This document shows, in pieces, positions 1 through 64,000 of a stretch of 64,000 bases of DNA. Numbering within the stretch: the stretch's first letter is position 1; the number at the start of each line of letters is the position of its first letter. The notes under the pieces were generated by a model that was not told the origin of the DNA, did no database searches, and saw only the letters and a program-made list of their open reading frames with translations. Position numbers and translations under genes: made by a program. Source of the stretch: a virus (lineage: Duplodnaviria; Caudoviricetes); IMG/VR virus record IMGVR_UViG_2651869698_000005, positions 26,138 to 90,137 of that record, one strand, 5' to 3'.

Positions 1-104
1 ACGACGTTGCCGTCTTCGTCGACGGCGTCGCCGTGCACGTTCTTGCCGGCTTCGCGTTGGACCGTCAGCATCGCCCCGGCGGGGAAGTCCATGTCGCCGG
101 CCAT
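1..104 (-). CDS. Partial head-tail connector/stopper-like protein (runs off the window edge)
   Basis: ATG at 104 overlaps the upstream TGA; MAGDMDFPAGAMLTVQRE...; position after the adaptor gene. Confidence 0.5.
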   Translation of the reverse strand, partial: MAGDMDFPAGAMLTVQREAGKNVHGDAVDEDGNV

Positions 105-520
105 CAGTAGACGTCCGGCATGGCCGAGAGGAGACCGGCGTTGTCGAGGATCGTCATCGAGTCCTCGCACAGGTGCTCCACAGCGGCGCGTACCTGCTCG
201 GGGGTCAGCGTGTTCACGTACGACACGGACCCGCCGGCTGCGGACTGCGAGGAGATGATCGGCGCGAGGCCGAGAACACCGCCATCGGGGTCGATACCGG
301 ACTTCGTCCAGTAGGTGACCTGTTGCAGCACTGCCTGTTTCATCGCCTCGGCCTTGTCCTCGTTCAGAGGAATGCCGTCGGACCCGACCCTGTATTTGGC
401 GAGCTTGGTCGCCTTGGTGACCTTGCCGGAGGCGTTGCGGATCAACGCCGCCGCATTGGGAGGCACGGCCGGCAGCCATTCGTCGGTGATGTCAGCTGGT
501 GAGGCGTATCGAATGTCCAC
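104..520 (-). CDS. Head-to-tail adaptor-like protein
   Basis: 138 aa, two genes after the capsid gene; YASPAD N-terminus and SAAGGSVSY motif typical of adaptors. Confidence 0.6.
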   Translation of the reverse strand: MDIRYASPADITDEWLPAVPPNAAALIRNASGKVTKATKLAKYRVGSDGIPLNEDKAEAMKQAVLQQVTYWTKSGIDPDGGVLGLAPIISSQSAAGGSVSYVNTLTPEQVRAAVEHLCEDSMTILDNAGLLSAMPDVY

Positions 521-542
521 CGGCCATGCTCCTATTCAGTTG

Positions 543-875
543 TTACTCGAACCACGACGCGATGACCGTGGTCTTCACGCCCTTGAGTTCTGCGCGGGTC
601 TTGCCGTTGTCGAGCGCGTAGGCGATCCAGTCCTCGCGGTCACCCTCGGGGCCGGGCTTCGGAACTGCGTTGTCACGCACCGGAGTGGTGACCAGTTCGC
701 TCTGCGCGGCGTCGAGTGCGGCGTCGAGGCCGACAGCCGTATCCGGCTCGACCTGGTCTTCGGGGGCGCTGAGCCCGTCCTCGTCGCGGACCCAGCGGGC
801 CAGGCCGTCCAGATGGGAGGGGTCATCCTCCACCTGGACTACCTGGCCGCTGTTGACGTTTCGGAAGGTCGGCAT
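543..875 (-). CDS. Hypothetical head-associated protein
   Basis: 110 aa, coupled to the capsid stop codon. Confidence 0.6.
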   Translation of the reverse strand: MPTFRNVNSGQVVQVEDDPSHLDGLARWVRDEDGLSAPEDQVEPDTAVGLDAALDAAQSELVTTPVRDNAVPKPGPEGDREDWIAYALDNGKTRAELKGVKTTVIASWFE

Positions 876-1798
876 CAGGCCTTGTCAGCGCCCTTGATCA
901 GGACGGCACGGTTGGCGTCGAGGGTCTTCACGCCGTAGAGGGTGTCGAGCGAGACCACCGTCTGCTTCTTGTTGATGTCGTACTGGTACGCCACGCGGAT
1001 GCTCAGGCCCTTGAAGTTCTCGGCGGCCGCGAAGCTGCCGGGAGCGATCTCGAGCGGAGCCGAGGCGAAGCAGAACGCGGTCTCGTGGAACGCGATGCCG
1101 ACCTCGGTCGTCGGGTCACCTGCGACCTGCGCACCGACCAGCTTCGGCTGGCCGACGTTCTGGGTCTGGTAGGCGTCGAAGCCGAAGATGTCCTGACCGA
1201 TGGAGCCCTTGCGGAGCGCCTCGGTGGAGTTCGACTTGTCGGCGTGCTTGATGATGTCCGAGTTGAGCCACTGCGCCTTGGTCGTGGGACCGGTGACGGC
1301 GTTGCGGGCATCGGCCGGCACGTTGAGGATGTCGAGCTGGCGGCCAGCTTCGATGAGCACCTCGGGCTTGTTCCACTCGAAACCAGCCTGCGATGCCAGT
1401 CCGGCCTCGGCGGTGATGTCGTTGCGGAGCGAGAGGATGGCGCGGTCGATCTTCTGCGCGATCGCCTTCATTGCCGGCTCGAGCAGCTGGCTGTCGAAGT
1501 CGACGATGTCGAGGGTCAGTTCCTCCGTGGTGACGGCGAAGCTGACGTCGGCGATGTGGTCGAGGCTGACGGGGATCGAGCTTTCCGTCGCGTTCTGCAG
1601 TTCGATGCCGGTGGAGCGATCGAACTCGGTCGCCTCGAAGACGGCCGGGCGGCGGACGTTGATCGTGTTGCCGGCCTTCTGGCTGGTGAACTCCGAGGAC
1701 AGGTCGGTGTAGACCAGGGGAACCATGACCAGGTTCTCGTAGAGGGTCGCGAGGGCCTGCTTGGCGATCAGGGACGGGGTGAGCAGGGTGTTTGCCAC
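875..1798 (-). CDS. Major capsid protein (P22 coat-like family)
   Basis: MANTLLTPSLIAKQAL, GNTINVRRP and SLDTLYGVKTL motifs; follows the scaffold gene; AAGGAG RBS. Confidence 0.9.
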   Translation of the reverse strand: MANTLLTPSLIAKQALATLYENLVMVPLVYTDLSSEFTSQKAGNTINVRRPAVFEATEFDRSTGIELQNATESSIPVSLDHIADVSFAVTTEELTLDIVDFDSQLLEPAMKAIAQKIDRAILSLRNDITAEAGLASQAGFEWNKPEVLIEAGRQLDILNVPADARNAVTGPTTKAQWLNSDIIKHADKSNSTEALRKGSIGQDIFGFDAYQTQNVGQPKLVGAQVAGDPTTEVGIAFHETAFCFASAPLEIAPGSFAAAENFKGLSIRVAYQYDINKKQTVVSLDTLYGVKTLDANRAVLIKGADKA

Positions 1799-1822
1799 TG
1801 GGGCTCCTTGTTGCTTGGGGGG

Positions 1823-2581
1823 TTACTTGGCGAGGCCGCGACGCTTGCGGCGGTTGGAAAGCAGCTCTTCGATCGAGCTGTCGTCGCCGATCGGCTTGGC
1901 AGATCCGTTGCCCGCGGACAGGTCTGCGCCACTGCGCGGAACAGCCGGGCGTGGGTTGGCCTTGCGGAACTTCGGGTTCTTGTCGACGGCCGCAGTGACT
2001 GCGGCAGTGACCTGATCGGCGAAATCGGAAGCGCTCGGGTCGAGGTCAGCGACCTCGGCCAGGAACGAGCGGGAGTCGAGCAGTGCGGACGAATCCGCAT
2101 TCGCCTGATCAGCAGCCCGGTACAGAGCGAGTTCGACCTGGGCGGCGCGAGCTTCGGCGGCGCGGGACTGAGCGAGGGCTTCTGCCTGCTCGGCCTTGGC
2201 GGTCGCGGCGGTGACGAGATCAGCGGGGTCGACGGGCTTGTCGTCCTCGATCAGGCCGATCGCCTTGCCGATGTTCTGCGCGAAGTCGCGGCGGGCTGCC
2301 TCTGCGGCTGCGTCCGCGTCCTTCTTTGCCTGTACCGCTTCGTCTTTCGCGGTCTTCGCCGAGGTGCGGTGCTTCGCGTTCTCTGCGCGGAGCTTCTCGA
2401 CGTAGTCGAGGGAGAACGTCGTCGGCTCACCCTCGGTCGGGGTCTCGGCGGCGGCGTCGGTGACGGCGGCGGCTGCGGCTTCGTTCTGCGTTTCCACCTG
2501 CTCGGCTGCCTGGGCTGCGGCGGTCTCTGCGACCTGCGTTGCCTCGGTGGCGGATTCGGTGGACGTGGTGCTGTCAGACAT
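1823..2581 (-). CDS. Capsid scaffolding protein
   Basis: Ala/Glu/Thr-rich N-terminus, YVEKLRAENAKHR coiled coil, LLDSRSF motif; directly upstream of the capsid gene. Confidence 0.85.
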   Translation of the reverse strand: MSDSTTSTESATEATQVAETAAAQAAEQVETQNEAAAAAVTDAAAETPTEGEPTTFSLDYVEKLRAENAKHRTSAKTAKDEAVQAKKDADAAAEAARRDFAQNIGKAIGLIEDDKPVDPADLVTAATAKAEQAEALAQSRAAEARAAQVELALYRAADQANADSSALLDSRSFLAEVADLDPSASDFADQVTAAVTAAVDKNPKFRKANPRPAVPRSGADLSAGNGSAKPIGDDSSIEELLSNRRKRRGLAK

Positions 2582-2615
2582 GTGATGTAGCCCTTCTGCC
2601 GCTCCTGGCGGACAT

Positions 2616-2649
2616 GAAGAAAGCCCCCGGTCCCGAAGGGGCCGAGGGC
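2616..2649 (-). terminator. Intrinsic terminator-like hairpin upstream of the scaffold gene
   Basis: Minus strand GCCCTCGGCCCC-TTCG-GGACCGGGGGC followed by TTTCTTC. Confidence 0.6.
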
Positions 2650-2738
2650 ATGTGCGAACTGGGGAGCCTCTGCATCTAGCGGAGGGGTGAAGCGCCGTCG
2701 ATCGCCGGCACCAGGCCGGTCGGGGACGGAAGAATGGG

Positions 2739-4043
2739 TTAGCGGGCGATGTCGATCTGCTCGCGTCGTCTCATGCGTGGGACGGTCGGGTGCGCGTCGA
2801 CGTGCTCGCGGATGCGGGTCTGGATGGCTCGTGTGCGGGCGTTCGCCTTGGCGGCGGCCTCGGGTGTCATCGCGGCCGCGCGGCGACGCTTGCTCATCCT
2901 GACGGCCCGTTCGAGGGCCCGAAGTTGCTGTGTCGCCGCGTAATCGGCCTCGTCGACTTCGGGTGCGGCCGGCAGGGGATCGCCGGGCACCCACAACGTC
3001 ACCCAGTGCTTGCAGTTGGGGTGGTTGAATCCGCGGCGGCGGGCATCTGCGAGGGAGGTGATCACTCGCGGCCGCCACTCTTCGTCGCCATCGGAGGTCG
3101 TCGCCCCGGTCGCCGAGAGCAGATGCCCTTGGAAGGGAGCGCACATCGGCGAGCAGTTGGCGTGAATCGACACGCGCACCAGGTCGTAGCCGTACTCGGC
3201 GAGGAGGGTGACGTGTGCGTCGATCGCGGTCTGCGCGGCAGCGGTACGGGTCGCCATCTCGACGAAGGTCGTCATCGACCAGCGCCGGCCACCGCGGTCG
3301 ATGTAGGCGGTGATACCGCGTGCGGCGTATCGGTCGATCAGCTTCTGCGCCAGGCGGAGTCGCTCTGCCTCGCTGGTGAGTGGGCTGGCGAGTACCTCGG
3401 CCATGACCTGCTGGTACATCTCCTCGGCGGAGCGGAGCATCTGCGGGGTCATCGCCTGCAGTTGCGGGAGCAGCTCGTTCGGGGTGCGAATGGTGACGCC
3501 GCGTTCGGTGCGTGGCCCGCGGGGGGCGGTCTTGCGGAGATCGTCCAGGGTGAGATCCGCAGGGGAGTCGGGTGCTCGATGCCGGCCGACTGCCATCGGG
3601 TCATCGAGTTCGATCGGATCGGGCAGGCTCGGCTGCAGATCGGGGCGCTCAGATGCGCTCCTGCCGCGCCGAGATGGCCGATCCGCGGGAGATGTCCCGG
3701 CAGCACGGTTCCGGCCTGCAGGAGTGCCGTCAGGGGCGCGTCGGGTACGGCGGAGAGTTTCGCGTGCGGCGTCCTCGCCGGCTGCCTCCGCTTCGACGAG
3801 GGCCTCGGCTGCGCGAGCCCGGCCACGCCGAGTCAACGCGGAGAGCTGCTGGCGGACCTTGTTGCGGAAGCGGTTCAGGCGGGTGAACTTGTCGGCGACC
3901 GATCCGCGGATCTCCTCGGCCACAGCCGATGCGACCAGGCCGATCAGGATCAGCTCGGCGGCCGAGTACTCGGCAACTACCGGCTCCTCGACGCCCTCGA
4001 CTGCCGCTTCGGACACAGGCACCGGCTGCTCTTCGGGATCCAC
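2739..4043 (-). CDS. Minor capsid / head maturation protein
   Basis: DRGGRRWSMTTFVEMATRT, CSPMC and HPNCKH motifs; lies between portal and scaffold. Confidence 0.8.
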   Translation of the reverse strand: MDPEEQPVPVSEAAVEGVEEPVVAEYSAAELILIGLVASAVAEEIRGSVADKFTRLNRFRNKVRQQLSALTRRGRARAAEALVEAEAAGEDAARETLRRTRRAPDGTPAGRNRAAGTSPADRPSRRGRSASERPDLQPSLPDPIELDDPMAVGRHRAPDSPADLTLDDLRKTAPRGPRTERGVTIRTPNELLPQLQAMTPQMLRSAEEMYQQVMAEVLASPLTSEAERLRLAQKLIDRYAARGITAYIDRGGRRWSMTTFVEMATRTAAAQTAIDAHVTLLAEYGYDLVRVSIHANCSPMCAPFQGHLLSATGATTSDGDEEWRPRVITSLADARRRGFNHPNCKHWVTLWVPGDPLPAAPEVDEADYAATQQLRALERAVRMSKRRRAAAMTPEAAAKANARTRAIQTRIREHVDAHPTVPRMRRREQIDIAR

Positions 4044-4059
4044 CGGTGCCTCATCTCGT

Positions 4060-5628
4060 CTATGCCGCGTCGTACTCTTCGTCGGTCTGCGGGTCGCCGA
4101 AGCCCATGCCGCCGGTCATCGCGTTCTTCTCGGCGAACTCGGACTTGATCAGCTCGACCTCGGCGTCGATCTCGGGCTGGGTCCAGTTGGGGTGCTGTTC
4201 CTTGACCATCTGGACGGTCGAGATCGCGTTCGCCGATGCCAGAGCGGAGATCGAGCCGGACATCTCGGCCGGCGACTGCGTCGATCGAGTCGGGAAGCGG
4301 ATCTCGGGGATCTCCGACAGGGTGATGCCGGTGCCGAACTGCTCGGCGTCGATGTCCATTGCCACCTTCGCCAGCGGCCGCAGCCCCGACTTCCAGTAGT
4401 TGATCTTCTTGTCGCGGGTGCGTTCGGAGAGACGGTCTTTCGAGTTGACCTCGGTTGCGGTGGGCACGCCGACGGTCAGGTTCGAGTCCGAGAACCCTTG
4501 CGCGGACAGGCCGGCACCGCGGAGGATCGCGTTGAGGATCTCCGCGCAGGTCTGCGAGTGTTCCTGCCAGCGGATGGCGAACTGGTTCGCCTGGACGCCG
4601 GTGGAGTTGCCGTTGGCGGCCGAGCCGAGCTGCTCACGGAGCGGGGTGAAGATCGCCTGCTCGGAGTCGAACACGCCGCCCTTGCCGGGGCCGCCGTTGA
4701 GCATCAGGCCCTCGTCGACGAACAGGCGTGCCTTGCCGAGGTCGAGGTCGCGCATCCACGAGGTGTATGCCTCGTCGAGGGCGTCGAACAGGGGCTCGAG
4801 GCCGTCGAAGTCCGAGCGGCCGAGCTGCGTCAGGCCGGGCTTGGTCCGCCAGCGCCGGTTCGGGCGCACGTTGGGGATGTACGCGGCGGTCAGGCCGTTG
4901 ACGCCCGTTTCGATGCCGCCTTCGGAGTCGACGACGTTGGCCGCCCACTCCGATGCCTGCACCTCGGACAGGGGAACCTTGCGGCCGAGGTGGCCGCTGT
5001 CGCCCTGGTAGAGCGCGTGGGAGATCCGGCCGGGCTCGTGACGCTCGAGGTGCCTGAGGACGATGCCGTTGTCGTCGAGGACGGTGGTCCAGAACGTCAC
5101 CGCGGTGAGCTTGTTGTACGTCCATGTCGGGATCGCGCCGTCAGCTGCGACGGAGCCGAGCATGACGTGGTCGGAGATGGATTCGTCCCACCACAGTCGC
5201 ATGTAGGTGCCGCCGAGAGCGGAGCACAGCTCACCGGCCTCGAGGAGGGTCGACGCCGCATCCTCGGAGTTGAACATCAGCGCCATACGCTTGTCGGCAG
5301 CGTCGCCGCGGGCGGTGTCGTTCTCGTTGAGCGAGAACTTGATCGGCTGCGAGAAGAGCAGGTCGGAGCTGGTACGAGCAAGGTCGGCGGGTGCCGGGAT
5401 ATGCAGCTTGGACGTCGCCTGCAGGTTCGGTCGGCCCCAGAAGAACTTCGCCAGCCGCCCGATCAGGCCGCCGGGCATCGCCGACTGCCGCATCATATTG
5501 TTGCCGGCGTAGATCGTTTCGAGGTCGGCCGGGCTACCGGTGTACCAGGCATTCCACGTCTTGAAGTCGTTCTGTGCTTCGTCGAACGGCTTCGGTGGGA
5601 ACTTGCCCCCGCCATCAGGTAGCGCCAC
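4060..5628 (-). CDS. Portal protein
   Basis: 522 aa downstream of terL; LGRSDF, LDEAYTSWMRD and TATEV motifs of SPP1/A118-like portals. Confidence 0.9.
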   Translation of the reverse strand: MALPDGGGKFPPKPFDEAQNDFKTWNAWYTGSPADLETIYAGNNMMRQSAMPGGLIGRLAKFFWGRPNLQATSKLHIPAPADLARTSSDLLFSQPIKFSLNENDTARGDAADKRMALMFNSEDAASTLLEAGELCSALGGTYMRLWWDESISDHVMLGSVAADGAIPTWTYNKLTAVTFWTTVLDDNGIVLRHLERHEPGRISHALYQGDSGHLGRKVPLSEVQASEWAANVVDSEGGIETGVNGLTAAYIPNVRPNRRWRTKPGLTQLGRSDFDGLEPLFDALDEAYTSWMRDLDLGKARLFVDEGLMLNGGPGKGGVFDSEQAIFTPLREQLGSAANGNSTGVQANQFAIRWQEHSQTCAEILNAILRGAGLSAQGFSDSNLTVGVPTATEVNSKDRLSERTRDKKINYWKSGLRPLAKVAMDIDAEQFGTGITLSEIPEIRFPTRSTQSPAEMSGSISALASANAISTVQMVKEQHPNWTQPEIDAEVELIKSEFAEKNAMTGGMGFGDPQTDEEYDAA

Positions 5629-5640
5629 GGCGGGCCTCCT

Positions 5641-5862
5641 CTATTCTCGTTTACGCTGACCGGGCCATAGCCCGAACACAGCTTTGAAATACTTTGCGGC
5701 TAAACCGTTTATGTACTTTTCGGGGACGCCCTCGGACTTGAGTTGCGTCACCAAGGTCGTGTAGGGGTGTGCCGATGCCGCCCAGCGGATCAGGCCCTCA
5801 CCCTTCGTCCAGTACTTCGTGAGCGGGCGGGCCTTCGCCTCGCCGACTTTTCCTTCGTCCAT
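5641..5862 (-). CDS. Hypothetical protein
   Basis: 73 aa Trp/Lys-rich ORF between terL and portal. Confidence 0.6.
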   Translation of the reverse strand: MDEGKVGEAKARPLTKYWTKGEGLIRWAASAHPYTTLVTQLKSEGVPEKYINGLAAKYFKAVFGLWPGQRKRE

Positions 5863-5880
5863 CGTCGATTGCCCTGCCTG

Positions 5881-6033
5881 TCAGTAGATTCGGCGGACTT
5901 GCTGCACTCGCGGGACGGTCATCGACGTCGGCCGAGGGGCGGGTTCGCGGATGATCTCGCGGGCGGCCGGTGGGGACAGTCGATCGGCGAGGGTGGCGAG
6001 GAGTCGGGCGAGGCGGGATCTCAACGCGAGCAT
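5881..6033 (-). CDS. Small hypothetical protein
   Basis: MLALRSRLARLLATLADRL...; start uncertain. Confidence 0.4.
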   Translation of the reverse strand: MLALRSRLARLLATLADRLSPPAAREIIREPAPRPTSMTVPRVQQVRRIY

Positions 6034-6100
6034 TGGGTCTGCGCGAGGGCCATGATCAGCGCCAGCGCGGCGGCCGACGGGATGCGGGAAGTGTCTGCCA

Positions 6101-6319
6101 TCAGTAGTCCTCGAGGCCGTCGCATCGACACAGGTCGCCACCCTTCGGGCAGAACCGGTGTTCGAGTGCGGGATTGGGTTCGTATTCGTCGATCCAGGAG
6201 CGCCGCCATTCGCGGTCCTCTTTCCTGCGGCCGCGGGCGACGTCACGGCGCTGCTGGCGATGCGGCATGAGCTGCACCCACCACCACCCACCGTGTCGAT
6301 TGCCGAGCATCGCGGGCAT
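6101..6319 (-). CDS. Hypothetical protein
   Basis: 72 aa with AGGAG RBS; Arg/Trp-rich. Confidence 0.5.
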   Translation of the reverse strand: MPAMLGNRHGGWWWVQLMPHRQQRRDVARGRRKEDREWRRSWIDEYEPNPALEHRFCPKGGDLCRCDGLEDY

Positions 6320-6410
6320 CAGGCTCTCCTAGAGAGGTTTGGGCCCCGGCCACGCGCGAAGGTTGGTGCGTCACCTCGCGCGTGGCCCGTCGGGTTATTC
6401 AGTTGTGGGT

Positions 6411-7709
6411 CTATGCCGCGTTCTTCTGGGGGGTCGCGAGCTCGATGTATCTGCGCCAACGCTTCTCGGTGGTGGCGACGATGTATCGCGCGCCGTCGAG
6501 GCTGTGATCGTTGACCTTGACCGGGGCGTCGTGGCCGTTCTCGGTGGCTTTCGAGTCCCACGAATAGCCGACGATCTCGGTGATCAGGCCTCGGCAGCGA
6601 TCGGAGACTCGGAGCTTGCCGACGGCGAGCAGAGATGCGAACAGGCGAATGCCGTACAGAACGTCGTTCTCGGCGGGGTGGGAGTGCTGGCCGTCCTGCT
6701 TGAGCTGCACTCGGAACGACGCGGCGGCCGGGTCGACGACCAGTGGGCCGACTGCGAGATCCTGGCTCGGGTGATGCTTCTGCGGGAGCCATTCGCGGAT
6801 GCCGGCCGACAGCTGGGCATCGGTCCACCGCGCCTCGGCCGAGGATGACTGGTGACGCCACTCGTCGATCAGGTACAGAATGCCGTCCATGCCGACGCCG
6901 AGGAGCAGCGCCGTGGTGGCGTTCGTTGTGCCGTAGTCGATTCCGACGCCGAACAGCTCCTGCATCTGCGGCAGCTCGGCCCATTTGACGATATGCTCGT
7001 CGGGATCCCACATGTCGTAGACCGCGCCGTCGGCGGACACCCAGTGGCCGAGGATGAATCGGCGGTACCACAGGCCGGTGTACTCGCCCTTGATGGACTT
7101 CTTGTACGACTCGGACAGTGACGGGTTGTCGTCGATGGTGAAGTGGAAGCGCCGCCAGTCGGCAAGCTGGATCTCGCCGTCCTTGTCGGGGACGCCCATT
7201 CGGTCGAGGTAGTCGACCTTGAGCCAGTGCATCGGCGAGTCGGGGTTGGTCGTCCCGAACAGCTGAGCGCCCTCGATCGACATACGGCCGAGTAGCTGCT
7301 TGAAGAACGAGACGTCGAGGACGGTCACCTCGTCGCAGAACGCGAGCTGGATCGTCATGCCGCGAATCTTGTTCTCGGACTTGGCATCATTCGCGCCGAT
7401 GACGTGGACCGTCTTGCCGAAGATCTTCGCTGTCGCCGCGCCCTGCCTGTAGCTGACCGCGTTCTCGAAGACACGGAACGCGGGGATCGACTCAAGGGGC
7501 TCGAAGACGTTTCGGTAGATCGCGTCTCGGTTTTTTCCGACGATGATGATCGCGCCCTCGGTGCCCGAGTCGCGGATCCTCTTCATCATCAGCATCAGCC
7601 ACGAGAAGGTCTTGCCTGCTCGGATCGAGCCCTCGAAGATGTTCACGCGGCCGGAAGCTCCGGCGTAAGAGAGGATCTGCTTCTTGCTCATCCCCACTTT
7701 CGGCGGCAT
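6411..7709 (-). CDS. terL: Terminase large subunit (PBSX-like)
   Basis: Walker A GSIRAGKT, Walker B FCDE, TTNPD, nuclease motifs GIDYG and DHSLDGARY. Confidence 0.95.
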   Translation of the reverse strand: MPPKVGMSKKQILSYAGASGRVNIFEGSIRAGKTFSWLMLMMKRIRDSGTEGAIIIVGKNRDAIYRNVFEPLESIPAFRVFENAVSYRQGAATAKIFGKTVHVIGANDAKSENKIRGMTIQLAFCDEVTVLDVSFFKQLLGRMSIEGAQLFGTTNPDSPMHWLKVDYLDRMGVPDKDGEIQLADWRRFHFTIDDNPSLSESYKKSIKGEYTGLWYRRFILGHWVSADGAVYDMWDPDEHIVKWAELPQMQELFGVGIDYGTTNATTALLLGVGMDGILYLIDEWRHQSSSAEARWTDAQLSAGIREWLPQKHHPSQDLAVGPLVVDPAAASFRVQLKQDGQHSHPAENDVLYGIRLFASLLAVGKLRVSDRCRGLITEIVGYSWDSKATENGHDAPVKVNDHSLDGARYIVATTEKRWRRYIELATPQKNAA

Positions 7710-8137
7710 TACTCGGCGTCCGGTTCCGCCAGCTGCTCGGCGGCCTTGAGGATCGCGTTGTGCAGCCCGTCGAGGGCGTCGCGTGCCTCGGCGTCGGTGT
7801 CAGGGGCTACTGCCTGGTCGAGGTTCTGGTACTTCGCTCGACGCTCCATGATCTTGAGCGCGGCACCGATGGCTTTGAGGTCACCGGATCGGGCGTCTTT
7901 CCAGATGCCGAGCAGCATCGCGTCGAGGCGCTGCAGCTCCATGTCGACGACCTGCTGTGCGGGTTCGCGTTTGATCTCTTCGATCGCCTCGGCGACGTAC
8001 CGCTGAGCGGTGGACTTGGAGATCTTCATCTGGCCGGCGATGGCGCGGATGGTGGCACCGGCTAGTCGGAGTTGGAGGGCCTGCTCTTGACGCTGTGCGC
8101 GTTCGATAGCTGCGGGTGAGGTTTTCGACCTTGCCAA
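7709..8137 (-). CDS. terS: Terminase small subunit
   Basis: N-terminal HTH (ALQLRLAGATIRAIA), ELQRLD and IMERRAK motifs; coupled to terL. Confidence 0.85.
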   Translation of the reverse strand: MARSKTSPAAIERAQRQEQALQLRLAGATIRAIAGQMKISKSTAQRYVAEAIEEIKREPAQQVVDMELQRLDAMLLGIWKDARSGDLKAIGAALKIMERRAKYQNLDQAVAPDTDAEARDALDGLHNAILKAAEQLAEPDAE

Positions 8138-8673
8138 CGGGGCCTCCTTTCAGCTCGGGGATAGGCGCTCCTGGCGTCCGTTATCCACTGCGTTTCGGAG
8201 TCCTCTGTGGGCCTCTTCGGGGTCGGAATTGGGTTGGGGTCCATGCGGGCCGGGCGGCCTGGTCCGCGCGCAATCAGCTCGAATGCGGGGTTCGGTGTGG
8301 CGAGCGTTGGGCGGTGGCGTTGCGGCCGGCATGGAAGTTGGGTGCGCCCCGACTCGACCGAGGGTCTTACCGGCGCTCTTGTGGAGGCCGTGCCGATCTC
8401 GGGAGTCGGGGCGATATTGGGCGGCAGGCTCGAACCGGCTGTCTGATGGTTTCGGTGTCCGGTGGCGTGCCGCTGTCTGGCTGGGCGTTTGGTGCGCAGT
8501 GCCCCCGATTCGTCTGCGGGCCGATATTTTGTATTGCGCGTCGTTTGAACCAAGCGCGCAGTGCGGTGCACTCAAAGATCTCGAGGCGGTGCAGTACCTA
8601 GGTCGACCCCAACCGCTCGCAGGCTGTGTCGGCTTATTGATGACCGACCGGCTTCTACGGTCGTCGAGCCATT

Positions 8674-8751
8674 TGGCATGGATGGCAGGATTTGAACCTG
8701 CGATAACGGTTTTGGAGACCGCCGCTTTGGGCCTGACTAAGCAACATCCAC
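8674..8751 (-). tRNA. tRNA-Trp (CCA)
   Basis: Cloverleaf; anticodon arm GCGGT-CTCCAAA-ACCGT; TTCAAAT T-loop; encoded 3' CCA. Confidence 0.9.
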
Positions 8752-8788
8752 GGGTAAAGACCACGCCCACAAGGGGTCGCGGTGGGTG

Positions 8789-8861
8789 TGCCCCCTGATG
8801 GACTCGAACCATCGACCGACGGATTAAGAGTCCGCAGCTCTACCAACTGAGCTAAAGGGGC
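8789..8861 (-). tRNA. tRNA-Lys (CTT)
   Basis: GCCCCTT acceptor; GCGGA-CTCTTAA-TCCGT; TTCGAGT T-loop; CCA not encoded. Confidence 0.92.
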
Positions 8862-8918
8862 GGGTCGGTGATCCTTGACGGGGATCAGGCGGGCGTAAGA
8901 ATGTGGAGTCGCCACCCG

Positions 8919-8990
8919 CTCTCCCGCGAGGACTCGAACCTCGATTACCTCGTCCAGAGCGAGGCGGCCTGCCAATTAGCCGACGGGAGA
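8919..8990 (-). tRNA. tRNA-Gln (CTG)
   Basis: TCTCCCG/CGGGAGA acceptor; CCTCG-CTCTGGA-CGAGG; TTCGAGT T-loop. Confidence 0.88.
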
Positions 8991-9156
8991 AGGAGACCCG
9001 ATTCGCGAGCACCGGGCCAGCAGGGGGGCGTTGCCAAACGTCGCTGACTGTGCACGGTCATGCGAAGGGGGAATGCCGTTTACGGCGGCATCACGATCCC
9101 CTCACCCAAGAAGGAGGGCGGCGTCGGTGACCGGTCAGGGTGAGGACGCCGCCTTG

Positions 9157-9229
9157 CTGGCCCGGCAGGGATCGAACCTGCGACATCGCGATTAACAGTC
9201 GCGCGCTCTGCCATCTGAGCTACGGGCCA
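9157..9229 (-). tRNA. tRNA-Asn (GTT)
   Basis: TGGCCCG/CGGGCCA acceptor; CGCGA-CTGTTAA-TCGCG; TTCGATC T-loop. Confidence 0.92.
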
Positions 9230-9261
9230 ATGTCTCGGATATTCGCGTCCGAGAGGCGCTT

Positions 9262-9630
9262 TCAGCTGATGGTGATGCGGCGCTGCGAGGTCGAGATCGC
9301 TCCCTGATCCTGCAGTTCCTTGATCGCGCGGTTGAAGTCACGCGGGCTGATGTCGAGGGCGTCGCGGACCTGCTTGCGGTCGAACGTGCCTGTGCCGCGG
9401 GTGCGTAGCCCCTTGAGTACCTGGGCGCGCTGCTTCGAGTGCAGCTCGGAGTTGTCCGACTTCGGTGCGGCCGGCGCAGCGGGCTTGCTGAGCTTCGCAC
9501 CACCGAGCTTCGCGCCGCCGAGCTTTCGGCCGCCGAGCTTAGGGGCCGAGGGGCTCGACTTGCCGCCGTTACGGGCCTTGAGCGACTTCGAGATCGCAGC
9601 CTTGTGAGCTGCGGAGAGTGGCTTGCCCAT
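9262..9630 (-). CDS. Basic Lys/Gly-rich DNA-binding protein with a C-terminal winged-HTH-like region
   Basis: KLGG repeats; FDRKQVRDALDISPRDFNRAIKELQDQGAI. Confidence 0.6.
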   Translation of the reverse strand: MGKPLSAAHKAAISKSLKARNGGKSSPSAPKLGGRKLGGAKLGGAKLSKPAAPAAPKSDNSELHSKQRAQVLKGLRTRGTGTFDRKQVRDALDISPRDFNRAIKELQDQGAISTSQRRITIS

Positions 9631-9827
9631 CAGCGGCCCGGCTTCTTCGGAGCTGCCTTCTTAGGGGCCGCCTTCTTCGGTGCGGCCTTGCCGGCTGCGG
9701 CGATCTTGCCGGCCAGGAACGGCGGGAGATCAGCCTTACCGGCGGCGGGCTTCTTGCCGGCGGCTGCCTTCTTGGCGGCGGCGTTCTTTGCGAATGCGGG
9801 GGGCATGACGCCCTTTTTCGGAGCCAT
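9630..9827 (-). CDS. Histone H1-like Lys/Ala/Pro-rich protein
   Basis: MAPKKG...KAAPKKAAPKKAAPKK; GAGG RBS. Confidence 0.7.
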   Translation of the reverse strand: MAPKKGVMPPAFAKNAAAKKAAAGKKPAAGKADLPPFLAGKIAAAGKAAPKKAAPKKAAPKKPGR

Positions 9828-9884
9828 TGGGGTGTTCCTCTGTTTGGATTCGGCCAGCCGCCGAGACTGGCGGGGTAGGGGGAG

Positions 9885-9961
9885 TGGTTGCGGGAGCGGG
9901 GATCGAACCCGCGACATCCGGCGTATGAGACCGGCGCTCTGGCCGACTGAGCTATCCCGCG
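9885..9961 (-). tRNA. tRNA with CAT anticodon (Met, initiator-like acceptor stem)
   Basis: CGCGGGA...TCCCGCA-A-CCA with C1xA72 mismatch; CCGGT-CTCATAC-GCCGG. Confidence 0.9.
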
Positions 9962-10093
9962 ACGTGGATTCCCCGGTGTACTCCGCTGGGTAGCGCGCAG
10001 TCGGGCGCCGATGTCTCATTTGCGGGTTTGGCCCTGCGGCCGGGGAGAAAAGGGAGGGAGAGGATGTTGGTCAGACTCTCGCCTACGGTCGGG

Positions 10094-10137
10094 AGCCTAT
10101 CAGGATTGATGTGACGCCCTTGACTATTCGACCAACA
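10094..10137 (-). promoter_or_regulatory. Candidate late promoter with upstream motif TGTTGGTCGAATAGTCAA
   Basis: Extended -10 TGA-TAGGCT; the motif recurs at 19870-19888. Confidence 0.5.
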
Positions 10138-10145
10138 CGACAAAG

Positions 10146-10174
10146 GTGCCAGTCACATACCCGGTATGTAATCA
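10146..10174 (+). promoter_or_regulatory. Promoter with ACATAC-N3-GTATGT palindrome
   Basis: GTGCCA-17 nt-TAATCA just upstream of ATG 10183. Confidence 0.55.
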
Positions 10175-10182
10175 TCATCGAC

Positions 10183-10506
10183 ATGAGCCGATCCCGCACA
10201 CACAGAAGCAGCGACCTACCCGCCCTGTTCGTCATCGCGACCCTGTTCGGAATCGGCAGCTGGGTCTGGGCGAACCTAGCCGTGATCGGCTCAACCCTGG
10301 CCGTAACCCTGGCGGCCGCAATGATTCTCGCATTCTTCTACACCATCGGCCGATACGTCGAACGGCGAGAAGCAGAGCACCGACTCATTGCCGGCCGCGC
10401 CGACTACGAGGAGCGGCTACTCGCAGAAGGCGACATGGGCGGCATCTACGGAGTCCGATACCTGAATGACATGTCAACGCCGCCAGACGATTACCCGATG
10501 CGGTAG
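10183..10506 (+). CDS. Membrane protein (moron-like)
   Basis: Two hydrophobic segments, then a LIAGRADYEE...GIYG tail; opposite strand to the lytic genes. Confidence 0.7.
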   Translation: MSRSRTHRSSDLPALFVIATLFGIGSWVWANLAVIGSTLAVTLAAAMILAFFYTIGRYVERREAEHRLIAGRADYEERLLAEGDMGGIYGVRYLNDMSTPPDDYPMR

Positions 10507-10634
10507 TGTCAATACCCCTGACTGACACAGGGGGGGACGGCTACTTGTAGCTCTTGACCCGCCCGCTCAGCTTCGGCCCCTGCACCGTGGCTGAGATGGG
10601 TGGGTTCGGCGCGGATGCTTGCAACCAGCCGACA

Positions 10635-10671
10635 GAAAGGCCCCCCCTAGTGCGCTCAGGGGGGCCTTTTT
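10635..10671. terminator. Bidirectional intrinsic terminator
   Basis: AAAGGCCCCC...GGGGGCCTTTTT. Confidence 0.75.
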
Positions 10672-10704
10672 GCATTCAACTACCGGGTGACGCTTTAATG
10701 TGGC

Positions 10705-11100
10705 GTGCGAACAACAGCCCTATTCCGCGTAACGACGGCCGCTGCGGCGTGCGCGATGATCCTCGCCGGATGCTCCTCCGGTGACGACGAGGCGGCGACA
10801 TCGGCGGCTACGTCGGTGCAGAAGTGGTTCCCCCGTACCGCGACCGCAGCAGCCCCTGCCGTGCCGGCCGAGACGCCCGATGCTGCACCCGTCGAGGCTG
10901 TTTCGGGCGACGACAAGCAGGCTGACGTGTGCAATCAGGTCGCCGAGATCCGATCGTCGATGGCCCCGTTCAGTGACGGCGAGGTCTCCCAGCAGGAGGC
11001 GATCGAGGCGACGGTGAAGATGTATCAGGGCGCGGCGGTCGATGCGGGCGGTTCCGCAGCTGACGTCGCCGAGGCCGTCGAGCTGGCCGGCAACTGCTAA
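10705..11100 (+). CDS. Lipoprotein
   Basis: Signal peptide with lipobox ILAG-C; two further Cys. Confidence 0.75.
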   Translation: MRTTALFRVTTAAAACAMILAGCSSGDDEAATSAATSVQKWFPRTATAAAPAVPAETPDAAPVEAVSGDDKQADVCNQVAEIRSSMAPFSDGEVSQQEAIEATVKMYQGAAVDAGGSAADVAEAVELAGNC

Positions 11101-11837
11101 GCGGCTTCGGCTACCGCTGACGCCTTATGTAGGGCGATGACGTCGCCGATGCGGTACATCGTCTCGCCGCCGGATCTGATGCCGGTGATCTTGCCTCGCT
11201 CGGCCCACTTGCGGATCGCTGACGCCTTGATCGGTCGGCCGGCGAAGTGGGGCAGGAACTTTTCGAGCTGGTACGGGGTGGCGACGTAGTCTTTCGCGGC
11301 CGCCAGTATGTCCTCGCGGGATTCGTCGACCGAGTACTTCGTCCCGCACGTACGGCACGACGTCGTCTCGGAGTCCTTGATGGCGTACAGGCCTCGGTCG
11401 CACTTGTTGCAGTGGCCGACGTAGACCCGCTCGAGGGGGCTGTCGATCGCCCGGCGAGCTTTGTCGGCTGCTCCCACGATCGCCGAGTAGATACCCTCGA
11501 TCGACGGCGCATCGTCAGCAATGGACGGCAGGTGCCGGAACAGGAACTGCGACTTCGCCGCTGGGGTCTCGGGGGCCTTCTCGCCGACGACGATCGCGAC
11601 CCGCAGGGCGTAGACCCGCAGAGCTTTCTCGAACGCGATCCGTACGTCCGACGCTGACTGATTGAACGGTACGACGCGGACGGTGTGGCCGGAGGAGCCT
11701 AGTCGCTCGGGGGCCATGCTGTCGGTGCGGGTGATCGTGATGTCGAGATCCTCGAGCCGGTCGGGTGCCTGCTCGAGGATCTTCATCAGGGTGCGGCGCT
11801 GCAGCTTGTCGAGGACTCCCGATGCAGGAGCGGTCAT
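11097..11837 (-). CDS. Zn-ribbon plus HTH DNA-binding protein (candidate late activator)
   Basis: CNKC...CRTC and C-terminal AIRKWAERGKI...YRIGDV; last gene of the leftward middle operon. Confidence 0.75.
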   Translation of the reverse strand: MTAPASGVLDKLQRRTLMKILEQAPDRLEDLDITITRTDSMAPERLGSSGHTVRVVPFNQSASDVRIAFEKALRVYALRVAIVVGEKAPETPAAKSQFLFRHLPSIADDAPSIEGIYSAIVGAADKARRAIDSPLERVYVGHCNKCDRGLYAIKDSETTSCRTCGTKYSVDESREDILAAAKDYVATPYQLEKFLPHFAGRPIKASAIRKWAERGKITGIRSGGETMYRIGDVIALHKASAVAEAA

Positions 11838-12016
11838 CTGGCCGGTGTACCTACGGTCTTGAACTTGACGTACCCGGCGCGCTGCAGGGCCATGATGACC
11901 GAGTGAGCTCGATCGAACTCCGACGGTTTGACGTTCGGGTGAACGGTCATCTCGGCGGAGCGGAGGGTCTGCATCACGTTGAGGATCGCGTCCCCGCGGG
12001 TTCTGTTGCCGGCCAT
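11834..12016 (-). CDS. Hypothetical protein
   Basis: 60 aa, coupled to the next gene. Confidence 0.55.
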   Translation of the reverse strand: MAGNRTRGDAILNVMQTLRSAEMTVHPNVKPSEFDRAHSVIMALQRAGYVKFKTVGTPAR

Positions 12017-12022
12017 GCCTGT

Positions 12023-12769
12023 CTATCCCTTTCGGAGACTGTCCCGGTGCGCTGCTGTGACGACGGCGAGATCGTCGCCGATGAGCGCGCCCCTGACGGA
12101 ACGTGTGGTGGTTTCGGCGTTCGCTTCCTGAACGCCTCTGATCGTCATGCACTGATGCGACGCGGTGATGATGACACACGCCCACATCGGATTGAGCTTG
12201 TCAACCAACGCGGAAACGATCTGATCGCCGATGCGTTCCTGTACCTGCAGGCGGCGTGCGTAGCCGTCGACGAGGCGGGCGAGCTTGGACAGTCCGACGA
12301 CGTTCTGGCCGGGTGCTGCGCGGTAGGCGACGGTGGCGTAGCCGGTGAACGGAAGCAGGTGGTGTGCGCAGGTGGAGATCAGCCGGATGCCCGAAACGAT
12401 CACCGGGCCAGGCTCGTTCGGTGCCGAGAAGGTCTTTTCGAGGTGGATGGACGGATCCTCGCCGTAGCCCTTGAGCATGGTGGTCCATGCCTTGGCGACG
12501 CGGTTGGGGGTGTCGGCGGTGTGGTCGCCTTCGTCGATGTTGAAGGCGGCGAGGAGATCTCCGACGGCGGCGGCTGCGGCCTGCAGGTTGCTGGTGTACT
12601 CGGCCTGTGCGTCCTGCGCTGCGACCGCGTCCCGCGCTGCGAGTGCGGCGCGCTCGAGCTCGGCTTCGGCGTCGGCCTGGTCCATGACGCGGGCTGCCTC
12701 CTCGTAGGAGATGGGGCCGCGGAGCTTCGGCTGCGGGTCGGTGATCAGGTAGCCGGCGGGTGCGGTCAT
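12023..12769 (-). CDS. folE: GTP cyclohydrolase I
   Basis: TPNRVAK, CAHHLLPF, GLSKLARL, RLQVQER, HQCMTIRG. Confidence 0.95.
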   Translation of the reverse strand: MTAPAGYLITDPQPKLRGPISYEEAARVMDQADAEAELERAALAARDAVAAQDAQAEYTSNLQAAAAAVGDLLAAFNIDEGDHTADTPNRVAKAWTTMLKGYGEDPSIHLEKTFSAPNEPGPVIVSGIRLISTCAHHLLPFTGYATVAYRAAPGQNVVGLSKLARLVDGYARRLQVQERIGDQIVSALVDKLNPMWACVIITASHQCMTIRGVQEANAETTTRSVRGALIGDDLAVVTAAHRDSLRKG

Positions 12770-12771
12770 GG

Positions 12772-13554
12772 TCAGGTTCCTTTCACGTCGCCGAAGGCGA
12801 GGACGTGGATGCGATGGGTGGCGTTGATGTGGAGATCTGCTGCTGTGCGGGCGATCTCGGGCCAGCGGGCCTGTAGTTCTTCGGTGCTGGTGCCGAGGGG
12901 CATCACCCAGGTCTGCGAGAGCGGCCAGTTGTGGTCGTTGGCGTAGTCGACGGCCTGGCGGACATCGTCGGCGTCGGCGACGACGAACTTGAGGGCGGCG
13001 TTGCGCTGCAGCGGCCAGCGGGCGTGGCCGGGAGCGGGGTCGGAGTTGACGAATGCGGACCACAGCGGGGTCAGGGCGGCGTTGCGGCCGCGGTGATCTC
13101 CCGCGTTCGCCAGCTTCGGGGAGATCGAGGCATGGTCGACGTAGCGGCGGGTGACCGCGTTCGGGAAGATCGTGCCGTTCGTTTCGAGCTGGATCTCGCA
13201 GCCCTTCTCGGCGAGGCCCTTGAGCACGTACTCCCATGCCGGCCGACCCTGATGCAGGAGCGGTTCGCCGCCGGAGATGACCATGATGACGCCGGGCAGG
13301 GCGTCGTCGACGATCTGCTGCGCGGTCTTCGGCGGGCATTCGGCCTTGATGTCGAACCGTGTCGTGTCCCAGGTGTAGGGGGTGTCACACCAGCTGCAGG
13401 AGAGGTTGCACAGGCCGAAGCGCACGAACTGGACGAGGCGGCCGGCGAGGGGGCCTTCGCCCTGGATGGTGGGGCCGAACTGCTCGGACGTCGGGAGCGT
13501 CTGGCTGCCGGGGTTGTACCGGCGGAGTTCGAGTCCGAGGTCGACGGCGGTCAC
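12772..13554 (-). CDS. queE: 7-carboxy-7-deazaguanine synthase (radical SAM)
   Basis: TIQGEG, CNLSCSWCDT, SGGEP, ETNG, SPK. Confidence 0.95.
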   Translation of the reverse strand: MTAVDLGLELRRYNPGSQTLPTSEQFGPTIQGEGPLAGRLVQFVRFGLCNLSCSWCDTPYTWDTTRFDIKAECPPKTAQQIVDDALPGVIMVISGGEPLLHQGRPAWEYVLKGLAEKGCEIQLETNGTIFPNAVTRRYVDHASISPKLANAGDHRGRNAALTPLWSAFVNSDPAPGHARWPLQRNAALKFVVADADDVRQAVDYANDHNWPLSQTWVMPLGTSTEELQARWPEIARTAADLHINATHRIHVLAFGDVKGT

Positions 13555-13967
13555 CGGACCCACGTCGCTGCGTTGACTCGGGTCTCCTGGACGTGGCACT
13601 TCACGAGCTCGAGGTCGGGCAGAAGGAAGACGGCGATGTCGGCCAGCTTCTCCGCCAGCGCCTCGGTCGTCGGATGATCCTCGAGGAACAGCACTTTCAT
13701 GCCGTGCTCCTCGAGGAATTCGCCGACGAAGTCACCCCGCTTGACCACGAACCCGTGGTCGAGGTGCTCGTCGACCCAACCTCGCAGCTCGGACTTGATA
13801 TTCGAGAACTCGGCACCGTTGCCGGCCGCGACGTCGGGGACCGCGAAGGTCCACTCGATCCAGAAGCTGTGGCCGTGGACGTTGCCGCACTTCGCGCCGC
13901 CGCCGGGCAGGCCGGGGATGCGGTGGGCGGTCTCGGCGTTATGGGAAACCGTTATTTGGAGTGTCAC
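13551..13967 (-). CDS. queD: 6-carboxytetrahydropterin synthase
   Basis: AH...KCGNVHGHS, LDHG, PTTE, ET motifs. Confidence 0.93.
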   Translation of the reverse strand: MTLQITVSHNAETAHRIPGLPGGGAKCGNVHGHSFWIEWTFAVPDVAAGNGAEFSNIKSELRGWVDEHLDHGFVVKRGDFVGEFLEEHGMKVLFLEDHPTTEALAEKLADIAVFLLPDLELVKCHVQETRVNAATWVR

Positions 13968-14568
13968 TCTTGCGTGAATCCTCTCGCTTATGGAGTGCCC
14001 GATGACATGTCTCGTGCAGCGTCAGGCCGTTGTCGACGTCATATCGGGCTTCGGGGTGTGTCGCCCACCGGAGGATGTGGTGGGCGTGGAGATGACCGCC
14101 ACGCTGGCCGCATTCACGGCAGGTGTAGTCGTCTCGCTGAAAGACTGCGGTGCGCCAATCTTTGTAGCGGTGATCGGCGTTGTGCTTGTCACGCTGGGGC
14201 TTGCGGGGTACGTCGACCCATCGCTCGCGGTTACCGTTGCGACGTTTGGCGCGTTCCTCTTCGGCGCGGTCGCCGTAGCGTTCCTCGTAGGATCCTGAGA
14301 CGCCCGCTCCGATGGCGGCGCGATGCTCGGCGGATAGAGTCTTGCCTTCCATCCATTTGCCGTAGCCGCCAGCAATGGCTCGGTCGGATCGGCGCTGACG
14401 CTCATCAGGGTCGTTACCGGCCTTGATGGACGCCTCGCGAACCTTCTCGATCGTCTCGGGTGAGAGCTTCTTACCGGTCATCCACTTGCCGTAACCGCGC
14501 TCTAATGCGATGCGGCGCATCTTCTCTCGGTATTCGGCGAGCTTCTCAGGATCCTTGGGAGGCGGCAT
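13939..14568 (-). CDS. HNH homing endonuclease with NUMOD3-like repeats
   Basis: Two GYGKWMxGK repeats; RDDYTCRECG...HAHHI...NGLTLHETCH. Confidence 0.85.
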   Translation of the reverse strand: MPPPKDPEKLAEYREKMRRIALERGYGKWMTGKKLSPETIEKVREASIKAGNDPDERQRRSDRAIAGGYGKWMEGKTLSAEHRAAIGAGVSGSYEERYGDRAEEERAKRRNGNRERWVDVPRKPQRDKHNADHRYKDWRTAVFQRDDYTCRECGQRGGHLHAHHILRWATHPEARYDVDNGLTLHETCHRALHKREDSRKSDTPNNGFP

Positions 14569-14578
14569 GTCTCAGTAT

Positions 14579-15292
14579 CTAGCGGCCCTTCTCTTCGATC
14601 ACGTCGCGCCAGAACTGCGGATCCTTGTACACAGTCGGATCGGTGACGCCAGCTTCATCGAAGGCGGCCGCGCGCTCGACGCAGGTGCCGCAGCGGCCGC
14701 AGTGGCCGGCAGCGTCGCCCTCGTAGCAGGACCAGGTCAGGGCGTAGGGGACGCCGAGCTTGAAGCCGAGGGCGGCGATCTGGGCTTTGGTGATGGCGAC
14801 GAAGGGGGCGACGATCTCGACGCCGCAGCCGAGCTGGGAGGCCTCGGAGATCGCGGTGATGAACTCGGGGCGGCAGTCGGCGTAGACGGCGTGGTCGCCT
14901 GCGTGAACGGCCGTCACGACCGAGGTGTGGCCGCGGCTGGCTGCGATGCCGGCTGCTGCCATCAGCATGGTGGCGTTGCGGTTCGGTACGACGGTGATCG
15001 CCATGTTGTCGTCGGCGTAGTGGCCGTGCGGGACGTCGACCTCGTCGCGGGTCAGCGCGGACTTGACCGATGCGCCGAACGTGGTGAGGTCGAGGCGTGT
15101 CAGGGGTACGCCGTAGTGTGCGGCGACCTTCTGAGCGGACTGGTACTCGACGATGTGCCGCTGACCGTAGTCGACGAAGACGGCGGAGGCTTCGACGATG
15201 CGATCGGGGTCGTTGGGGTCGATGAGCGCGTTGGCGAGCGCAGTGGAGGAGTCCATGCCGCCGGAGAGCAGGACGAGGGGTGAGTACGTCAC
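14579..15292 (-). CDS. queC: 7-cyano-7-deazaguanine (preQ0) synthase
   Basis: SGGMDS, YGQRH, VPNRN, YADCRPEF, TWSCY...CGRCGTC. Confidence 0.95.
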   Translation of the reverse strand: MTYSPLVLLSGGMDSSTALANALIDPNDPDRIVEASAVFVDYGQRHIVEYQSAQKVAAHYGVPLTRLDLTTFGASVKSALTRDEVDVPHGHYADDNMAITVVPNRNATMLMAAAGIAASRGHTSVVTAVHAGDHAVYADCRPEFITAISEASQLGCGVEIVAPFVAITKAQIAALGFKLGVPYALTWSCYEGDAAGHCGRCGTCVERAAAFDEAGVTDPTVYKDPQFWRDVIEEKGR

Positions 15293-15411
15293 GGTGTGGG
15301 GCCTTTCGGGGCGTAGGCGTCCGCGTAGGCGGCTGCCAGGGGCGTGTGAGTGGCGCTGATTGCGATCAGACCGGCCATCACGGCCCGGCCGATACGTCTG
15401 AGTAGGGTCAC
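15289..15411 (-). CDS. Small hydrophobic peptide (40 aa)
   Basis: GTGA-coupled at both ends; MTLLRRIGRAVMAGLIAISA... Confidence 0.45.
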   Translation of the reverse strand: MTLLRRIGRAVMAGLIAISATHTPLAAAYADAYAPKGPTP

Positions 15412-16586
15412 GCGGATCTCTCCTCGAGGAGGCCTGTCAGGCCGTTCGTTTCGGTGTCGCGGGCAGTGGTCGCCAGGTGCATGTGTGGGCCGTTGGCGTC
15501 ACGGGCGCGTTCGAGGTCTTCGGCGGCCGACGATGCGAGGTGCAGGTGCGGGCCGTCCTCCTGGCGGACCATCGGGGCGATGACCTCACCCTGATCGGAC
15601 TTGATCGCCATGTGCTGGTGCGGGCCAGCCTCGGCGGACATCTGCTCGAGGTACGGGGTCGCCGTCGATGCCATGTGCATGTGCGGGCCGTCGACCTTCT
15701 TGTCGGCGAGGAAGTCGAGCTGCGTGTTACCCGACGCCCCAGCGACGATGTGCTGATGCGGCCCATCAGCCGGGGTCGGTACGGGCGCGTCGACGAGGAT
15801 CCGAGATCCCCAAACCGGCGCGGAGATAACAGGATGCATCTTGCGCATACGCATCTCGGCCACCGACGCCGACAGCGCGCAGGCCCGGACTACATCGGCC
15901 CTATTCGCGCCCGACGAGGTAGCGATCGCCGACGGGTTGATGCCGTAGTGATCACGCAGGATCCGCGCGGGCTCGGGATGGTAGGCATCCTTGCCGTTGA
16001 GGGCGATCTTGATGTCCCGCTTCGACGTCGGGTCGGAGACGGTGAGGCGGCCGAACATCATGCCGGCCGCCCAGCCACTCGAGTCGACGGAGAAGAACGG
16101 GGCGCGGATCAGCTGCGGGGCGGTGACACCCCAGCCGTGGAAGCGCATCGCCGGCCAGTTGTCGCGGGCGTACCGCATGACCTGGACGATCCAGCGGAGC
16201 AGCTTGTCCTTCGACGACTTGTGGCCGACCATGCCGCCGAGCCCGACGAAGTCGACGCCACGCTGACCGTAGTAGTCGAGATCGGTCGGGGGAGCGCCGA
16301 AGTGGATCGTCGGGACGGCTTCGATGCCGTGGATGTCGACCAGCTCGTGCCAGTTCTTTCGGGTGCCGGCCGCGTCGCCGATGACGTCGAGGGAGGCGAC
16401 CCAGGCGAGGCGGTGCGACCATTGGCGGGCCCAGCCTGCGAGATCTTTCGGGGTGATGGTGACGCCCTGGCTGGCGGCCGAGAAGGCACCGGAGTCGCCG
16501 ATCAGACGGAGGCCGGCAAGCCGATCGAGGTTGTACTTGGAGAAGTAGTGGAACGAGACCAGTGCGTTCCTCGGTGCCGGGATCAC
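15408..16586 (-). CDS. DpdA-like deazaguanine DNA transglycosylase (TGT fold) with C-terminal repeats
   Basis: DSGAFS, LDVIG, GLGG, FHGWG, SVDSSGW; adjacent to queC. Confidence 0.8.
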   Translation of the reverse strand: MIPAPRNALVSFHYFSKYNLDRLAGLRLIGDSGAFSAASQGVTITPKDLAGWARQWSHRLAWVASLDVIGDAAGTRKNWHELVDIHGIEAVPTIHFGAPPTDLDYYGQRGVDFVGLGGMVGHKSSKDKLLRWIVQVMRYARDNWPAMRFHGWGVTAPQLIRAPFFSVDSSGWAAGMMFGRLTVSDPTSKRDIKIALNGKDAYHPEPARILRDHYGINPSAIATSSGANRADVVRACALSASVAEMRMRKMHPVISAPVWGSRILVDAPVPTPADGPHQHIVAGASGNTQLDFLADKKVDGPHMHMASTATPYLEQMSAEAGPHQHMAIKSDQGEVIAPMVRQEDGPHLHLASSAAEDLERARDANGPHMHLATTARDTETNGLTGLLEERSA

Positions 16587-17170
16587 TGCTCGAGGAGACT
16601 CAGGAGCGCGCTGTCGTCGTCCGAGTAGTTCTTGCGGTGATCGGTCCAGGCCCGCTTGGTGTCGGGGTCGATCTTGAACGAGAGGTTGACCAGCGCGTCC
16701 TCTTCGGTGGGGTCGCCGACTTCGTCGAGCAGATCGTCGAGTGACGGTGCGCCGCCGACGATCTCCTCGAGGGCGGTGATGTCGCCCTGGTCGTAGCCGG
16801 TGCCGTCGAGATCGGGCAGATCGGCGAGCAGCTCGAGGAGCAGCCGGTCGTCGAACGAGCCCTTCTCGGAGGACCGGTTGTCGATCAGGACGATGCGATC
16901 GGCGCGGTCGTCGTCGACGTCGACGAAGTGGATGAGCGGGTTCTGCCACTTGTCCTCGTCGGGGAAGTTCTCGGCCAGATCACGCAGGGCCTTGAGGGTG
17001 TGGTTGCCCTTGAGCACCTCGTTCGGGCGGCCGGTGTAGGTGCCCTTGTTGACGACGATCGGCACGTACTGGCCGTTGGCGCGGAGGCTGGCGTAGATGG
17101 CGGCGACGTCGCCCTTGCGGGGGTTCTTGTGGAAGAGGTTGAGGTCGGAGATCGGCAGGGTCTCGGGCAT
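16583..17170 (-). CDS. ParB/Srx-like N-terminal domain protein
   Basis: NPRKGDV...SLRANGQYVPIVV...VLKGNHT...DNR. Confidence 0.85.
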   Translation of the reverse strand: MPETLPISDLNLFHKNPRKGDVAAIYASLRANGQYVPIVVNKGTYTGRPNEVLKGNHTLKALRDLAENFPDEDKWQNPLIHFVDVDDDRADRIVLIDNRSSEKGSFDDRLLLELLADLPDLDGTGYDQGDITALEEIVGGAPSLDDLLDEVGDPTEEDALVNLSFKIDPDTKRAWTDHRKNYSDDDSALLSLLEQ

Positions 17171-17184
17171 CAGGGGTGGGTTCC

Positions 17185-17706
17185 TTACGGGTAGACGGTG
17201 CGCAGGAAGTCGTGCTGCACCTTGAGATGTCGGGCGTCGGCGAGGGCGTTGTGGAGGCCGGCGGGCTGCTTGGGGAGTACGGGGTTGCCGAGGCGGTGCT
17301 GCTCTTGGCGGAGGTCGTTGGTCCACATCGGGACGAAGTCGGGGAGGTCGAGCATCGTGCCGAACAGTTGCGCGAGGGCGATGTGGTCGTACGCGCCGTA
17401 CCAGGCCCAGAGTTCGGGGCCGCCGCGTACGTGGATGCGTGGCCCTTCGGGGGTGCTGATCTCGGCGAGCGGGGCGAGGAACAGCTGAACCTCTTGCGCG
17501 ATCCAGTACTTCGGGGTGCCGTACTGCTTGAGGTCGAGCTGCGGGACGACATTGTCGGCGAGCCATTGGTGGCGGTTGATGCGGTCGTAGTCGGCGTCGA
17601 GGTTCTCGGCGTAGTACTCGCGGCCGTCTTCGGCGACGATGCCGATGGAGATCAGCTCGATCGTGCGGCCGTCCTCGAGGAACTCGGTGTCGTACCAGTA
17701 CCGCAT
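17185..17706 (-). CDS. DEDD 3'-5' exoribonuclease (Rv2179c-like)
   Basis: YDTEF, LISIGIV, AYDH, HNALADA. Confidence 0.85.
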   Translation of the reverse strand: MRYWYDTEFLEDGRTIELISIGIVAEDGREYYAENLDADYDRINRHQWLADNVVPQLDLKQYGTPKYWIAQEVQLFLAPLAEISTPEGPRIHVRGGPELWAWYGAYDHIALAQLFGTMLDLPDFVPMWTNDLRQEQHRLGNPVLPKQPAGLHNALADARHLKVQHDFLRTVYP

Positions 17707-17915
17707 CAGGTCCGCCGCTTGCGTCGATCAACGAAGTCGAGGATCGCCAGGCCGACCGAGGCGGTCAGCTTGACCGATGCCCAGAGGATGAAGATGACGG
17801 CCGGCACGACCCACAGGGGCGCGGTGACGGCCCACCAGGACCAGTCGACGAAGCCGGTCAGCTTGAGCACGAGAAAGATCAGGAACAGGGGTGTGGTGAG
17901 GCCGATTCGCATCAT
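17706..17915 (-). CDS. Membrane protein
   Basis: FLVLKLTGFVDWSWWAVTAPLW motif. Confidence 0.75.
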   Translation of the reverse strand: MMRIGLTTPLFLIFLVLKLTGFVDWSWWAVTAPLWVVPAVIFILWASVKLTASVGLAILDFVDRRKRRT

Positions 17916-18181
17916 GCTGCGGCCGCCGATCGTGCGTCGCCGATAGCCTCGCGCGCGCCGGCGATGGCCTGACGTTCGTCGATGACGGCCTGGCGGACGA
18001 AGCAGTCCTTCGCCTCGAGCAGCTTGCGGAGGCCGGTCGTCAGCTCGGGGCCGCCGCCGAGGTTCTCGGCCATGTAGGTGGCGGCTTCGGCCATCTCCTG
18101 CGAGATGATCTGCAGGTGCGGCGGTAGGTGCTTGTACTCGAACAGGTCGAGGAGATGCTGAGTGCCGGGGTGGTGTGCCAT
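17912..18181 (-). CDS. Conserved small helical phage protein
   Basis: FEYKHLPPHLQ...GPELTTGLRKLLEAKDCFVR. Confidence 0.75.
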   Translation of the reverse strand: MAHHPGTQHLLDLFEYKHLPPHLQIISQEMAEAATYMAENLGGGPELTTGLRKLLEAKDCFVRQAVIDERQAIAGAREAIGDARSAAAA

Positions 18182-18188
18182 GTGGGTG

Positions 18189-18461
18189 CTACCTCTGTTC
18201 GTTGGTGTGGAGGACGATCGGCTGCTCGGCCGGCAGGCCCCACGGGCGGGCGTACGCCTTCGGCTGCTGAGGCGGTGTGCGCTCGACGTGGGTGAGCACC
18301 AGGTCGTAGCCGAGACGTGCGGCGAGCTTCGTTGCGTCCCCGATGGTTTGATCGGGATGCAGAGCGGAGGCCAGTGCAGTCGCATCCCGAAAGGCCTTGT
18401 CGAGCGGCATCAGCTTGTGGCCGGCGGTGTACTTGTAGTTGACGCCATGCTTGGTTGCCAT
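18189..18461 (-). CDS. Hypothetical protein
   Basis: ORF in operon orientation. Confidence 0.55.
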   Translation of the reverse strand: MATKHGVNYKYTAGHKLMPLDKAFRDATALASALHPDQTIGDATKLAARLGYDLVLTHVERTPPQQPKAYARPWGLPAEQPIVLHTNEQR

Positions 18462-18620
18462 CAGGGGTCTACTTTCGGTGGTGTCTCGGGCGGCGTTGCG
18501 CGGCAACGTCGATCAGCCAGGGATTCGGGGCGGCCGCGGTACGCACGGACTTCTCCATCTCGCGGACGGAGCGCATCGTGTCGATCATCGCGTCGGCCAG
18601 CTCGGCGAACGCGCGGTCGA

Positions 18621-18839
18621 TCACGCGCGAATCCTGTCGATCTGATCGGCTGTAGCGCAGATGAATGCGCCGATGTAGGCGAGGGCGATGACGAGCAGGG
18701 GTGGCATCCAGAGCGGCGCGGCGATGACGTAGAACGGTAGGGAGATCCAGTCGAGCCAGGCCCCGATGCCGAGGCAGCCGAAGAGGATCCAGCCGAACAG
18801 GCGCAGCTCGCGGTACGCGTTCTCGGAGGGCGTCAGCAT
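18621..18839 (-). CDS. Membrane protein
   Basis: Hydrophobic; APLW motif like 17706-17915. Confidence 0.55.
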   Translation of the reverse strand: MLTPSENAYRELRLFGWILFGCLGIGAWLDWISLPFYVIAAPLWMPPLLVIALAYIGAFICATADQIDRIRA

Positions 18840-19079
18840 GGCTTCACCGTGCAGACCGCGCCGGGGTGGGCGACCTCGTAGGTGTCGGCCCATGCTTTCG
18901 CTCGCCAGGCGGTGTCGGTGATGTGGAGGGTTCGGCCGGCACTCCACACGCAGAACCTCTGCCGGTTGGGGACGGCCGGGGCGGTCACAGGATGTCGTCC
19001 AGCCATTGCAGGGTGATCACGAAGATGATCGAGTCGAGGATTGACGATCCGATGGCACGGAACGGTTTACGGCGGCGAC

Positions 19080-19331
19080 TCATGCTGGTTTCGTCCACTT
19101 CTGTTCGTCGATGCGGGCGATGAGGCGGTAGTGCCGGCTGCCGAAGGCGTAGTCCTGATCGAGGGTGACGTTGACGACCTGCTCGGGGGTGTGGAATGCG
19201 ACGATGTCGGCGAGGTTGCGGTCATCCGATGATGCGAGCAGGTTCCAGTCGCGGTCCCAGACGCGAACGAGGACGGGATCGCTGACTGGTTCGCTGATGC
19301 CGAGCAGTCGACGTAGGAGACGTTTCAGCAT
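19080..19331 (-). CDS. Hypothetical protein
   Basis: MLKRLLRR...VRVWDRDWNL. Confidence 0.5.
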   Translation of the reverse strand: MLKRLLRRLLGISEPVSDPVLVRVWDRDWNLLASSDDRNLADIVAFHTPEQVVNVTLDQDYAFGSRHYRLIARIDEQKWTKPA

Positions 19332-19546
19332 GTCGTCGACTCCCAGGTCGCACCCGACGGATCGGTGTGCAGGGTGGCGTGGCCGACCTCGAGTGAGCAG
19401 TCGACACGCCATTGCGTGGCCGTCGTGTTCAGATGATCGGGCCCACAGGACAGGGGGGCCTGGACGTTGCGGAAGGCGGGGCATTCGAGCTCGGGCTTGC
19501 CGCGGCCATCGTTGGCGGGATGGTTCGGTACATCGACGGCGCTCAT
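19325..19546 (-). CDS. Hypothetical Cys/His protein
   Basis: C...CSLEVGHATLH. Confidence 0.5.
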   Translation of the reverse strand: MSAVDVPNHPANDGRGKPELECPAFRNVQAPLSCGPDHLNTTATQWRVDCSLEVGHATLHTDPSGATWESTTC

Positions 19547-19839
19547 GCTGCTGCCAGCCCAGCTGCCAGCTCGGGGTTCACGCCGAGGAACTCGAGGAGG
19601 GCGGCGCGCACATCGCGGGGGAGGTCGCGCAGAGCGGGTTGCGTTGCGGTGGTTGACGACTGGCCGGCACGCTTGAGTTCGATTGACCAACCATCCTCGA
19701 CATCGAAGTGGAGATGTGTCACCTCGTACTGCGCGCGTGCCGGCCGAACAGGCTCGAATGCGTCACCCGGCGCGTAGCCCTGGAAGAGGTCGCTCATCGG
19801 CTTGAGTCGGGTGTTGATCGAGGTCACTGTTGCCGTCAT
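19543..19839 (-). CDS. Hypothetical protein
   Basis: First ORF after the motif at 19870. Confidence 0.6.
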   Translation of the reverse strand: MTATVTSINTRLKPMSDLFQGYAPGDAFEPVRPARAQYEVTHLHFDVEDGWSIELKRAGQSSTTATQPALRDLPRDVRAALLEFLGVNPELAAGLAAA

Positions 19840-20086
19840 GGCGATGATTGTTGCGGCGGCCGTTCGGATTTGACTATCTCGACCAACAGGTTGTCCCGGC
19901 CGTATTGGTCCCGTGCGATGTCCCGTCAGATCAGCGGGCGCGGGCAGAGGTGGAGATGCCGGAGGAGGGGGCCGTTGACTTCGCCGTAGCAGCGGGGGCA
20001 GATCACCCAGCCGATGACGCCTCCGACTGCTCGGGCGTAGGAGAGGCGTTGTCGGGCTCGGCGTCGGATCCAGCGGCTGACGAGCG

Positions 20087-20593
20087 TCATGCCGCCCGGC
20101 CGCCGTGCGCCAGGGGCAGATACTGGGCCATCGTTTTCAACTTCTCGAGCTCGGCCGAGGTCGCCTCGCGAGCCTTGACCGTCGAGTACCGGTCGTCGAA
20201 CTTCGGGTGCTCATCCATGAACGTCGCCAGGGCGATCGCGTGCCAGGCGACAGCGATGATGTGCTTCGAGCCGGTCTCCTCGTCGAAGTCCTCGCCGTCG
20301 GCGAACTGGCCGAGATGCCGCTGCAGGGCGTCGAGGGACTTGCTCCATTCGTAGCCGAGTCGCCAGTTGTTGTCGGCGTACTTCTGACTGCCTCGGCCGT
20401 AATGCTCGGCGAGCTCACGGAGGGCTGCGGCGGGGATCAGGCTGTACCGGGCCAGCTTGGTTCCCTTTTCGCCGCCGGTGGCCGAGACGGAGCGGACCTC
20501 TCCGTCGTCGAAGCGGACCTCGCCGGTGTCGAACTTCTCGGGGTGCGTTGCGGGGGTGCGGGCTTCGCGGAGCGGGGTGACGGTGGCGGTCAT
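20087..20593 (-). CDS. dATP/dGTP diphosphohydrolase-domain protein (DUF5664-like)
   Basis: RYSLIP, GSQKYADNNW, RHL, DEETGSKH. Confidence 0.8.
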   Translation of the reverse strand: MTATVTPLREARTPATHPEKFDTGEVRFDDGEVRSVSATGGEKGTKLARYSLIPAAALRELAEHYGRGSQKYADNNWRLGYEWSKSLDALQRHLGQFADGEDFDEETGSKHIIAVAWHAIALATFMDEHPKFDDRYSTVKAREATSAELEKLKTMAQYLPLAHGGRAA

Positions 20594-21186
20594 GCTGCGA
20601 GGGTTTCCTTTTCGGCGTTGATGACGGTGTTGGCGAACTCGCCGAGGGTGTTGACTCGACGGCGGACGTAGCTGTTCGCTTCCTCCTCGTCGTCGGCATT
20701 CCACGGCTGATTGAGCAGGTAGGGCTCACACCCGGTGGCGTACAGGGCGTCGTAGTTCTCGAGCTTGTCGTCGATCATGTAATCGGTGGCGACGATCGTC
20801 TTATCGCCGGAGAACGTGAGGGTGTCGTACGGGACGGTGTTGGCGAGCAACCAGTTTGCGGTGGCTGAGTGGCTGATGGCGGGGTGCGCGCCGAACTGAC
20901 GGTCGGTGATGATGTGGAGGGTGTGGCCGGCAGCCTGCAGGCGACCGAGAGCGACCCGATCGGAGTTCTGCAGGACTGCCCCACTCCACAGCCGGTTCTC
21001 GTTGGCTGCGCGGTCACACATGGCTTTGAAGCCGGCAGCGGACAGGCCCCACTTCTCGTAGAAGTGCCACTCGGTCTGCTCGCCGCAGAGGTCTTTCGGC
21101 CAGTGCATGTGCTTGACCATGAAGGTGCGGAAGACATCCCCGAACGGGTACAGGACGCCGTCGAGGTCGATGCCTATGCGTGCCAT
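20590..21186 (-). CDS. HAD-family 5'(3')-deoxyribonucleotidase-like protein
   Basis: IDLDGV, IITDR, IDDK, PWN. Confidence 0.85.
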   Translation of the reverse strand: MARIGIDLDGVLYPFGDVFRTFMVKHMHWPKDLCGEQTEWHFYEKWGLSAAGFKAMCDRAANENRLWSGAVLQNSDRVALGRLQAAGHTLHIITDRQFGAHPAISHSATANWLLANTVPYDTLTFSGDKTIVATDYMIDDKLENYDALYATGCEPYLLNQPWNADDEEEANSYVRRRVNTLGEFANTVINAEKETLAA

Positions 21187-21187
21187 G

Positions 21188-21430
21188 TCATGCCCTCTTC
21201 TGCTTGGTGGGGTTGATCGCCCAGAACGGCGGGGTGTGCTTCGGCTCGGGTGTCGCTGCGGCCGCGAGTGCGGTGGTCGCGCCATTGATGGTCGAGATCT
21301 GTGCGCGGAGAACCTCGCCGAGCTGACGAAAGCCCGCTGTGATCGCCTGTAACGGCTCCTGCCAGGACACGGGGAAGGCGTCGACGCTGCGAGGTAGCGG
21401 CGTTCCTGGCGGTGCGGTGTAGACGGGCAC
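21188..21430 (-). CDS. Hypothetical protein
   Basis: 80 aa in operon. Confidence 0.55.
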   Translation of the reverse strand: MPVYTAPPGTPLPRSVDAFPVSWQEPLQAITAGFRQLGEVLRAQISTINGATTALAAAATPEPKHTPPFWAINPTKQKRA

Positions 21431-21445
21431 AGCGGGCTTCTTTCG

Positions 21446-22018
21446 TCAGTGCCGGCCGCGTCGAGTGAACTGGGGGCGGCCGGTGGGGATGTTCGAGTTC
21501 CACTGCACGTGCACGGGTTTTATCTGCAGGAACTCGGCGAGTGTCAGCTTCGCTTTGCGGAGCAGGTGCAGACGGTAGTGGTTGTGGTCTGGAACTGACT
21601 CGATCAGCCAACGCCGGTGTTCGGCGGTGGTGATGCGGTGGGCGACGGCGTTGAAGTGCTCGAAGTAGGTGCACGGCCGCCAGTAGAGGTGGTGCCGCGG
21701 CCGCCAGCTCGTGTCGTCGGTCCAGATGTGGAAGGACTCGACGGGCGGCTCATAGGTGGGCGGCCAGTCATCGAACGGGTAGTCGGGCACCTGCCAGCGC
21801 GGCTGCTTCTCCCAAAATGCTTTGACGAGCGCCTGTCGGATCGTCGGGCGGGTGGGTTCGGCCGGCAGGAACGGGTTCGTCCATGTCAGGTACTTCGAGA
21901 AGGTCGTCATCGCGGGTGCGGTGAATACCTCGGCGGGGCTGAACTTGACCTCGCCGACGGTGCCGATGACATGCCACTCACTGTCATCGGCACCGCGGAT
22001 CGAGAGTGTTGCGGTCAC
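21446..22018 (-). CDS. Hypothetical protein
   Basis: GTGA-coupled start; Trp-rich. Confidence 0.55.
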   Translation of the reverse strand: MTATLSIRGADDSEWHVIGTVGEVKFSPAEVFTAPAMTTFSKYLTWTNPFLPAEPTRPTIRQALVKAFWEKQPRWQVPDYPFDDWPPTYEPPVESFHIWTDDTSWRPRHHLYWRPCTYFEHFNAVAHRITTAEHRRWLIESVPDHNHYRLHLLRKAKLTLAEFLQIKPVHVQWNSNIPTGRPQFTRRGRH

Positions 22019-22276
22019 GCCAGGCACCCGCGCTGGTAGTTCCACGCGCAGATGCAGGTGACGCAGAAGTCGCCCTGGACGCGGTGGCCGGCGAGCCGAT
22101 GCCACCACCGGTACTTCCATCGGCCACGCTGAGTGGCGGTCACAGGTACTGCCTCATGTCGCCACAGGACGAGCAGTGCCACGAGCAGAGTGACTGACCG
22201 GTCACGTCGGGCCCGTGGTCCCGAAACGACGACGCCCTGATGAAACGGCCACAAGTGCAGTGGATGCGGTGATCGC

Positions 22277-23050
22277 TCATGCCCTGGCCGGTTCCTGAGC
22301 GGCCGAATCATCCCACGCCGCCCTCGCGGTAGGGCCGAAGACGTTCGGGGCGTGTACGGCGAGCTGAGCGCCGATCTCGCGCGCGAGACGCTGGATCTCG
22401 GCGTCGGCTGCCGGGTTGTCGCGCTTGATCAGGAACTCGACCCACGCCCGGTAGTTGCCGCTGACGACGAGGCGGGTCTCGGTGTGGTTCGGGAGGGCAT
22501 GGCGGGCGGCTTCGCGGATCTGCTTCTTGCCGAGGCCCTTCGCCGTCAGGGCTGCGACGTCGGTGTCGTAGGCGAGCAATGCGTCACGGAAGTCGTCGAT
22601 GGCGGTTGCCGTGAGGGTCTCGTCGCCCTCGTAGGCGGGTGGCATGACCATCTTCGCGGTGGACGAGTCGACGTACCGCTGCGAGAGCTGCGAATACGAG
22701 AAGTGACGGTGACGCACCAGCTCGTGGGTGAGGGACCGGCTGACGCCCTGCAGATAGAACGAAACCGATGCGTGCTCGAGGACTGAGCCGTGCTTCTGCT
22801 TCAAGATGTTGAGCAGGTAGTCGGCGTTCGCCCGCGTCTTCGCGTTGCTCTTCTCGAACGACTGATAGCAGGCGCGGCCGGCGAACTCGGCGAGGGCCTG
22901 GCCGTCGTACGGGCCATCCTCCGATACCGCGTTCGACCAATCGGGCATGAAGATCGCCTCACGATGGCCGTCGTCGTCGGCCGGCAACGTCGGCGGGATG
23001 AAGACCGTGTGCGCGATCAGCTGGACATCGAGTACTGCAACCTGCGTCAT
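22277..23050 (-). CDS. thyX: Flavin-dependent thymidylate synthase
   Basis: AGRACY, HGSVLEH, signature RHRHFSYSQLSQRY. Confidence 0.95.
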   Translation of the reverse strand: MTQVAVLDVQLIAHTVFIPPTLPADDDGHREAIFMPDWSNAVSEDGPYDGQALAEFAGRACYQSFEKSNAKTRANADYLLNILKQKHGSVLEHASVSFYLQGVSRSLTHELVRHRHFSYSQLSQRYVDSSTAKMVMPPAYEGDETLTATAIDDFRDALLAYDTDVAALTAKGLGKKQIREAARHALPNHTETRLVVSGNYRAWVEFLIKRDNPAADAEIQRLAREIGAQLAVHAPNVFGPTARAAWDDSAAQEPARA

Positions 23051-23535
23051 GCCTGCTGTTCCTTTTCGATTGCGGCGGTGCCCCGCCAGATGTACTGGAC
23101 TCCACCGGTTTCCGACCTGCGCTGACCGACCCTCGCGATCCGACCGGCACGAGACGCTTCCACGATCAGCATCTTGACGGTGTTCTCGTCGAAGCCATCG
23201 GGGAGCGTTGTGCTGATGAACGACTCACCGGAGTCGATGAGCCGTTCGAGGATTGCCCGCAGCCGCGGGGTGTCGGGCGTTTCCTCCGCAGAGCTGATGC
23301 CGGCGCGGGAGAGGGTGACCCTGAGTGTGTCCTCGGAGACGTTGAGGTGCTTGCAGATTCGATTCACCGACCATCCGACCTGGCGGTAGAACTGGTAGTT
23401 GTCGATCAGGTCTTCGGTTGCGGCGTAGTCGATGGCGAGGAATCGCTTGCCGTGCCGCCTGCCCGTGCGGGTGGAGGATTTGAGCGACACCTGATCCCAG
23501 GACAGGTCGTCTTCGACCTCGAATGTGGTGGACAT
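23047..23535 (-). CDS. HTH-containing protein
   Basis: GWSVNRICKHLNVS. Confidence 0.6.
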   Translation of the reverse strand: MSTTFEVEDDLSWDQVSLKSSTRTGRRHGKRFLAIDYAATEDLIDNYQFYRQVGWSVNRICKHLNVSEDTLRVTLSRAGISSAEETPDTPRLRAILERLIDSGESFISTTLPDGFDENTVKMLIVEASRAGRIARVGQRRSETGGVQYIWRGTAAIEKEQQA

Positions 23536-24230
23536 CAGATCGCCACGACCCATCCGGCTTCGGTGAGTGCGCCGACGACGTCGGGGCCCTGCCATCCCTC
23601 GGGCTTGAGCACCTTTGACTTCTTCGGCTCGCCTGCCCACTGGGTGGGGCCATGTTTGCCGTTGACCTTGTCGTCGTTGGCGCGGGTGACTTCGGCCTGG
23701 GTGAGGCGAGTTCCCTTGCTGCCGGCCGTTTCGAGTGCGCCGCCCTGCGAGATGACGATGATGTCGTTGTAGGCGTCGGTGACGTCGGGGACGTCGAAGA
23801 ATCCCTCGGAGATGAACTGCTGGATGCGGCCCTCGAGGCTTTCGCGGGGGAGATCCTGGACGGCGAGGGTGGCGTCGAGGAGGCCGGAGAAGCCGATGCC
23901 CTGCGCGAGTTCGCCGACTTCCTCGAGGAGCATGGCGAGACGGTTCGCTATCGACTTCGCCGAGGGGATGCCGGGGACGTCGGCGATGGGCTGGCCGGCG
24001 GCGAGCATGAACCGTTCGGTCCCCTCGAGCAGGTTCGGCTGAGCTTCGGGGACTGAACGGATGCCATAGCGGGCGATGAAGCTGTCGGCGTCGCACACGA
24101 CCGTGCGGCCGTAGGGGTTCGAGTACGTGAAGTCCCCGCTGCCATCTTTCGTCCAGATGTCGCCGTCTGCATCGACTACGGAGCCGCCTGCGGGGACCAC
24201 TTCGAGGAGTGTGGTGATTGCGTTGCTCAT
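23535..24230 (-). CDS. MazG/HisE-like NTP pyrophosphohydrolase
   Basis: EEVGEL, DAYND, EVTRAN..K, KVLKPEGW. Confidence 0.75.
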   Translation of the reverse strand: MSNAITTLLEVVPAGGSVVDADGDIWTKDGSGDFTYSNPYGRTVVCDADSFIARYGIRSVPEAQPNLLEGTERFMLAAGQPIADVPGIPSAKSIANRLAMLLEEVGELAQGIGFSGLLDATLAVQDLPRESLEGRIQQFISEGFFDVPDVTDAYNDIIVISQGGALETAGSKGTRLTQAEVTRANDDKVNGKHGPTQWAGEPKKSKVLKPEGWQGPDVVGALTEAGWVVAI

Positions 24231-24535
24231 GCTGCGATGCCTGCCTTCTTGAGTTTCATTGCCTGACGGCCCTGTTCGGGAGTGACGCCATGCTTCGCGC
24301 CGATGTCTGTGATGAATCGCAGCGCCATCGCTGCCACCTGGATCGCTTCGCCGACAGCGGTCGCGTGCGAGTCGGCCTTGACCTCGTCCCACAGCTCGTC
24401 GACTTCCTCGCGGAGCACCGCCCAGCCTTCGTGCGCGGAGTTGAACGGCTCGAACTTCGAGACGGCCCGGTTGTGTTCGTCGTAGACGGCGTTCATCGCC
24501 AGGTCGGCGAGTACTACGCGGCTCGATGTGGTCAT
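24227..24535 (-). CDS. MazG-like protein
   Basis: SAHEGWAVLREEVDELWDEVK...EAIQVAAMA. Confidence 0.75.
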   Translation of the reverse strand: MTTSSRVVLADLAMNAVYDEHNRAVSKFEPFNSAHEGWAVLREEVDELWDEVKADSHATAVGEAIQVAAMALRFITDIGAKHGVTPEQGRQAMKLKKAGIAA

Positions 24536-25131
24536 GCTGCGTTCACCCCTACCTTCTCCTGGATCATCGCGTTGACGACATCGAGGTGCACGGGCTTGAG
24601 ATCCCATGCGTCCAAGCCGATATGGAGGCTGCGGGGACCGGTCCAGATGTCGGTGGTGTGCAGGTGGCCATGGAGCAGGAAGTCGCCGTTGTCGGCGATC
24701 CGAACCTCGCTGTACCGCTCCTCGGGGCCGCGATCTCCATCGCCGCGGTACGGGAAGTGCGACAGCCATGCCTTGCCGACGCCGGGCACTCTGCGGCGGC
24801 CGAGAGTGTTGATCGACCGGAAGACCTCGAGGAACTTCTCTGACCGGATGTGCGACCCGACGTTGTACGGATGGCAGGTGTCGTGGTTGCCGGCGATCAG
24901 GTGCAGGTCGAAGAACGGCGTCAGATCGTTGAGCTTGTCGAGCGCGCGGGTCTCGGATGCGTTTGTGCCGGAGCTGATGTCGCCGAGGATCCACAGCTGA
25001 TCGTTCTTGACGAGGGTGTTGACGATGTTCGAGAGGATGGCTCGATCGTGGTCGGCGACGGAGTCGAAGCCGCGGAGTTCGGCGACTTTCGCGTGGCCGA
25101 GGTGCAGATCGGACGTGAAATAGACGGTCAT
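24532..25131 (-). CDS. Calcineurin-like metallophosphoesterase
   Basis: SDLHLGH, LGD, GNHD, SHFP, HGHLH. Confidence 0.9.
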   Translation of the reverse strand: MTVYFTSDLHLGHAKVAELRGFDSVADHDRAILSNIVNTLVKNDQLWILGDISSGTNASETRALDKLNDLTPFFDLHLIAGNHDTCHPYNVGSHIRSEKFLEVFRSINTLGRRRVPGVGKAWLSHFPYRGDGDRGPEERYSEVRIADNGDFLLHGHLHTTDIWTGPRSLHIGLDAWDLKPVHLDVVNAMIQEKVGVNAA

Positions 25132-25466
25132 GCTGCAACTTTCGGGGTTGTCTCGGTGGCAGCCGAGTAGTGGTTCTGGAAGGTTTCGTGGTCGCAGACG
25201 TACAGGCGACCGGATGGGCCTCGAACGAGCCAGTAGCCGTGTGGGACTCGGGTTCTGCGGCCGTCGAGGGGCACTTGCCAGTGGGCTGAGATTACCGCGT
25301 AGCCGAGGAGGAGGTCACGGCGATTGGGTTCGAGGCTGACGCCGTCGTCGTACCAGCCGCTGCCGCGGTCGAGGCCGAGGTCGCGGTTGATCTCGTAAGC
25401 GAACTGCCGGCCGAGCCGCACCGCGCGAACGGTGCGACTCGGGTCCAGGCTGAGGGTGTAGATCAC
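25128..25466 (-). CDS. Hypothetical protein
   Basis: Coupled ORF; GYWLVRGPSG...F...Y tail. Confidence 0.6.
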   Translation of the reverse strand: MIYTLSLDPSRTVRAVRLGRQFAYEINRDLGLDRGSGWYDDGVSLEPNRRDLLLGYAVISAHWQVPLDGRRTRVPHGYWLVRGPSGRLYVCDHETFQNHYSAATETTPKVAA

Positions 25467-26944
25467 AGCTGACGGGCGAGGGTGGTGCGTATGTCGTGGA
25501 ATGCCTGCGGGGCCAGGTTCTTTCCGTCCTGCCAGACCGGCTGCAGGATCGAACGTTCCATCGCCAGGGGGTTGGCGCGTTCGATCAGCTCGACGCCCAT
25601 CGCGGGGTCGGTCTCGATGACTGCGAGGCGGCCGGTGGCGGACTTCTTGAGCCCTGAGTCGGTGACGGGATCCTTCTGCAGGTTGTGGCCCTCGCCGTCG
25701 ACCTCGACGTACGTCGCTTTGACGGCCGAGCCGAACGTGTCGCGGGTGGTTCCCTGGTAGCTGTAGGAGCCGACGCCGAAGACGACGATGGTCGAGACGT
25801 AACCCATCTCCTCGAGGCGAGCGGTGATGGCTGCGGCGCGCTCGGGAAGGATCGAGTCGCCGTAGATCGCTCCGACCTTCTCGTTGAGCTCGAGGTATCC
25901 GGCATGGTTGACGGTAGACCCGAAGTGCTTGTCCAGCAGGCCGACTACGCCGTGCCACTGCGGGGTGCCGTACTCGGCGTCACGGTCGCCGCACAGGATG
26001 GTTTCGGGGTCGCCGGAGTCGGGGCGGATGACGAGCTTGCCGTCACGGGCGAGGATGCGATCCTTGAGCTGCGGGAGGATGTTGTCGAGCACGTTCCACA
26101 GATCCCACGTATCAGAGACCACCGACACGATGCCCGACGGATACAGGTCGAGCAGCCGGTTGAACGTTGCGAGCTCGCCGTCCTGCAGGCCTGCGCACAT
26201 GACGGAGTGCTCGGTGGCCGGCACGCCTGCGCCGACGAGGCCGTTGTCGCCGGGGTAGTAGCGGCGGATCCATTCGAGGGCGGGCAGGCTATCGGTGCCG
26301 AGGAACGAGGTCAGGTGCGCGGCACCGGACTTGGCGGCCGAGGCGGTGGAGGTCTGGCCGCGGTAGGAGAAGTCGTGCGCCTGGAAGTCGACGTCCTTGA
26401 TAGCTCCGCCGGTGTTGATGGCTGCGGCGTTGAGGATCCGGCGGTACTGCAGGGCGATCGTCGCCGAGGTGGCGGTATGCCAGTACTCGGCGGAGATGAC
26501 GGTCTCGACGTAGTTCACGAGCCAGAAGAACTCGGGGATGGTGTTCTCGATCGTGAACGAGGGGACGCGCAGCGGGAGCAGGGTGCCTTCGGGTGCGGAC
26601 TTGACGAGCAGCGGCAGGTAGCCGAGCTGGTGGAGGGCGCGGACGTGGTCGATGCCGATGGCTTCGGCGGCGTCGGGGCCGAGGTAGGCGGCGACGAAGT
26701 CGAAGTACAGGGCGGCGACTTCGTTTTCGTCGGCTGCGAAGAACGGCTCGAATGCCTCGACGAGGTAGGTCTGCAGGGCGGCCTGCAATCCGAAGTGGAC
26801 GACGTGGTCGATGCCAGGGATCCTCGAGGAGCGGTTGGTGTAGTTGCTGTAGACGAGGGTGGTGCCGGCGGGGTACTGGCGGCGGTGGTCGAGCTTGTAG
26901 CCGTCGGTGTTGAGCAGGGCGGCGATCGGGGATGCTGTGGTCAC
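25463..26944 (-). CDS. Nicotinamide phosphoribosyltransferase-like protein (probable Namat of NARP1)
   Basis: TDGYKLDH, HDFSYRG, ATEHS, SVVSDT, IRPDSG, IYGDSI, KKSATG. Confidence 0.9.
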   Translation of the reverse strand: MTTASPIAALLNTDGYKLDHRRQYPAGTTLVYSNYTNRSSRIPGIDHVVHFGLQAALQTYLVEAFEPFFAADENEVAALYFDFVAAYLGPDAAEAIGIDHVRALHQLGYLPLLVKSAPEGTLLPLRVPSFTIENTIPEFFWLVNYVETVISAEYWHTATSATIALQYRRILNAAAINTGGAIKDVDFQAHDFSYRGQTSTASAAKSGAAHLTSFLGTDSLPALEWIRRYYPGDNGLVGAGVPATEHSVMCAGLQDGELATFNRLLDLYPSGIVSVVSDTWDLWNVLDNILPQLKDRILARDGKLVIRPDSGDPETILCGDRDAEYGTPQWHGVVGLLDKHFGSTVNHAGYLELNEKVGAIYGDSILPERAAAITARLEEMGYVSTIVVFGVGSYSYQGTTRDTFGSAVKATYVEVDGEGHNLQKDPVTDSGLKKSATGRLAVIETDPAMGVELIERANPLAMERSILQPVWQDGKNLAPQAFHDIRTTLARQL

Positions 26945-27804
26945 TGGCTGACTGCTTTCAGGAGGTAGGGCAGGGCGGGGATGACGGTGAGGTACGGCCG
27001 GGGCCAGGGTGCGAGGTGTTCGCCGTGGTAGGAGTCGGTGGTGAAGATCTCGCCGTAGTGCGCGTTCAGGGCGCGGAACTTCTCCCAGCTGCCGGAGAAG
27101 ATGCCGTGACTGACGAACAGGCCGAGCTGCTCGGGGTGGAGGTCGATCGCCTTGGCGAGGCCGACGAATGTCCCTCCGCCGTCGCAGATGTCGTCGACGA
27201 CGAGGTAGTTTCCCTCGGGATCGAGCTTCGGGCAGACGAACTCGGACAGCGCACCGGTGGCGGGGTCACGTCTCTTACCGGCCTGGATGAACGGCAGTTT
27301 GAGTGCGTGGGCGACGTGGGCTGCGCGGCGACGTGCTCCCTTGTCGGGGGCGATGATTCCGGTGTACTGCAGCTCGGCGTAGTTGGTGGCGGCGTCGACG
27401 GCGATCTCGGTGGAGGGGATCTCGACGACGTTGTTGGTGCAGAACGGGCCGACGTCGGAGTGCGGGTCGAGGCAGATGACCTCGTCGGCGTTGATGAGGT
27501 TGATCAGGTCGGCGTAGATCTCGGCACCCCACGGGAATCCGCGGTCCTGGCGGGCACCGGGCAGGTACGGGACGATGGCGGTGACCGGATGCTCTCGGCC
27601 GCGCTGCACTGAGGCCCACATCGCAGCTGCCATGTAATCGTTGGCGTTGGTACCTCGGATGACGACGACGCGACGATGGCCGGCAGGAGCGCTGTCAGCG
27701 CCTTCTTTGACGTGCTCCTCGCCGGCGGGGAACTGCATCCGCTGATCGTCGGACTGGGTGACGGTTCCGTCGTCAGGGTTGAGGGTGTAGAACTCGACGC
27801 TCAC
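26941..27804 (-). CDS. Ribose-phosphate pyrophosphokinase-like protein (probable Adps of NARP1)
   Basis: FPAGE, PYLPGARQDR, DPHS, PDKGA, VDDICDGGGTF. Confidence 0.88.
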   Translation of the reverse strand: MSVEFYTLNPDDGTVTQSDDQRMQFPAGEEHVKEGADSAPAGHRRVVVIRGTNANDYMAAAMWASVQRGREHPVTAIVPYLPGARQDRGFPWGAEIYADLINLINADEVICLDPHSDVGPFCTNNVVEIPSTEIAVDAATNYAELQYTGIIAPDKGARRRAAHVAHALKLPFIQAGKRRDPATGALSEFVCPKLDPEGNYLVVDDICDGGGTFVGLAKAIDLHPEQLGLFVSHGIFSGSWEKFRALNAHYGEIFTTDSYHGEHLAPWPRPYLTVIPALPYLLKAVSQ

Positions 27805-27940
27805 GCTGCCACCCGCTCGATCGACTCGGCGGCGGGGGCCTGCTCGGCTTCGATGCGCCGGGTGACGCGGGCGAGCTGCTCGGCCGGCGACGGGATCGGG
27901 TTACGGTCGAGGTAGTCAGGGCGATCGCCCATGCGCAGTC

Positions 27941-28267
27941 TCATACTTCGGTCTCCTCGAACGTGGACTTGAGCTCACCGGTGGCGACGATGTAGGTGTG
28001 CCGGGAGTGCTTAGCCTTCGGCTTGCGTTTGCCGTTCTGCCGGCCGTTGCCGGAGGTCAGGCGTACACGCAGGTTTCCCTCGGCGTCCTTGTTCACGTTG
28101 CCGCGCAGGGACTTCGGGCGGTCGGGGATCTTCGCGTCGAGGGCGCGGATGAACTCGTGGAGCACCATGCGATCGGCCTCGTCGGCGATCTTGAGGCGCA
28201 GTTCGCCATCGGCGGCGAGGGTGACTTTCGAGGGCGTGTCGCCGTAGGCGGGGCGTGAGGTGATCAT
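27941..28267 (-). CDS. Hypothetical protein
   Basis: 108 aa coupled ORF. Confidence 0.6.
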   Translation of the reverse strand: MITSRPAYGDTPSKVTLAADGELRLKIADEADRMVLHEFIRALDAKIPDRPKSLRGNVNKDAEGNLRVRLTSGNGRQNGKRKPKAKHSRHTYIVATGELKSTFEETEV

Positions 28268-29523
28268 GCCGCCACCAGCGCTTCTGCGGTCTCAGTGTCG
28301 ATGATGTCGGCGTCGAGCTGCTTGGTCTCGAACTGGAAGAACAGCGGCGACTTCGCCTTGAAGATCTGCGGGGTCAGGCCCTCGACGCGGACGCATACGC
28401 CTTCGTCGACGATGGGGTTCTTCTTGGTGCCCTCCTCGAGGGGAACGGCCAGGAACGGCAGGGTCTCGCTGAGCCGCTTGTCCATGTAGGACTCGATCTC
28501 GATGAAGTCGTGCCGGCCGCGGTACAGGGCAGGGACTGTTTCGATGCCGACCTCGGCGCAGAACTCGACCATCTGATCCCACGACAGGTCGGTGGCGCGT
28601 CCCTTCGTGGTGACCTGGACGACCCGGTAGACGTACAGGTCGGATGCGCCGATCGGCAGCCGGTAGGTGTACCCCTTCTGCACGGGCTTGCCGTCGGGGT
28701 GCCAGCCGATGATCTCGCCGTAGACGATGAATCCGGCGGGGATGCGGCCGCGGAGGCGCTCACCCCACTGGGTCCAGATGTCGTCGTCGGTCAGCTGCTT
28801 CTGTCGGCCACGGGAGGCGGAGACGTAGTCGTACTCGGTGTCCTGGACCTTGACGCCGAGGCGCTTGGCGATGCGGTCGCGCAGGGTCAGGGGGCGGGGA
28901 ACGATGGTGTGGGCGAGGCGAATCGAGGTTCCGTGGAGCTTCTGGGTGACGACGATGTTCTCGAACGGGGAGATCTGATCCTTGCAGCGGAAGTACTGCG
29001 GGGTGTCGAAGTGGCGGGGCAGGAACTTGGCGTCGGTGCGCTCGGCGGGCATCTGGCCGTTGCGGCCGGCGCTGGGGGCCTTGTAGTTCGACGGGTAGTA
29101 CTTGCGGCAGATCGGGTGGCCGTTGATGGTGTCGAAGGTGTCGCCGACCTGCAGCTCGGTGGGGTCGATGCCGGTGTACAGCAGGCTCGACAGGGGCATC
29201 AGGAGGGCGTCGGAGCGGTTGCCGCGGAGCTTGATGGCTCGGACGCGGCGGTTGTCCTCGAGGTAGCCCGTTACGTTCTGGTCCGCGTTCAGTTCCGCAT
29301 GGCGGTACATGTCGTTGGTGGAGGCGAAGTCGTGGTCGAGCTGGGCCTCGGCGGGGATGAACAGGGCGAGGTGTCCGGTCTGGAACACGTTCTTGCTGCT
29401 GATGATCTGGTAGCCGAACATCGGTATGGCAGCGAGGAAGTCGCTGTTCGGGAGGTCGAGGATGGTGTTGATCTGGACTACGACGGCTGCGTAGTTCTCG
29501 TTTTCGGGTGCGGTGAGTTTCAT
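28264..29523 (-). CDS. ATP-dependent RNA ligase with N-terminal OB/tRNA-binding-like domain
   Basis: Motif I QKLHGT, YGE, EGVCVR, FKAKS; N-terminal VRAIKLRG. Confidence 0.85.
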   Translation of the reverse strand: MKLTAPENENYAAVVVQINTILDLPNSDFLAAIPMFGYQIISSKNVFQTGHLALFIPAEAQLDHDFASTNDMYRHAELNADQNVTGYLEDNRRVRAIKLRGNRSDALLMPLSSLLYTGIDPTELQVGDTFDTINGHPICRKYYPSNYKAPSAGRNGQMPAERTDAKFLPRHFDTPQYFRCKDQISPFENIVVTQKLHGTSIRLAHTIVPRPLTLRDRIAKRLGVKVQDTEYDYVSASRGRQKQLTDDDIWTQWGERLRGRIPAGFIVYGEIIGWHPDGKPVQKGYTYRLPIGASDLYVYRVVQVTTKGRATDLSWDQMVEFCAEVGIETVPALYRGRHDFIEIESYMDKRLSETLPFLAVPLEEGTKKNPIVDEGVCVRVEGLTPQIFKAKSPLFFQFETKQLDADIIDTETAEALVAA

Positions 29524-29564
29524 GGTTTCCCTTGGTCGTTTGGCAGAACGTCCTACGGGTGAAC

Positions 29565-29593
29565 ATGTTACGCGAAACAGGGTGCGTAACAAA
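29565..29593 (-). promoter_or_regulatory. Early promoter with operator GTTACGCGAAAC
   Basis: -10 TAACAT; operator at 29567-29578; flanking long inverted repeat. Confidence 0.6.
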
Positions 29594-29811
29594 CAGCGGG
29601 GGTCTGTTCTGTTACGCACCCTGTGGGTATTACGGTGTCCCGCCGGCCTGCATTCGGGCTACGAACTGCAGCCAGTTCTCGCCGGGGGCGGGGCCTTCCT
29701 CGGTTGCGGGGGTCTGCCGGTAGCCGTCGATGACGGGCGGCCGGGGGATCCATTCGCGGGCGCTCTGCCGGATGGCGCGCCTGCGCCGCCAGGCTGCGAC
29801 GGGTCCGCGTC

Positions 29812-30093
29812 TCATACCGGCTGCTTCGCCTGGTCGCTGCGGTAGGCCGACGAGTCGAGCCATACGAGCGCGGCGATGACCACGAGGTTGATTGCGAGGT
29901 CGCCGACGTCGAGGACGACCAGGTTCAGGAGCGAGGACAGGCCGAGGATCACGTACGCGCCGACACCGAGCCTGCGCCAGAAGCCGACCGGGTTCCGGTT
30001 GTACTCGTAGGCGTCGATGATCCGCTGACGGATCTTGCCGGTGAAGGTTTGATCGTCGTCGGGTTCCTGCGTCCAGTCCCAGTGGCCGCTCAT
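29812..30093 (-). CDS. Membrane protein
   Basis: Two hydrophobic segments. Confidence 0.6.
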   Translation of the reverse strand: MSGHWDWTQEPDDDQTFTGKIRQRIIDAYEYNRNPVGFWRRLGVGAYVILGLSSLLNLVVLDVGDLAINLVVIAALVWLDSSAYRSDQAKQPV

Positions 30094-30449
30094 AGGGCTG
30101 CTCCTTGCAGTCGCCGGGTGTGCAGCCGGGCCGCTTCGGCGTCGATGCGCGCCCGTAATGCGCCGTTGGTGGCGAGTTCCTCGCGGAGCTTGGCGGTGCT
30201 GGCGTGATGTGGTCCGCCGCGTTCGATTCGCGCGATGTCGGCACGCAGATAGGCCTCGGCCTCGTTGACCTGTGCGTACTGGATCTCGATGGCGCGTTCT
30301 TCGTCGGTGAGCGGCTTCGGCTCGAATGCGTCTGCGATGCGGGCGATCTGGTCGCCGACGTAGATCAGGGCGTGCACGTTGGAGAGCAGGTCGGAGCCGG
30401 TGCGAGCGAGGTTGAGGGCGACCTGCCGGTGATGGGTCGTGTCGGTCAC
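30090..30449 (-). CDS. Hypothetical coiled-coil protein
   Basis: GTGA-coupled; helical heptads. Confidence 0.55.
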   Translation of the reverse strand: MTDTTHHRQVALNLARTGSDLLSNVHALIYVGDQIARIADAFEPKPLTDEERAIEIQYAQVNEAEAYLRADIARIERGGPHHASTAKLREELATNGALRARIDAEAARLHTRRLQGAAL

Positions 30450-31027
30450 TTCGGGCCCTGCGGGAGGTTCTGGACCGACTCGAGGGTCGATGCACCGAGG
30501 GCGGGGGCACCGGCTGCTCGGGCCATCGGCTGGTCGAACAGCAGGACGTTCTGGCCGCTGCCGGCCGTCCATTCGATGTACGCGCCGGTGGTGGCATCTT
30601 CGCCGTAGTACGTGGAGCAGTTGGACCCGCTCGAGTAGGTGCCGTCGACGGACGGGCGCGGGGTGACGACCATCGCGCCGCTCGAGTTGGACTGCACATC
30701 GAAGGTGGGGACGAGGCTCGTGCACTTGTCGACGGGCAGGCCCTTGAGGATGAAGTAGCCGAGGATCTTGCCGTCTGCACCCTGCAGGTAGACGTACGAA
30801 AGCTTGCCGGGTGTGCCCCAGGTGTCGATCCAGAAGTTCTTCGTCTCGCGGGTCGGCGAGTAGCTCATCGTGTGGGCGGGCTGCTTGGCGACGAGGCCGT
30901 CGTATGTGCCTGCGACGGAGGCGCGTTCGGTGTTGGCCGAGTCGGTCGTCGACGGGCTCGATGAGCATCCTGCGAGTACGGCTACGGCGGCCGCGGCGGC
31001 GGCGATGGAGGCGGTCAGCTTGCGCAT
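30446..31027 (-). CDS. Lipoprotein
   Basis: Lipobox VLAG-C. Confidence 0.8.
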   Translation of the reverse strand: MRKLTASIAAAAAAVAVLAGCSSSPSTTDSANTERASVAGTYDGLVAKQPAHTMSYSPTRETKNFWIDTWGTPGKLSYVYLQGADGKILGYFILKGLPVDKCTSLVPTFDVQSNSSGAMVVTPRPSVDGTYSSGSNCSTYYGEDATTGAYIEWTAGSGQNVLLFDQPMARAAGAPALGASTLESVQNLPQGPK

Positions 31028-31464
31028 GTGGTGTTCTCCTGGGTGGGATCGAGGCGGTACGGCAGGGCGGATGACTGGAACTGGCCGGCGGTGGCGGTCT
31101 TCGCTGCGTCGGCGTTGTACTGGGCGATGTCAGCGATGCGGGAGCCGGTGAGGGCGACGATGTTCGAGGGGACGGTGTAGGCGCGTTCGCCGGTCAGCCC
31201 GGCTGCCTGCTCGGCCTTGAGTGCGGCGAGCGTCGCCTCCTTGCCCTGGATGCTTGCGCAGAGGTCGAAGAACTGGTCGTAGGCGGCAATGCGGTAGGAG
31301 CCGTTGGCGACGATCTTCTCGGTGGCTGCGACGTCCCCGCGGAAGTTGGCGGTTGCCTTCTTGAACAGGCCGGTTCCGAAGATCAGGACTGCGCCGAGGG
31401 CGACGACGATCACTACGGCACCGACCCAGAGGGCGGCGGTTTTGAGCGGGTTCGGCTTGCTCAT
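31015..31464 (-). CDS. Membrane-anchored coiled-coil protein
   Basis: N-terminal TM helix, helical soluble domain; overlaps the lipoprotein start. Confidence 0.75.
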   Translation of the reverse strand: MSKPNPLKTAALWVGAVVIVVALGAVLIFGTGLFKKATANFRGDVAATEKIVANGSYRIAAYDQFFDLCASIQGKEATLAALKAEQAAGLTGERAYTVPSNIVALTGSRIADIAQYNADAAKTATAGQFQSSALPYRLDPTQENTTCAS

Positions 31465-31748
31465 GCGGGGGTTCCTTCGGGGGCGTCGGGCTCGGTCTGG
31501 GCGGTGGTGGTGAGGGCGGCGATTGCCATGGACGGCATGGAGAAGGCGTCGATGCGCAGCTTGTTGATGTCGGTTTCGCCTGCGAGGGCGGCGAGGATGG
31601 CGTTGACGTTGGCGAGAACGGTGCTGACGTGGACGAGTACTGGCCGGGTGGGATCGGCTTGTTTGGCGGCTCGTTCGATGCCTTCGCGTTGGGCGCTGGC
31701 GACGATGCCTGCGATCTTGTTGCGGCGGAGTGCGTTGTCGACGGTCAT
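31461..31748 (-). CDS. Hypothetical protein
   Basis: Coupled ORF. Confidence 0.6.
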   Translation of the reverse strand: MTVDNALRRNKIAGIVASAQREGIERAAKQADPTRPVLVHVSTVLANVNAILAALAGETDINKLRIDAFSMPSMAIAALTTTAQTEPDAPEGTPA

Positions 31749-31787
31749 GGCGGCTAGTGTGCGAGATCTGCGGTGTTGGTTACCTTT

Positions 31788-32051
31788 TCACCGGTAGCGC
31801 AGGTGGTGTTCGAGGTGCGGGCAGCCGGTGAAGGGTTCGTGTCCGTGGACGTCGCACTTCCACTGCCCTAGCGCGTAGTGATGGAGGCGGGGTTCCTGGA
31901 TGATGAGGTCGGGGTTCGGGTCGCCGTAGGTTGCCCATGCAGGTAGGACCGGCCACATGGCGGTGATGTTCTCGGGCGGTCGGCCTTCGCGGGTCAGCGG
32001 TACGTCGACGACCTGGCCGTTGAGGGGTCCACCGTCGCAGGGGATCTTCAT
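31788..32051 (-). CDS. Hypothetical protein (GGPxxG motif)
   Basis: DGGPLNG. Confidence 0.55.
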   Translation of the reverse strand: MKIPCDGGPLNGQVVDVPLTREGRPPENITAMWPVLPAWATYGDPNPDLIIQEPRLHHYALGQWKCDVHGHEPFTGCPHLEHHLRYR

Positions 32052-32299
32052 GAGCGCCGCCAATCGTTGCCGGGCACCCATAGCCAGAAGTTGCCGTTCC
32101 ACTGGTACCAGGCGACGAGGGCGCAGCGTGCGAGCTCAAAGTCGCAGTAGAGCCAGTCGGGGTGTGTGGCCGAGTACTCGTGCTTCTCGGAATGCTCGAC
32201 GTACCAGCAGCCGACGGGGATCGGCTGTTTGTCGAGGCTGATGATCGTTTTACCGTCGCGAGGTCCGCCGAGCAGGGTCATCGGATGCGGCTGCGTCAC
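32048..32299 (-). CDS. Hypothetical protein (GGPxxG motif)
   Basis: LGGPRDG. Confidence 0.55.
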   Translation of the reverse strand: MTQPHPMTLLGGPRDGKTIISLDKQPIPVGCWYVEHSEKHEYSATHPDWLYCDFELARCALVAWYQWNGNFWLWVPGNDWRRS

Positions 32300-32655
32300 A
32301 GTTCGCCCCATTCATTGCCGCACTTGCATGTTCGGATCACGCTGAATGCCCGTTCGTCAGTGAAGCCCAGCAGCAACGGTTCGACGCTGGGCTCACGTAG
32401 GCCGTGAAGAGCGATTTCTCCGCACTTCGGACAGTCTGTCCAGGCGCTGAAGTTCGATGGCGTCGACCGGCCGATCGTGTTGTCTCCGATGCGGTCAATT
32501 CGCATATAGACGTCTCGGAACAAGTCGAACGAGGATGGCCCGGCTGGTTTGGTTTTCGACCTTTTGGGGCCTTTCCAGGCAGCGAACGCGAGGGAGACGA
32601 AGAACGCGATGACAGCGGCGTAGAGGAACGCTGTGCCAATGCCCTGTTCGGTCAC
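32296..32655 (-). CDS. Membrane-anchored Zn-ribbon protein
   Basis: TM helix plus CPKC...CKC. Confidence 0.6.
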   Translation of the reverse strand: MTEQGIGTAFLYAAVIAFFVSLAFAAWKGPKRSKTKPAGPSSFDLFRDVYMRIDRIGDNTIGRSTPSNFSAWTDCPKCGEIALHGLREPSVEPLLLGFTDERAFSVIRTCKCGNEWGEL

Positions 32656-32746
32656 GAGACTCTCGCTTCGATGTACATGCCGAGGATGATGCCGAGGAGC
32701 GCGGATGTCGGCGCGTAGACGACGAAGGCGCGGAACAGGTCGAAGA

Positions 32747-33100
32747 TCATTGGGGGAGCTCCAACGGGCCGGAGGCGAGGGTGAAGATCTGATCGAACCG
32801 CCGGGTGATCTGCCGGCCGTACGGGGTGCGGATGAGCAGCTCGCCGTCGACTCGGGGGAAGTCGACGCGGGTGTCGCTGCCGCACTGCCGCATTCGGCCG
32901 CGGTAGAGGTCGACGACCACTTGAATGCTGCCGACGACCTGACTTCGGTCTCGACTGTCCTCGAGGATCAGCATCGACGAGTATCCGCCCGACGCGCTTA
33001 TCGCTGCCCAGATCGGGCCCTGTAGGCGAGGGAGGACGTAGTGGGGTGTGCGCGGGTAGTTCATGCTGATGTAGTCGCCGATGGCGTCGGTGATGCTCAT
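32747..33100 (-). CDS. Hypothetical protein
   Basis: Coupled ORF. Confidence 0.55.
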   Translation of the reverse strand: MSITDAIGDYISMNYPRTPHYVLPRLQGPIWAAISASGGYSSMLILEDSRDRSQVVGSIQVVVDLYRGRMRQCGSDTRVDFPRVDGELLIRTPYGRQITRRFDQIFTLASGPLELPQ

Positions 33101-33579
33101 GCGGCGATGACCGGCCAAACGAATCGGGTCGTGCGACGCGGGGCGGTCGGACGTACCGCGAAGTACAGCCCAGTTGCCTCTCCCAGCTCCGCGACGCGCT
33201 TCTCGGGGCTCATGCTGATGATCTGCGAATCATCGCCGTACGCGATGCCTGAGAGCGCGTCGAGGGCCCCTCGGACGAGCTTGTCGAGGTCGGGGCGTTT
33301 GACGGCCGGCGGGGTCGGCTTGGTCTTCGGCGTCGCTTTCGGCCGAGGCATGACGAACTCGAGGTCGATGTGGACGGCTCCGTCGAGGGGCACGTATCCG
33401 GCGAAGTGGGCGCGGGCGGCCTCGGCGATGGTTTTCCGCCAGGGCTTGAGCTTCTTCGACGATTCGATCATCACGCCGCCTCCGACGTGGCGTTTTGAGC
33501 CTTGTGGGGCGGGTAGGCCGGCAACGAACAGCTCGGCGGTCTGTCGACGTACGGGCAGCACGGTGATGATGGCGGTCAC
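33097..33579 (-). CDS. rusA: RusA-like Holliday junction resolvase
   Basis: PAPQGSK, PDLDKLVRGALDAL, DDSQI. Confidence 0.9.
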   Translation of the reverse strand: MTAIITVLPVRRQTAELFVAGLPAPQGSKRHVGGGVMIESSKKLKPWRKTIAEAARAHFAGYVPLDGAVHIDLEFVMPRPKATPKTKPTPPAVKRPDLDKLVRGALDALSGIAYGDDSQIISMSPEKRVAELGEATGLYFAVRPTAPRRTTRFVWPVIAA

Positions 33580-34073
33580 TTGCCGTCTTTCGGGTGGCGG
33601 TAGCCGTGGATGACGAACGGGTAGACGGGGGTGAAGACGTACGTGCGCAACGCGTCCCAGTCCTCTTGGCTGCGGTCGTCGTCCCATTCGACTTCGAGGC
33701 CGTGCTCGTCGCCGTTCGCCTCGAGCTCGACCGAGTCGTGCTTCGTGGCCGGATCCCAGTACGCGAATCCGAAGTACTGGCCGTCGGTGCGGCGCTGGAT
33801 GACTGACATGCAGTTGATGCCGCGGTAGAAGTCGTCGTCGGCGAGGTGGGCCTTGTTGACGCTGCCGGTGCCGATGACCTTGAACTCGGCTTCGAGCTGC
33901 TCGAGGGCGTCGAGGGCGGCCTGCTCGGTGTCGTCGTCGGCGGCCCAGTGGAGTTCTCGGTGGAGGTCGCCGTCGCGGTAGCCGGCGATGGTTTGGCCGA
34001 GGGTGCCGCGGAGGATGACGCGCTCGGGTTCGGCGATGTACTGGGTGAAGTCGGGGGCGATGGTGGCGGTCAC
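33576..34073 (-). CDS. Hypothetical acidic protein
   Basis: 165 aa coupled ORF. Confidence 0.6.
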   Translation of the reverse strand: MTATIAPDFTQYIAEPERVILRGTLGQTIAGYRDGDLHRELHWAADDDTEQAALDALEQLEAEFKVIGTGSVNKAHLADDDFYRGINCMSVIQRRTDGQYFGFAYWDPATKHDSVELEANGDEHGLEVEWDDDRSQEDWDALRTYVFTPVYPFVIHGYRHPKDGK

Positions 34074-34290
34074 AAGTAGTCTTTCATCGTTTGACGGTGG
34101 ATCTGCTGGATGCGGTCGTACGCGCGCTGCAGTTCGACGCCGGATGCTGGCGGGAACGGGTCAGCGGTGACGTGCCGGCCCCACGCTTCGATGTAGACCG
34201 TCTGGCGGGGCGGCAGGGCGAAGTGGACGTGATTGCGATGATCGGCCGGTAGCCGTAGCCGTAGCCGCGCCTGCCGCTTGAACGGGGCCC

Positions 34291-34506
34291 TCACTGGCGA
34301 TGCTTGCCGATGCCGATGGTGGCCCGGTCGGTGACGGCTCGGAACCCCGTGCGGATCCGGTCGATCGTCTTGCCGTCGAGGGTGGTGGTCTCGGTGACGA
34401 TCTGGACCGGGGCGTCGGCGGGCCAGCCGCGGGTGGCGGCCTCGAGCTCGCGGATCTGCGCGACGTCGAGGCCGAACCGCTTCTCGGTGTCGTAGCTGTA
34501 GTCCAT
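34291..34506 (-). CDS. Hypothetical protein
   Basis: 71 aa coupled ORF. Confidence 0.55.
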   Translation of the reverse strand: MDYSYDTEKRFGLDVAQIRELEAATRGWPADAPVQIVTETTTLDGKTIDRIRTGFRAVTDRATIGIGKHRQ

Positions 34507-35723
34507 CAGTTGCCCTTGACGTTGAGGATCTGCCGCAGCTCGTGCTCGATGTCGACGAGGGTGGAGGCGTCAGCCATGACGACGTCGATGCTCTTGTAGG
34601 CGTCGGGGATCTCGTCGATGAACTCGGCGCTGTCGCGGTATTCGATGCCGGCCATCCGCTGCCGCAGGTCGTCCTGGGTGAACAGTTTCTTTGCTTTGGT
34701 GCGGGAGAAGACGCGGCCGGCACCGTGCGGGGCGGAGTGGAGGCCCGTGATCGAGCCCTTGCCGCGGACGACGTAGCTACGGGTGCCCATGCTGCCGGGG
34801 ATTACGCCTCGGACGCCGTCGTTGGCGTCGATTGCGCCTTTGCGGGTCAGCCAGACGTCCTCGCCTGCAATGGTTTCGTGGACGGTGTAGTTGTGGTGGG
34901 CGTTGACGCGGTCCTTCTCGACGGTCTCGGGGTTGACCTCGAGCCAGTTGGCGAAGATGGAGACGAAGCGGTCCATCATCTCGGCGCGGTTGAGGTAGGC
35001 GAACTGCTGGGCCCAATGCAACTCGCGGATGTATGCGGCGAACTCGGGGGTGCCCTCGTCGAGCCAGGCGTGGTCACGGTCGGCCAGTTCGTCACCGGCG
35101 GCCGCCCGCTGTTCCTGGGCGATCTTGATGTGCTTCTGGGCGATCTTGTTGCCGACGCCGCGGCTGCCGGAGTGCAGGAACAGCCACACGGTATCGGTTG
35201 CATCCAAGCACAATTCGATGAAGTGGTTGCCTGATCCGAGGGTGCCGAGCTGCTCGCGCCACTTCGGGGAGTGGGTCAGGTCGACCTCGTGGTAGCGGGC
35301 GATGTTCTCGAGCTCGACGATCTTTTCGGCGGTGAACTCGAACGCGGCGAGGGTCTTGTTGTAGTTGCCGGCCGAGACGGGGATGGAGGCTTCGATCGCC
35401 AGCCGCAGCTCACGGAGGCGGCCCGGCAGTCCACGGGAGTCGCCAGGGTAGGGATCGGCTTCGAGGTCCGCGAGGGTGTAGTTCGTTTCGACGGCGATCA
35501 TGCCGCAACCGATGTCGACGCCGACGGCCGCCGGGATGACCGCGCCCTTGGTGGGGATGACGGTGCCGACGGAGGATCCCTTGCCGGCGTGGGCGTCTGG
35601 CATCAGGGCAATGTGCGGGTGGACGAACGGCAGCTCGGCGAGGGCGAGGGCCTGCTCGCGGGTGGTGTCGTCGAGGATGCTGGCGTAGTTGTACAGCTTC
35701 GGGGCGATCTGTGTCGGCGTCAT
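34506..35723 (-). CDS. rtcB: RtcB RNA ligase
   Basis: MPDAHAG, VGVDIGCG, GSGNHF, HSGSRG, HHNY, PGSMG, HGAGR, DEIPDAYK. Confidence 0.95.
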   Translation of the reverse strand: MTPTQIAPKLYNYASILDDTTREQALALAELPFVHPHIALMPDAHAGKGSSVGTVIPTKGAVIPAAVGVDIGCGMIAVETNYTLADLEADPYPGDSRGLPGRLRELRLAIEASIPVSAGNYNKTLAAFEFTAEKIVELENIARYHEVDLTHSPKWREQLGTLGSGNHFIELCLDATDTVWLFLHSGSRGVGNKIAQKHIKIAQEQRAAAGDELADRDHAWLDEGTPEFAAYIRELHWAQQFAYLNRAEMMDRFVSIFANWLEVNPETVEKDRVNAHHNYTVHETIAGEDVWLTRKGAIDANDGVRGVIPGSMGTRSYVVRGKGSITGLHSAPHGAGRVFSRTKAKKLFTQDDLRQRMAGIEYRDSAEFIDEIPDAYKSIDVVMADASTLVDIEHELRQILNVKGN

Positions 35724-35992
35724 GCGTTGTCTGCCTTCTCGTTCGGGTTGACGGGTCGGGTCGTAGCGAGGGCGTCGATCGCTGCCCAGCCGCCACTTTC
35801 GTCGAGCATGCCGGTCATTTCGCGGGCGTATTCGCGTGCGGACTGTTCGCTACGGAATCGGCGACTCGCGCTGTCCTGGATCTTCGCGAACCGCACGATC
35901 CAATCCCAGTTCGGAGCGTCCGGTCGGGGCTTTTCTACGACCTCGATTCGCGTGTCGATGCCGTCGATGACCTGCACTGCGGTATCGGTCAT
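35720..35992 (-). CDS. Hypothetical protein, tandem paralog A
   Basis: DGIDTRIEV...WDWIVRF. Confidence 0.7.
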   Translation of the reverse strand: MTDTAVQVIDGIDTRIEVVEKPRPDAPNWDWIVRFAKIQDSASRRFRSEQSAREYAREMTGMLDESGGWAAIDALATTRPVNPNEKADNA

Positions 35993-36255
35993 TCGTTGTC
36001 TGCCTTCTCGTTGATTGCGGCGGTCACTTCGGCGGCGTACTCGGCGAGCTGCGCCCATTCGTCGGAGCTGATGAGTTCGGTGGCCTGGCGGGCGTATTCG
36101 CGGGCGACGGCTTCGTTGGGGAAGCGGCGTGCGGCGCTGTTGGGGAGGTCGGTGAAGCGGACGATCCAATCCCAGCCGGGGGTGATGGGGTTCGGCTTTT
36201 CGAGGACTTCGAGGCGGGTGTCGATGCCGTCGACGATCTCTGCGGTGGCGCTCAT
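35989..36255 (-). CDS. Hypothetical protein, tandem paralog B
   Basis: DGIDTRLEV...WDWIVRF. Confidence 0.7.
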   Translation of the reverse strand: MSATAEIVDGIDTRLEVLEKPNPITPGWDWIVRFTDLPNSAARRFPNEAVAREYARQATELISSDEWAQLAEYAAEVTAAINEKADNE

Positions 36256-36593
36256 GTGATGCTGCCTTCTGCTGTGGGCGGGGTGAGGATGCGGGGCTGT
36301 TCGGGGTGCCATTGCGACTGCGACCAGTGGCCGGGGTAGCCGTCGTGGACGAGGGTCAGTGGTGCGTGGTAGTTCAGTAGCGCGATCCAGTTCGCTGCGC
36401 CCTCGCGGCCGTGGTTACGCCAGGGCTCAATGGCGCGGTTGGTGCGAGTCCACAGGCGGCCGTAGCGGTCTCGGACGATCGAACGCTCCCACGGCTCGGC
36501 ATGTTCGGCCTGCCAGGTGGTCACATGCTCGGGCATCTCAGTAGGGGGTGTGTCGCGGCCGGCAGCCTGATGCCACCAATCGTCGGCGCTCAT
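36252..36593 (-). CDS. Hypothetical protein
   Basis: Coupled ORF; Trp-rich. Confidence 0.6.
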   Translation of the reverse strand: MSADDWWHQAAGRDTPPTEMPEHVTTWQAEHAEPWERSIVRDRYGRLWTRTNRAIEPWRNHGREGAANWIALLNYHAPLTLVHDGYPGHWSQSQWHPEQPRILTPPTAEGSIT

Positions 36594-36793
36594 AGCGTGA
36601 CGGTCACTTCCGTGTCGGGGGCGAGGATGAGGTTCTGGGTGCCGCGGCCGGTGCGGGTGCCGATCACCACGTGCGAGGGCTTATGGTCGATCGAAAGCAC
36701 TGAGTACAGCCGCTTCTCATGCTTGATGGTGCAGCCGACCTGGCTGATCGAGAGCTGGGAGGCGCGGCGTACGGTGCCCGCGGTGGCGCTCAT
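36590..36793 (-). CDS. Hypothetical protein
   Basis: Coupled ORF. Confidence 0.55.
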   Translation of the reverse strand: MSATAGTVRRASQLSISQVGCTIKHEKRLYSVLSIDHKPSHVVIGTRTGRGTQNLILAPDTEVTVTL

Positions 36794-37182
36794 GCGGCGA
36801 CCAGCTGACGGCGGCCGGTACGGATACCGAGCGATGACCGCTTGGCGGAGATCGAGTCGTACGGGCGGCCGAGAAGGAACGACGCTTCGGCGTGCGTGAG
36901 GGTGACGTCGTTGATGGTGACGATCTCGGCGTCGGTCCAGACCTGGTAGGTCTCGGGCTGGCTGCGGCGCAACTCTTCTCGCTCGATCAGGTCGACGACG
37001 TCGGCCTGCTTGACGAACTTCATGCGGCCGGATCGGGGCAGCTTGTAGCTCGGGAGTGAGCCGTCCCTGACTCGTTTGGTGATGGTCAGGGTGCAGCAGT
37101 CAGCGAGGGCGGCGGCGCGGCCGTGCGACAGGTACGTCTCGCGGTTGTGGACGACGATGTCGGTGGGGAACAGCTCGCTCAT
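36790..37182 (-). CDS. HTH DNA-binding protein
   Basis: Excisionase-like HTH plus WTDAE...LGRPYDSISAKR. Confidence 0.65.
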   Translation of the reverse strand: MSELFPTDIVVHNRETYLSHGRAAALADCCTLTITKRVRDGSLPSYKLPRSGRMKFVKQADVVDLIEREELRRSQPETYQVWTDAEIVTINDVTLTHAEASFLLGRPYDSISAKRSSLGIRTGRRQLVAA

Positions 37183-37802
37183 GCGGCGACCTTCTCTGCG
37201 AGTTTGGCTGCGCGAGCGAGCTTTCGGACGCATCGGGTGCAGTTGCCGGCCGCCTCGTGGATGACGTGGCCGTCGATGGGGTTGGAGCGTCGGGTCATCG
37301 GCTCATGGCAGGTGATGCACTCGTCGGGGACGATGGTCCGCACCGACGGGTTGAGGGTGCCTCCTCGGCGCGCTTTGGTGTAGCAGCCGTGGCAGAGGAC
37401 GTTTGCGCGGGTGGGTGCGCGGTGAGCGGTGTTGGTGCCGAGGACGATTGGCTCGTCGTCGGGGACGAAGATGCGCTCGCAGTCGGTGCAGGCTCCGTCG
37501 TCGGCGATGTACGGCTCGGGTTCGATGCCGGGGTTGACGATCTGGTTGAGGCGGTAGTAGGTGTCGATGTCGCCTCGGCAGATCTCGCCGGCTGCGATGA
37601 CGCCGGATGCGACGCGGGTGCGGGTCTGGCCGGTCCCTGTGCCGGCTGCGAGGGCATCTCGGGCGCAGTCGAGGAATGCGGCTGCGGGACAGGCGTTTCG
37701 GCACTGCGCTTGGGCCCATCGGGTCGCTGGCAGGCGATCCCAGTTCGGGTCTTCTCCTGGTTGGAGCCAGGAGTTCGGGTTTGTTGTGCAGGGTGCGGTC
37801 AC
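37179..37802 (-). CDS. WhiB-like protein with extra Zn-finger motifs
   Basis: PC...AQCRNAC...C...GVIAAG, then CTDC, CHGC, CITC, CTRC. Confidence 0.65.
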   Translation of the reverse strand: MTAPCTTNPNSWLQPGEDPNWDRLPATRWAQAQCRNACPAAAFLDCARDALAAGTGTGQTRTRVASGVIAAGEICRGDIDTYYRLNQIVNPGIEPEPYIADDGACTDCERIFVPDDEPIVLGTNTAHRAPTRANVLCHGCYTKARRGGTLNPSVRTIVPDECITCHEPMTRRSNPIDGHVIHEAAGNCTRCVRKLARAAKLAEKVAA

Positions 37803-37851
37803 AGGGTTCGTGGGCCTTCTTGGCAGAGGGGCGGTTCCGGCTTGCAGAACG

Positions 37852-37880
37852 AGTATGCGTTACGCGTAACACCTCGTCAA
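37852..37880 (-). promoter_or_regulatory. Early promoter with perfect operator GTTACGCGTAAC
   Basis: TTGACG-17-CATACT; palindrome at 37859-37870 in the spacer. Confidence 0.75.
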
Positions 37881-38044
37881 GTCCGCGTTTGTTACTCGGT
37901 TTAACCCCTGCTCAGGGTTGCTGCGTGCGCGTAACAAAGTGGTGTGTTGCGTGCAAGAGTGTGACCTGCCTCTTGCACGCAACACTGCGGGCGTCCCGAA
38001 TGTACTGTCCTGCAATCTGTCCCGGTGTCGAGCCTGTCAGGCGG

Positions 38045-38317
38045 TCATCGGGGTACTTGTAGCCAGAAGTACGCGACGAGGCCGATGGCGAGCACGATGG
38101 CGGGCAGGATGCCTTCGGTGAAGGAGATGCCGCCCGTCTTGCGGTAGATCCAGCCGATGCCGATGGCGCGCCCTCGGATGCCGCCGGAGAGGAGCCAGCC
38201 GGTGTCATCGCGGGAGAACTTCACCCCGGTTCGGGTGTCCTGGTTGCGGTAGCGGAGCGCCCAGATGCCGGCGCGGTGTGCCCCGTACGCGGTGAACTTG
38301 CCGGTCTTGGTGCTCAT
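38045..38317 (-). CDS. Membrane protein
   Basis: C-terminal TM helix. Confidence 0.6.
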   Translation of the reverse strand: MSTKTGKFTAYGAHRAGIWALRYRNQDTRTGVKFSRDDTGWLLSGGIRGRAIGIGWIYRKTGGISFTEGILPAIVLAIGLVAYFWLQVPR

Positions 38318-38820
38318 CGACCGGCCGCCTTCTCCGATGCGATCTCGGCGTCGACCATCGCCAGGTGTAGCTCGGCTTCGCGTTTCGCCAACCGCAACCG
38401 GTTCTGCTCGGTCCTGAGAGCGCCTCTACGGGAGGGGCGTTGAGGTTCGATGCCGATCTGCTGGTTGAGTACGCGCGCGACGTTGAGGGCCTGCTCCTGG
38501 GTGTCGACGTAGCAGACTCGTTCGCCGTCGCTACCATTCTCGCCTGCGGTCCAGACCTCGAGTCGGGGCCGGCCGGGCTGCCATTCGTCGTGGGTGACGT
38601 TCGACTGGCGGATGTAGGCCTCGCCGGCCTGCAGAGGCGTCGGCTGACCGTCCACGTCGACCCGATCCTTGCGCCCGAACGAGTTCTGATCCCAGGTGCA
38701 AGCGGGGTCGGTGTAGACGAAGGGGTCCGGGGTGTCGCGGTTGACCCAGTCTCCACCGACGTAGACGGTGGGTCTCGGACTGGTGTCGAGGCGGGGGTTG
38801 ACGACGGCTACGACCTTCAC
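38314..38820 (-). CDS. Hypothetical protein
   Basis: Coupled ORF. Confidence 0.6.
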   Translation of the reverse strand: MKVVAVVNPRLDTSPRPTVYVGGDWVNRDTPDPFVYTDPACTWDQNSFGRKDRVDVDGQPTPLQAGEAYIRQSNVTHDEWQPGRPRLEVWTAGENGSDGERVCYVDTQEQALNVARVLNQQIGIEPQRPSRRGALRTEQNRLRLAKREAELHLAMVDAEIASEKAAGR

Positions 38821-39299
38821 GCGGCGTGCTTTCCCTCGGCGGGCTCCTCGGCCGGCACGGGCAGGGCGGTGAGCTCGCGGCGGACGAGGTCGTACGCGGA
38901 CTGCACCTCGGCGGCCAGGACGCTGCGCTCGGACGCCGACGAGAACGCATTGTGCGGCTCGAGGGCGTTCAGCCGATCAGAGAAGTGATTACGCAGCCGG
39001 GTCAGCGCCTCACGGGCGATCAGATGCGGGTCGACGTAGGACTGCGCGGTCTTCGGGTCGATGCCGAGATGGTCGAACAGTGCGTCCATGCTCTCGGTCA
39101 GGGCCGCCGACACGGCTTCGTTGATGGTGGGTGCCTTGGGGTCGAATGCCGGTTTCGGTGCGACGTACACCTCGGTCTTCGGGAGCTTCGAGATGATGAA
39201 CTCGTCGATGTACGACCGCTGCTTGAGCGTGTCGATCAGGGCTTCGTACTCGGCGTATGTGGCGTTGTTCGAGAGCTTGACGGTAATGAGGGTGGTCAT
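38817..39299 (-). CDS. Hypothetical protein
   Basis: Coupled ORF. Confidence 0.6.
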   Translation of the reverse strand: MTTLITVKLSNNATYAEYEALIDTLKQRSYIDEFIISKLPKTEVYVAPKPAFDPKAPTINEAVSAALTESMDALFDHLGIDPKTAQSYVDPHLIAREALTRLRNHFSDRLNALEPHNAFSSASERSVLAAEVQSAYDLVRRELTALPVPAEEPAEGKHAA

Positions 39300-39895
39300 G
39301 CAGCGAGATCCTTTTCGGTGTCAGTGCGGACGACGTCGCCACCGAAGTTCTCGACGGCGATCGTGATGTCAGGGAGGAGCGGGGTCAGGGCGTCGACGAT
39401 GGCGCGGAACAAGCTGTCCTTCGCCTTCTGACCGGCCGGCAGCTGGTCGTACGGCACCATGCACGGGTGCGTCTTCTCGAGCTCGTTCTTCTCGGGGCCG
39501 TAGATCCAGCCGTCGGCGAGCTTGAAGCGCAGCCAGTTCTCGTGCGACTGCGCGGGGGTCGGCTGGTTGACGACGGCGTGGCGGATGCCGTCGATGGCGG
39601 AGTCGGTCTGCCAGCGCGGGGCGTGGTTCCACTCGGGCGAGATGTTGTCTTCGCCGAGCGCGATCTGCAGTTGCCGGTTCGCCTGGTGGACGACGGAGGC
39701 GATGAAGTAGACGACGGCGGCGAGGACGGCCAGCGGCACCGAGATCGGCCAGATGACGCCGATCAGCGTGCCGAGGAACACGGCGAAGCCTCGGTCGGGG
39801 TCGTAGGGCGGGGTGTTGTCGAACCAGGCGGCGCAGCACCGGGCGGCGATCACCGCGACGACGGGGGCGACGACGAGGTAGAGCACGGCGATCAT
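39296..39895 (-). CDS. RyR-domain protein with N-terminal membrane segments
   Basis: SHENW..FKLADGWIYG..K....KTHPCMVPYDQLP..QKAKD. Confidence 0.8.
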   Translation of the reverse strand: MIAVLYLVVAPVVAVIAARCCAAWFDNTPPYDPDRGFAVFLGTLIGVIWPISVPLAVLAAVVYFIASVVHQANRQLQIALGEDNISPEWNHAPRWQTDSAIDGIRHAVVNQPTPAQSHENWLRFKLADGWIYGPEKNELEKTHPCMVPYDQLPAGQKAKDSLFRAIVDALTPLLPDITIAVENFGGDVVRTDTEKDLAA

Positions 39896-40101
39896 TCGGG
39901 CACCTGCGCGTGGATCTGGTGGCGGCGGATGAAGTCCTGCTTCGCCAGCTCAAGCATGGCGAGGCCGTCGTAGTACGGGATCAGCTGGTCGGCTGTACCT
40001 GCGATCAGAAACTTCGTCGCAACGGACGGTTGCGCGTCGACGTCGAGGCCGCCGGTGATGGTGATGACGTGCTCTTCGATGGCGAGGCTCGAGCCGCTCA
40101 T
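39892..40101 (-). CDS. Hypothetical protein
   Basis: Coupled ORF. Confidence 0.55.
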   Translation of the reverse strand: MSGSSLAIEEHVITITGGLDVDAQPSVATKFLIAGTADQLIPYYDGLAMLELAKQDFIRRHQIHAQVPE

Positions 40102-40391
40102 GTGGGCACCAGCTCGGGCGTCAGGTTGATCAGGCCGGAGTGGATCGTGCCGGCCACGGACTGCGGCCTGAGACGGCAGTGAGCGGACGTTTCGATCAGG
40201 CGGCGCTTCTCGGGTGACCGCCGCAGATCCCAGCCGGGAGCCCAGAACAGAGCCTCGATCGTGACACCGCGCATGGCGTTGTCGTCGACGATCACGAGGG
40301 CGTTGATCGGGACGTCGGGGGTTTCGGCGATGAACTTCTTACCCTCGGCGATGGTGCGGGCGATGACGACGGTGCGAGCGTTATGCGACAT
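40098..40391 (-). CDS. Hypothetical protein
   Basis: Coupled ORF. Confidence 0.55.
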   Translation of the reverse strand: MSHNARTVVIARTIAEGKKFIAETPDVPINALVIVDDNAMRGVTIEALFWAPGWDLRRSPEKRRLIETSAHCRLRPQSVAGTIHSGLINLTPELVPT

Positions 40392-40839
40392 GGAGCAGCT
40401 CCTGTGCAGGTTGGTCGAGTAGGACGTCGATGAGGTGGTCGGCGAGGGGTGCGGCGACGTAGGCGATGACCTCTTCGCGGGTGCGGTTCTCTGTCGATAG
40501 CCGCAGTGGCCGGTACCGCTTCGAGCCGTAGTGCAGCTGGGCGACGTAGACCCCGACGTGCACGGATTCGTGGATGATCATGTCCCGGTCGACGGTCTCG
40601 CGGTCGAACCACAACGTGCCGACGAAGCCGTCGACGAGTTCGTCAGGTTCGGCTTGGGAGAAGCACGCTCCGACGGTCTCGCCGGTGCCGGCTGGCTCGT
40701 CGAAGTGGGCGTCGTATGCGGCGTTGAACTCGTCGACGGTGTCGTAGACGCGGACGCGGACGTGGTGGTCTGCGACGGGTGGGTCGACGTCGGGGACGGT
40801 GATGTCCTGCGATTGGGCGATGGTCTCGGTGTAGGGCAT
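40381..40839 (-). CDS. Zincin-like (HExxH) protein
   Basis: IIHESVH...EEVIAY. Confidence 0.6.
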   Translation of the reverse strand: MPYTETIAQSQDITVPDVDPPVADHHVRVRVYDTVDEFNAAYDAHFDEPAGTGETVGACFSQAEPDELVDGFVGTLWFDRETVDRDMIIHESVHVGVYVAQLHYGSKRYRPLRLSTENRTREEVIAYVAAPLADHLIDVLLDQPAQELLHVA

Positions 40840-40878
40840 GTCAAGGCCCCTGGCGGGATTCGGCCGGGTCAAGGTTCA

Positions 40879-41481
40879 TCAGAACGAGCAGCCACTGTCG
40901 GTCGGCGAGCTGTACGACGTCGCCGCCATGGTGGCGACGATGTTCGGCGTCGGGTCGTAGCTCGACGGGGTGTAGCTCGATCGGCCGTAGGAGGCGGGGT
41001 TCGATGCCGGGCGGCGGGGCTTGACGGCAGGCTGCCGGGTTGCCGGCCGGGCGGTCGGCGGCACCGGCGGCGGGCCGGCGATGTTGTTCGGCTTGTAGGA
41101 GTCGGCGAGGCTACGGGCGCGCTGTTCGGCGGCGAGCCGGTTGTAGGAACCGAGGAGGGCGTTGAAGCCGTAGTCGTGCTCGCTGGCGGCCTTGCCGGTC
41201 TCGCCGCGGAAGCGGGCGGCGCGGTCCTGGTCGCGGACGGACTCCCATCCCTCGAGCGTCTTGGCGAACCGGTCGACGCTCTCGACGGCGGGGTTGACGG
41301 CGACGACAGCTTTCGGATCCTCACGCTCGGCATCACGGGCGAACAGCTTCGGGCCGAAGATCTCCTGCAGGGATGCCGGGCTGGCGGCGGGCTCGGGCTC
41401 AGCGGCCGGCAGGGGCACGTAGGTCTCGCGGGCAGGCTTCGATACCGGGCGGCGGCGGAAAAGGCGGGAGAGCAAGTTCAC
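40879..41481 (-). CDS. Hypothetical Pro/Ser-rich protein
   Basis: GAAGGA RBS; low-complexity C-terminus. Confidence 0.6.
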   Translation of the reverse strand: MNLLSRLFRRRPVSKPARETYVPLPAAEPEPAASPASLQEIFGPKLFARDAEREDPKAVVAVNPAVESVDRFAKTLEGWESVRDQDRAARFRGETGKAASEHDYGFNALLGSYNRLAAEQRARSLADSYKPNNIAGPPPVPPTARPATRQPAVKPRRPASNPASYGRSSYTPSSYDPTPNIVATMAATSYSSPTDSGCSF

Positions 41482-41499
41482 GGGGGTTCCTTCGGGGTG

Positions 41500-42750
41500 T
41501 CAGAGAACGGAGAGATCGGACCAGCGACGCGAGGTGTGCGACCCGACAAGCAGGCCCAACATCCCCGGCGGCGACCACACGCCGTACTGGTTGCGCATGT
41601 ACTCGGAGGACTTCTCGGCCTCGAGGGCAGGCATCCCGATCAGGGACCGTCCCTCGAACTCGTTCGAGTAGTGGTGGTGGTAGTGAGCGGTGAAGTACAG
41701 GGGGACGTCGATCAGCTCGTCGGTGCGGCCGAGGATCTGCCGTTCCATCGCCGATCGGGTGCGGGTCTCGCTCGAGGTACCGCGGCCCTTCTCGATGTAT
41801 CCGTGGGAGAAGTAGGCGTTGACACCGGACAGGTTGACGATGATCGCGGGGTCGGAGCCTTCGCCGATGGTCCAGTCGATGCGCGGGCCGCCGAACGGTG
41901 CCAGCTCGTCGAACAGCTTCTTGACCTGACGGGCGATGTGCGTCGAGGCGTTGTCGCCTTGGGTGGTGACGACGTCTTTCGAGCCGTTGCGGGTCCACTC
42001 GCCGTGGTTCGAGATCACCGAGGATGCGGACAGTGGCAGGCCGGCGACGGCGAGGGTGCGCAGCGTCCACACACGGAGGTCGTAGTCGAGCTCGAGCTGG
42101 CGGGACAGGTTCAGCTCGATCGTGTGCGGCTGGTTGCCGTAGTTATTGCAGACGCCTTCGGTCTCGTCGCCCATGAACGCGACGTGGATCCGCTCGGGGC
42201 CTCGGCCGGCGGCCTGCAGCTGCCGGATGGCGGCGAGGTGCCGGTTGACGCCGTTACGCCAGTTCTCGACGGCCTGCTCGGTGCCCTTCTTGCCGAGCTG
42301 CGGGTCGGCGACGAAGACGGTGTACGTGGCCGGGGCGGCGGCGAGCATCGTCGAGGCGGCAGGGGTGGCCGGCAGGTCAGCCATCAGGGCGTCACGCCAG
42401 GACTGGGTGACGGCCGGGGAGATGGCGTCGGCGGTCAGGCGGCGGAACTGTGCCGAGTACCGGTAGCTGTACAGGGTGACGGTGTCGCGGTCGCCGTTCT
42501 CGAGCCGCTTCGACTGCTGCCACGATGAGACGCGCTCGGAGACGGTGTCGTTGACGATCTCGAAGTGCTCGGGGCTCTTGCCGAACTTGGCGAAGATCTT
42601 CGACCAGTCGGTGTCGATCGGTTCATCGACCTCGACGTCCTTGAACACCAATCCGTCGGGGGTGGTGATGCATTCGTTGGCTGCCGGCTTCTGGCCGGGG
42701 CGTGTGGGGCGGTCCTCTTCGAGCGCGCCGAGGTCTGCTGCGATGCTCAT
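41500..42750 (-). CDS. Metallophosphoesterase/Mre11-like nuclease
   Basis: ADPQLGK, GDETEG, NHG, SHG, AHYHH. Confidence 0.75.
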   Translation of the reverse strand: MSIAADLGALEEDRPTRPGQKPAANECITTPDGLVFKDVEVDEPIDTDWSKIFAKFGKSPEHFEIVNDTVSERVSSWQQSKRLENGDRDTVTLYSYRYSAQFRRLTADAISPAVTQSWRDALMADLPATPAASTMLAAAPATYTVFVADPQLGKKGTEQAVENWRNGVNRHLAAIRQLQAAGRGPERIHVAFMGDETEGVCNNYGNQPHTIELNLSRQLELDYDLRVWTLRTLAVAGLPLSASSVISNHGEWTRNGSKDVVTTQGDNASTHIARQVKKLFDELAPFGGPRIDWTIGEGSDPAIIVNLSGVNAYFSHGYIEKGRGTSSETRTRSAMERQILGRTDELIDVPLYFTAHYHHHYSNEFEGRSLIGMPALEAEKSSEYMRNQYGVWSPPGMLGLLVGSHTSRRWSDLSVL

Positions 42751-43007
42751 GCGTCGACCAGCTCGCTGACGGCCGGGCAGTGGCAGTCACGTCGGGCGTG
42801 GATGTTCAGGGCGGACTGCGAGGCCTGGAAGGCGTGGCGCTCACGCAGGTACCGGTACAGGTTGATGCGTGGCTTGCCGGCCGCGAGGTAGTCGTTGACG
42901 GCGTCGCGGTCGGCGGGGTCGAGGTTGTCGATGTAGGTGCCGACGACGCACGGGCGTGCGCTGATGGTGGCGGGGATGTCGGCGGCGAGATCGGCGGCGA
43001 TGCTCAT
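42747..43007 (-). CDS. Small Zn-binding protein
   Basis: PCVVG...HARRDCHC. Confidence 0.65.
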   Translation of the reverse strand: MSIAADLAADIPATISARPCVVGTYIDNLDPADRDAVNDYLAAGKPRINLYRYLRERHAFQASQSALNIHARRDCHCPAVSELVDA

Positions 43008-43312
43008 TTGGTGATCACCACGCGGGCATCATCGGGGGCGGTGACGGTCAGCCGGGTCGAGTAGCCGCAGTCGGGGGACTGGGTGATGGTGATCGGCCAC
43101 TTCGGGAAGGCGTGGGTCTCGTCGGTCTGGGATGCGGAGATGGCCCAGCAGCCGGATTCGCGGTTGAGGTCGAGGTCGATCTGCAGTTGTCCTGCACGGG
43201 AGACGATGTGGAGCTGTGCGCCGTCGTAGGCGTCGTATTCGTCGGGGCGTCCGTCGACGATGACATAGGCGAGGTCATCGGATGCGCCCTCGAAGCTGAT
43301 CGGCTTGCTCAT
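43004..43312 (-). CDS. Hypothetical phage protein
   Basis: FEGASDDL N-terminal motif. Confidence 0.65.
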   Translation of the reverse strand: MSKPISFEGASDDLAYVIVDGRPDEYDAYDGAQLHIVSRAGQLQIDLDLNRESGCWAISASQTDETHAFPKWPITITQSPDCGYSTRLTVTAPDDARVVITK

Positions 43313-43414
43313 GGGTTGAGACGGTAGAGATTTCGGCTTGTTGGTTACCTTGTCTCGGGTATAGGGAAGACCCGAACCGGGTGTGGTTCGGGTCTTCTGG
43401 TGGTGCGTATCGGG

Positions 43415-43738
43415 TCAGTGGTTGACGGCTTCGACGGCGTTCTCGTAGGCCTCCTCGAAGGTGCTGTTTGCGCCGATGGCGATGAGGTCGGCAAAGCGAT
43501 CGAACAGAGCAACGGTCCAGAACTCGCCGTCGCGAGTGGGGGTGAGCGTGCCCTCAAAGCTGTTGTGCGCGCAGAGCTGGACTGCTTCGCCGTAGGACTC
43601 GTCGTGCGAGACGTCTGCGATCAGGAGGTACTTGTCGGGGCTGACGTGTTCGATTCGGCCATCGACTCCGCGGCAGTACTGGTCGAGGAACGCGAGCTCG
43701 GCCGCGTACGTTTCAGTGAGGGTGTCGGGGTAGTCCAT
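43415..43738 (-). CDS. Hypothetical acidic protein
   Basis: AAGGAG RBS; own upstream promoter. Confidence 0.65.
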   Translation of the reverse strand: MDYPDTLTETYAAELAFLDQYCRGVDGRIEHVSPDKYLLIADVSHDESYGEAVQLCAHNSFEGTLTPTRDGEFWTVALFDRFADLIAIGANSTFEEAYENAVEAVNH

Positions 43739-43770
43739 CGGGGGGCTCCTTGGCTTCGGCGTGTACCGAT

Positions 43771-43799
43771 AGATTACATACTCGGTATGTGTCGGTCAC
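43771..43799 (-). promoter_or_regulatory. Promoter with ACATAC-N3-GTATGT palindrome
   Basis: GTGACC-17-TAATCT. Confidence 0.6.
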
Positions 43800-43803
43800 C
43801 TAG

Positions 43804-44127
43804 TCAGGCTACGTCCGCCTGGTCCTCGTCGTACAGGAGGCGAAGGAGCGCGTCGACGGTGCCGTCGGAGAGCTCACGTCTCATGTACGCCTGGATGTCG
43901 GGTGCTGCGTCGAGGATGAGGGCGGCGAGCAGGTAATTAGGGATATTGGTGGAACTCGTCTGGCCGGTGGAGATGCGCCAGTTCTTGATGTATTCGGCCT
44001 GCGCGCGTTTGCAGGGTTCACAGGCTCCTTCGGGGCGTCGCCGGCAGCGCTGGAATGCGCCGGTGGTGGTGCCGTGGGGGATGCTGCTTTTCGGCCAGGT
44101 GACGGGGAGGTCGCTGATGGCAGTCAC
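43804..44127 (-). CDS. Zn-binding hypothetical protein
   Basis: HGT...C...CEPC. Confidence 0.6.
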   Translation of the reverse strand: MTAISDLPVTWPKSSIPHGTTTGAFQRCRRRPEGACEPCKRAQAEYIKNWRISTGQTSSTNIPNYLLAALILDAAPDIQAYMRRELSDGTVDALLRLLYDEDQADVA

Positions 44128-44245
44128 GACGAGTCCTTTCGGGTGGCGGGCGATCACTTTCGGGCGTAGCAGGTGTAGCTGCAGTACCACTGGCCGGCGA
44201 AGAGGTAGAGCGGGTCGGTGGGTTCGCTACAGCGGCAGCATCGAC

Positions 44246-44497
44246 TCACTCGATCACGGTCCAGTGGGGGACGGTGCGGGTGAGAAGCTCGCGGGTGAAG
44301 TCGTACCTGGCGAACTCCTCGGGGGTGACGACCTCACGGATCTGCTCCTCCCGCTTCTCGAGGTAGCGGATGAAGTTGTGGGCGTCGTCGAGGCTTTCGG
44401 CCGGCAGGACGCGCTCCCAGCGGCCGTTCTCGCCCTCCCAGTACCTGACGGCATACTCGGTGCGGGAGAGATCCTTACGAGGCAGGCTGTCGCTCAC
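44246..44497 (-). CDS. Hypothetical protein
   Basis: Coupled ORF. Confidence 0.55.
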   Translation of the reverse strand: MSDSLPRKDLSRTEYAVRYWEGENGRWERVLPAESLDDAHNFIRYLEKREEQIREVVTPEEFARYDFTRELLTRTVPHWTVIE

Positions 44498-44865
44498 CAG
44501 GGGCCTCCTGGCGGCCAGTTCTTAACCAGCTCTGCCAGGTGGGCATCGGGTTCTGTGTCACTGCGGGCCTCCTCGGCTTCGCAGTCCTCGCACGGTTCTT
44601 CGCCGGCAGGGTTGCACTCGACAGACAGGCTGGCGACGAACAGGCCGGTGCCGTAGCCGTAGATGTCGACGTGCGCCGAGGCGGCATGGTCGCCATCGAC
44701 GTAGGCGAGCTGCACGGGCAGGCCTCCGCCGCGGCCGGGCCGGGCGTCCTCGTCGAATCGGAGGCAGAAGTCGCCGGCTCCGATTTCGACGCCGTGGGCT
44801 TTCGCCTGCTCGGCGAGCTGCTCGAGGGTTTTGATCTGCTGGATGGTCAGTCGGCTATCGAGCAT
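44494..44865 (-). CDS. Hypothetical protein
   Basis: Coupled ORF. Confidence 0.55.
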   Translation of the reverse strand: MLDSRLTIQQIKTLEQLAEQAKAHGVEIGAGDFCLRFDEDARPGRGGGLPVQLAYVDGDHAASAHVDIYGYGTGLFVASLSVECNPAGEEPCEDCEAEEARSDTEPDAHLAELVKNWPPGGPW

Positions 44866-45217
44866 CGTCGACCACCTCGTCGACGATCTCGACGTCAACC
44901 GTGCCGGCCTTGAGGATGTTCTTCGCGGCCTCGACGGGGCATACCCATGCCCGGTCTCCGTCGGACGGGAAGTGACCGTGCGCCTGGCAGCCGCCGTCGT
45001 GATCGAACCAGCAATCGTCTGGGTCGACCAGATCGCGGAGCAGTGCAGCCGGCACGATGGTGTGTCCAGCCTGCGCTAGCCGGGATATCACATGAGCAGC
45101 GAGGGCATCACAATCTGTGTAGGGGTATCCGCCCTGGCCGTATTTGGTGAAATCGCCGCTCGACTCCTGGCTGTACAGCACCTCTGCGACGATCTCTTCG
45201 GGGTTCGGTGCGCTCAC
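44855..45217 (-). CDS. Hypothetical protein
   Basis: DPDDCWFDHDGGCQAHG...CP motif. Confidence 0.6.
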   Translation of the reverse strand: MSAPNPEEIVAEVLYSQESSGDFTKYGQGGYPYTDCDALAAHVISRLAQAGHTIVPAALLRDLVDPDDCWFDHDGGCQAHGHFPSDGDRAWVCPVEAAKNILKAGTVDVEIVDEVVDDAR

Positions 45218-45513
45218 AACACCACCCCCGAAGCAGGCGCAATGCGGCGGCATTCGTAGACGGAGAATCCCGCCGTCTCAGACTGGTTGAAGTGCGACTC
45301 AAGGGAGCGCGTGGCAGCCTCAAAGGTCGGATGCAACTCCCCGTCCCACAGCTCGCTTGTGCGTGCGGGTTGCGTTGCGAGCACGTAGTAGCCGACGATG
45401 GCAGACTTCTCTGCTGGCACATCAGACCTCAAGCGTTCAACTTCGGAACGCAACGAGGCCAATTCGTCACTCATCGCCCGATTCTCAAGCTCTAACTGAT
45501 TCTTGGTGCTCAC
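45214..45513 (-). CDS. Hypothetical protein
   Basis: N-terminal coiled coil. Confidence 0.55.
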   Translation of the reverse strand: MSTKNQLELENRAMSDELASLRSEVERLRSDVPAEKSAIVGYYVLATQPARTSELWDGELHPTFEAATRSLESHFNQSETAGFSVYECRRIAPASGVVL

Positions 45514-45821
45514 GCGCTGACGCTCCGTTCGATGCTGCGGATGTGGCCCGTCCAGCTGTACCCGAACCAGCCGCAGGAGCAGTGGCGGTGCGGGCTTGAG
45601 CGCCAGAACATGATCGAGCGGCGGGGCTTGTGGTTGTGCATCAGATGAGGTTCCAATCGGTGCCGGCGGCGACGAGTGCGCCGAGGAGCATAATGACGAA
45701 GAGGAGGCGGGTTCTCATGCGGGACATCACGATTCGGTCACCGCCACGAAGAGTCCGAGGCTGCCGCCGACGACGAGGGCGAGGACGGCGAAGCTGGCTG
45801 CGGTTTCGAGTGCTGCGGACA

Positions 45822-46220
45822 TCAGGCGGCCGCCTTTGCGTACTGCTCGGCTGCGAGGAGGGCGGCTGCGAGCGCGAGGGGGCTGTCGCCCTGGGTGATG
45901 TTCCAGTAGCTCTGCGAGCCGTAGCTGACGGTGCCGTAGCTGACGCGGACGGCCGGCAGGCCGGGGTCGGGCTCGAAGTAGGCGAGCTCCTCGCTGACGA
46001 CGTGCGACGGTTCAGACAGAGCGACGGAGATCTCATTCGCCTTCGGCAGGAGGTCGACCAGGGCGTCAACGATCAGTGTCGCTGTGCGGTAGACGGTTTC
46101 GCGGTAGTCGACCGAGTAGTCCTCGAGCGGGAGCGTCGGGTTGTCGTGGCTGCGCTGAGTTTCGTCGTGGAGTGCTTCGGCGGCGCGATTGATGGCGGCC
46201 GCGTACGTTTCGGGATCCAT
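45822..46220 (-). CDS. Hypothetical protein
   Basis: Preceded by the CUGCCA hairpin and CCCGAAAG. Confidence 0.65.
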   Translation of the reverse strand: MDPETYAAAINRAAEALHDETQRSHDNPTLPLEDYSVDYRETVYRTATLIVDALVDLLPKANEISVALSEPSHVVSEELAYFEPDPGLPAVRVSYGTVSYGSQSYWNITQGDSPLALAAALLAAEQYAKAAA

Positions 46221-46264
46221 GATCTTCTTTCGGGTAGATGCCCTGGCAGGGGCGATGCGATCGG

Positions 46265-46561
46265 TCAGGAGGAGGCGAAGCCGAAGAACAGCCACTGGCC
46301 GCCCTCGACGGCGATAGCGCCGGCCGGGCCCCACTTGTCGCTGATCCGGTCGTCGTCGTTGGCGATGAGTTCCTCGGCGAGGTCGGCCGCGTCGGAGGAG
46401 GTGAGCGGCGGGGTCGGGATGACGATGAAGTCGTCCTTCTCGGCGAGAGTGCCGGTGTAGCCGCCGTGGCCGTACTGGTGCAGCGCCGATGCCTTCGCAG
46501 CCTCGAATGCCTCGCGTGAGGTCTTGCCGGCTGCGATGGAGGAGAAGTCTGTTGCGCCCAT
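46265..46561 (-). CDS. Hypothetical phage protein
   Basis: MGATDF...YGHGGYTGTLAEK...DKWGPA...FGFASS. Confidence 0.7.
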   Translation of the reverse strand: MGATDFSSIAAGKTSREAFEAAKASALHQYGHGGYTGTLAEKDDFIVIPTPPLTSSDAADLAEELIANDDDRISDKWGPAGAIAVEGGQWLFFGFASS

Positions 46562-46599
46562 GATCGGCGTCCTTTCGGGTGGGTGAGCCCTGGCAGGGG

Positions 46600-46827
46600 C
46601 TAGAGGGAGGCGTGGATCGCTTCGGCCGCGTGCGGGGCCAGCAGGGCAGCGAGAGCGCCTGATGTCGAGCCCGTATGGACGGCGTCGAGCTGGTCCTGTG
46701 TGACTCGGACCTCGCCGCCGCACTTGCAGTCGATCAGATAGCCGTCACCACCCTCGAGGAGTTCGAGGGAGGTGACGCCATCGACGACGTGATCGGCGAG
46801 CATGGCGGCGAGATCGGAGACGTTCAT
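46600..46827 (-). CDS. Hypothetical protein
   Basis: H...CKCG...H; preceded by the hairpin motif. Confidence 0.6.
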   Translation of the reverse strand: MNVSDLAAMLADHVVDGVTSLELLEGGDGYLIDCKCGGEVRVTQDQLDAVHTGSTSGALAALLAPHAAEAIHASL

Positions 46828-46876
46828 GGTGGACCTTTCGGGGTGGGCCACCCTGGCAGGGGCGGCTTCTTCCATC

Positions 46877-46920
46877 AGGTTACGGCATGTTCCGCGTAAC
46901 TGGCAACTTGTTACGCGGAC
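46877..46920 (-). promoter_or_regulatory. Early promoter with two operator copies
   Basis: TTGCCA-18-TAACCT; GTTCCGCGTAAC at 46889-46900. Confidence 0.75.
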
Positions 46921-48608
46921 TTGACCGGGGTCATCGTTCCGACGCAGAACAGGGCGGCTTCGCGGATCCATTCGTCGACGGGCCGATCCTTGGCGGTGGC
47001 GAGGATCTGCTCGTACTCGGTACCGGTGAACCTGACCTCGACGTTCGCGGCCAGGACGACCGGCTCACCCTTGCCGATGTCGATGGGTGTCGGCTCGGCC
47101 GGCGCTGCCTCGACGGGCGGCGTGCCGGCCGTGAAGGAGCTGTCGGCGGTCGGAACGAGGCGGCCGGGGTTCAGGACGTGTTGCGCACGAGTGATGGCGA
47201 CATAGGCGAGCATCTGTTCGTCGCGGAGCCGTGCCGGATCCTTCCCGTCACCATCGTCGACGGCCTCGGCGAGATCGTCGTCGAGCAGGACGCGGCCGAA
47301 CTCGCGGCCCTTCGACTTGTGCGCGGTGGCGATGACGACGTCGGCGTCGCGTTCGGACACGACGTTGCCGAGCGCTGCCCGAAGCGGCGTTGCACCGTGC
47401 TCGTCGATCAGCTTGACGAGTACTTTCCAGTCGGCCGCGTCGGGTGAGTCCTGGGCGTATTCCTGGACCTGCTCCCAGCTGGTGAACGCGGCGAGATCTT
47501 CGAGGTTCGCCTGCTGGCCGGTCATCAGCTTCTCGGCGCTCTCGCAGAACTGCTCGGCGTACTTCGTGTCGGACATCAGGTGTACCTTGCGGCCGCCGCG
47601 CTGCGCGGACATGACGTGCGCGAGCGCTCGGCCGTTGGTGCGGCACAGGATCGCGTCGTAGTGGCCGGCACTGCGGTCGATGATCGAGTCGAGGCCGGGG
47701 TTGCCGGTCAGCTGCATGTCGTCGCCGAGTTCGCCGAGCATGTAGTTGGCGGCGTCGGCGATCTCGGGGCCGAACCGCCAGGACTGCGTGAGTCGTCCCT
47801 CGACGGCGTCGCCGAAGTTGTTCATCGCGTTGACGGCTCCGGTGAAGCGGTAGATCGCCTGGGCGGAGTCGCCGACGTAGACGCGGTGCAGGTGGGTCTG
47901 CTCGGCGATGACGCCGGCAAGGACGCCGCTGGTGTCCTGCGCTTCGTCGAGGAACAGGGCTGCGCCCTCGTAGCCGATGCGGGGGTGCTCGAGGGCCCAC
48001 AGCTTGAGGTAGTGGCCGTGGCCGAACACGATCGCGTCGCCGCGGGGGTTGACGATGTCCTTCCAGGCGAGCCGGGCGTAGGGCAATACCGCGTCGATGA
48101 GTTTCCGGTGGGCAGCGTTGAGCCCAGGCATCACGGGGACGTGCTCGGGGCCGATCTCTTCGGCGGTGGTCTGGCAGAACTTGTCGATAGTCCGCAGGAC
48201 GTGCCGGGTGATCTTGTAGGGGTTCAGGAGGCGGGGTTCGCCGTCATTGCCGGTGACACCGAGGCCCTTGATGCCGATGCGATCCTGTGTGACACGGAAC
48301 GGGATTCGGGCGTTGCCGCGCATCTTGTCGAGCAGGGGTGCGTGGCGGGTGTTAGCGATGCCGCGGTATGCGAGGGAGTGGGCGGTGGAGGCGGTGACGC
48401 AGCGCGGGAACTTCTTGCCGGCCTCGACGGCGATCGACTTGTTGAAGGCGATGTACAGCCCTATACGGTTCTCGGCTTCGAGTATCTCGGCGAGCTGCAG
48501 GAGGGTGGTGGTTTTGCCAGTGCCGGCTCCGGCGCGGACCTTGAGGGCCTGGCCGGTCTTGAACAGGTCGTGGATGTGGAGCTGCTCTTCGGTGGGCGGG
48601 AAGCTCAT
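46911..48608 (-). CDS. UvrD/Rep-like SF1 helicase
   Basis: AGAGTGKT, DEAQD, VGDSAQAIY, SWRF, HKSKGRE, YVAITRA. Confidence 0.92.
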   Translation of the reverse strand: MSFPPTEEQLHIHDLFKTGQALKVRAGAGTGKTTTLLQLAEILEAENRIGLYIAFNKSIAVEAGKKFPRCVTASTAHSLAYRGIANTRHAPLLDKMRGNARIPFRVTQDRIGIKGLGVTGNDGEPRLLNPYKITRHVLRTIDKFCQTTAEEIGPEHVPVMPGLNAAHRKLIDAVLPYARLAWKDIVNPRGDAIVFGHGHYLKLWALEHPRIGYEGAALFLDEAQDTSGVLAGVIAEQTHLHRVYVGDSAQAIYRFTGAVNAMNNFGDAVEGRLTQSWRFGPEIADAANYMLGELGDDMQLTGNPGLDSIIDRSAGHYDAILCRTNGRALAHVMSAQRGGRKVHLMSDTKYAEQFCESAEKLMTGQQANLEDLAAFTSWEQVQEYAQDSPDAADWKVLVKLIDEHGATPLRAALGNVVSERDADVVIATAHKSKGREFGRVLLDDDLAEAVDDGDGKDPARLRDEQMLAYVAITRAQHVLNPGRLVPTADSSFTAGTPPVEAAPAEPTPIDIGKGEPVVLAANVEVRFTGTEYEQILATAKDRPVDEWIREAALFCVGTMTPVKSA

Positions 48609-48808
48609 CGGTTCGCCTCCACTTCTGCGACCATGATCTCGTCCACGTCGACGACGCACCTGTTCGACTGCGAGACGTCGACCGATACTTCGAGCGTCCC
48701 GTCGTCGTTCATGGCGACGGTGACTTCGGACACGCCGCCGTTCGGGTGCGTGGCCGTGATCGTGTGGACGTCGCCCGTGATCTCGATTGTCTGGAAGTGA
48801 CTGCTCAT
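48605..48808 (-). CDS. Hypothetical protein
   Basis: Coupled ORF. Confidence 0.55.
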   Translation of the reverse strand: MSSHFQTIEITGDVHTITATHPNGGVSEVTVAMNDDGTLEVSVDVSQSNRCVVDVDEIMVAEVEANR

Positions 48809-49161
48809 GCGGCACGCTCGACGGACTCGGGCGCGGCGACCCACTCGGTGACGCGGCGGATGACGTGGGTGACGTCGGGGTTGGACTTCCAGCGGGCCAT
48901 GTCGCGGGCGTCGGTGGGGACGACGCGGCCGTCGGGCCAGAGCAATCCGTGCTCGAGGCCGTGGGTGGGGAAGTGAACGGCGGTGCCATGATCGTCGACG
49001 TCGGCGGGCTGGCCGTCAGTGTGCTGCGCGAGGAGCAGCTCGAGGGCTTCGGCGCTGTTGTACAGGTGCGCGGCTCCGCGGGTCTGGCCGTTGAGATTGG
49101 CGCGGTCGGCCTGCTCGGTCCAGCGGTGGATCAGGGCCGCGAGGGCGTCTCGGAGGTTCAT
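48805..49161 (-). CDS. Hypothetical protein
   Basis: Preceded by the hairpin motif and RBS. Confidence 0.6.
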   Translation of the reverse strand: MNLRDALAALIHRWTEQADRANLNGQTRGAAHLYNSAEALELLLAQHTDGQPADVDDHGTAVHFPTHGLEHGLLWPDGRVVPTDARDMARWKSNPDVTHVIRRVTEWVAAPESVERAA

Positions 49162-49199
49162 CGGGTGGTCCTTTCGGGGCGGCTGGCAGGCCGAGGTGT

Positions 49200-49424
49200 T
49201 CAGTAGTTGTAGACGCAGAGGTCGCAGTCGAGTCGGCCACAGGTCATCCGTTCGCACTGGCGTCGAGGGAAGGTGGCGAGGACGAGGCCGGACATCGACA
49301 CGACGGCGTGGACGTCGCCTTCGTGGAACGCCTCGAGGCCGCAGTCCTCGCCGGCGAAGGAGCGAGCCTCGCACTCGATGGCGCTGCGGGGGAGGGGCTC
49401 TACTGTATCGAACTGGCGGATCAT
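49200..49424 (-). CDS. Cys/His-rich hypothetical protein
   Basis: C...C...H...H...C..C. Confidence 0.5.
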   Translation of the reverse strand: MIRQFDTVEPLPRSAIECEARSFAGEDCGLEAFHEGDVHAVVSMSGLVLATFPRRQCERMTCGRLDCDLCVYNY

Positions 49425-49627
49425 GCTGCGCGGAACTGCTGGACGTTGAGGGCAATCGTCCGCTCGATGGAGTCGTCGGCGTTGACGACGAGTTCCTCGA
49501 GCCGCTCGGCGATGGCATCGTCCGCGGCGGCCGAGGCAGTCCACGATTCGGGGAAGTCGTCGTCGACGGTGAACGTCTTCTCGTGGCGGGTCAGTTCGTC
49601 CCACACCACGGTGATCTGCTTGGCCAT
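49421..49627 (-). CDS. Hypothetical protein
   Basis: Resembles 53715-53915 (WxE..H....V.DDF). Confidence 0.55.
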   Translation of the reverse strand: MAKQITVVWDELTRHEKTFTVDDDFPESWTASAAADDAIAERLEELVVNADDSIERTIALNVQQFRAA

Positions 49628-49875
49628 CAGGCACCGGTCCCGGTGTAGGCGACGAAGACCTTGCCTCCGCGGACGTCGGCGACGAATCCGTCTCCGAAGG
49701 CGACAACCTTGCCGTTGTTGACGCGGTACCGGAAGCTCGACGGGCTGGCGAGATCGTAGGGGTAGGGGGCGTATTCGCCGGGGCGGGAGCGGAGTTCGGC
49801 GGCGAACTCGCGGTTGACGGCGGCGCGGGCGTTGGTCTGCGCCGGGGGAAGCTCGTCGACGAATGTGACGGCCAT
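49627..49875 (-). CDS. Hypothetical protein
   Basis: GAAAGGA RBS. Confidence 0.6.
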   Translation of the reverse strand: MAVTFVDELPPAQTNARAAVNREFAAELRSRPGEYAPYPYDLASPSSFRYRVNNGKVVAFGDGFVADVRGGKVFVAYTGTGA

Positions 49876-49945
49876 CGGGATCCTTTCGGGGGGCGGCCGG
49901 GCTGCGACGCGATGGTCGCAGCCCGGCCGACATCAGGGGGTCAGG

Positions 49946-50389
49946 TCAGAACGGGGGCGGGCTTGCGGGCGCGGATCCCCACGGGTCGTTCTGCGGCTGG
50001 TTCTGCTGGCGGTTGTTACCGGCCGCGGTGTTGCTGCGGCCTGCCTTCTGCGGGCGGGCGGTGGCGAAGCGGAGCGATGCGCCGATCTCGTCGATCTCGA
50101 TCTCGAGCGAGTAGCGGGTCTGGCCCTCCTTCTCGTACGGGCGGTTCTTCACGCGGCCGAGGATGACGACCTGGTCGCCCTTCTTGAGTGATTCGCCGAT
50201 GTTCTCGGCGAGCTGACGCCATGCGTTTGCCCGATACCAAGTGGTGTCGCCGTCCTTCCATCCTTCGCCGTCCCTGACGCGCTCGGTGACTGCGACGGAC
50301 ATGTTGACCACTGCGAGGCCCTGCGGGGTGAAGCGGAGCTCGGGGTCGCCGCCGAGGGTTCCGACGATCTGGGCTACTGCCTGTGACAT
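49946..50389 (-). CDS. ssb: Single-stranded DNA-binding protein
   Basis: DPELRFTP, WRQLAEN, IGASLRFA, C-terminal PPF. Confidence 0.95.
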   Translation of the reverse strand: MSQAVAQIVGTLGGDPELRFTPQGLAVVNMSVAVTERVRDGEGWKDGDTTWYRANAWRQLAENIGESLKKGDQVVILGRVKNRPYEKEGQTRYSLEIEIDEIGASLRFATARPQKAGRSNTAAGNNRQQNQPQNDPWGSAPASPPPF

Positions 50390-50425
50390 GGTGATGCCTT
50401 TCGGGGTTTGCGTTGCGGGAGTGTG

Positions 50426-50710
50426 TTATTCGGACGGGGAGCTGGCAGGCTCCCATGCTTCGAGGATCGCCTTGAGCTGGTCGAGCTTGTCGCGGCGGTA
50501 GTCCTTCCAGTGCATGTCACCTGCGACGGTGACGGGGGTGCCGCTGTAGCCGAGTTCACGGACTCGGGCTGCGCCGTTGGGATCTTCCCTGATGTCGACC
50601 TTGACGAACGGGATGCCCTCCTTGTCGAGATGGCGGGCGGTGGCGATGCACGGGCCGCACCCACTCTGTGAATACAGGGTGACCTTCGGAGCATCAGGAT
50701 GGATCGTCAT
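50426..50710 (-). CDS. nrdH: NrdH-like glutaredoxin
   Basis: VTLYS..CGPC.AT; LGYSGTPV. Confidence 0.9.
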   Translation of the reverse strand: MTIHPDAPKVTLYSQSGCGPCIATARHLDKEGIPFVKVDIREDPNGAARVRELGYSGTPVTVAGDMHWKDYRRDKLDQLKAILEAWEPASSPSE

Positions 50711-51282
50711 GCGGTGGTGATTCCTTCATTTCTCAGGTGCTCGGCCGCGTGGCCGGGCAGTTTCGATGTCCCGTTGAGCAGTCCGTAGATGTAGCTCTTC
50801 GAGAACGGTGTCGCCAGGTAGATGTCATGCACTGCAGCGCCTTTGGCTCGCATCCTGAACACGGTGGCGAACGCTTCGGCCGGATGCTTAGGCGCTCCGC
50901 CGACCCTGCCGCCGCTGGCTCGGCCTTTCAGGACCATGTCGCGGTTGTTCGTCGGCTTGTCGCCCTCGAACAGGTGCTCTGCGTTCATGCACGGCGGATT
51001 GTCGCAGCGATGGAGAGATCCCATGCCCGCAGCGAGTGGGCGGCCGAGCTTGCGCTCGAGTGCGTACCGGTGCAGGTAGATGCACTTCTTACCGACCCAC
51101 AGGTTGCCGTACCCCTGATCGTTTCTACCGCCGTTCCATTCGTGGCAGCCGCCAGGAGTGACGGTGACGCCGACGTGCTGAATACGCTCGTCGATCGTCA
51201 TATCGGGCGTGCAGTAGGTCCGACCCAGCTCGGCGATGGTGTTCGGCCTGCCGGTCGACATACGCCGAGCTGAGGTGGTCAT
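50707..51282 (-). CDS. HNH endonuclease
   Basis: CHEWNG...GYG...HR...HRCDNPPCMNAEHL...N..D. Confidence 0.88.
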   Translation of the reverse strand: MTTSARRMSTGRPNTIAELGRTYCTPDMTIDERIQHVGVTVTPGGCHEWNGGRNDQGYGNLWVGKKCIYLHRYALERKLGRPLAAGMGSLHRCDNPPCMNAEHLFEGDKPTNNRDMVLKGRASGGRVGGAPKHPAEAFATVFRMRAKGAAVHDIYLATPFSKSYIYGLLNGTSKLPGHAAEHLRNEGITTA

Positions 51283-51674
51283 GCTGCGAGAACTTCCTGA
51301 GTGGTTGTGCGCTCGGCGAGGTACTCGTCGAGCGCGGTTTCGGTGATGGTTACTTCGATGAGCGTGTCCTCGGCCCGTTCGGTGTTGTCGGGGTCGTGGA
51401 GCAGCTCGTCGAGGCGGGTGGCGAGGTCGTCGATGTCGCCGGTTTCCTCTTCGGCGATGCGGGTTTCGCTGTATTCGGGGCCCGATGCCGAGAAGTAGGA
51501 CCAGCCCATCAGGTCGAACTGTGCGCGGGTCCATTCGAGGTCGTAGTCGGGGCCGGGGAGGGCGTTTGCCGGCCGCGGCGAGTTGTCGATGTAGTACCGC
51601 AGCTCGCGGTCGATCGGGAGGCCGGCGGCGTGGATCTTCGCCTGCTGTTCGGGGGTGGGGATGCGGTAGGTCAT
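51279..51674 (-). CDS. Hypothetical acidic protein
   Basis: First gene after a promoter and the hairpin motif. Confidence 0.65.
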   Translation of the reverse strand: MTYRIPTPEQQAKIHAAGLPIDRELRYYIDNSPRPANALPGPDYDLEWTRAQFDLMGWSYFSASGPEYSETRIAEEETGDIDDLATRLDELLHDPDNTERAEDTLIEVTITETALDEYLAERTTTQEVLAA

Positions 51675-51725
51675 GTGACGCCTTTCGGAGGTGCCCTGGC
51701 AGGGGCGGCTTCGCGTACTTCCATC

Positions 51726-51768
51726 ATGTTACGCGGTGTTCCGCGGAACAGCAACGTCGGTTACGCGG
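51726..51768 (-). promoter_or_regulatory. Early promoter with operators
   Basis: TTGCTG-17-TAACAT; perfect GTTCCGCGGAAC at 51738-51749. Confidence 0.75.
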
Positions 51769-52969
51769 CACGGCGCTCACCGAGGGCGTATCCGATCAGC
51801 GGCTCGAGGACGGCGCGCGCGAGCAGCGGGGGGACGGCGTCGCCGACCTGCCGATACTGCGCGGTCTTCGACCCCTGCCACGGGTAGTCGGCCGGAAACG
51901 ACTGCAGCACAGCCGCTTCGTCGACGGTCACCCTGACACCCTCGGGGTCGCGGTCCTTCGCACCCTGTGCGCGCGCGAGGCGTTCGCCCCACTCGGCGGT
52001 GCCTTTGCCGGTGATCGTCGGGGCAGGAAACTCGGTCGGCCGGGGGTCGACCTGCGTCGAGGTCGTGCCGGCCGGGGCCAGTACCCGCGGGAGGTGGAAT
52101 CGAGACCAGGATCGCGTCTTGGCGGTGACCGCCTGAGCGGGTAGCGATGCCTCGCGGAGATCTCGCGCCCGGTAGTCGATACCACCGATGGTGACGGTGT
52201 TCGGGCTGAGATCGTCGGCGCGGCGAGGGAATCCGACGAGGTCGCGTTTCGGCCAGCCGAGGACATCGGCCATGCTGACCCACTGCGCGAGGCCGGGATC
52301 AAGTCGCCGGGGCGCGGTGGAGTGATACCTCGAGTTCGTCGGCACCGGCAGGGCGGCGGGGCCGTGTTGCGCCGTCTCCCATGGTGCGCGCGCGACGAGG
52401 ATGGCTCGCTTGCGGGTCTGCGGGACGCCGTACTGCTCGGCCTGCAGGATGCCCGTGGCGACGGAATATCCGATGCGCCGCAGCACGATTGCGCAGGCAT
52501 CCCAGATCGGTTGCACGGCCGGCACCTGCTCCCATGCCGTCCAGGCAGGGAACGTCGACAGTGCCCACCGGAGGGGCTCGAGGGCGAGGATCGAGCGGGG
52601 GTCGGTCATTGTCGCGGCGAGGTGCGCGATGGCAGCTTCGACGTCGGCGGCGTGGTTCACCTTGGCGATGGCGGCGAGCAGATGCAGTGCATCGTCGCGG
52701 CCGAGGCCCTTGCCTGCGGTCGAGAAGCCCTGGCAGGGCGGTGAGGCGATCAGGCCCCAGATGCGGGCGAATGCGGCTGGGATCTGCTGGGCGACATCGG
52801 CTTCGATGCGGCGATGCCCGGCAGCGATCGCGGTGGCGCACGCTGCGGCGTCCCACTCGAAGCCGACAGAGGTGCCGTCGAATCCAGCGTCACGTTTGCC
52901 CTGTGACCAGCCGCCGGGGCCCGCGAACAGCTCGACGACGTCGACCTCGCTGGTGGCGGTCAGAGTCAC
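51761..52969 (-). CDS. DNA cytosine-5 methyltransferase
   Basis: LFAGPGG, SPPCQGFS, WEQV, PQTRKR, QSFP...QVGDAVPP. Confidence 0.92.
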   Translation of the reverse strand: MTLTATSEVDVVELFAGPGGWSQGKRDAGFDGTSVGFEWDAAACATAIAAGHRRIEADVAQQIPAAFARIWGLIASPPCQGFSTAGKGLGRDDALHLLAAIAKVNHAADVEAAIAHLAATMTDPRSILALEPLRWALSTFPAWTAWEQVPAVQPIWDACAIVLRRIGYSVATGILQAEQYGVPQTRKRAILVARAPWETAQHGPAALPVPTNSRYHSTAPRRLDPGLAQWVSMADVLGWPKRDLVGFPRRADDLSPNTVTIGGIDYRARDLREASLPAQAVTAKTRSWSRFHLPRVLAPAGTTSTQVDPRPTEFPAPTITGKGTAEWGERLARAQGAKDRDPEGVRVTVDEAAVLQSFPADYPWQGSKTAQYRQVGDAVPPLLARAVLEPLIGYALGERRAA

Positions 52970-53087
52970 CTGTGGCCGCCGAGGAGGCGGAGCACGCCGC
53001 GCGCGGCGATGGTCGTGACGGTGTACCACGGGACGTACAGGGCGTCGAGGAGCATGTCGAGACCGCTGGGCCGGTAGTGCTCGTTTC

Positions 53088-53426
53088 TCATGCCGCAGCC
53101 GCCAGAGGTGAGCGGTAGAGCACGGCCCACGCGGAGACGTCGAGCTCGACGAGGGTGCCGGGGTTGCGCGAGGGGTTGCTCAGCGCCGCGGTGATGGCGG
53201 GCAGCAGGTCGTGGAACTGGCCGAACAGGTAGTGGTCGGTGTTGCCGGCTTCGCCGTGGCCGTCGACGGTGATCTCGGTCCATTCGAGGCACCAGTCGGC
53301 GGGCTGGCCGTTGACGCAGCGATGGTCGAGCCAGCTGTCGTCACGGCTGACGTTGGCGATCAGCCCGTCGTGGTCTTCGATGCCGAGCTGGTCGAGGATC
53401 GCCTGGTCGGCGCGCGAGTGAATCAC
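53088..53426 (-). CDS. Hypothetical protein
   Basis: Preceded by the hairpin motif and RBS. Confidence 0.6.
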   Translation of the reverse strand: MIHSRADQAILDQLGIEDHDGLIANVSRDDSWLDHRCVNGQPADWCLEWTEITVDGHGEAGNTDHYLFGQFHDLLPAITAALSNPSRNPGTLVELDVSAWAVLYRSPLAAAA

Positions 53427-53475
53427 GGTGGTGTCCTTTCGGGGGGTGGGGCTGGCAGGCCCCGGTACGGCTGAA

Positions 53476-53520
53476 AGATTACGGGACGTTACGCGAAACA
53501 GCAACATGGTTCCGCGTAAC
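53476..53520 (-). promoter_or_regulatory. Early promoter with two operators
   Basis: TTGCTG-17-TAATCT; operators at 53488-53499 and 53509-53520. Confidence 0.75.
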
Positions 53521-53526
53521 GTCCGG

Positions 53527-53715
53527 TCAGAACAGGACGCCGTCGAGTTCGGCCTCCGAGGGCGGCGCGGAGACCTCGGCGGCCGGCACTGCTCGTACGC
53601 TCCATCCGCCGCCGGCATCGAACATTTGACGTACCAGCACGAGCCGAGCGGGGTCGTCGGCGTTGCTGAGCTTCCACTCCTCGCCCCGCCAGATCACCTT
53701 CTCGCCGGGCAGCAT
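53527..53715 (-). CDS. Hypothetical protein
   Basis: Coupled ORF. Confidence 0.5.
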   Translation of the reverse strand: MLPGEKVIWRGEEWKLSNADDPARLVLVRQMFDAGGGWSVRAVPAAEVSAPPSEAELDGVLF

Positions 53716-53915
53716 CAGGCGAAAACCTCGGCGTCGGGCTGGAACTCGACGTCCTCGACGGACTCGACGGTGCGCTCGAGCCACTCGAACCCTTCGTCGT
53801 CGAGCTGGGCAAGCTCGTTCTCGAGGTCGGCCTCTTCGTGGTCGAAGTCGTCGGGGACGTTGACCGTGCGCGAGTGGTGGCTGGTTTCGGTCCACTCGAT
53901 CTTGATGGTCTTCAC
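53715..53915 (-). CDS. Small acidic protein
   Basis: Very Asp/Glu-rich. Confidence 0.6.
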   Translation of the reverse strand: MKTIKIEWTETSHHSRTVNVPDDFDHEEADLENELAQLDDEGFEWLERTVESVEDVEFQPDAEVFA

Positions 53916-54217
53916 GCGGCCACCTGACCGATCTGATGGACGCCGTCGAGCCAGGGGCGTCCGTCGCGGCCCTCGACGTATTCGCCGCCGGGCGGGTCGT
54001 CGTAGAAGCCTTCGAGGATCTGACGGGCGGCCGGGGTCGCGGCGTTGAGGGCTTCGTCGCGGATCTGCTTCCAGTCGTCCCAGTCGTGGCCGGCAGTGGC
54101 GTCGATGACGACGTCGGAGCTGTCGACGGGGCGTCCGTCGATCAGGACGTGGATCTCGGGTGTGCCATCGGGGTCGAGGAGGACGATGGCCTCGACTTTC
54201 GGGTCACGTCTACGCAT
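53912..54217 (-). CDS. Hypothetical protein
   Basis: Coupled ORF; acidic. Confidence 0.6.
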   Translation of the reverse strand: MRRRDPKVEAIVLLDPDGTPEIHVLIDGRPVDSSDVVIDATAGHDWDDWKQIRDEALNAATPAARQILEGFYDDPPGGEYVEGRDGRPWLDGVHQIGQVAA

Positions 54218-54591
54218 CAGCTCGCCTGCTTGGTGAGGGTGTAGCCGAGGGCGTCGGCGAGCAGGTGGAGCAGCTCTTCGGCGTCAGGCAGGCCTGCGTG
54301 CTCGGCCGCATCGGTCGCGGCGACATGCTCGGGTGTGCGGGTGCCGCCCTCGTCGAGGAACTCGCACGCGCATTCCCGATCTTCGACCCGCTCGTAGCTG
54401 GTTTCGAGTCCGTAGCCGTCGGTGGTGGCTCCGTCGATCAGCCACCCGGCGTTGGCGCTGTTGCGGCGCAGGAACACGCGGACGTCGGATTCGAGATAGT
54501 GGCCGTGGACGGTGGGGTTGTAGTCCTCGTCGGCGAACGAGGCCGAGGAGGGTGAGATGTCGCCGTTGCCGGTGAGGTCGTAGTCGATCAT
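54217..54591 (-). CDS. Hypothetical acidic protein
   Basis: Coupled ORF. Confidence 0.6.
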   Translation of the reverse strand: MIDYDLTGNGDISPSSASFADEDYNPTVHGHYLESDVRVFLRRNSANAGWLIDGATTDGYGLETSYERVEDRECACEFLDEGGTRTPEHVAATDAAEHAGLPDAEELLHLLADALGYTLTKQAS

Positions 54592-54628
54592 GGTTCTTGT
54601 CTCCCAGTGGGTTTCGGTGGCTGGCGGG

Positions 54629-55243
54629 TCAGTTGGTGAAGACGTAGGTCTTGCCGCCGTATTCGCAGAAGCGGTAGCCCCAGGAGCCCTGCGCGTGCAT
54701 GATCAGCTCGTCGAGGTCGAGCTTGACGATGCAAGGGGCGGTGGTATGCCAGTCGACGTGCTCTTCGGGGGCGGGGGCGGTCTTCGCCCAGGCCCGCGCG
54801 GCGACCTGCATGAAGTCGTGCAGGGATTCGGTCGACTGCTCGGCCCAATCGCGGCGGCTGTCGTACTCGCCGACCAGCTTCTTCGGTTCGTAGTCGTCGA
54901 TGTCGGGATCGAACTCGTCGTTCAGCCAGGCGAGGAACGCGCCGCGGTGCTCGTTGATTGCTTCGGCGACAGCGACGACCTTCTCGATCTGCTCGTACTC
55001 GCTGACGGAGTATCCGCCGAAGTTGTCGTGGTCGTGGATGGCCCACTCTTCGGCGGGGCCGTACAGCCCGTGCGGGTCGTGCTCGGGTGAGGATTCGAGG
55101 ATCGCGGTGATCTTCTCGTGGATCTCGTCGGCGGTGATGCCGGCCTCGAGGGTGATCCATTCGCCGTGCAGAGTGCCGTTGTTGTAGGCGGCGAGGCAGG
55201 CGACGTAGATGCGAGGGGTGTCGGTGGAGACAGCTGTGCTCAC
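54629..55243 (-). CDS. ardA: Antirestriction protein ArdA
   Basis: IYVACLAAYNNGTLHGEWI, EEWAIHD; acidic. Confidence 0.9.
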   Translation of the reverse strand: MSTAVSTDTPRIYVACLAAYNNGTLHGEWITLEAGITADEIHEKITAILESSPEHDPHGLYGPAEEWAIHDHDNFGGYSVSEYEQIEKVVAVAEAINEHRGAFLAWLNDEFDPDIDDYEPKKLVGEYDSRRDWAEQSTESLHDFMQVAARAWAKTAPAPEEHVDWHTTAPCIVKLDLDELIMHAQGSWGYRFCEYGGKTYVFTN

Positions 55244-55299
55244 GGGGTGTCCTTCGGGGGTGTTCGCCCTGGCAGGGGCGGTGGTGACTGACTGAGATC

Positions 55300-55328
55300 A
55301 GCTTACATACTCAGTCTGTGGGGGTCAC
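55300..55328 (-). promoter_or_regulatory. Promoter with degenerate ACAKAC-N3-GTATGT palindrome
   Basis: GTGACC-17-TAAGCT upstream of ardA. Confidence 0.55.
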
Positions 55329-55520
55329 CTCGTCCTCCGCGTCCACCTCGTCGAGGTCGATCTCGACGCAGCGGCCGGTCACCGCTCCCTTCTCGTCGGT
55401 GACGGTGAAGCAGGTCGCGGTCGACTCGGGGTTGCGGTGGATCCTCAACGCGGCGCGGGCGGCCTCGGTGGGGTTCTCGGCTTCGATCTGGATCTGCCAG
55501 CTCACGGTGTACTCGGCCAT
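55311..55520 (-). CDS. Hypothetical protein
   Basis: YTVSWQIQIEAENPTEAA. Confidence 0.6.
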   Translation of the reverse strand: MAEYTVSWQIQIEAENPTEAARAALRIHRNPESTATCFTVTDEKGAVTGRCVEIDLDEVDAEDEVTPTD

Positions 55521-55744
55521 CAGAGCGATGCCTCGGTGGGGGATCCGCAGCGGTGCAGGGCATTCCAGTCGGTCGGGAGGAACCCGCCCTTGTTCAGCCA
55601 GGCGTCGAGATCCTCGAATCGCTCGACGAACTGCCATGCGGCGGCGTAATCGGCCTCGCCGCCGCTCACCGGGCCGTCGATGGCGTCGCGGAACTGGGTG
55701 ACGGCTGCGCGGACGAGCTCGAGGGTTGCGTCGGGATCCATCAC
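55520..55744 (-). CDS. Hypothetical phage protein
   Basis: MDPDATL...LDAWLNKGGFLPTDW. Confidence 0.7.
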   Translation of the reverse strand: MMDPDATLELVRAAVTQFRDAIDGPVSGGEADYAAAWQFVERFEDLDAWLNKGGFLPTDWNALHRCGSPTEASL

Positions 55745-55971
55745 GCCACCGCCTTGCCGGCGTAGGTGATGGCCGGGGCGACGATGGCATGTGCGGGAAC
55801 GATATTGGCGATCGGTACGTCGATCACGTCACCCGAGGTGGTGATGACCGCGGCGACGCGCTTGCCGTCGAGGTCGAGATCGTAGGCGATGACCTCGAGG
55901 ATCGGTGTCGGCGGTTCGATGCCGGCCGGATCGATGGCGAAGCTGCGCGTGTAGACGGGTGCTGTCTGCAT
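55741..55971 (-). CDS. Hypothetical protein
   Basis: Preceded by the hairpin motif and RBS. Confidence 0.6.
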   Translation of the reverse strand: MQTAPVYTRSFAIDPAGIEPPTPILEVIAYDLDLDGKRVAAVITTSGDVIDVPIANIVPAHAIVAPAITYAGKAVA

Positions 55972-56031
55972 GGCTGGTGTCCTTTCGGGTGCTAGCCCCG
56001 GTGGCAGCCGGGGTGCGAGGCGAGGGGTCGA

Positions 56032-56136
56032 TCAGTTGTGCAGGTTGTACAGGCTGATGCCGTTGACGATCGCCTTGAAGGCGTAGCCGATCAGATCGCC
56101 GAGGACGGGGAGCAGGGGGCCGAGGGCGGCGGACAT
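56032..56136 (-). CDS. 34-aa hydrophobic peptide
   Basis: GAAAGG RBS; MSAALGPLLPVLGDLIGYAFKAIVNGISLYNLHN. Confidence 0.5.
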   Translation of the reverse strand: MSAALGPLLPVLGDLIGYAFKAIVNGISLYNLHN

Positions 56137-56187
56137 GGTGTGCCTTTCGTGGAGGGGGTGATGCGGGATCTCCCGCGTCGTTACGGA

Positions 56188-56217
56188 AAGTTACGCGAAA
56201 CGGTGCGGAACTGGCAA
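56188..56217 (-). promoter_or_regulatory. Early promoter with operator
   Basis: TTGCCA-18-TAACTT; GTTACGCGAAAC at 56190-56201. Confidence 0.7.
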
Positions 56218-56347
56218 CGTGGCATTCGGGCCGATTTGGCCGGCACCGAAACTGGGCCACGGGGCGGGCGACGCGATAGCGATTGCCGGCCGCCAGGAGC
56301 CTCGGAGCCGAACGAGCGGGCCGTCTCGGACATAGATGCTCGGACGG

Positions 56348-56863
56348 TCAGCCGAACGCGCGCTGAGGGCCGCTTGAGGCGCGATCCTGGCCGAGCAGAT
56401 CCTCTACGGCAGCTCGACCAGCGGCGATGTCGACCGGCCCAGCATCGGCGGGCCGATCCTCACGCGGCTGGCGGGCTTTGACTCGCGACCGGGGAGTGTC
56501 CCCGCGGGCGATCCGCCGCGCCTCGGTTTCCTCGCGGAGCCGAGCCACCACCTCGGCGCGATGCTCGGGCGACGATCCGCGGCCACGTAACGCCAGATGC
56601 TGCGAGACCGGTGCCGGGCCCGTACCGCCGGGGCGCATGACGCGGATCAGGTGCGTAACGTGCCCCGGTTCCAGCCACGGCCGGCGGGCGGTCGGTTCGA
56701 GCGGAGTTCCGAAGAAGCGATGCACCGCTGCGACAGCTGCCGGGAGCGTCCACCGTCGCTCACGGGCCTGGAATCCCCACGTCGCTTCGGCCTCGGGGGT
56801 GATCGGCCGGTTGTCGTAAGCGGCGATGACGGCGAGCAGCTGCAGCACCTGGACGTCGTTCAC
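56348..56863 (-). CDS. Replication-associated protein (helicase loader/inhibitor-like)
   Basis: LLAVIAAYDNR...W...AVHRFF...WLEPGHV; follows the initiator. Confidence 0.6.
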   Translation of the reverse strand: MNDVQVLQLLAVIAAYDNRPITPEAEATWGFQARERRWTLPAAVAAVHRFFGTPLEPTARRPWLEPGHVTHLIRVMRPGGTGPAPVSQHLALRGRGSSPEHRAEVVARLREETEARRIARGDTPRSRVKARQPREDRPADAGPVDIAAGRAAVEDLLGQDRASSGPQRAFG

Positions 56864-57969
56864 GCTCCCAGCTCCAACTGGTCGTGCCGGCCGAGCTGCG
56901 GCGCTGACGGGCCGTTGCCGCCGAGTTCGGACATCCGGCGTGCGAGGTAGTCGTGGTTCTGCTGGGAACGGATCGGCCTGGCACTGGCCGACGTGGGCGT
57001 CGAGGAGCGAGCGGGCAACGGATCTTCGTCGGCGAACGAACCCTTGTTGAGCCAGGTCGCCGGGTACTTCGTGAACCCCTTGTCGCGGTTCGGGTCGTCA
57101 GCGTACCGACGTGCAGCCGCGAGAATCACCTCGAGCTCGACGGACTGGCGAGCCTTGATGAACGCCTTGACCGCCGCGGACTTGTCCTTGCGAAGCGGGT
57201 ACGCCGCCCAGAACTCGTCGAAGCCCTCGGGCTGATCGGCCGATGTCCGCGTCGCAGATGCGGGAGATCTTTTAGATACCTCGTTAGAGGTATCTGGGTA
57301 TGGATATGGATACGGATAAGGATTAGGGGTAGGCCTACTGTTGACCGGCGAAGAATCAACTGTTGTGGAAGGGTTAGGCGAACTGTTGATTTCAGGCTCG
57401 GGAAGGGTTGCTTCCTCCTGCTCGAACCGATCGGCCGGAGTTGCGATCCGGCTGCCACCGCGCGGGAATCCGGTCGGGAAGTCGCGGGGGTCGACGGCGT
57501 CGCGTTCGAGGATCGCTGCGAGCTTCTCGCCCGATGTTCCACCGGTCCAGCCGGCAAGCTTCGGGGACTTCTGCTTGAGGCGGCGAAGCTCGTGGACCAT
57601 CACGCCGCGGAGAATCTTCGAGGCGACGGCCGCCATCGCGGTGCACATCGCCGCGGCCGAGTTCGGCACCTTGAGCGTCCCGTCGTGCTTGACGTAGGAA
57701 CGCAGCAGCACCTCCTCGGTCGCCTCGTCGATGACGATGAACTGGCGCTCAGCGAGGGTCATGGCGGCCGAATAGACCGCGGTGGGCGTCCAGCCCTCGG
57801 ACTTCGCCGCGATCCTGGCAGGACGCCAATCAGCCACGCCGCACGCGGTCATGGTGGGGTCGGTCGAGAGAACGAAGTACAGGTGCTGCGCCGGCGGCGG
57901 CAGAGCGCGGAAGTCGTCGTCGTTCCAGATGTCGGTGTTGGTCCTGGCGTACTCGCGGCCCTTCGCCAT
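56860..57969 (-). CDS. Phage replication initiator protein
   Basis: IWNDDDFRALPPPAQHLYF; FDEFWAAYPLRKDK; YPATWLN. Confidence 0.85.
   Translation of the reverse strand: MAKGREYARTNTDIWNDDDFRALPPPAQHLYFVLSTDPTMTACGVADWRPARIAAKSEGWTPTAVYSAAMTLAERQFIVIDEATEEVLLRSYVKHDGTLKVPNSAAAMCTAMAAVASKILRGVMVHELRRLKQKSPKLAGWTGGTSGEKLAAILERDAVDPRDFPTGFPRGGSRIATPADRFEQEEATLPEPEINSSPNPSTTVDSSPVNSRPTPNPYPYPYPYPDTSNEVSKRSPASATRTSADQPEGFDEFWAAYPLRKDKSAAVKAFIKARQSVELEVILAAARRYADDPNRDKGFTKYPATWLNKGSFADEDPLPARSSTPTSASARPIRSQQNHDYLARRMSELGGNGPSAPQLGRHDQLELGA
57270..57392. other. Candidate replication origin inside the initiator gene
   Basis: Locally AT-richer; GGATAY-type hexamer run, ACTGTTG x3, AGATACCTC/GAGGTATCT inverted repeat. 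Confidence 0.45.
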
Positions 57970-57970
57970 G

Positions 57971-58276
57971 TCAGGCGCTCCTCTCGGTCGATACGGGTTC
58001 GTGGTTGCGTTTGAGTTCGAGGCGCTCGCGGATCCGAGCGACGGTGTACAGGGTCAGCGCGGTGTGCTTCTCGATCTCTCGATCGGTCATGCCGTTGCGC
58101 ACCAGCAGCCGGATCAGCTGCGCGCGATCGACGGTCGTGAGCGCCTCGGCCGGCAGCTCGCCGTCGACGGCCAGCCGGAACGAGTTCGGATGGTCGGCGT
58201 ACAAACCGCGGGCGATGCGCTTGTCGGCACCGGTGAAGATAAGCGGAGGGCGGCTGTTGGTCGCCTCGTCGGTCAT
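57971..58276 (-). CDS. HTH protein
   Basis: GMTDREIEKHT...TVARIRERLEL. Confidence 0.65.
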   Translation of the reverse strand: MTDEATNSRPPLIFTGADKRIARGLYADHPNSFRLAVDGELPAEALTTVDRAQLIRLLVRNGMTDREIEKHTALTLYTVARIRERLELKRNHEPVSTERSA

Positions 58277-58476
58277 CGGATCGACTCGATGATCTCGCGG
58301 GCCGATCTGACCGCGTCGGCGTTCTCCTCGCAGAGGACGCGGACGCCGTGTGCGGCGCAGTACGGCTGGTCGGGCCAGCGGCCGGTGGTGTCGATGTACC
58401 GCATGACGGCGGTCGTTCCGCATTCGGAGAACAGATCCTGATAGCTGCAGGAGATGGAGTCGAGGCCGAGCTGCAT
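58273..58476 (-). CDS. Small Cys-containing protein
   Basis: C...CG...YCAAHG. Confidence 0.55.
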   Translation of the reverse strand: MQLGLDSISCSYQDLFSECGTTAVMRYIDTTGRWPDQPYCAAHGVRVLCEENADAVRSAREIIESIR

Positions 58477-58551
58477 CGGGGTGATCCTTTCGGGGGTGGA
58501 GCAGGAGAGGGGTCGTCAGCTGGCAGGCCGGCGACCCCTCCTCGAATCCTC

Positions 58552-59517
58552 TTACGCGGCGGCCGGTTCCGGCACTACCTCGGCGTCGACAGGGGCGGTC
58601 GCATCGGGCTCGGTACTCGCCACGCCGATGTCGAACGCGCGGGCCTTCGCCATCTCCATCACCGTCGCCGCGTTGGTGCCGGTCAGCGTCCGCTCTGCCT
58701 CGTAGTACAGGTCGAGGAGCCGGTCCTTGACCGTCTCCACCTCGATGCGCTTTGACAGCGACTCGACGAGATCTGCCTCGGTGTCCCCGCTCGGGGCTGC
58801 CGGCTGGCCGCCCTGCTGGTTCATCCGTGCGGCGAATCCGGCCGCGCCGCCCTGCTGCTTGGGCTGCTCGACGCGCTCGGAGGAGGCCTGCCGGGCCTGA
58901 CGGCGATCTCCGAGGTCGGTCACCGTCTGGCCGTCCTCGTCGACGACCTGGTTGTTCATCTCGTCGGTGGTGTAGATGCCCGACAGATCCTGCGGGTATG
59001 CCTTGCGGAGTGAGAGCGCTTCGGCGCACTTGGCGATCATCAGCGCGCCCTTGGTGTTCCACATCTGCGTGACCTGGCCGTTGCCCTTCTTGCCGACGTA
59101 TTCGTCCCACAGGGCGATCGCCGGGTACCGAGCGCCGTCACGGATGACGGTGACCTTTGCCGCGCGCGGCTTATCCTTGCTGAGCCAGACGTCGGTCCAC
59201 TTGCCATCCTCGCCGCACCACAGGGTGTCCTCGTAGCCGAGGGTGCCGTTCGAGCGGTCGGTGGCGCGGCGGGCGATCAGCCGGAATCCGTCGATGCCGG
59301 TCTGGATCGTCTGCTTGCCCTGGCGCTCGATCATGTAGATCTGCTTGGCGAACGGGTCGAGGCCGGTGCGCTGGCACTGGTGGAAGAACACGGCGAGGTC
59401 GCCGTTGGCGGCCTGGACGCCGAGCTGCGCGAGCGCCGCCTTCTGCTTCTCCGACCAGAAGTCCTGATCGTTGCCGATGACCAGCGCGGAGCCGGTGTGG
59501 AGTTCGAGAGATGTCAT
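58552..59517 (-). CDS. RecT/Bet-like single-strand annealing protein
   Basis: GLDPFAKQIY, QTGIDGFR, MIAKCAEALSLRKAYP. Confidence 0.92.
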   Translation of the reverse strand: MTSLELHTGSALVIGNDQDFWSEKQKAALAQLGVQAANGDLAVFFHQCQRTGLDPFAKQIYMIERQGKQTIQTGIDGFRLIARRATDRSNGTLGYEDTLWCGEDGKWTDVWLSKDKPRAAKVTVIRDGARYPAIALWDEYVGKKGNGQVTQMWNTKGALMIAKCAEALSLRKAYPQDLSGIYTTDEMNNQVVDEDGQTVTDLGDRRQARQASSERVEQPKQQGGAAGFAARMNQQGGQPAAPSGDTEADLVESLSKRIEVETVKDRLLDLYYEAERTLTGTNAATVMEMAKARAFDIGVASTEPDATAPVDAEVVPEPAAA

Positions 59518-60641
59518 GCTGCATTCCTTTCGGGGGTGGCGGTGGCAGCCGCCGTGAGTGCATCGGTGAGTGGGTTGTCGTGCAGGCCGAGTTCGTCGAT
59601 CCGCTGGGCGGCGAGACGCTCGGCACGGAGGGCGCGGAGCTGGGCGATGTCGACCGGCTTGGTGGGCTTCTTGAGCGTCGCCCCGCCGCCCTTGGTGCCG
59701 GTACGGGTGGCGATGATCAGCGGCTCGAGCTTCGGGCGCGGCTTGCCGGCCTTGGTGAACGTCTGGATCGCGTCGGGGATGATCGCCTGGCGGGCCTTGC
59801 CCATCACGCGGAACACGTCGGACTTCGCCTTGTTGAACCGACCTTCTGCCCGCTCGTACTCGGCAATCGACTCGGTGTATTCGATCGCCAGGTCCAGGTT
59901 GATCTCCCACTGCTCGCCGTCGCCGCGGTCGATCTCGGGGTTGACCTTGCGCAGCGCCTCGAACGTCTCGGCGCGGGTGTCGTTGACGGGCTCGATGTCG
60001 AGGATCAGCGACCGCATGAACGCGGCGACGCGGAACTCGACGTCGGCGAAGATCTGCTCGTCGTAGTGGACCCAGTAGGTTTCCTGGTCGTCGATCATCG
60101 GACCCGACTTGATGTACGCCGCGCGCACCAGGTTCGGGTAGGTGTACCGGCCGATCAGGATCTGCCAGATGCCCTGAGCGAGGTAGTCGTACGGGATCAC
60201 ATCGCTGCCGGGGTCGCCCCACTGGAAGTGGTCGGCCCACTGGCCGGTGGTCTTGCAGTCGATGACGATGATCTCGCCGGTCTCACGGTGACGGGCGACG
60301 CTGTCGGGGGTGGCAGCTGCCTCGTAGCCGAGATCGGGGCGGGTCATCAGAACCTCGCCGGCCGCTATCCGCTCCCATTCGGGGTGCTCGTCGAACCACT
60401 TCCGCAGGAATCCCTCCTCGAGGTAGTGCCCGCGGGACTGCACCTTGTTCGAGGTGCGGGGGAACTTGTCGGGGTGGCGCATCTTGAGCCACATCGACTT
60501 CTCGGAGTCGTGGGTGGACATGCCGATCATGGCCGCGACCTTCGAGGCCGTCGCGGTGCGGAGCCAGCCGCCAGCGCCGGGGGTCATGTCCTGATCGTCG
60601 GGGCAGGCGGCGGGCTCGGGCCGGGTCATCGTGTCGATCAC
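59514..60641 (-). CDS. RecE/YqaJ-like exonuclease
   Basis: TASKVAAMIG, RGHYLE, ATPD, DCKT, YLAQ..WQ. Confidence 0.85.
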   Translation of the reverse strand: MIDTMTRPEPAACPDDQDMTPGAGGWLRTATASKVAAMIGMSTHDSEKSMWLKMRHPDKFPRTSNKVQSRGHYLEEGFLRKWFDEHPEWERIAAGEVLMTRPDLGYEAAATPDSVARHRETGEIIVIDCKTTGQWADHFQWGDPGSDVIPYDYLAQGIWQILIGRYTYPNLVRAAYIKSGPMIDDQETYWVHYDEQIFADVEFRVAAFMRSLILDIEPVNDTRAETFEALRKVNPEIDRGDGEQWEINLDLAIEYTESIAEYERAEGRFNKAKSDVFRVMGKARQAIIPDAIQTFTKAGKPRPKLEPLIIATRTGTKGGGATLKKPTKPVDIAQLRALRAERLAAQRIDELGLHDNPLTDALTAAATATPERNAA

Positions 60642-60781
60642 AGCGACCACACCCAGGCGTAGAACAGGATCAGGACCGAGGCGACGGTGCCAGCGAGGGT
60701 GTAGATCCACTCGGCGAGGGTCGGCTGCGAATTGGTGGATGCGTCGACCGTGGTCGGCGTTGTATGATGAGCGGGCATCAT
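60638..60781 (-). CDS. Small membrane protein
   Basis: C-terminal TM helix; GGGAG RBS; start may lie further upstream. Confidence 0.5.
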   Translation of the reverse strand: MMPAHHTTPTTVDASTNSQPTLAEWIYTLAGTVASVLILFYAWVWSL

Positions 60782-60891
60782 GCTCCCTGCAAGGGGTGGC
60801 AACTTTCGGGTGTGATTACCGGCTTCGCGCAAAACCCTTGGCAGAGGGGCGGGGCCGGTTTTCTCGTTCTCGAGGTATCTCGTCGGCGCGC

Positions 60892-61131
60892 TCATGCTGC
60901 GGGCTCGTACGGGTGCTGTTCGAGGTAGGCCTCGAGGTCGCTGCGGGCGATCCTGACGCCGATGCCGGCGATCTTCGAGGCCGGCAGGCGGCCGGCGTAG
61001 ACGGCCTTGCGGATCGAGCTCTCCGACGTCGAGAGCAGATCGGCGGCCCCCTGGTACGTCAGCCCGATCCTGGCTGAGAGCGGGATTACAGTTGAAGCTT
61101 CATCCCCGCTAGAATCCGTGTTACGCGACAT
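60892..61131 (-). CDS. Excisionase/Cro-like HTH protein
   Basis: LTYQGAADLLSTSESSIRKAVYAGRLPA...VRIARSDLEAY. Confidence 0.8.
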   Translation of the reverse strand: MSRNTDSSGDEASTVIPLSARIGLTYQGAADLLSTSESSIRKAVYAGRLPASKIAGIGVRIARSDLEAYLEQHPYEPAA

Positions 61132-61394
61132 TTCGCACCCTTTCTTGTAACGGTTACGTGAACTACCGCTCTGCGGCATGTGCGTAACGATACGCGGAAC
61201 AAGTGCGGAACCGCAACTCGTTTGACCACTTTCGACCACAATAGATCGGACTCGACCTGGTGAAACGTGATGGAAGGGTGCGGAACAGCCGATAAGTAAT
61301 CGGAACGGTTTCGAGTGCGCTAGGCTGCCTTACGTTCACGGCGAGTTCGTAACAGAAGCCGTAACTACGCCAAACAATGCGATACGCTGCGCAT
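61120..61394. promoter_or_regulatory. Divergent lysis/lysogeny switch region
   Basis: Leftward TTGCGG-18-TATCGT; many GTTACG/CGTAAC/CGGAAC half sites; TACGCT just before the repressor ATG. Confidence 0.7.
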
Positions 61395-61781
61395 ATGGAC
61401 ACCACGAAGGAGCAGCTGCTCGGCGACCACATCCGCCGTGCGAGACAAGCAATGTCGTTATCGCTCCGCAAGGCCGCGGATCGAGCAGGGATCAGCGACA
61501 GCCGGTGGCGACAGATCGAGAAAGGAGTGCAGCGACGCAACGGCGTCGACTACCCGGCGGTGACGACAGCCGAGACGCTGGTCTCTATCGCAGACGCGGT
61601 CGAGCTCGACGCCAAGGAGTTGCTCGAGATCGCAGGGTTCCCCCCTGAGCAAGCCGATGTAGTAACGCGGACACCGCCAGCCGCGAAAAGTAACGTGATC
61701 GACCTCAACGACTTCCCGGCGCGTGACGCCGAAGTCATCAGGGCGTTCATCCAAGGGTTAGGGCATAGCCGAAAGAAGTGA
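61395..61781 (+). CDS. Immunity repressor (XRE HTH)
   Basis: IRRARQAMSLSLRKAADRAGISDSRWRQIEKG; divergent from the early operon; alternative start at 61377. Confidence 0.85.
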   Translation: MDTTKEQLLGDHIRRARQAMSLSLRKAADRAGISDSRWRQIEKGVQRRNGVDYPAVTTAETLVSIADAVELDAKELLEIAGFPPEQADVVTRTPPAAKSNVIDLNDFPARDAEVIRAFIQGLGHSRKK

Positions 61782-61927
61782 GCCCCCGGCTCACCAGCGA
61801 GAGAGCAGGACGGCAGCAAGCGGCAACGGAGTGTGTCGGTCGGGAGATGTACAAAGGAACAAAAGTCGGGCTACCGGCCACGTAGGGGTGGCCGGTGCAC
61901 ATTTATTGAAGGGTTCACACAAACAAG

Positions 61928-62563
61928 ATGGAAACGCTCGCCGGCCTCACTGCTGTCCGTATGCGCACATACGACGCTTTCGCTGACGCTCTCAACCGCG
62001 GCATACACGTCGAGTACCTCGACATCGAGTCCGCCAAACTCCTCTGGTTGCCCGAATCTCACGCGATCGTCATCAGCTCGCACGTGGACACGATGCGAGA
62101 GCGCCGCGACCTGGTCGCCCACGCGATCGCCCACGCCGACATCGAGAAGTCGCAGACGATGCGCAAGTACCGTGCCGGCCGTGGCTGTGAAGCAACGATC
62201 GAGCGCCGTGTTCGCAGGATCGCATCCCGACGGCTCATCCACACCGAGTCCCTCGCCGAGGTGCTCACCCTGACCCGCTCGGCCACCGAGGTCGCCGACC
62301 TCTTCGACGTGACTATCGCCACCCTCGCCGACCGGATCCGCGATATGACCGCCCGTGAGTCACGCCTGTTCGGGCGTCTCGCCCGCCAGCTCGCCTGGCC
62401 GAACTACTCGCACACGCCCGCCGAGACGACCTGTGGCATCGGACACCGCGGGCAGAGCAGGGTCGTCGAAGCCGTGTCCTCCGCCTCGGCGCGCGCAGCC
62501 TGCCATCCCCTCGCTCAGATCGGCATCGCTGCCGCTGCCATCTCGGCGACGTACCACCTCTAA
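61928..62563 (+). CDS. IrrE/ImmA-like protein lacking the catalytic Glu
   Basis: ERRDLVAHAIAH...E...ASRRLI...VADLFDVT; next to the repressor. Confidence 0.7.
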   Translation: METLAGLTAVRMRTYDAFADALNRGIHVEYLDIESAKLLWLPESHAIVISSHVDTMRERRDLVAHAIAHADIEKSQTMRKYRAGRGCEATIERRVRRIASRRLIHTESLAEVLTLTRSATEVADLFDVTIATLADRIRDMTARESRLFGRLARQLAWPNYSHTPAETTCGIGHRGQSRVVEAVSSASARAACHPLAQIGIAAAAISATYHL

Positions 62564-62591
62564 ACCCCCAGCAGCACGTCTGCTTCGGGCA

Positions 62592-62635
62592 GACGAACAA
62601 AGCCCCCGCTTCTTCCCAGCGGGGGCGTTCGTCGT
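62592..62635. terminator. Terminator between convergent genes
   Basis: GCCCCCGCT-N7-AGCGGGGGC with flanking ACGAAC/GTTCGT. Confidence 0.7.
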
Positions 62636-62647
62636 TCTAGGGGTCAA

Positions 62648-64000
62648 TCAGCTCGCCAGGAACGACCCGATGCCTCCATCCCCGTCGATCTCCACGACCT
62701 CGGCGTCGACCACGGTAGCGGCCGGCAGTGCCGCAGGCTGACCGAGCGAGCCGATGTCGAGCGACCCCAGCAGGGTGCCACCGAGCTGGTCGAGCGCATT
62801 CGACATCGTCGCCATGTCGACGTGGGCATACACGCGCTGCGAGGCCGCCGTCGAGTGGCCCATGATCTGCATACGCACATCCTCGGGAACCCCGAGCGCC
62901 TGCAGGAGCGTCGCCGCGGTGTGTCGGGCCGAGTGCAGTGGCATCTTCGGCAATCCGGCTCGCTTGAGCGCCTTCTGCCAGTTCGCGTAATCGGTCGCCG
63001 GGTTGAGCGGCCGCCCCTTCGAGTCCGGCCACACCAGCCCGTAACGGTTCGGAACACGCAGGTCCAGTTGCGCACGCAGCGCCGCCTCGATCGGGGCGAT
63101 CATCGGGATGACGCGCCGCGACTTCTTGGTCTTCGGCGGCGCGAGAACTATCGACCCCTCGAGCGGGGTGCAGACGTAGCCGCGAGGGATTGCCGGCTCG
63201 GCCTGCGGGCACTTCGACGGCCGGTTCGCAGGCTCACCGCACGACGGGCCGCCGGTGGACTTCGTCGGGCAGCCGTGCTGGTAGCCGATCGACGTCAATG
63301 CCCACGACAGGTCGATTGTCCTGGCATCCAACCGGATTCGATCTTCGGTCAGCCCGATGACCTCACCCTGGCGGGCACCGGTCAGCAGAGCGAGCATCCA
63401 CCGGTAGGCGTACGGGTCGCCGGCGTCGAGTGAGGTCTGGATCAGATGCTTCGCTTGCTCGACCGTCAGGGATTCGCGCTCTTCGGTGTCACCCTTCGGC
63501 GCGCCGACGATGGCCGCCACGTTCCGTTCGATGATCCCGTCCTCGATCGCATCCTCGAGCGACATCGACAGAATCGTGTGCGTCAGTTTCGCGGTCGTTA
63601 CCGCTAACCCGCGATCGGCGATGCCCTTGTGGAACTCGCGGATGTTGGCCGGTGTCAGCTTGCCGATCTTGTACGCGCCGAGGTAGGGCTTGATCGACGT
63701 CATCGCCTGAGCCCGATACGAGCGGGCGGTGTTCGGCCGCAGACCCTTGCTCGGGAGCACGTCCGAGACCCAGTAGTCCAGCCATGCCGAGAGCAGGGTG
63801 GTCGATGCGGAACTGATGACGCCGTTCTCGAGGTCTTTCAGTAACTGTTGCGCGGCTCGGATCGCCTGGTTTCGGTTCTTCCGAGCGACGGTCTTGCGGC
63901 GCCGTTTGCCGTCTCCTCCGCGGGGCAGATTGATGGGTACGACCCAGAGCATGTCGGACTTCCGACGATAGGGTTTACCCAGCGTGATCATGCCATTCAT
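62648..64000 (-). CDS. int: Tyrosine integrase (start at window edge, may be partial)
   Basis: TGARQGE, PKT, HSARH, MGH, VYAH; Cys-rich insertion. Confidence 0.95.
   Translation of the reverse strand: MNGMITLGKPYRRKSDMLWVVPINLPRGGDGKRRRKTVARKNRNQAIRAAQQLLKDLENGVISSASTTLLSAWLDYWVSDVLPSKGLRPNTARSYRAQAMTSIKPYLGAYKIGKLTPANIREFHKGIADRGLAVTTAKLTHTILSMSLEDAIEDGIIERNVAAIVGAPKGDTEERESLTVEQAKHLIQTSLDAGDPYAYRWMLALLTGARQGEVIGLTEDRIRLDARTIDLSWALTSIGYQHGCPTKSTGGPSCGEPANRPSKCPQAEPAIPRGYVCTPLEGSIVLAPPKTKKSRRVIPMIAPIEAALRAQLDLRVPNRYGLVWPDSKGRPLNPATDYANWQKALKRAGLPKMPLHSARHTAATLLQALGVPEDVRMQIMGHSTAASQRVYAHVDMATMSNALDQLGGTLLGSLDIGSLGQPAALPAATVVDAEVVEIDGDGGIGSFLAS

What the first reader, a model, noticed from the sequence alone, without database searches (positions are those of the whole stretch)
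25152..60848. Dispersed RNA element: CUGCCA-loop hairpin plus CCCGAAAGG in front of about 15 early genes
Seen: on the transcribed (minus) strand an invariant CTGCCA hexaloop closes a stem whose sequence changes while pairing is kept. Plus-strand TGGCAG positions and stems: 25157 CTCGG/CCGAG; 29541 CGTT/AACG; 37821 (weak); 46244 and 51697 GCCC/GGGC; 46591 AGCCC/GGGCT; 46854 GCCGCCC/GGGTGGC; 49184 CGGC/GCCG; 50443 GGGAGC/GCTCCC; 53453 GGGGC/GCCCC; 55270 CGCCC/GGGCG; 56002 CCCCGG/CCGGGG; 58521 a ~14-bp stem; 59543 GGCGG/CCGCC; 60839 CCCT/AGGG. Most are followed by CCCGAAAG(G) and then a start codon, including RecT, SSB, ArdA, RNA ligase and the metallophosphoesterase. Several persist inside upstream coding sequence. 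I found none in the head genes. Inference: this covariation points to a site recognised as RNA, for example a regulon under a phage translational activator or repressor, an antitermination site or a processing site. CC-GAAA-GG could itself be a GNRA mini-hairpin over the Shine-Dalgarno sequence. I do not recognise the motif as described.
Basis: partly seen in the sequence, partly recalled or inferred. Interest (0 to 1): 0.9.

Follow-up and report, generated by a model that had tools for sequence, protein, structure and literature searches.

The report
CUGCCA-loop RNA hairpin tag on prophage early genes
A temperate actinobacterial phage and one distant relative put the same tiny RNA hairpin, with a variable stem and a loop that always reads CUGCCA, just ahead of the ribosome-binding site of about fifteen early genes, which points to one undescribed factor controlling these genes together.

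Summary
On the sense (minus) strand, CTGCCA is closed by at least 4 Watson-Crick pairs 13 times, against 0.11 expected in shuffles. No other hexaloop recurs more than 3 times.

With G-U pairs counted, 16 copies lie in the window. One more lies on the + strand in the + strand left arm, so every copy is co-oriented with transcription. Fourteen copies sit 17-56 nt upstream of a start codon, after a C/A-rich spacer and a GAAAGG-type Shine-Dalgarno. The genes include RecT, ArdA, SSB, RNA ligase and the metallophosphoesterase.

An 84.5-kb provirus (G001, portal 78% identical) carries 11 copies at syntenic genes whose proteins are only 42-78% identical. The loop is unchanged in 27 of 27 copies and the stems covary.

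I found no Rfam match, no copies in VanLee or in other collections, and no paper. My best reading (0.4) is an RNA operator read by one unknown trans-acting factor that controls translation of an early-gene regulon. The main rival is a processing or stability punctuation element.

The function is untested. This scan has noted analogous start-linked hairpins with other loops in unrelated phages, but none on this DNA's relatives.

The parts
60779..60848 (-). Unit 1. Hairpin 60835-60848 (CCCT/AGGG, loop CUGCCA), 27-nt spacer, CCCGAAAG at 60803-60810, candidate ATG at 60781. It is the first copy after the early HTH_17 (Cro/Xis-like) gene 60892-61131. The downstream gene is uncertain: a small membrane ORF or the 85-aa ORF 60638-60895.
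   Evidence: ortholog in G001 at 81482 with the same stem
59515..59553 (-). Unit 2. Hairpin 59538-59553 (GGCGG/CCGCC), SD 59526-59531, ATG 59517 of RecT. The hairpin lies inside the 3' end of the YqaJ-type exonuclease gene 59514-60710.
   Evidence: CM 27.7 bits
58474..58541 (-). Unit 3. Core hairpin 58517-58530 (CGGC/GCUG), extended to a helix of about 14 bp at 58506-58541. SD 58486-58491, ATG 58476 of a 67-aa gene.
55969..56013 (-). Unit 4. Hairpin 55996-56013 (CCCCGG/CCGGGG), SD 55981-55986, ATG 55971 of a 76-aa gene.
   Evidence: G001 ortholog 76178
55241..55280 (-). Unit 5. Hairpin 55265-55280 (CGCCC/GGGCG), SD variant GAAGG 55251-55255, GTG 55243 of ArdA. It lies downstream of a promoter-like TAAGCT. 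In run X4 a contig joins this hairpin to another gene's leader.
53424..53463 (-). Unit 6. Hairpin 53448-53463 (GGGGC/GCCCC), SD 53435-53440, GTG 53426 of a 112-aa gene. It lies 12 nt downstream of a TTGCTG-17-TAATCT promoter-like site with GTTACGCG/CGCGTAAC dyads.
   Evidence: G001 ortholog 75415
51672..51706 (-). Unit 7. Hairpin 51693-51706 (GCCC/GGGC), SD 51681-51686, ATG 51674 of a 131-aa gene. It lies downstream of TTGCTG-17-TAACAT.
   Evidence: G001 ortholog 73823
50387..50454 (-). Unit 8. Hairpin 50437-50454 (GGGAGC/GCUCCC) inside the 3' end of the glutaredoxin gene. A 34-nt C/A-rich spacer follows, then SD 50397-50402 and ATG 50389 of SSB.
   Evidence: G001 ortholog 72851 has a G-C to G-U change and the same long spacer
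49159..49193 (-). Unit 9. Hairpin 49180-49193 (CGGC/GCCG), SD 49170-49175, ATG 49161 of a 118-aa gene.
   Evidence: G001 ortholog 71566 has stem GUGGC/GCCGC
46825..46866 (-). Unit 10. Hairpin 46847-46866 (GCCGCCC/GGGUGGC, one G-U), SD 46834-46839, ATG 46827 of a 75-aa gene. It lies downstream of TTGCCA-18-TAACCT with an operator dyad.
46559..46601 (-). Unit 11. Hairpin 46586-46601 (AGCCC/GGGCU; the upstream stop codon TAG lies in the stem), SD 46571-46576, ATG 46561 of a 98-aa gene.
46218..46253 (-). Unit 12. Hairpin 46240-46253 (GCCC/GGGC), SD GAAAG 46227-46231, ATG 46220 of a 132-aa gene.
   Evidence: G001 ortholog 67176
37724..37737 (-). Uncertain member. Hairpin TCGC/GCGA with the CUGCCA loop, 22.3 bits. 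No SD or start follows, and it lies inside the predicted 207-aa gene 37179-37802.
37819..37828 (-). It has only 2 pairs and scores 12.8 bits, so it is probably not a member. It lies downstream of a TTGACG...CATACT promoter-like site.
29521..29550 (-). Unit 13. Hairpin 29537-29550 (CGUU/AACG), SD variant GGGAAA 29526-29531, ATG 29523 of the RNA ligase. It lies downstream of a TAACAT promoter-like site with a GCGTAAC/GTTACGC dyad.
   Evidence: G001 copy 50401 has stem GCGUU/AACGU
25129..25167 (-). Unit 14. Hairpin 25152-25167 (CUCGG/CCGAG), SD GAAAG 25139-25143, ATG 25131 of the metallophosphoesterase.
   Evidence: In the MFE fold of this leader an alternative pairing with UGCAG at the start codon wins.

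Best explanation
The element is a cis-acting RNA tag in the leader of early and middle mRNAs of a temperate actinobacterial phage. It is a 4-7 bp hairpin of free sequence that presents an invariant CUGCCA hexaloop. In most copies a 1-9 nt C/A-rich, G-poor spacer follows, then the Shine-Dalgarno GAAAGG(A) and the start codon.

I propose that one sequence-specific trans-acting factor reads the loop. The factor is most likely a protein, encoded by the phage or the host. Bound at the 5' edge of the ribosome-binding site, it would set translation initiation of all tagged genes together. These genes cover recombination, SSB, anti-restriction, RNA repair and many small early genes. The effect is most probably repression or shut-off, as T4 RegA does for its early mRNAs and as ThrRS does from a hairpin just upstream of the thrS SD.

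Shown:
- the hairpin family is real;
- it lies only on the sense strand;
- its stems covary;
- it has a fixed position relative to SD and start;
- it is restricted to non-structural genes;
- it is conserved in a diverged relative.

Inferred:
- it acts as RNA;
- a trans-acting factor binds the loop;
- the effect is on translation.
For: 1. The family is non-random and discrete. There are 13 copies with at least 4 Watson-Crick pairs against 0.11 in shuffles, and the loop ranks first of all hexaloops. The whole genome and G001 give the same result, 13 vs 0.15 and 8 vs 0.12. Covariance model seeds score 18-28 bits and the next hit 16.7, with no loop variants.

2. Strand. All copies are co-oriented with transcription. 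This includes the single + strand copy at genome 2665, in front of a + strand gene.

3. Structure under selection. Of the inner four pairs, 103 of 108 cells are Watson-Crick and 4 are G-U, with 4-5 pair types at each position. The covariation score is 0.73 against 0.18 shuffled (0 of 500 shuffles reach it) and at most 0.22 when the partner is slid.

4. Position. Across 25 units in G000 and G001 the spacer to the SD is 1-9 nt in 18. The distance from loop end to start codon is 17-35 nt in 20 of 24. The spacer is 58% C, 24% A and 9% G. In the early block 45.8-61 kb, 9 of 12 uncoupled gene junctions carry the hairpin. No copy precedes a structural gene.

5. Conservation. G001 (portal 78% aa identity) has 11 copies. 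Seven are at syntenic orthologs whose proteins are 42-78% identical. The upstream DNA has diverged, while the loop and SD are kept and the stems are partly changed: CGGC/GCCG to GUGGC/GCCGC, and G-C to G-U at the SSB site.

6. Precedent. T4 RegA represses about 30 early mRNAs at their initiation regions, and RegB cuts early mRNAs in their SD (PMC3014915, passages read).
Against: - No candidate reader was found. Pfam on 47 different G000 proteins gave DNA-binding, recombination, replication and anti-defence domains and many blanks, but no RNA-binding domain.
- Seven of 25 units have spacers of 15-34 nt. At SSB and at the first early copy the long spacer is conserved in G001. There the hairpin lies outside a normal 30S footprint, which fits steric repression poorly.
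- About half the copies lie 4-13 nt downstream of the expected start of promoter-like sites. That would also suit a co-transcriptional or stability role.
- Two promoter-proximal leaders carry a G+C hairpin with a different tetraloop (AGAA or AGAU) in the same position. Part of the job may therefore need only a hairpin.
- The leaders as a whole do not fold better than shuffles, with z from -2.0 to +0.7.
- I selected members partly by pairing, so the percentage paired is inflated. The shuffle test is the fair one.
- No expression data exist. No RNA run was listed.
Confidence: 0.4

Rival explanations
1. Processing or stability punctuation. The hairpin marks where the long early transcripts are cut by a loop-specific endoribonuclease. 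Alternatively it serves as a protective 5' hairpin, so that each tagged cistron becomes a stable mRNA with a short leader.
For: - The hairpins sit at junctions between blocks of coupled genes, in 9 of 12 junctions of the early block.
- Several lie inside the 3' end of the upstream gene. That is harmless for a 5' protector.
- Variable spacers of up to 34 nt are tolerated.
- Gordonia phage VanLee, among the nearest sequenced phages by portal (55%), has at the same position in front of its small right-arm genes 12 tRNA-like elements. Each has a 4-8 bp T-arm-like stem (7-8 bp in 9 of 12), a TTCGAYT loop and acceptor-like flanks. Some give sub-threshold mascRNA matches, and ARAGORN calls one a tRNA. 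They are followed by a second hairpin and GAAAGGA, which looks like RNase P-type punctuation.
- T7 RNase III sites are the classical precedent (recalled, not from a call).
Against: - A passive protector does not need six invariant loop bases.
- A hairpin as 3' protector is excluded where it lies upstream of the stop codon, at 59543 and 50443.
- A cut inside the loop would destroy the hairpin.
- No nuclease candidate was found.
- In promoter-proximal copies the hairpin starts 4-13 nt from the likely 5' end, not at it.
Confidence: 0.25
2. The loop pairs with a trans-acting RNA by a kissing interaction. The partner would be a host sRNA or a tRNA anticodon loop. UGCCA is complementary to the U33-GGC-A37 loop of an Ala tRNA; this is recalled tRNA numbering and was not tested.
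For: - Six-base loops suit kissing complexes.
- Earlier notes of this scan report 'mirror' RNAs for start-site tags in other phages (e1-6205128, e1-6022478). These are unchecked AI notes and serve only as leads.
Against: - No mirror exists in the phage. The only stem-flanked UGGCAG on sense transcripts is one copy inside a head-region gene at window 3590, and it is absent from G001.
- Paired UGGCAG at 19551 and 19563 is coding sequence.
- The one hairpin loop with CCCUUUCGG, at genome 13225-13262, is coding and is not kept in G001.
- Host RNAs could not be examined.
Confidence: 0.1
3. Processive antitermination site, boxB-like. The nascent hairpin loads a phage factor onto RNA polymerase so that it reads through terminators of the early operons.
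For: - The size resembles boxB, with a 4-7 bp stem and a small invariant loop.
- At least 7 copies follow promoter-like sites closely.
- A 15-bp G+C hairpin without a T run lies inside the early block at about 49894-49929 and could act as a terminator.
Against: - There are sixteen copies per genome, about half with no promoter nearby.
- No conserved boxA-like block lies beside the hairpin; alignment columns outside the stem are not conserved.
- The tight link to SD and start codon is not needed for antitermination.
- No N-like protein was recognised.
Confidence: 0.08
4. A DNA-level site. It would be either a stoperator- or operator-like binding site for a DNA-binding protein, or a single-stranded DNA hairpin used in replication or recombination at gene-cassette boundaries.
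For: - The sites are asymmetric, in one orientation relative to transcription and in short intergenic spaces, which is the pattern of L5 stoperators (named in PMC3203893).
- One contig of run X4 joins the ArdA hairpin to the leader of the gene that follows the genome-2665 copy. The hairpins can therefore be recombination junctions.
Against: - Only 6 bp are fixed, and CTGCCA occurs 82 times in the genome. What marks the real sites is flanking complementarity of free sequence, which a duplex-DNA reader cannot use.
- Stems of 4 bp with a 6-nt loop will not extrude from duplex DNA.
- Operator dyads of two other kinds already occupy the promoters.
- A junction at a shared 30-40 nt leader is expected from ordinary homologous recombination.
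Confidence: 0.07
5. A passive structural insulator. The local hairpin only keeps the C-rich leader and SD from pairing with neighbouring G-rich RNA, and the loop is shared only because the units are copies of one another.
For: - Two leaders use a different tetraloop hairpin in the same place.
- The spacers are G-poor and unstructured.
Against: - If shared descent explained the loop, the stems would be shared too. Instead the stems differ at every position while the loop is identical in 27 of 27 copies and across two phages with 42-78% protein identity.
Confidence: 0.05

Closest known systems
[quoted passage not shown] 2011, PMC3203893, passages read; PMC12699233, 2025, passages read)
   Same: - A dispersed tag of 11-19 copies per actinophage genome.
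- One orientation, restricted to the non-structural half.
- Placed at translation initiation sites, with an inverted repeat just upstream of an extended RBS in about half the cases.
- Conserved gene by gene among relatives.
- Function still unknown in 2025.
   Different: - SAS is a fixed 13-mer (GGGATAGGAGCCC). It is absent here: 2 matches at up to 2 mismatches against 1.75 expected.
- ESAS arms are 17 bp and conserved in sequence with a variable spacer, and the authors found that departures do not support RNA pairing, so they favoured a DNA-binding protein.
- Here the reverse holds: the arms are free in sequence and compensatory, and the loop is fixed.
Phage T4 early-mRNA control by RegA (translational repressor) and RegB (endonuclease cutting GGAG in the SD) (PMC3014915, passages read)
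   Same: - One phage factor acts on the initiation regions of many early mRNAs and spares late ones.
- This is the regulon logic I propose.
   Different: - RegA sites are A+U-rich, unstructured and overlap the AUG.
- RegB recognises the SD itself.
- There is no hairpin with a fixed loop, and no RegA or RegB homolog was seen here. These families were not searched by name; Pfam scans of 47 different proteins named neither family.
Lambda-type nut boxB hairpins and coat-protein operators of RNA phages (MS2, PP7); recalled, no call
   Same: - A small hairpin in which the stem sequence is free and the loop is read base-specifically by a protein.
- Operators at or beside the ribosome-binding site (coat proteins; the thrS operator).
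   Different: - boxB has a 5-nt GNRA-like loop, occurs once or twice per genome and comes with boxA.
- Coat-protein operators are single sites that include the start codon.
- Here there are 16 copies, a 6-nt non-GNRA loop, and the site lies upstream of the SD.
Stoperators of mycobacteriophage L5 and Cluster A (mentioned in PMC3203893; details recalled)
   Same: - Many asymmetric sites in short intergenic spaces.
- All oriented with transcription in both arms.
   Different: - Stoperators are 13-bp conserved duplex-DNA sites bound by the repressor.
- Here only 6 bases are conserved and the flanks covary as a helix.

Membership tests
Any Rfam family | Score at or above the family's gathering threshold | tested here: not met
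   The gathering scan of the whole window found only 5 tRNAs. The E-value scan of 44000-61000 gave 2 sub-threshold matches on the + strand, away from the hairpins.
Cluster K SAS | 13-bp GGGATAGGAGCCC (up to 2 mismatches) at the RBS of many non-structural genes | tested here: not met
   2 matches in the window against 1.75 expected, neither at a tagged gene. The tag here is (C)CCGAAAGG.
Cluster K ESAS | Two 17-bp inverted repeats conserved in sequence, with a variable spacer and no compensatory changes | tested here: not met
   The arms are 4-7 bp, are not conserved in sequence and are compensatory, and the 6-nt spacer is invariant. The definition comes from PMC3203893.
Lambda-type nut site (boxA + boxB) | A conserved boxA block next to the hairpin, a 5-nt GNRA-like loop, and one or two promoter-proximal copies | tested here: not met
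   No conserved columns outside the stem. The loop is 6 nt, CUGCCA. There are 16 copies, about half without a promoter-like site. The family features are recalled.
L5-type stoperator | One orientation relative to transcription in both arms | tested here: met
   All copies lie on the sense strand, including genome 2665 on the + strand.
L5-type stoperator | A conserved asymmetric duplex site of about 13 bp | tested here: not met
   Only 6 invariant bases, with flanks that covary as a helix.
Intrinsic terminator | A G+C-rich stem followed by a T/U run | tested here: not met
   None of the 7 terminator-like sites in 44000-62000 coincides with a CTGCCA hairpin. The hairpins are followed by C/A-rich spacers with 9% T.
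Translational operator of an RNA-binding repressor (T4 gp43 / RegA, thrS, coat-protein type) | The site overlaps or abuts the ribosome-binding site | tested here: met
   The spacer to the SD is 1-9 nt in 18 of 25 units. It is 15-34 nt in the other 7.
Translational operator of an RNA-binding repressor (T4 gp43 / RegA, thrS, coat-protein type) | A cognate protein binds the site and lowers translation | not testable with these tools
   No candidate protein was identified. This needs pull-down and reporter assays.
tRNA anticodon-arm mimic (thrS-operator type) | A 7-nt loop with U33, an anticodon triplet and purine 37 on a 5-bp stem | tested here: inconclusive
   CU-GCC-A fits positions 32-37 of that pattern (recalled rule). 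However, the loop is 6 nt in 27 of 27 copies because the flanking bases always pair. No Gly or Ala(GGC) tRNA was on hand to compare.

The most novel reading that the evidence does not exclude
The tag is an anticodon-arm look-alike. CU-GCC-A reads like positions 32-37 of a Gly(GCC)-type anticodon loop, and UGCCA is also the complement of an Ala(GGC) anticodon loop. Through it the phage would hook the translation of its whole early gene set to a tRNA-binding host protein (a synthetase, or a modification or cleavage enzyme) or to a tRNA itself. That would be a phage-wide version of the thrS operator or of a T-box specifier loop, sensing the state of the host's translation or of a tRNA-targeting defence.
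Probability: 0.07. Interest if true: 0.9.

Novelty: new variant of a known kind. Interest (0 to 1): 0.62.

Why it matters
If one factor reads these loops, a temperate phage of mycolic-acid actinobacteria controls recombination, SSB, anti-restriction (ArdA), RNA repair and many orphan early genes after transcription, through a 14-20 nt RNA tag.

That would be the first structurally defined counterpart of T4 RegA/RegB-type early-gene control in actinophages. It would also offer a tractable model for the long-unexplained start-associated sequences of mycobacteriophages.

The tag is small, portable and has a clear mutational design: loop change, stem break, compensatory restoration. The question is therefore directly testable. 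The tag and its reader could also become an orthogonal translational switch for Mycobacteriales.

The contrast with VanLee, which has tRNA-like elements in the same place, suggests that related phages punctuate early operons with different RNA devices.

Tried and rejected
1. CC-GAAA-GG as a GNRA mini-hairpin: rejected.

2. A pseudoknot between the loop (CUGC) and GCAG at the start codon. GCAG lies within -12..+18 in 6 of 14 tagged G000 genes against 29 of 120 others, but in 0 of 9 tagged G001 genes. It wins the fold only at 25157 and 60839. Rejected as a general feature.

3. A phage-encoded 'mirror' RNA, a lead taken from earlier notes: no conserved mirror was found.

4. Loop variants: none recur.

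5. Wider distribution of the element.
- IMG/VR, strict pattern: 0 hits.
- IMG/VR, third pattern: 9 loci, of which only the two from G001 are real; three other records were searched whole and each holds a single copy.
- GTDB genomes: 22 single hits in unrelated phyla, none actinobacterial.
The only multi-copy cases are paralogous leaders of a 16-aa peptide gene (L331, L307) and an L345/L231 pair of another kind.
- 23 loci with RecT relatives: no family.
- VanLee: no family; 1 antisense model hit.
- G002 (portal 45%): no recurrent loop.
- The 131-aa tagged protein: no relative in IMG/VR. It has 3 cluster hits in the protein collection, whose DNA I could not fetch.

6. RNA evidence: no RNA holder was listed. 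DNA contigs of X2, X3, X4 and X6 were laid. Most differences were not printed (2043 rows hidden), so I make no claim about loop conservation in those runs.

8. The E. coli-consensus promoter scan found 0 sites. The promoter-like sites I cite were read by eye.

9. Literature. 'CTGCCA' + phage + stem-loop gave 1 irrelevant paper. Broader actinophage terms gave nothing relevant among the 12 listed. A search on tRNA-like / RNase P / phage terms gave nothing on VanLee-type elements among the 5 listed. Supplements were not opened; Pope 2011 Figures S3-S4 and the 2025 paper's tables might hold related motifs.

Full report
WHAT THE DNA IS. The window is bases 26138-90137 of a 90,137-bp IMG/VR provirus record that is 99% complete. 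G+C is about 65%. An integrase (62648-64000, minus strand) and a divergent HTH plus IrrE/M78 pair (61395-62563, + strand) form the immunity end.

From about 61200 everything is read leftwards on the minus strand:
- an HTH_17 Cro/Xis-like gene;
- a YqaJ-type exonuclease and RecT;
- ArdA, a C5-methylase, an HNH gene, glutaredoxin, SSB and a helicase;
- many orphan genes;
- RNA ligase, a Prs-like and Nampt-like pair, and a metallophosphoesterase;
- a deazaguanine block, tRNAs, terminase, portal, head and tail genes.

A short left arm (genome 900-4500) is read rightwards. The nearest sequenced phages by portal protein are Gordonia phages VanLee, Cafasso, Aleemily, ObLaDi and Morgana, at 54-55% amino-acid identity. 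The host is therefore probably a member of the Mycobacteriales, though it is not named by any search.

THE OBSERVATION. Read on the minus strand, CTGCCA occurs 34 times. It is closed by at least 4 Watson-Crick pairs in 13 cases, by at least 4 pairs with G-U allowed in 15, and by at least 3 pairs in 17. On the other strand 1 of 31 has at least 4 Watson-Crick pairs.

In 300 dinucleotide-preserving shuffles the mean is 0.11 and the maximum 2. Among all 389 hexaloops closed by at least 4 pairs, CTGCCA has 13 members and the runner-up has 3.

In the whole genome one further full unit lies on the + strand at 2665, in front of the + strand DUF2786 gene. A stem-flanked copy at genome 4342 (minus strand, no SD, antisense to a + strand gene) and one at window 3590 (+ strand, antisense) look like chance. 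A better hairpin at 37728 has no SD behind it, so I list it as uncertain.

ANATOMY. The stem is 4-7 bp, and about 14 bp with interruptions at 58521. The closing pair is C-G 17 times, G-C 5, U-A 4 and A-U once across 27 copies. Across 25 units from both phages:
- the distance from the hairpin to the SD is 1-9 nt in 18 and 15-34 nt in 7;
- the spacer is 58% C, 24% A, 9% G and 9% T;
- the distance from the end of the loop to the start codon is 17-35 nt in 20 of 24 and 44-56 nt in 4.

The SD is GAAAGG(A), usually preceded by CC or CCC. That tag is not private to hairpin genes. Of 23 CCGAAAG sites followed by an ORF, 12 have the hairpin and 11 do not.

By eye, at least seven copies (53453, 51697, 46854, 29541, 55270, 37821 and genome 2665) follow a -10-like TAAnnT/CATACT by 10-20 nt. 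Four of them also have a TTGCTG-type -35 and GCGTAAC/GTTACGC dyads. These agree with operators noted by other readers of this genome. The E. coli-consensus scan finds none of them.

The other copies lie between cistrons or inside the last codons of the upstream gene, for example 59543, 50443 and 46591. In the early block, 9 of 12 junctions that are not translationally coupled carry the hairpin. My gene calls come from a crude GC3-based caller, so these counts are approximate. No copy precedes a structural or lysis gene.

IS IT STRUCTURE? In an ungapped alignment of 27 copies the six loop columns are invariant and nothing else is. The four inner pairs are Watson-Crick in 103 of 108 cells, G-U in 4 and C-A in 1, with 4-5 different pair types at each position.

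The covariation score is 0.73, against 0.18 in column shuffles (0 of 500 as high) and at most 0.22 when the 3' partner is slid by one to three columns. I chose members partly by pairing, so these percentages are inflated. The unbiased statistic is the shuffle test above.

RNAfold keeps the hairpin in 12 of 14 leaders. The leaders as a whole are no more stable than shuffles, with z from -2.0 to +0.7. The evidence is therefore recurrence and compensation, not energy.

RELATIVES. Close relatives are scarce.
- DNA search of phage records found only a RecT fragment.
- A portal search of IMG/VR found G001, an 84,516-bp provirus with 78% portal identity and 61% G+C.
- G001 has 11 sense-strand CTGCCA hairpins with at least 3 pairs. 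Eight have at least 4 Watson-Crick pairs, against 0.12 expected and 0 on the other strand.
- They lie only in its non-structural half and are followed by (C)CGAAAGGA and a start codon.
- Seven lie in front of syntenic orthologs of tagged G000 genes whose proteins share 42-78% identity. In pairwise alignments the upstream DNA has drifted, while the loop and SD stand out. Some stems have changed with pairing kept: CGGC/GCCG against GUGGC/GCCGC, a G-C to G-U change at SSB, and GGCGG/CCGCC against GCGG/CCGC.
- The unusually long SSB and first-gene spacers are also conserved.
- A covariance model built from the 27 copies separates seeds (18-28 bits) from everything else (16.7 or less) in G000, G001 and the VanLee stretch held (bases 35000-84560), apart from a single 22-bit antisense hit in VanLee.
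- VanLee, G002 (portal 45%), 23 RecT-relative loci and the pattern scans of IMG/VR, GTDB genomes and metagenomes gave no further family.
- Three isolate-type sequencing runs hold relatives about 90-95% identical over 44-61 kb.
- In one of these runs (X4) a contig follows the ArdA hairpin's upstream side and then continues with the exact 30-nt leader that follows the genome-2665 copy. The shared tags can therefore be crossover points between gene modules.

WHAT IT IS NOT. It is none of the following:
- An Rfam family.
- The Cluster K SAS 13-mer.
- An ESAS, whose arms are conserved and non-compensatory according to its authors.
- A terminator, because no T run follows.
- A typical boxA-boxB nut site.
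- A duplex-DNA operator. A duplex reader could not tell the 17 stem-flanked CTGCCA from the other 65 in the genome.

A loop-to-start-codon pseudoknot and a phage-encoded mirror RNA were tested and dropped.

HOW IT MOST LIKELY WORKS. The combination of a free stem, a fixed loop, sense strand only, a position abutting the ribosome-binding site and an early-gene-only distribution is the signature of an RNA operator read by one sequence-specific factor. The geometry matches repressors that bind a hairpin at the 5' edge of the ribosome-binding site (thrS; recalled). The regulon logic matches T4 RegA and RegB.

I put 0.4 on translational control by such a factor. I put about 0.8 on the weaker statement that this is an RNA element read by some trans-acting factor.

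The main rival (0.25) is processing or stability punctuation. Three things favour it:
- the junction positions;
- tolerance of long spacers;
- VanLee's tRNA-like elements at the same place.

Against my best reading stand three things:
- the absence of any candidate reader;
- the 7 long-spacer units;
- two leaders that use a different tetraloop hairpin in the same position.

NOVELTY. Nothing in Rfam or in the searched literature describes this motif. The published kin in kind is SAS/ESAS, whose function was still unknown in 2025.

Earlier notes of this scan describe start-linked hairpins with other invariant loops in unrelated phages and nothing on look-alike DNA. I therefore file it as a new variant of a known kind, meaning dispersed start-associated tags and RNA operators of phage early genes. 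The family is real and conserved, and its mechanism is open but directly testable.

Noticed in passing
L141 (Gordonia phage VanLee NC_073474.1, locus 37184-45576, minus strand): Twelve intergenic tRNA-like elements lie in front of small right-arm genes. Each has a 4-8 bp stem (7-8 bp in 9 of 12) with a T-loop-like TTCGAYT loop, flanked by acceptor-like GCCCYG...YRGGGC. Often a second hairpin follows, then GGCACCCAAC-GAAAGGA and the start codon. ARAGORN calls one of them a 91-nt 'tRNA-Val', and three places (two at these elements) give sub-threshold mascRNA-menRNA matches (E 0.05-0.7). This looks like RNase P-type punctuation of an early operon. I found no paper on it among the 5 listed.
   Followed up: partly
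window 53470-53526, 51712-51760, 46869-46910, 29556-29640, about 37830-37900; genome 2600-2660: Sigma-A-like promoters (TTGCTG/TTGCCA, 17-18 nt, TAACAT/TAATCT/TAACCT) carry GCGTAAC/GTTACGC dyads. They lie 10-20 nt upstream of several hairpins. I read them by eye, and the E. coli-consensus scan misses them. They agree with earlier notes e1-6228511 and e1-6228507.
   Followed up: partly
genome 1590-1610 (+ strand); window about 56163-56176 (minus strand): A second, rarer leader hairpin lies in the same position as the CUGCCA one. It has a 5-bp G+C stem with an AGAA or AGAU tetraloop (GGCCC-AGAA-GGGCC; GCGGG-AGAU-CCCGC), followed by a C-rich spacer, GAAAGG and ATG.
   Followed up: no
window about 49894-49929 (minus strand): A 15-bp G+C hairpin with loop CAUCGC and no T run lies 6 nt upstream of the SD of the 82-aa gene 49627-49875. 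It could be a U-tract-less terminator or another leader structure inside the early block.
   Followed up: no
window 55266 (run X4): A contig of a related genome keeps the upstream side and loop of the ArdA hairpin. It then continues with the 30-nt leader and start of the DUF2786 gene, which in this genome follows the copy at genome 2665. This is a module junction exactly at the tag.
   Followed up: partly
L331 (1226, 3537, 4910, + strand) and L307 (392, 1784, minus strand), one soil-type metagenome: Five near-identical leaders carry a UCCC-CUGCCA-GGGA hairpin about 20 nt upstream of GAAAGGAG and a 16-aa ORF (VKIKSNVKAGQGLWGA). They are paralogous copies of a small-peptide gene in unrelated DNA of 57% G+C. 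The same loop occurs here, but the copies are not independent.
   Followed up: partly
window 25463-27804: The adjacent genes give Pfam NAPRTase plus NAMPT_N, and weak Pribosyltran hits below the curated cut-off.
   Followed up: partly
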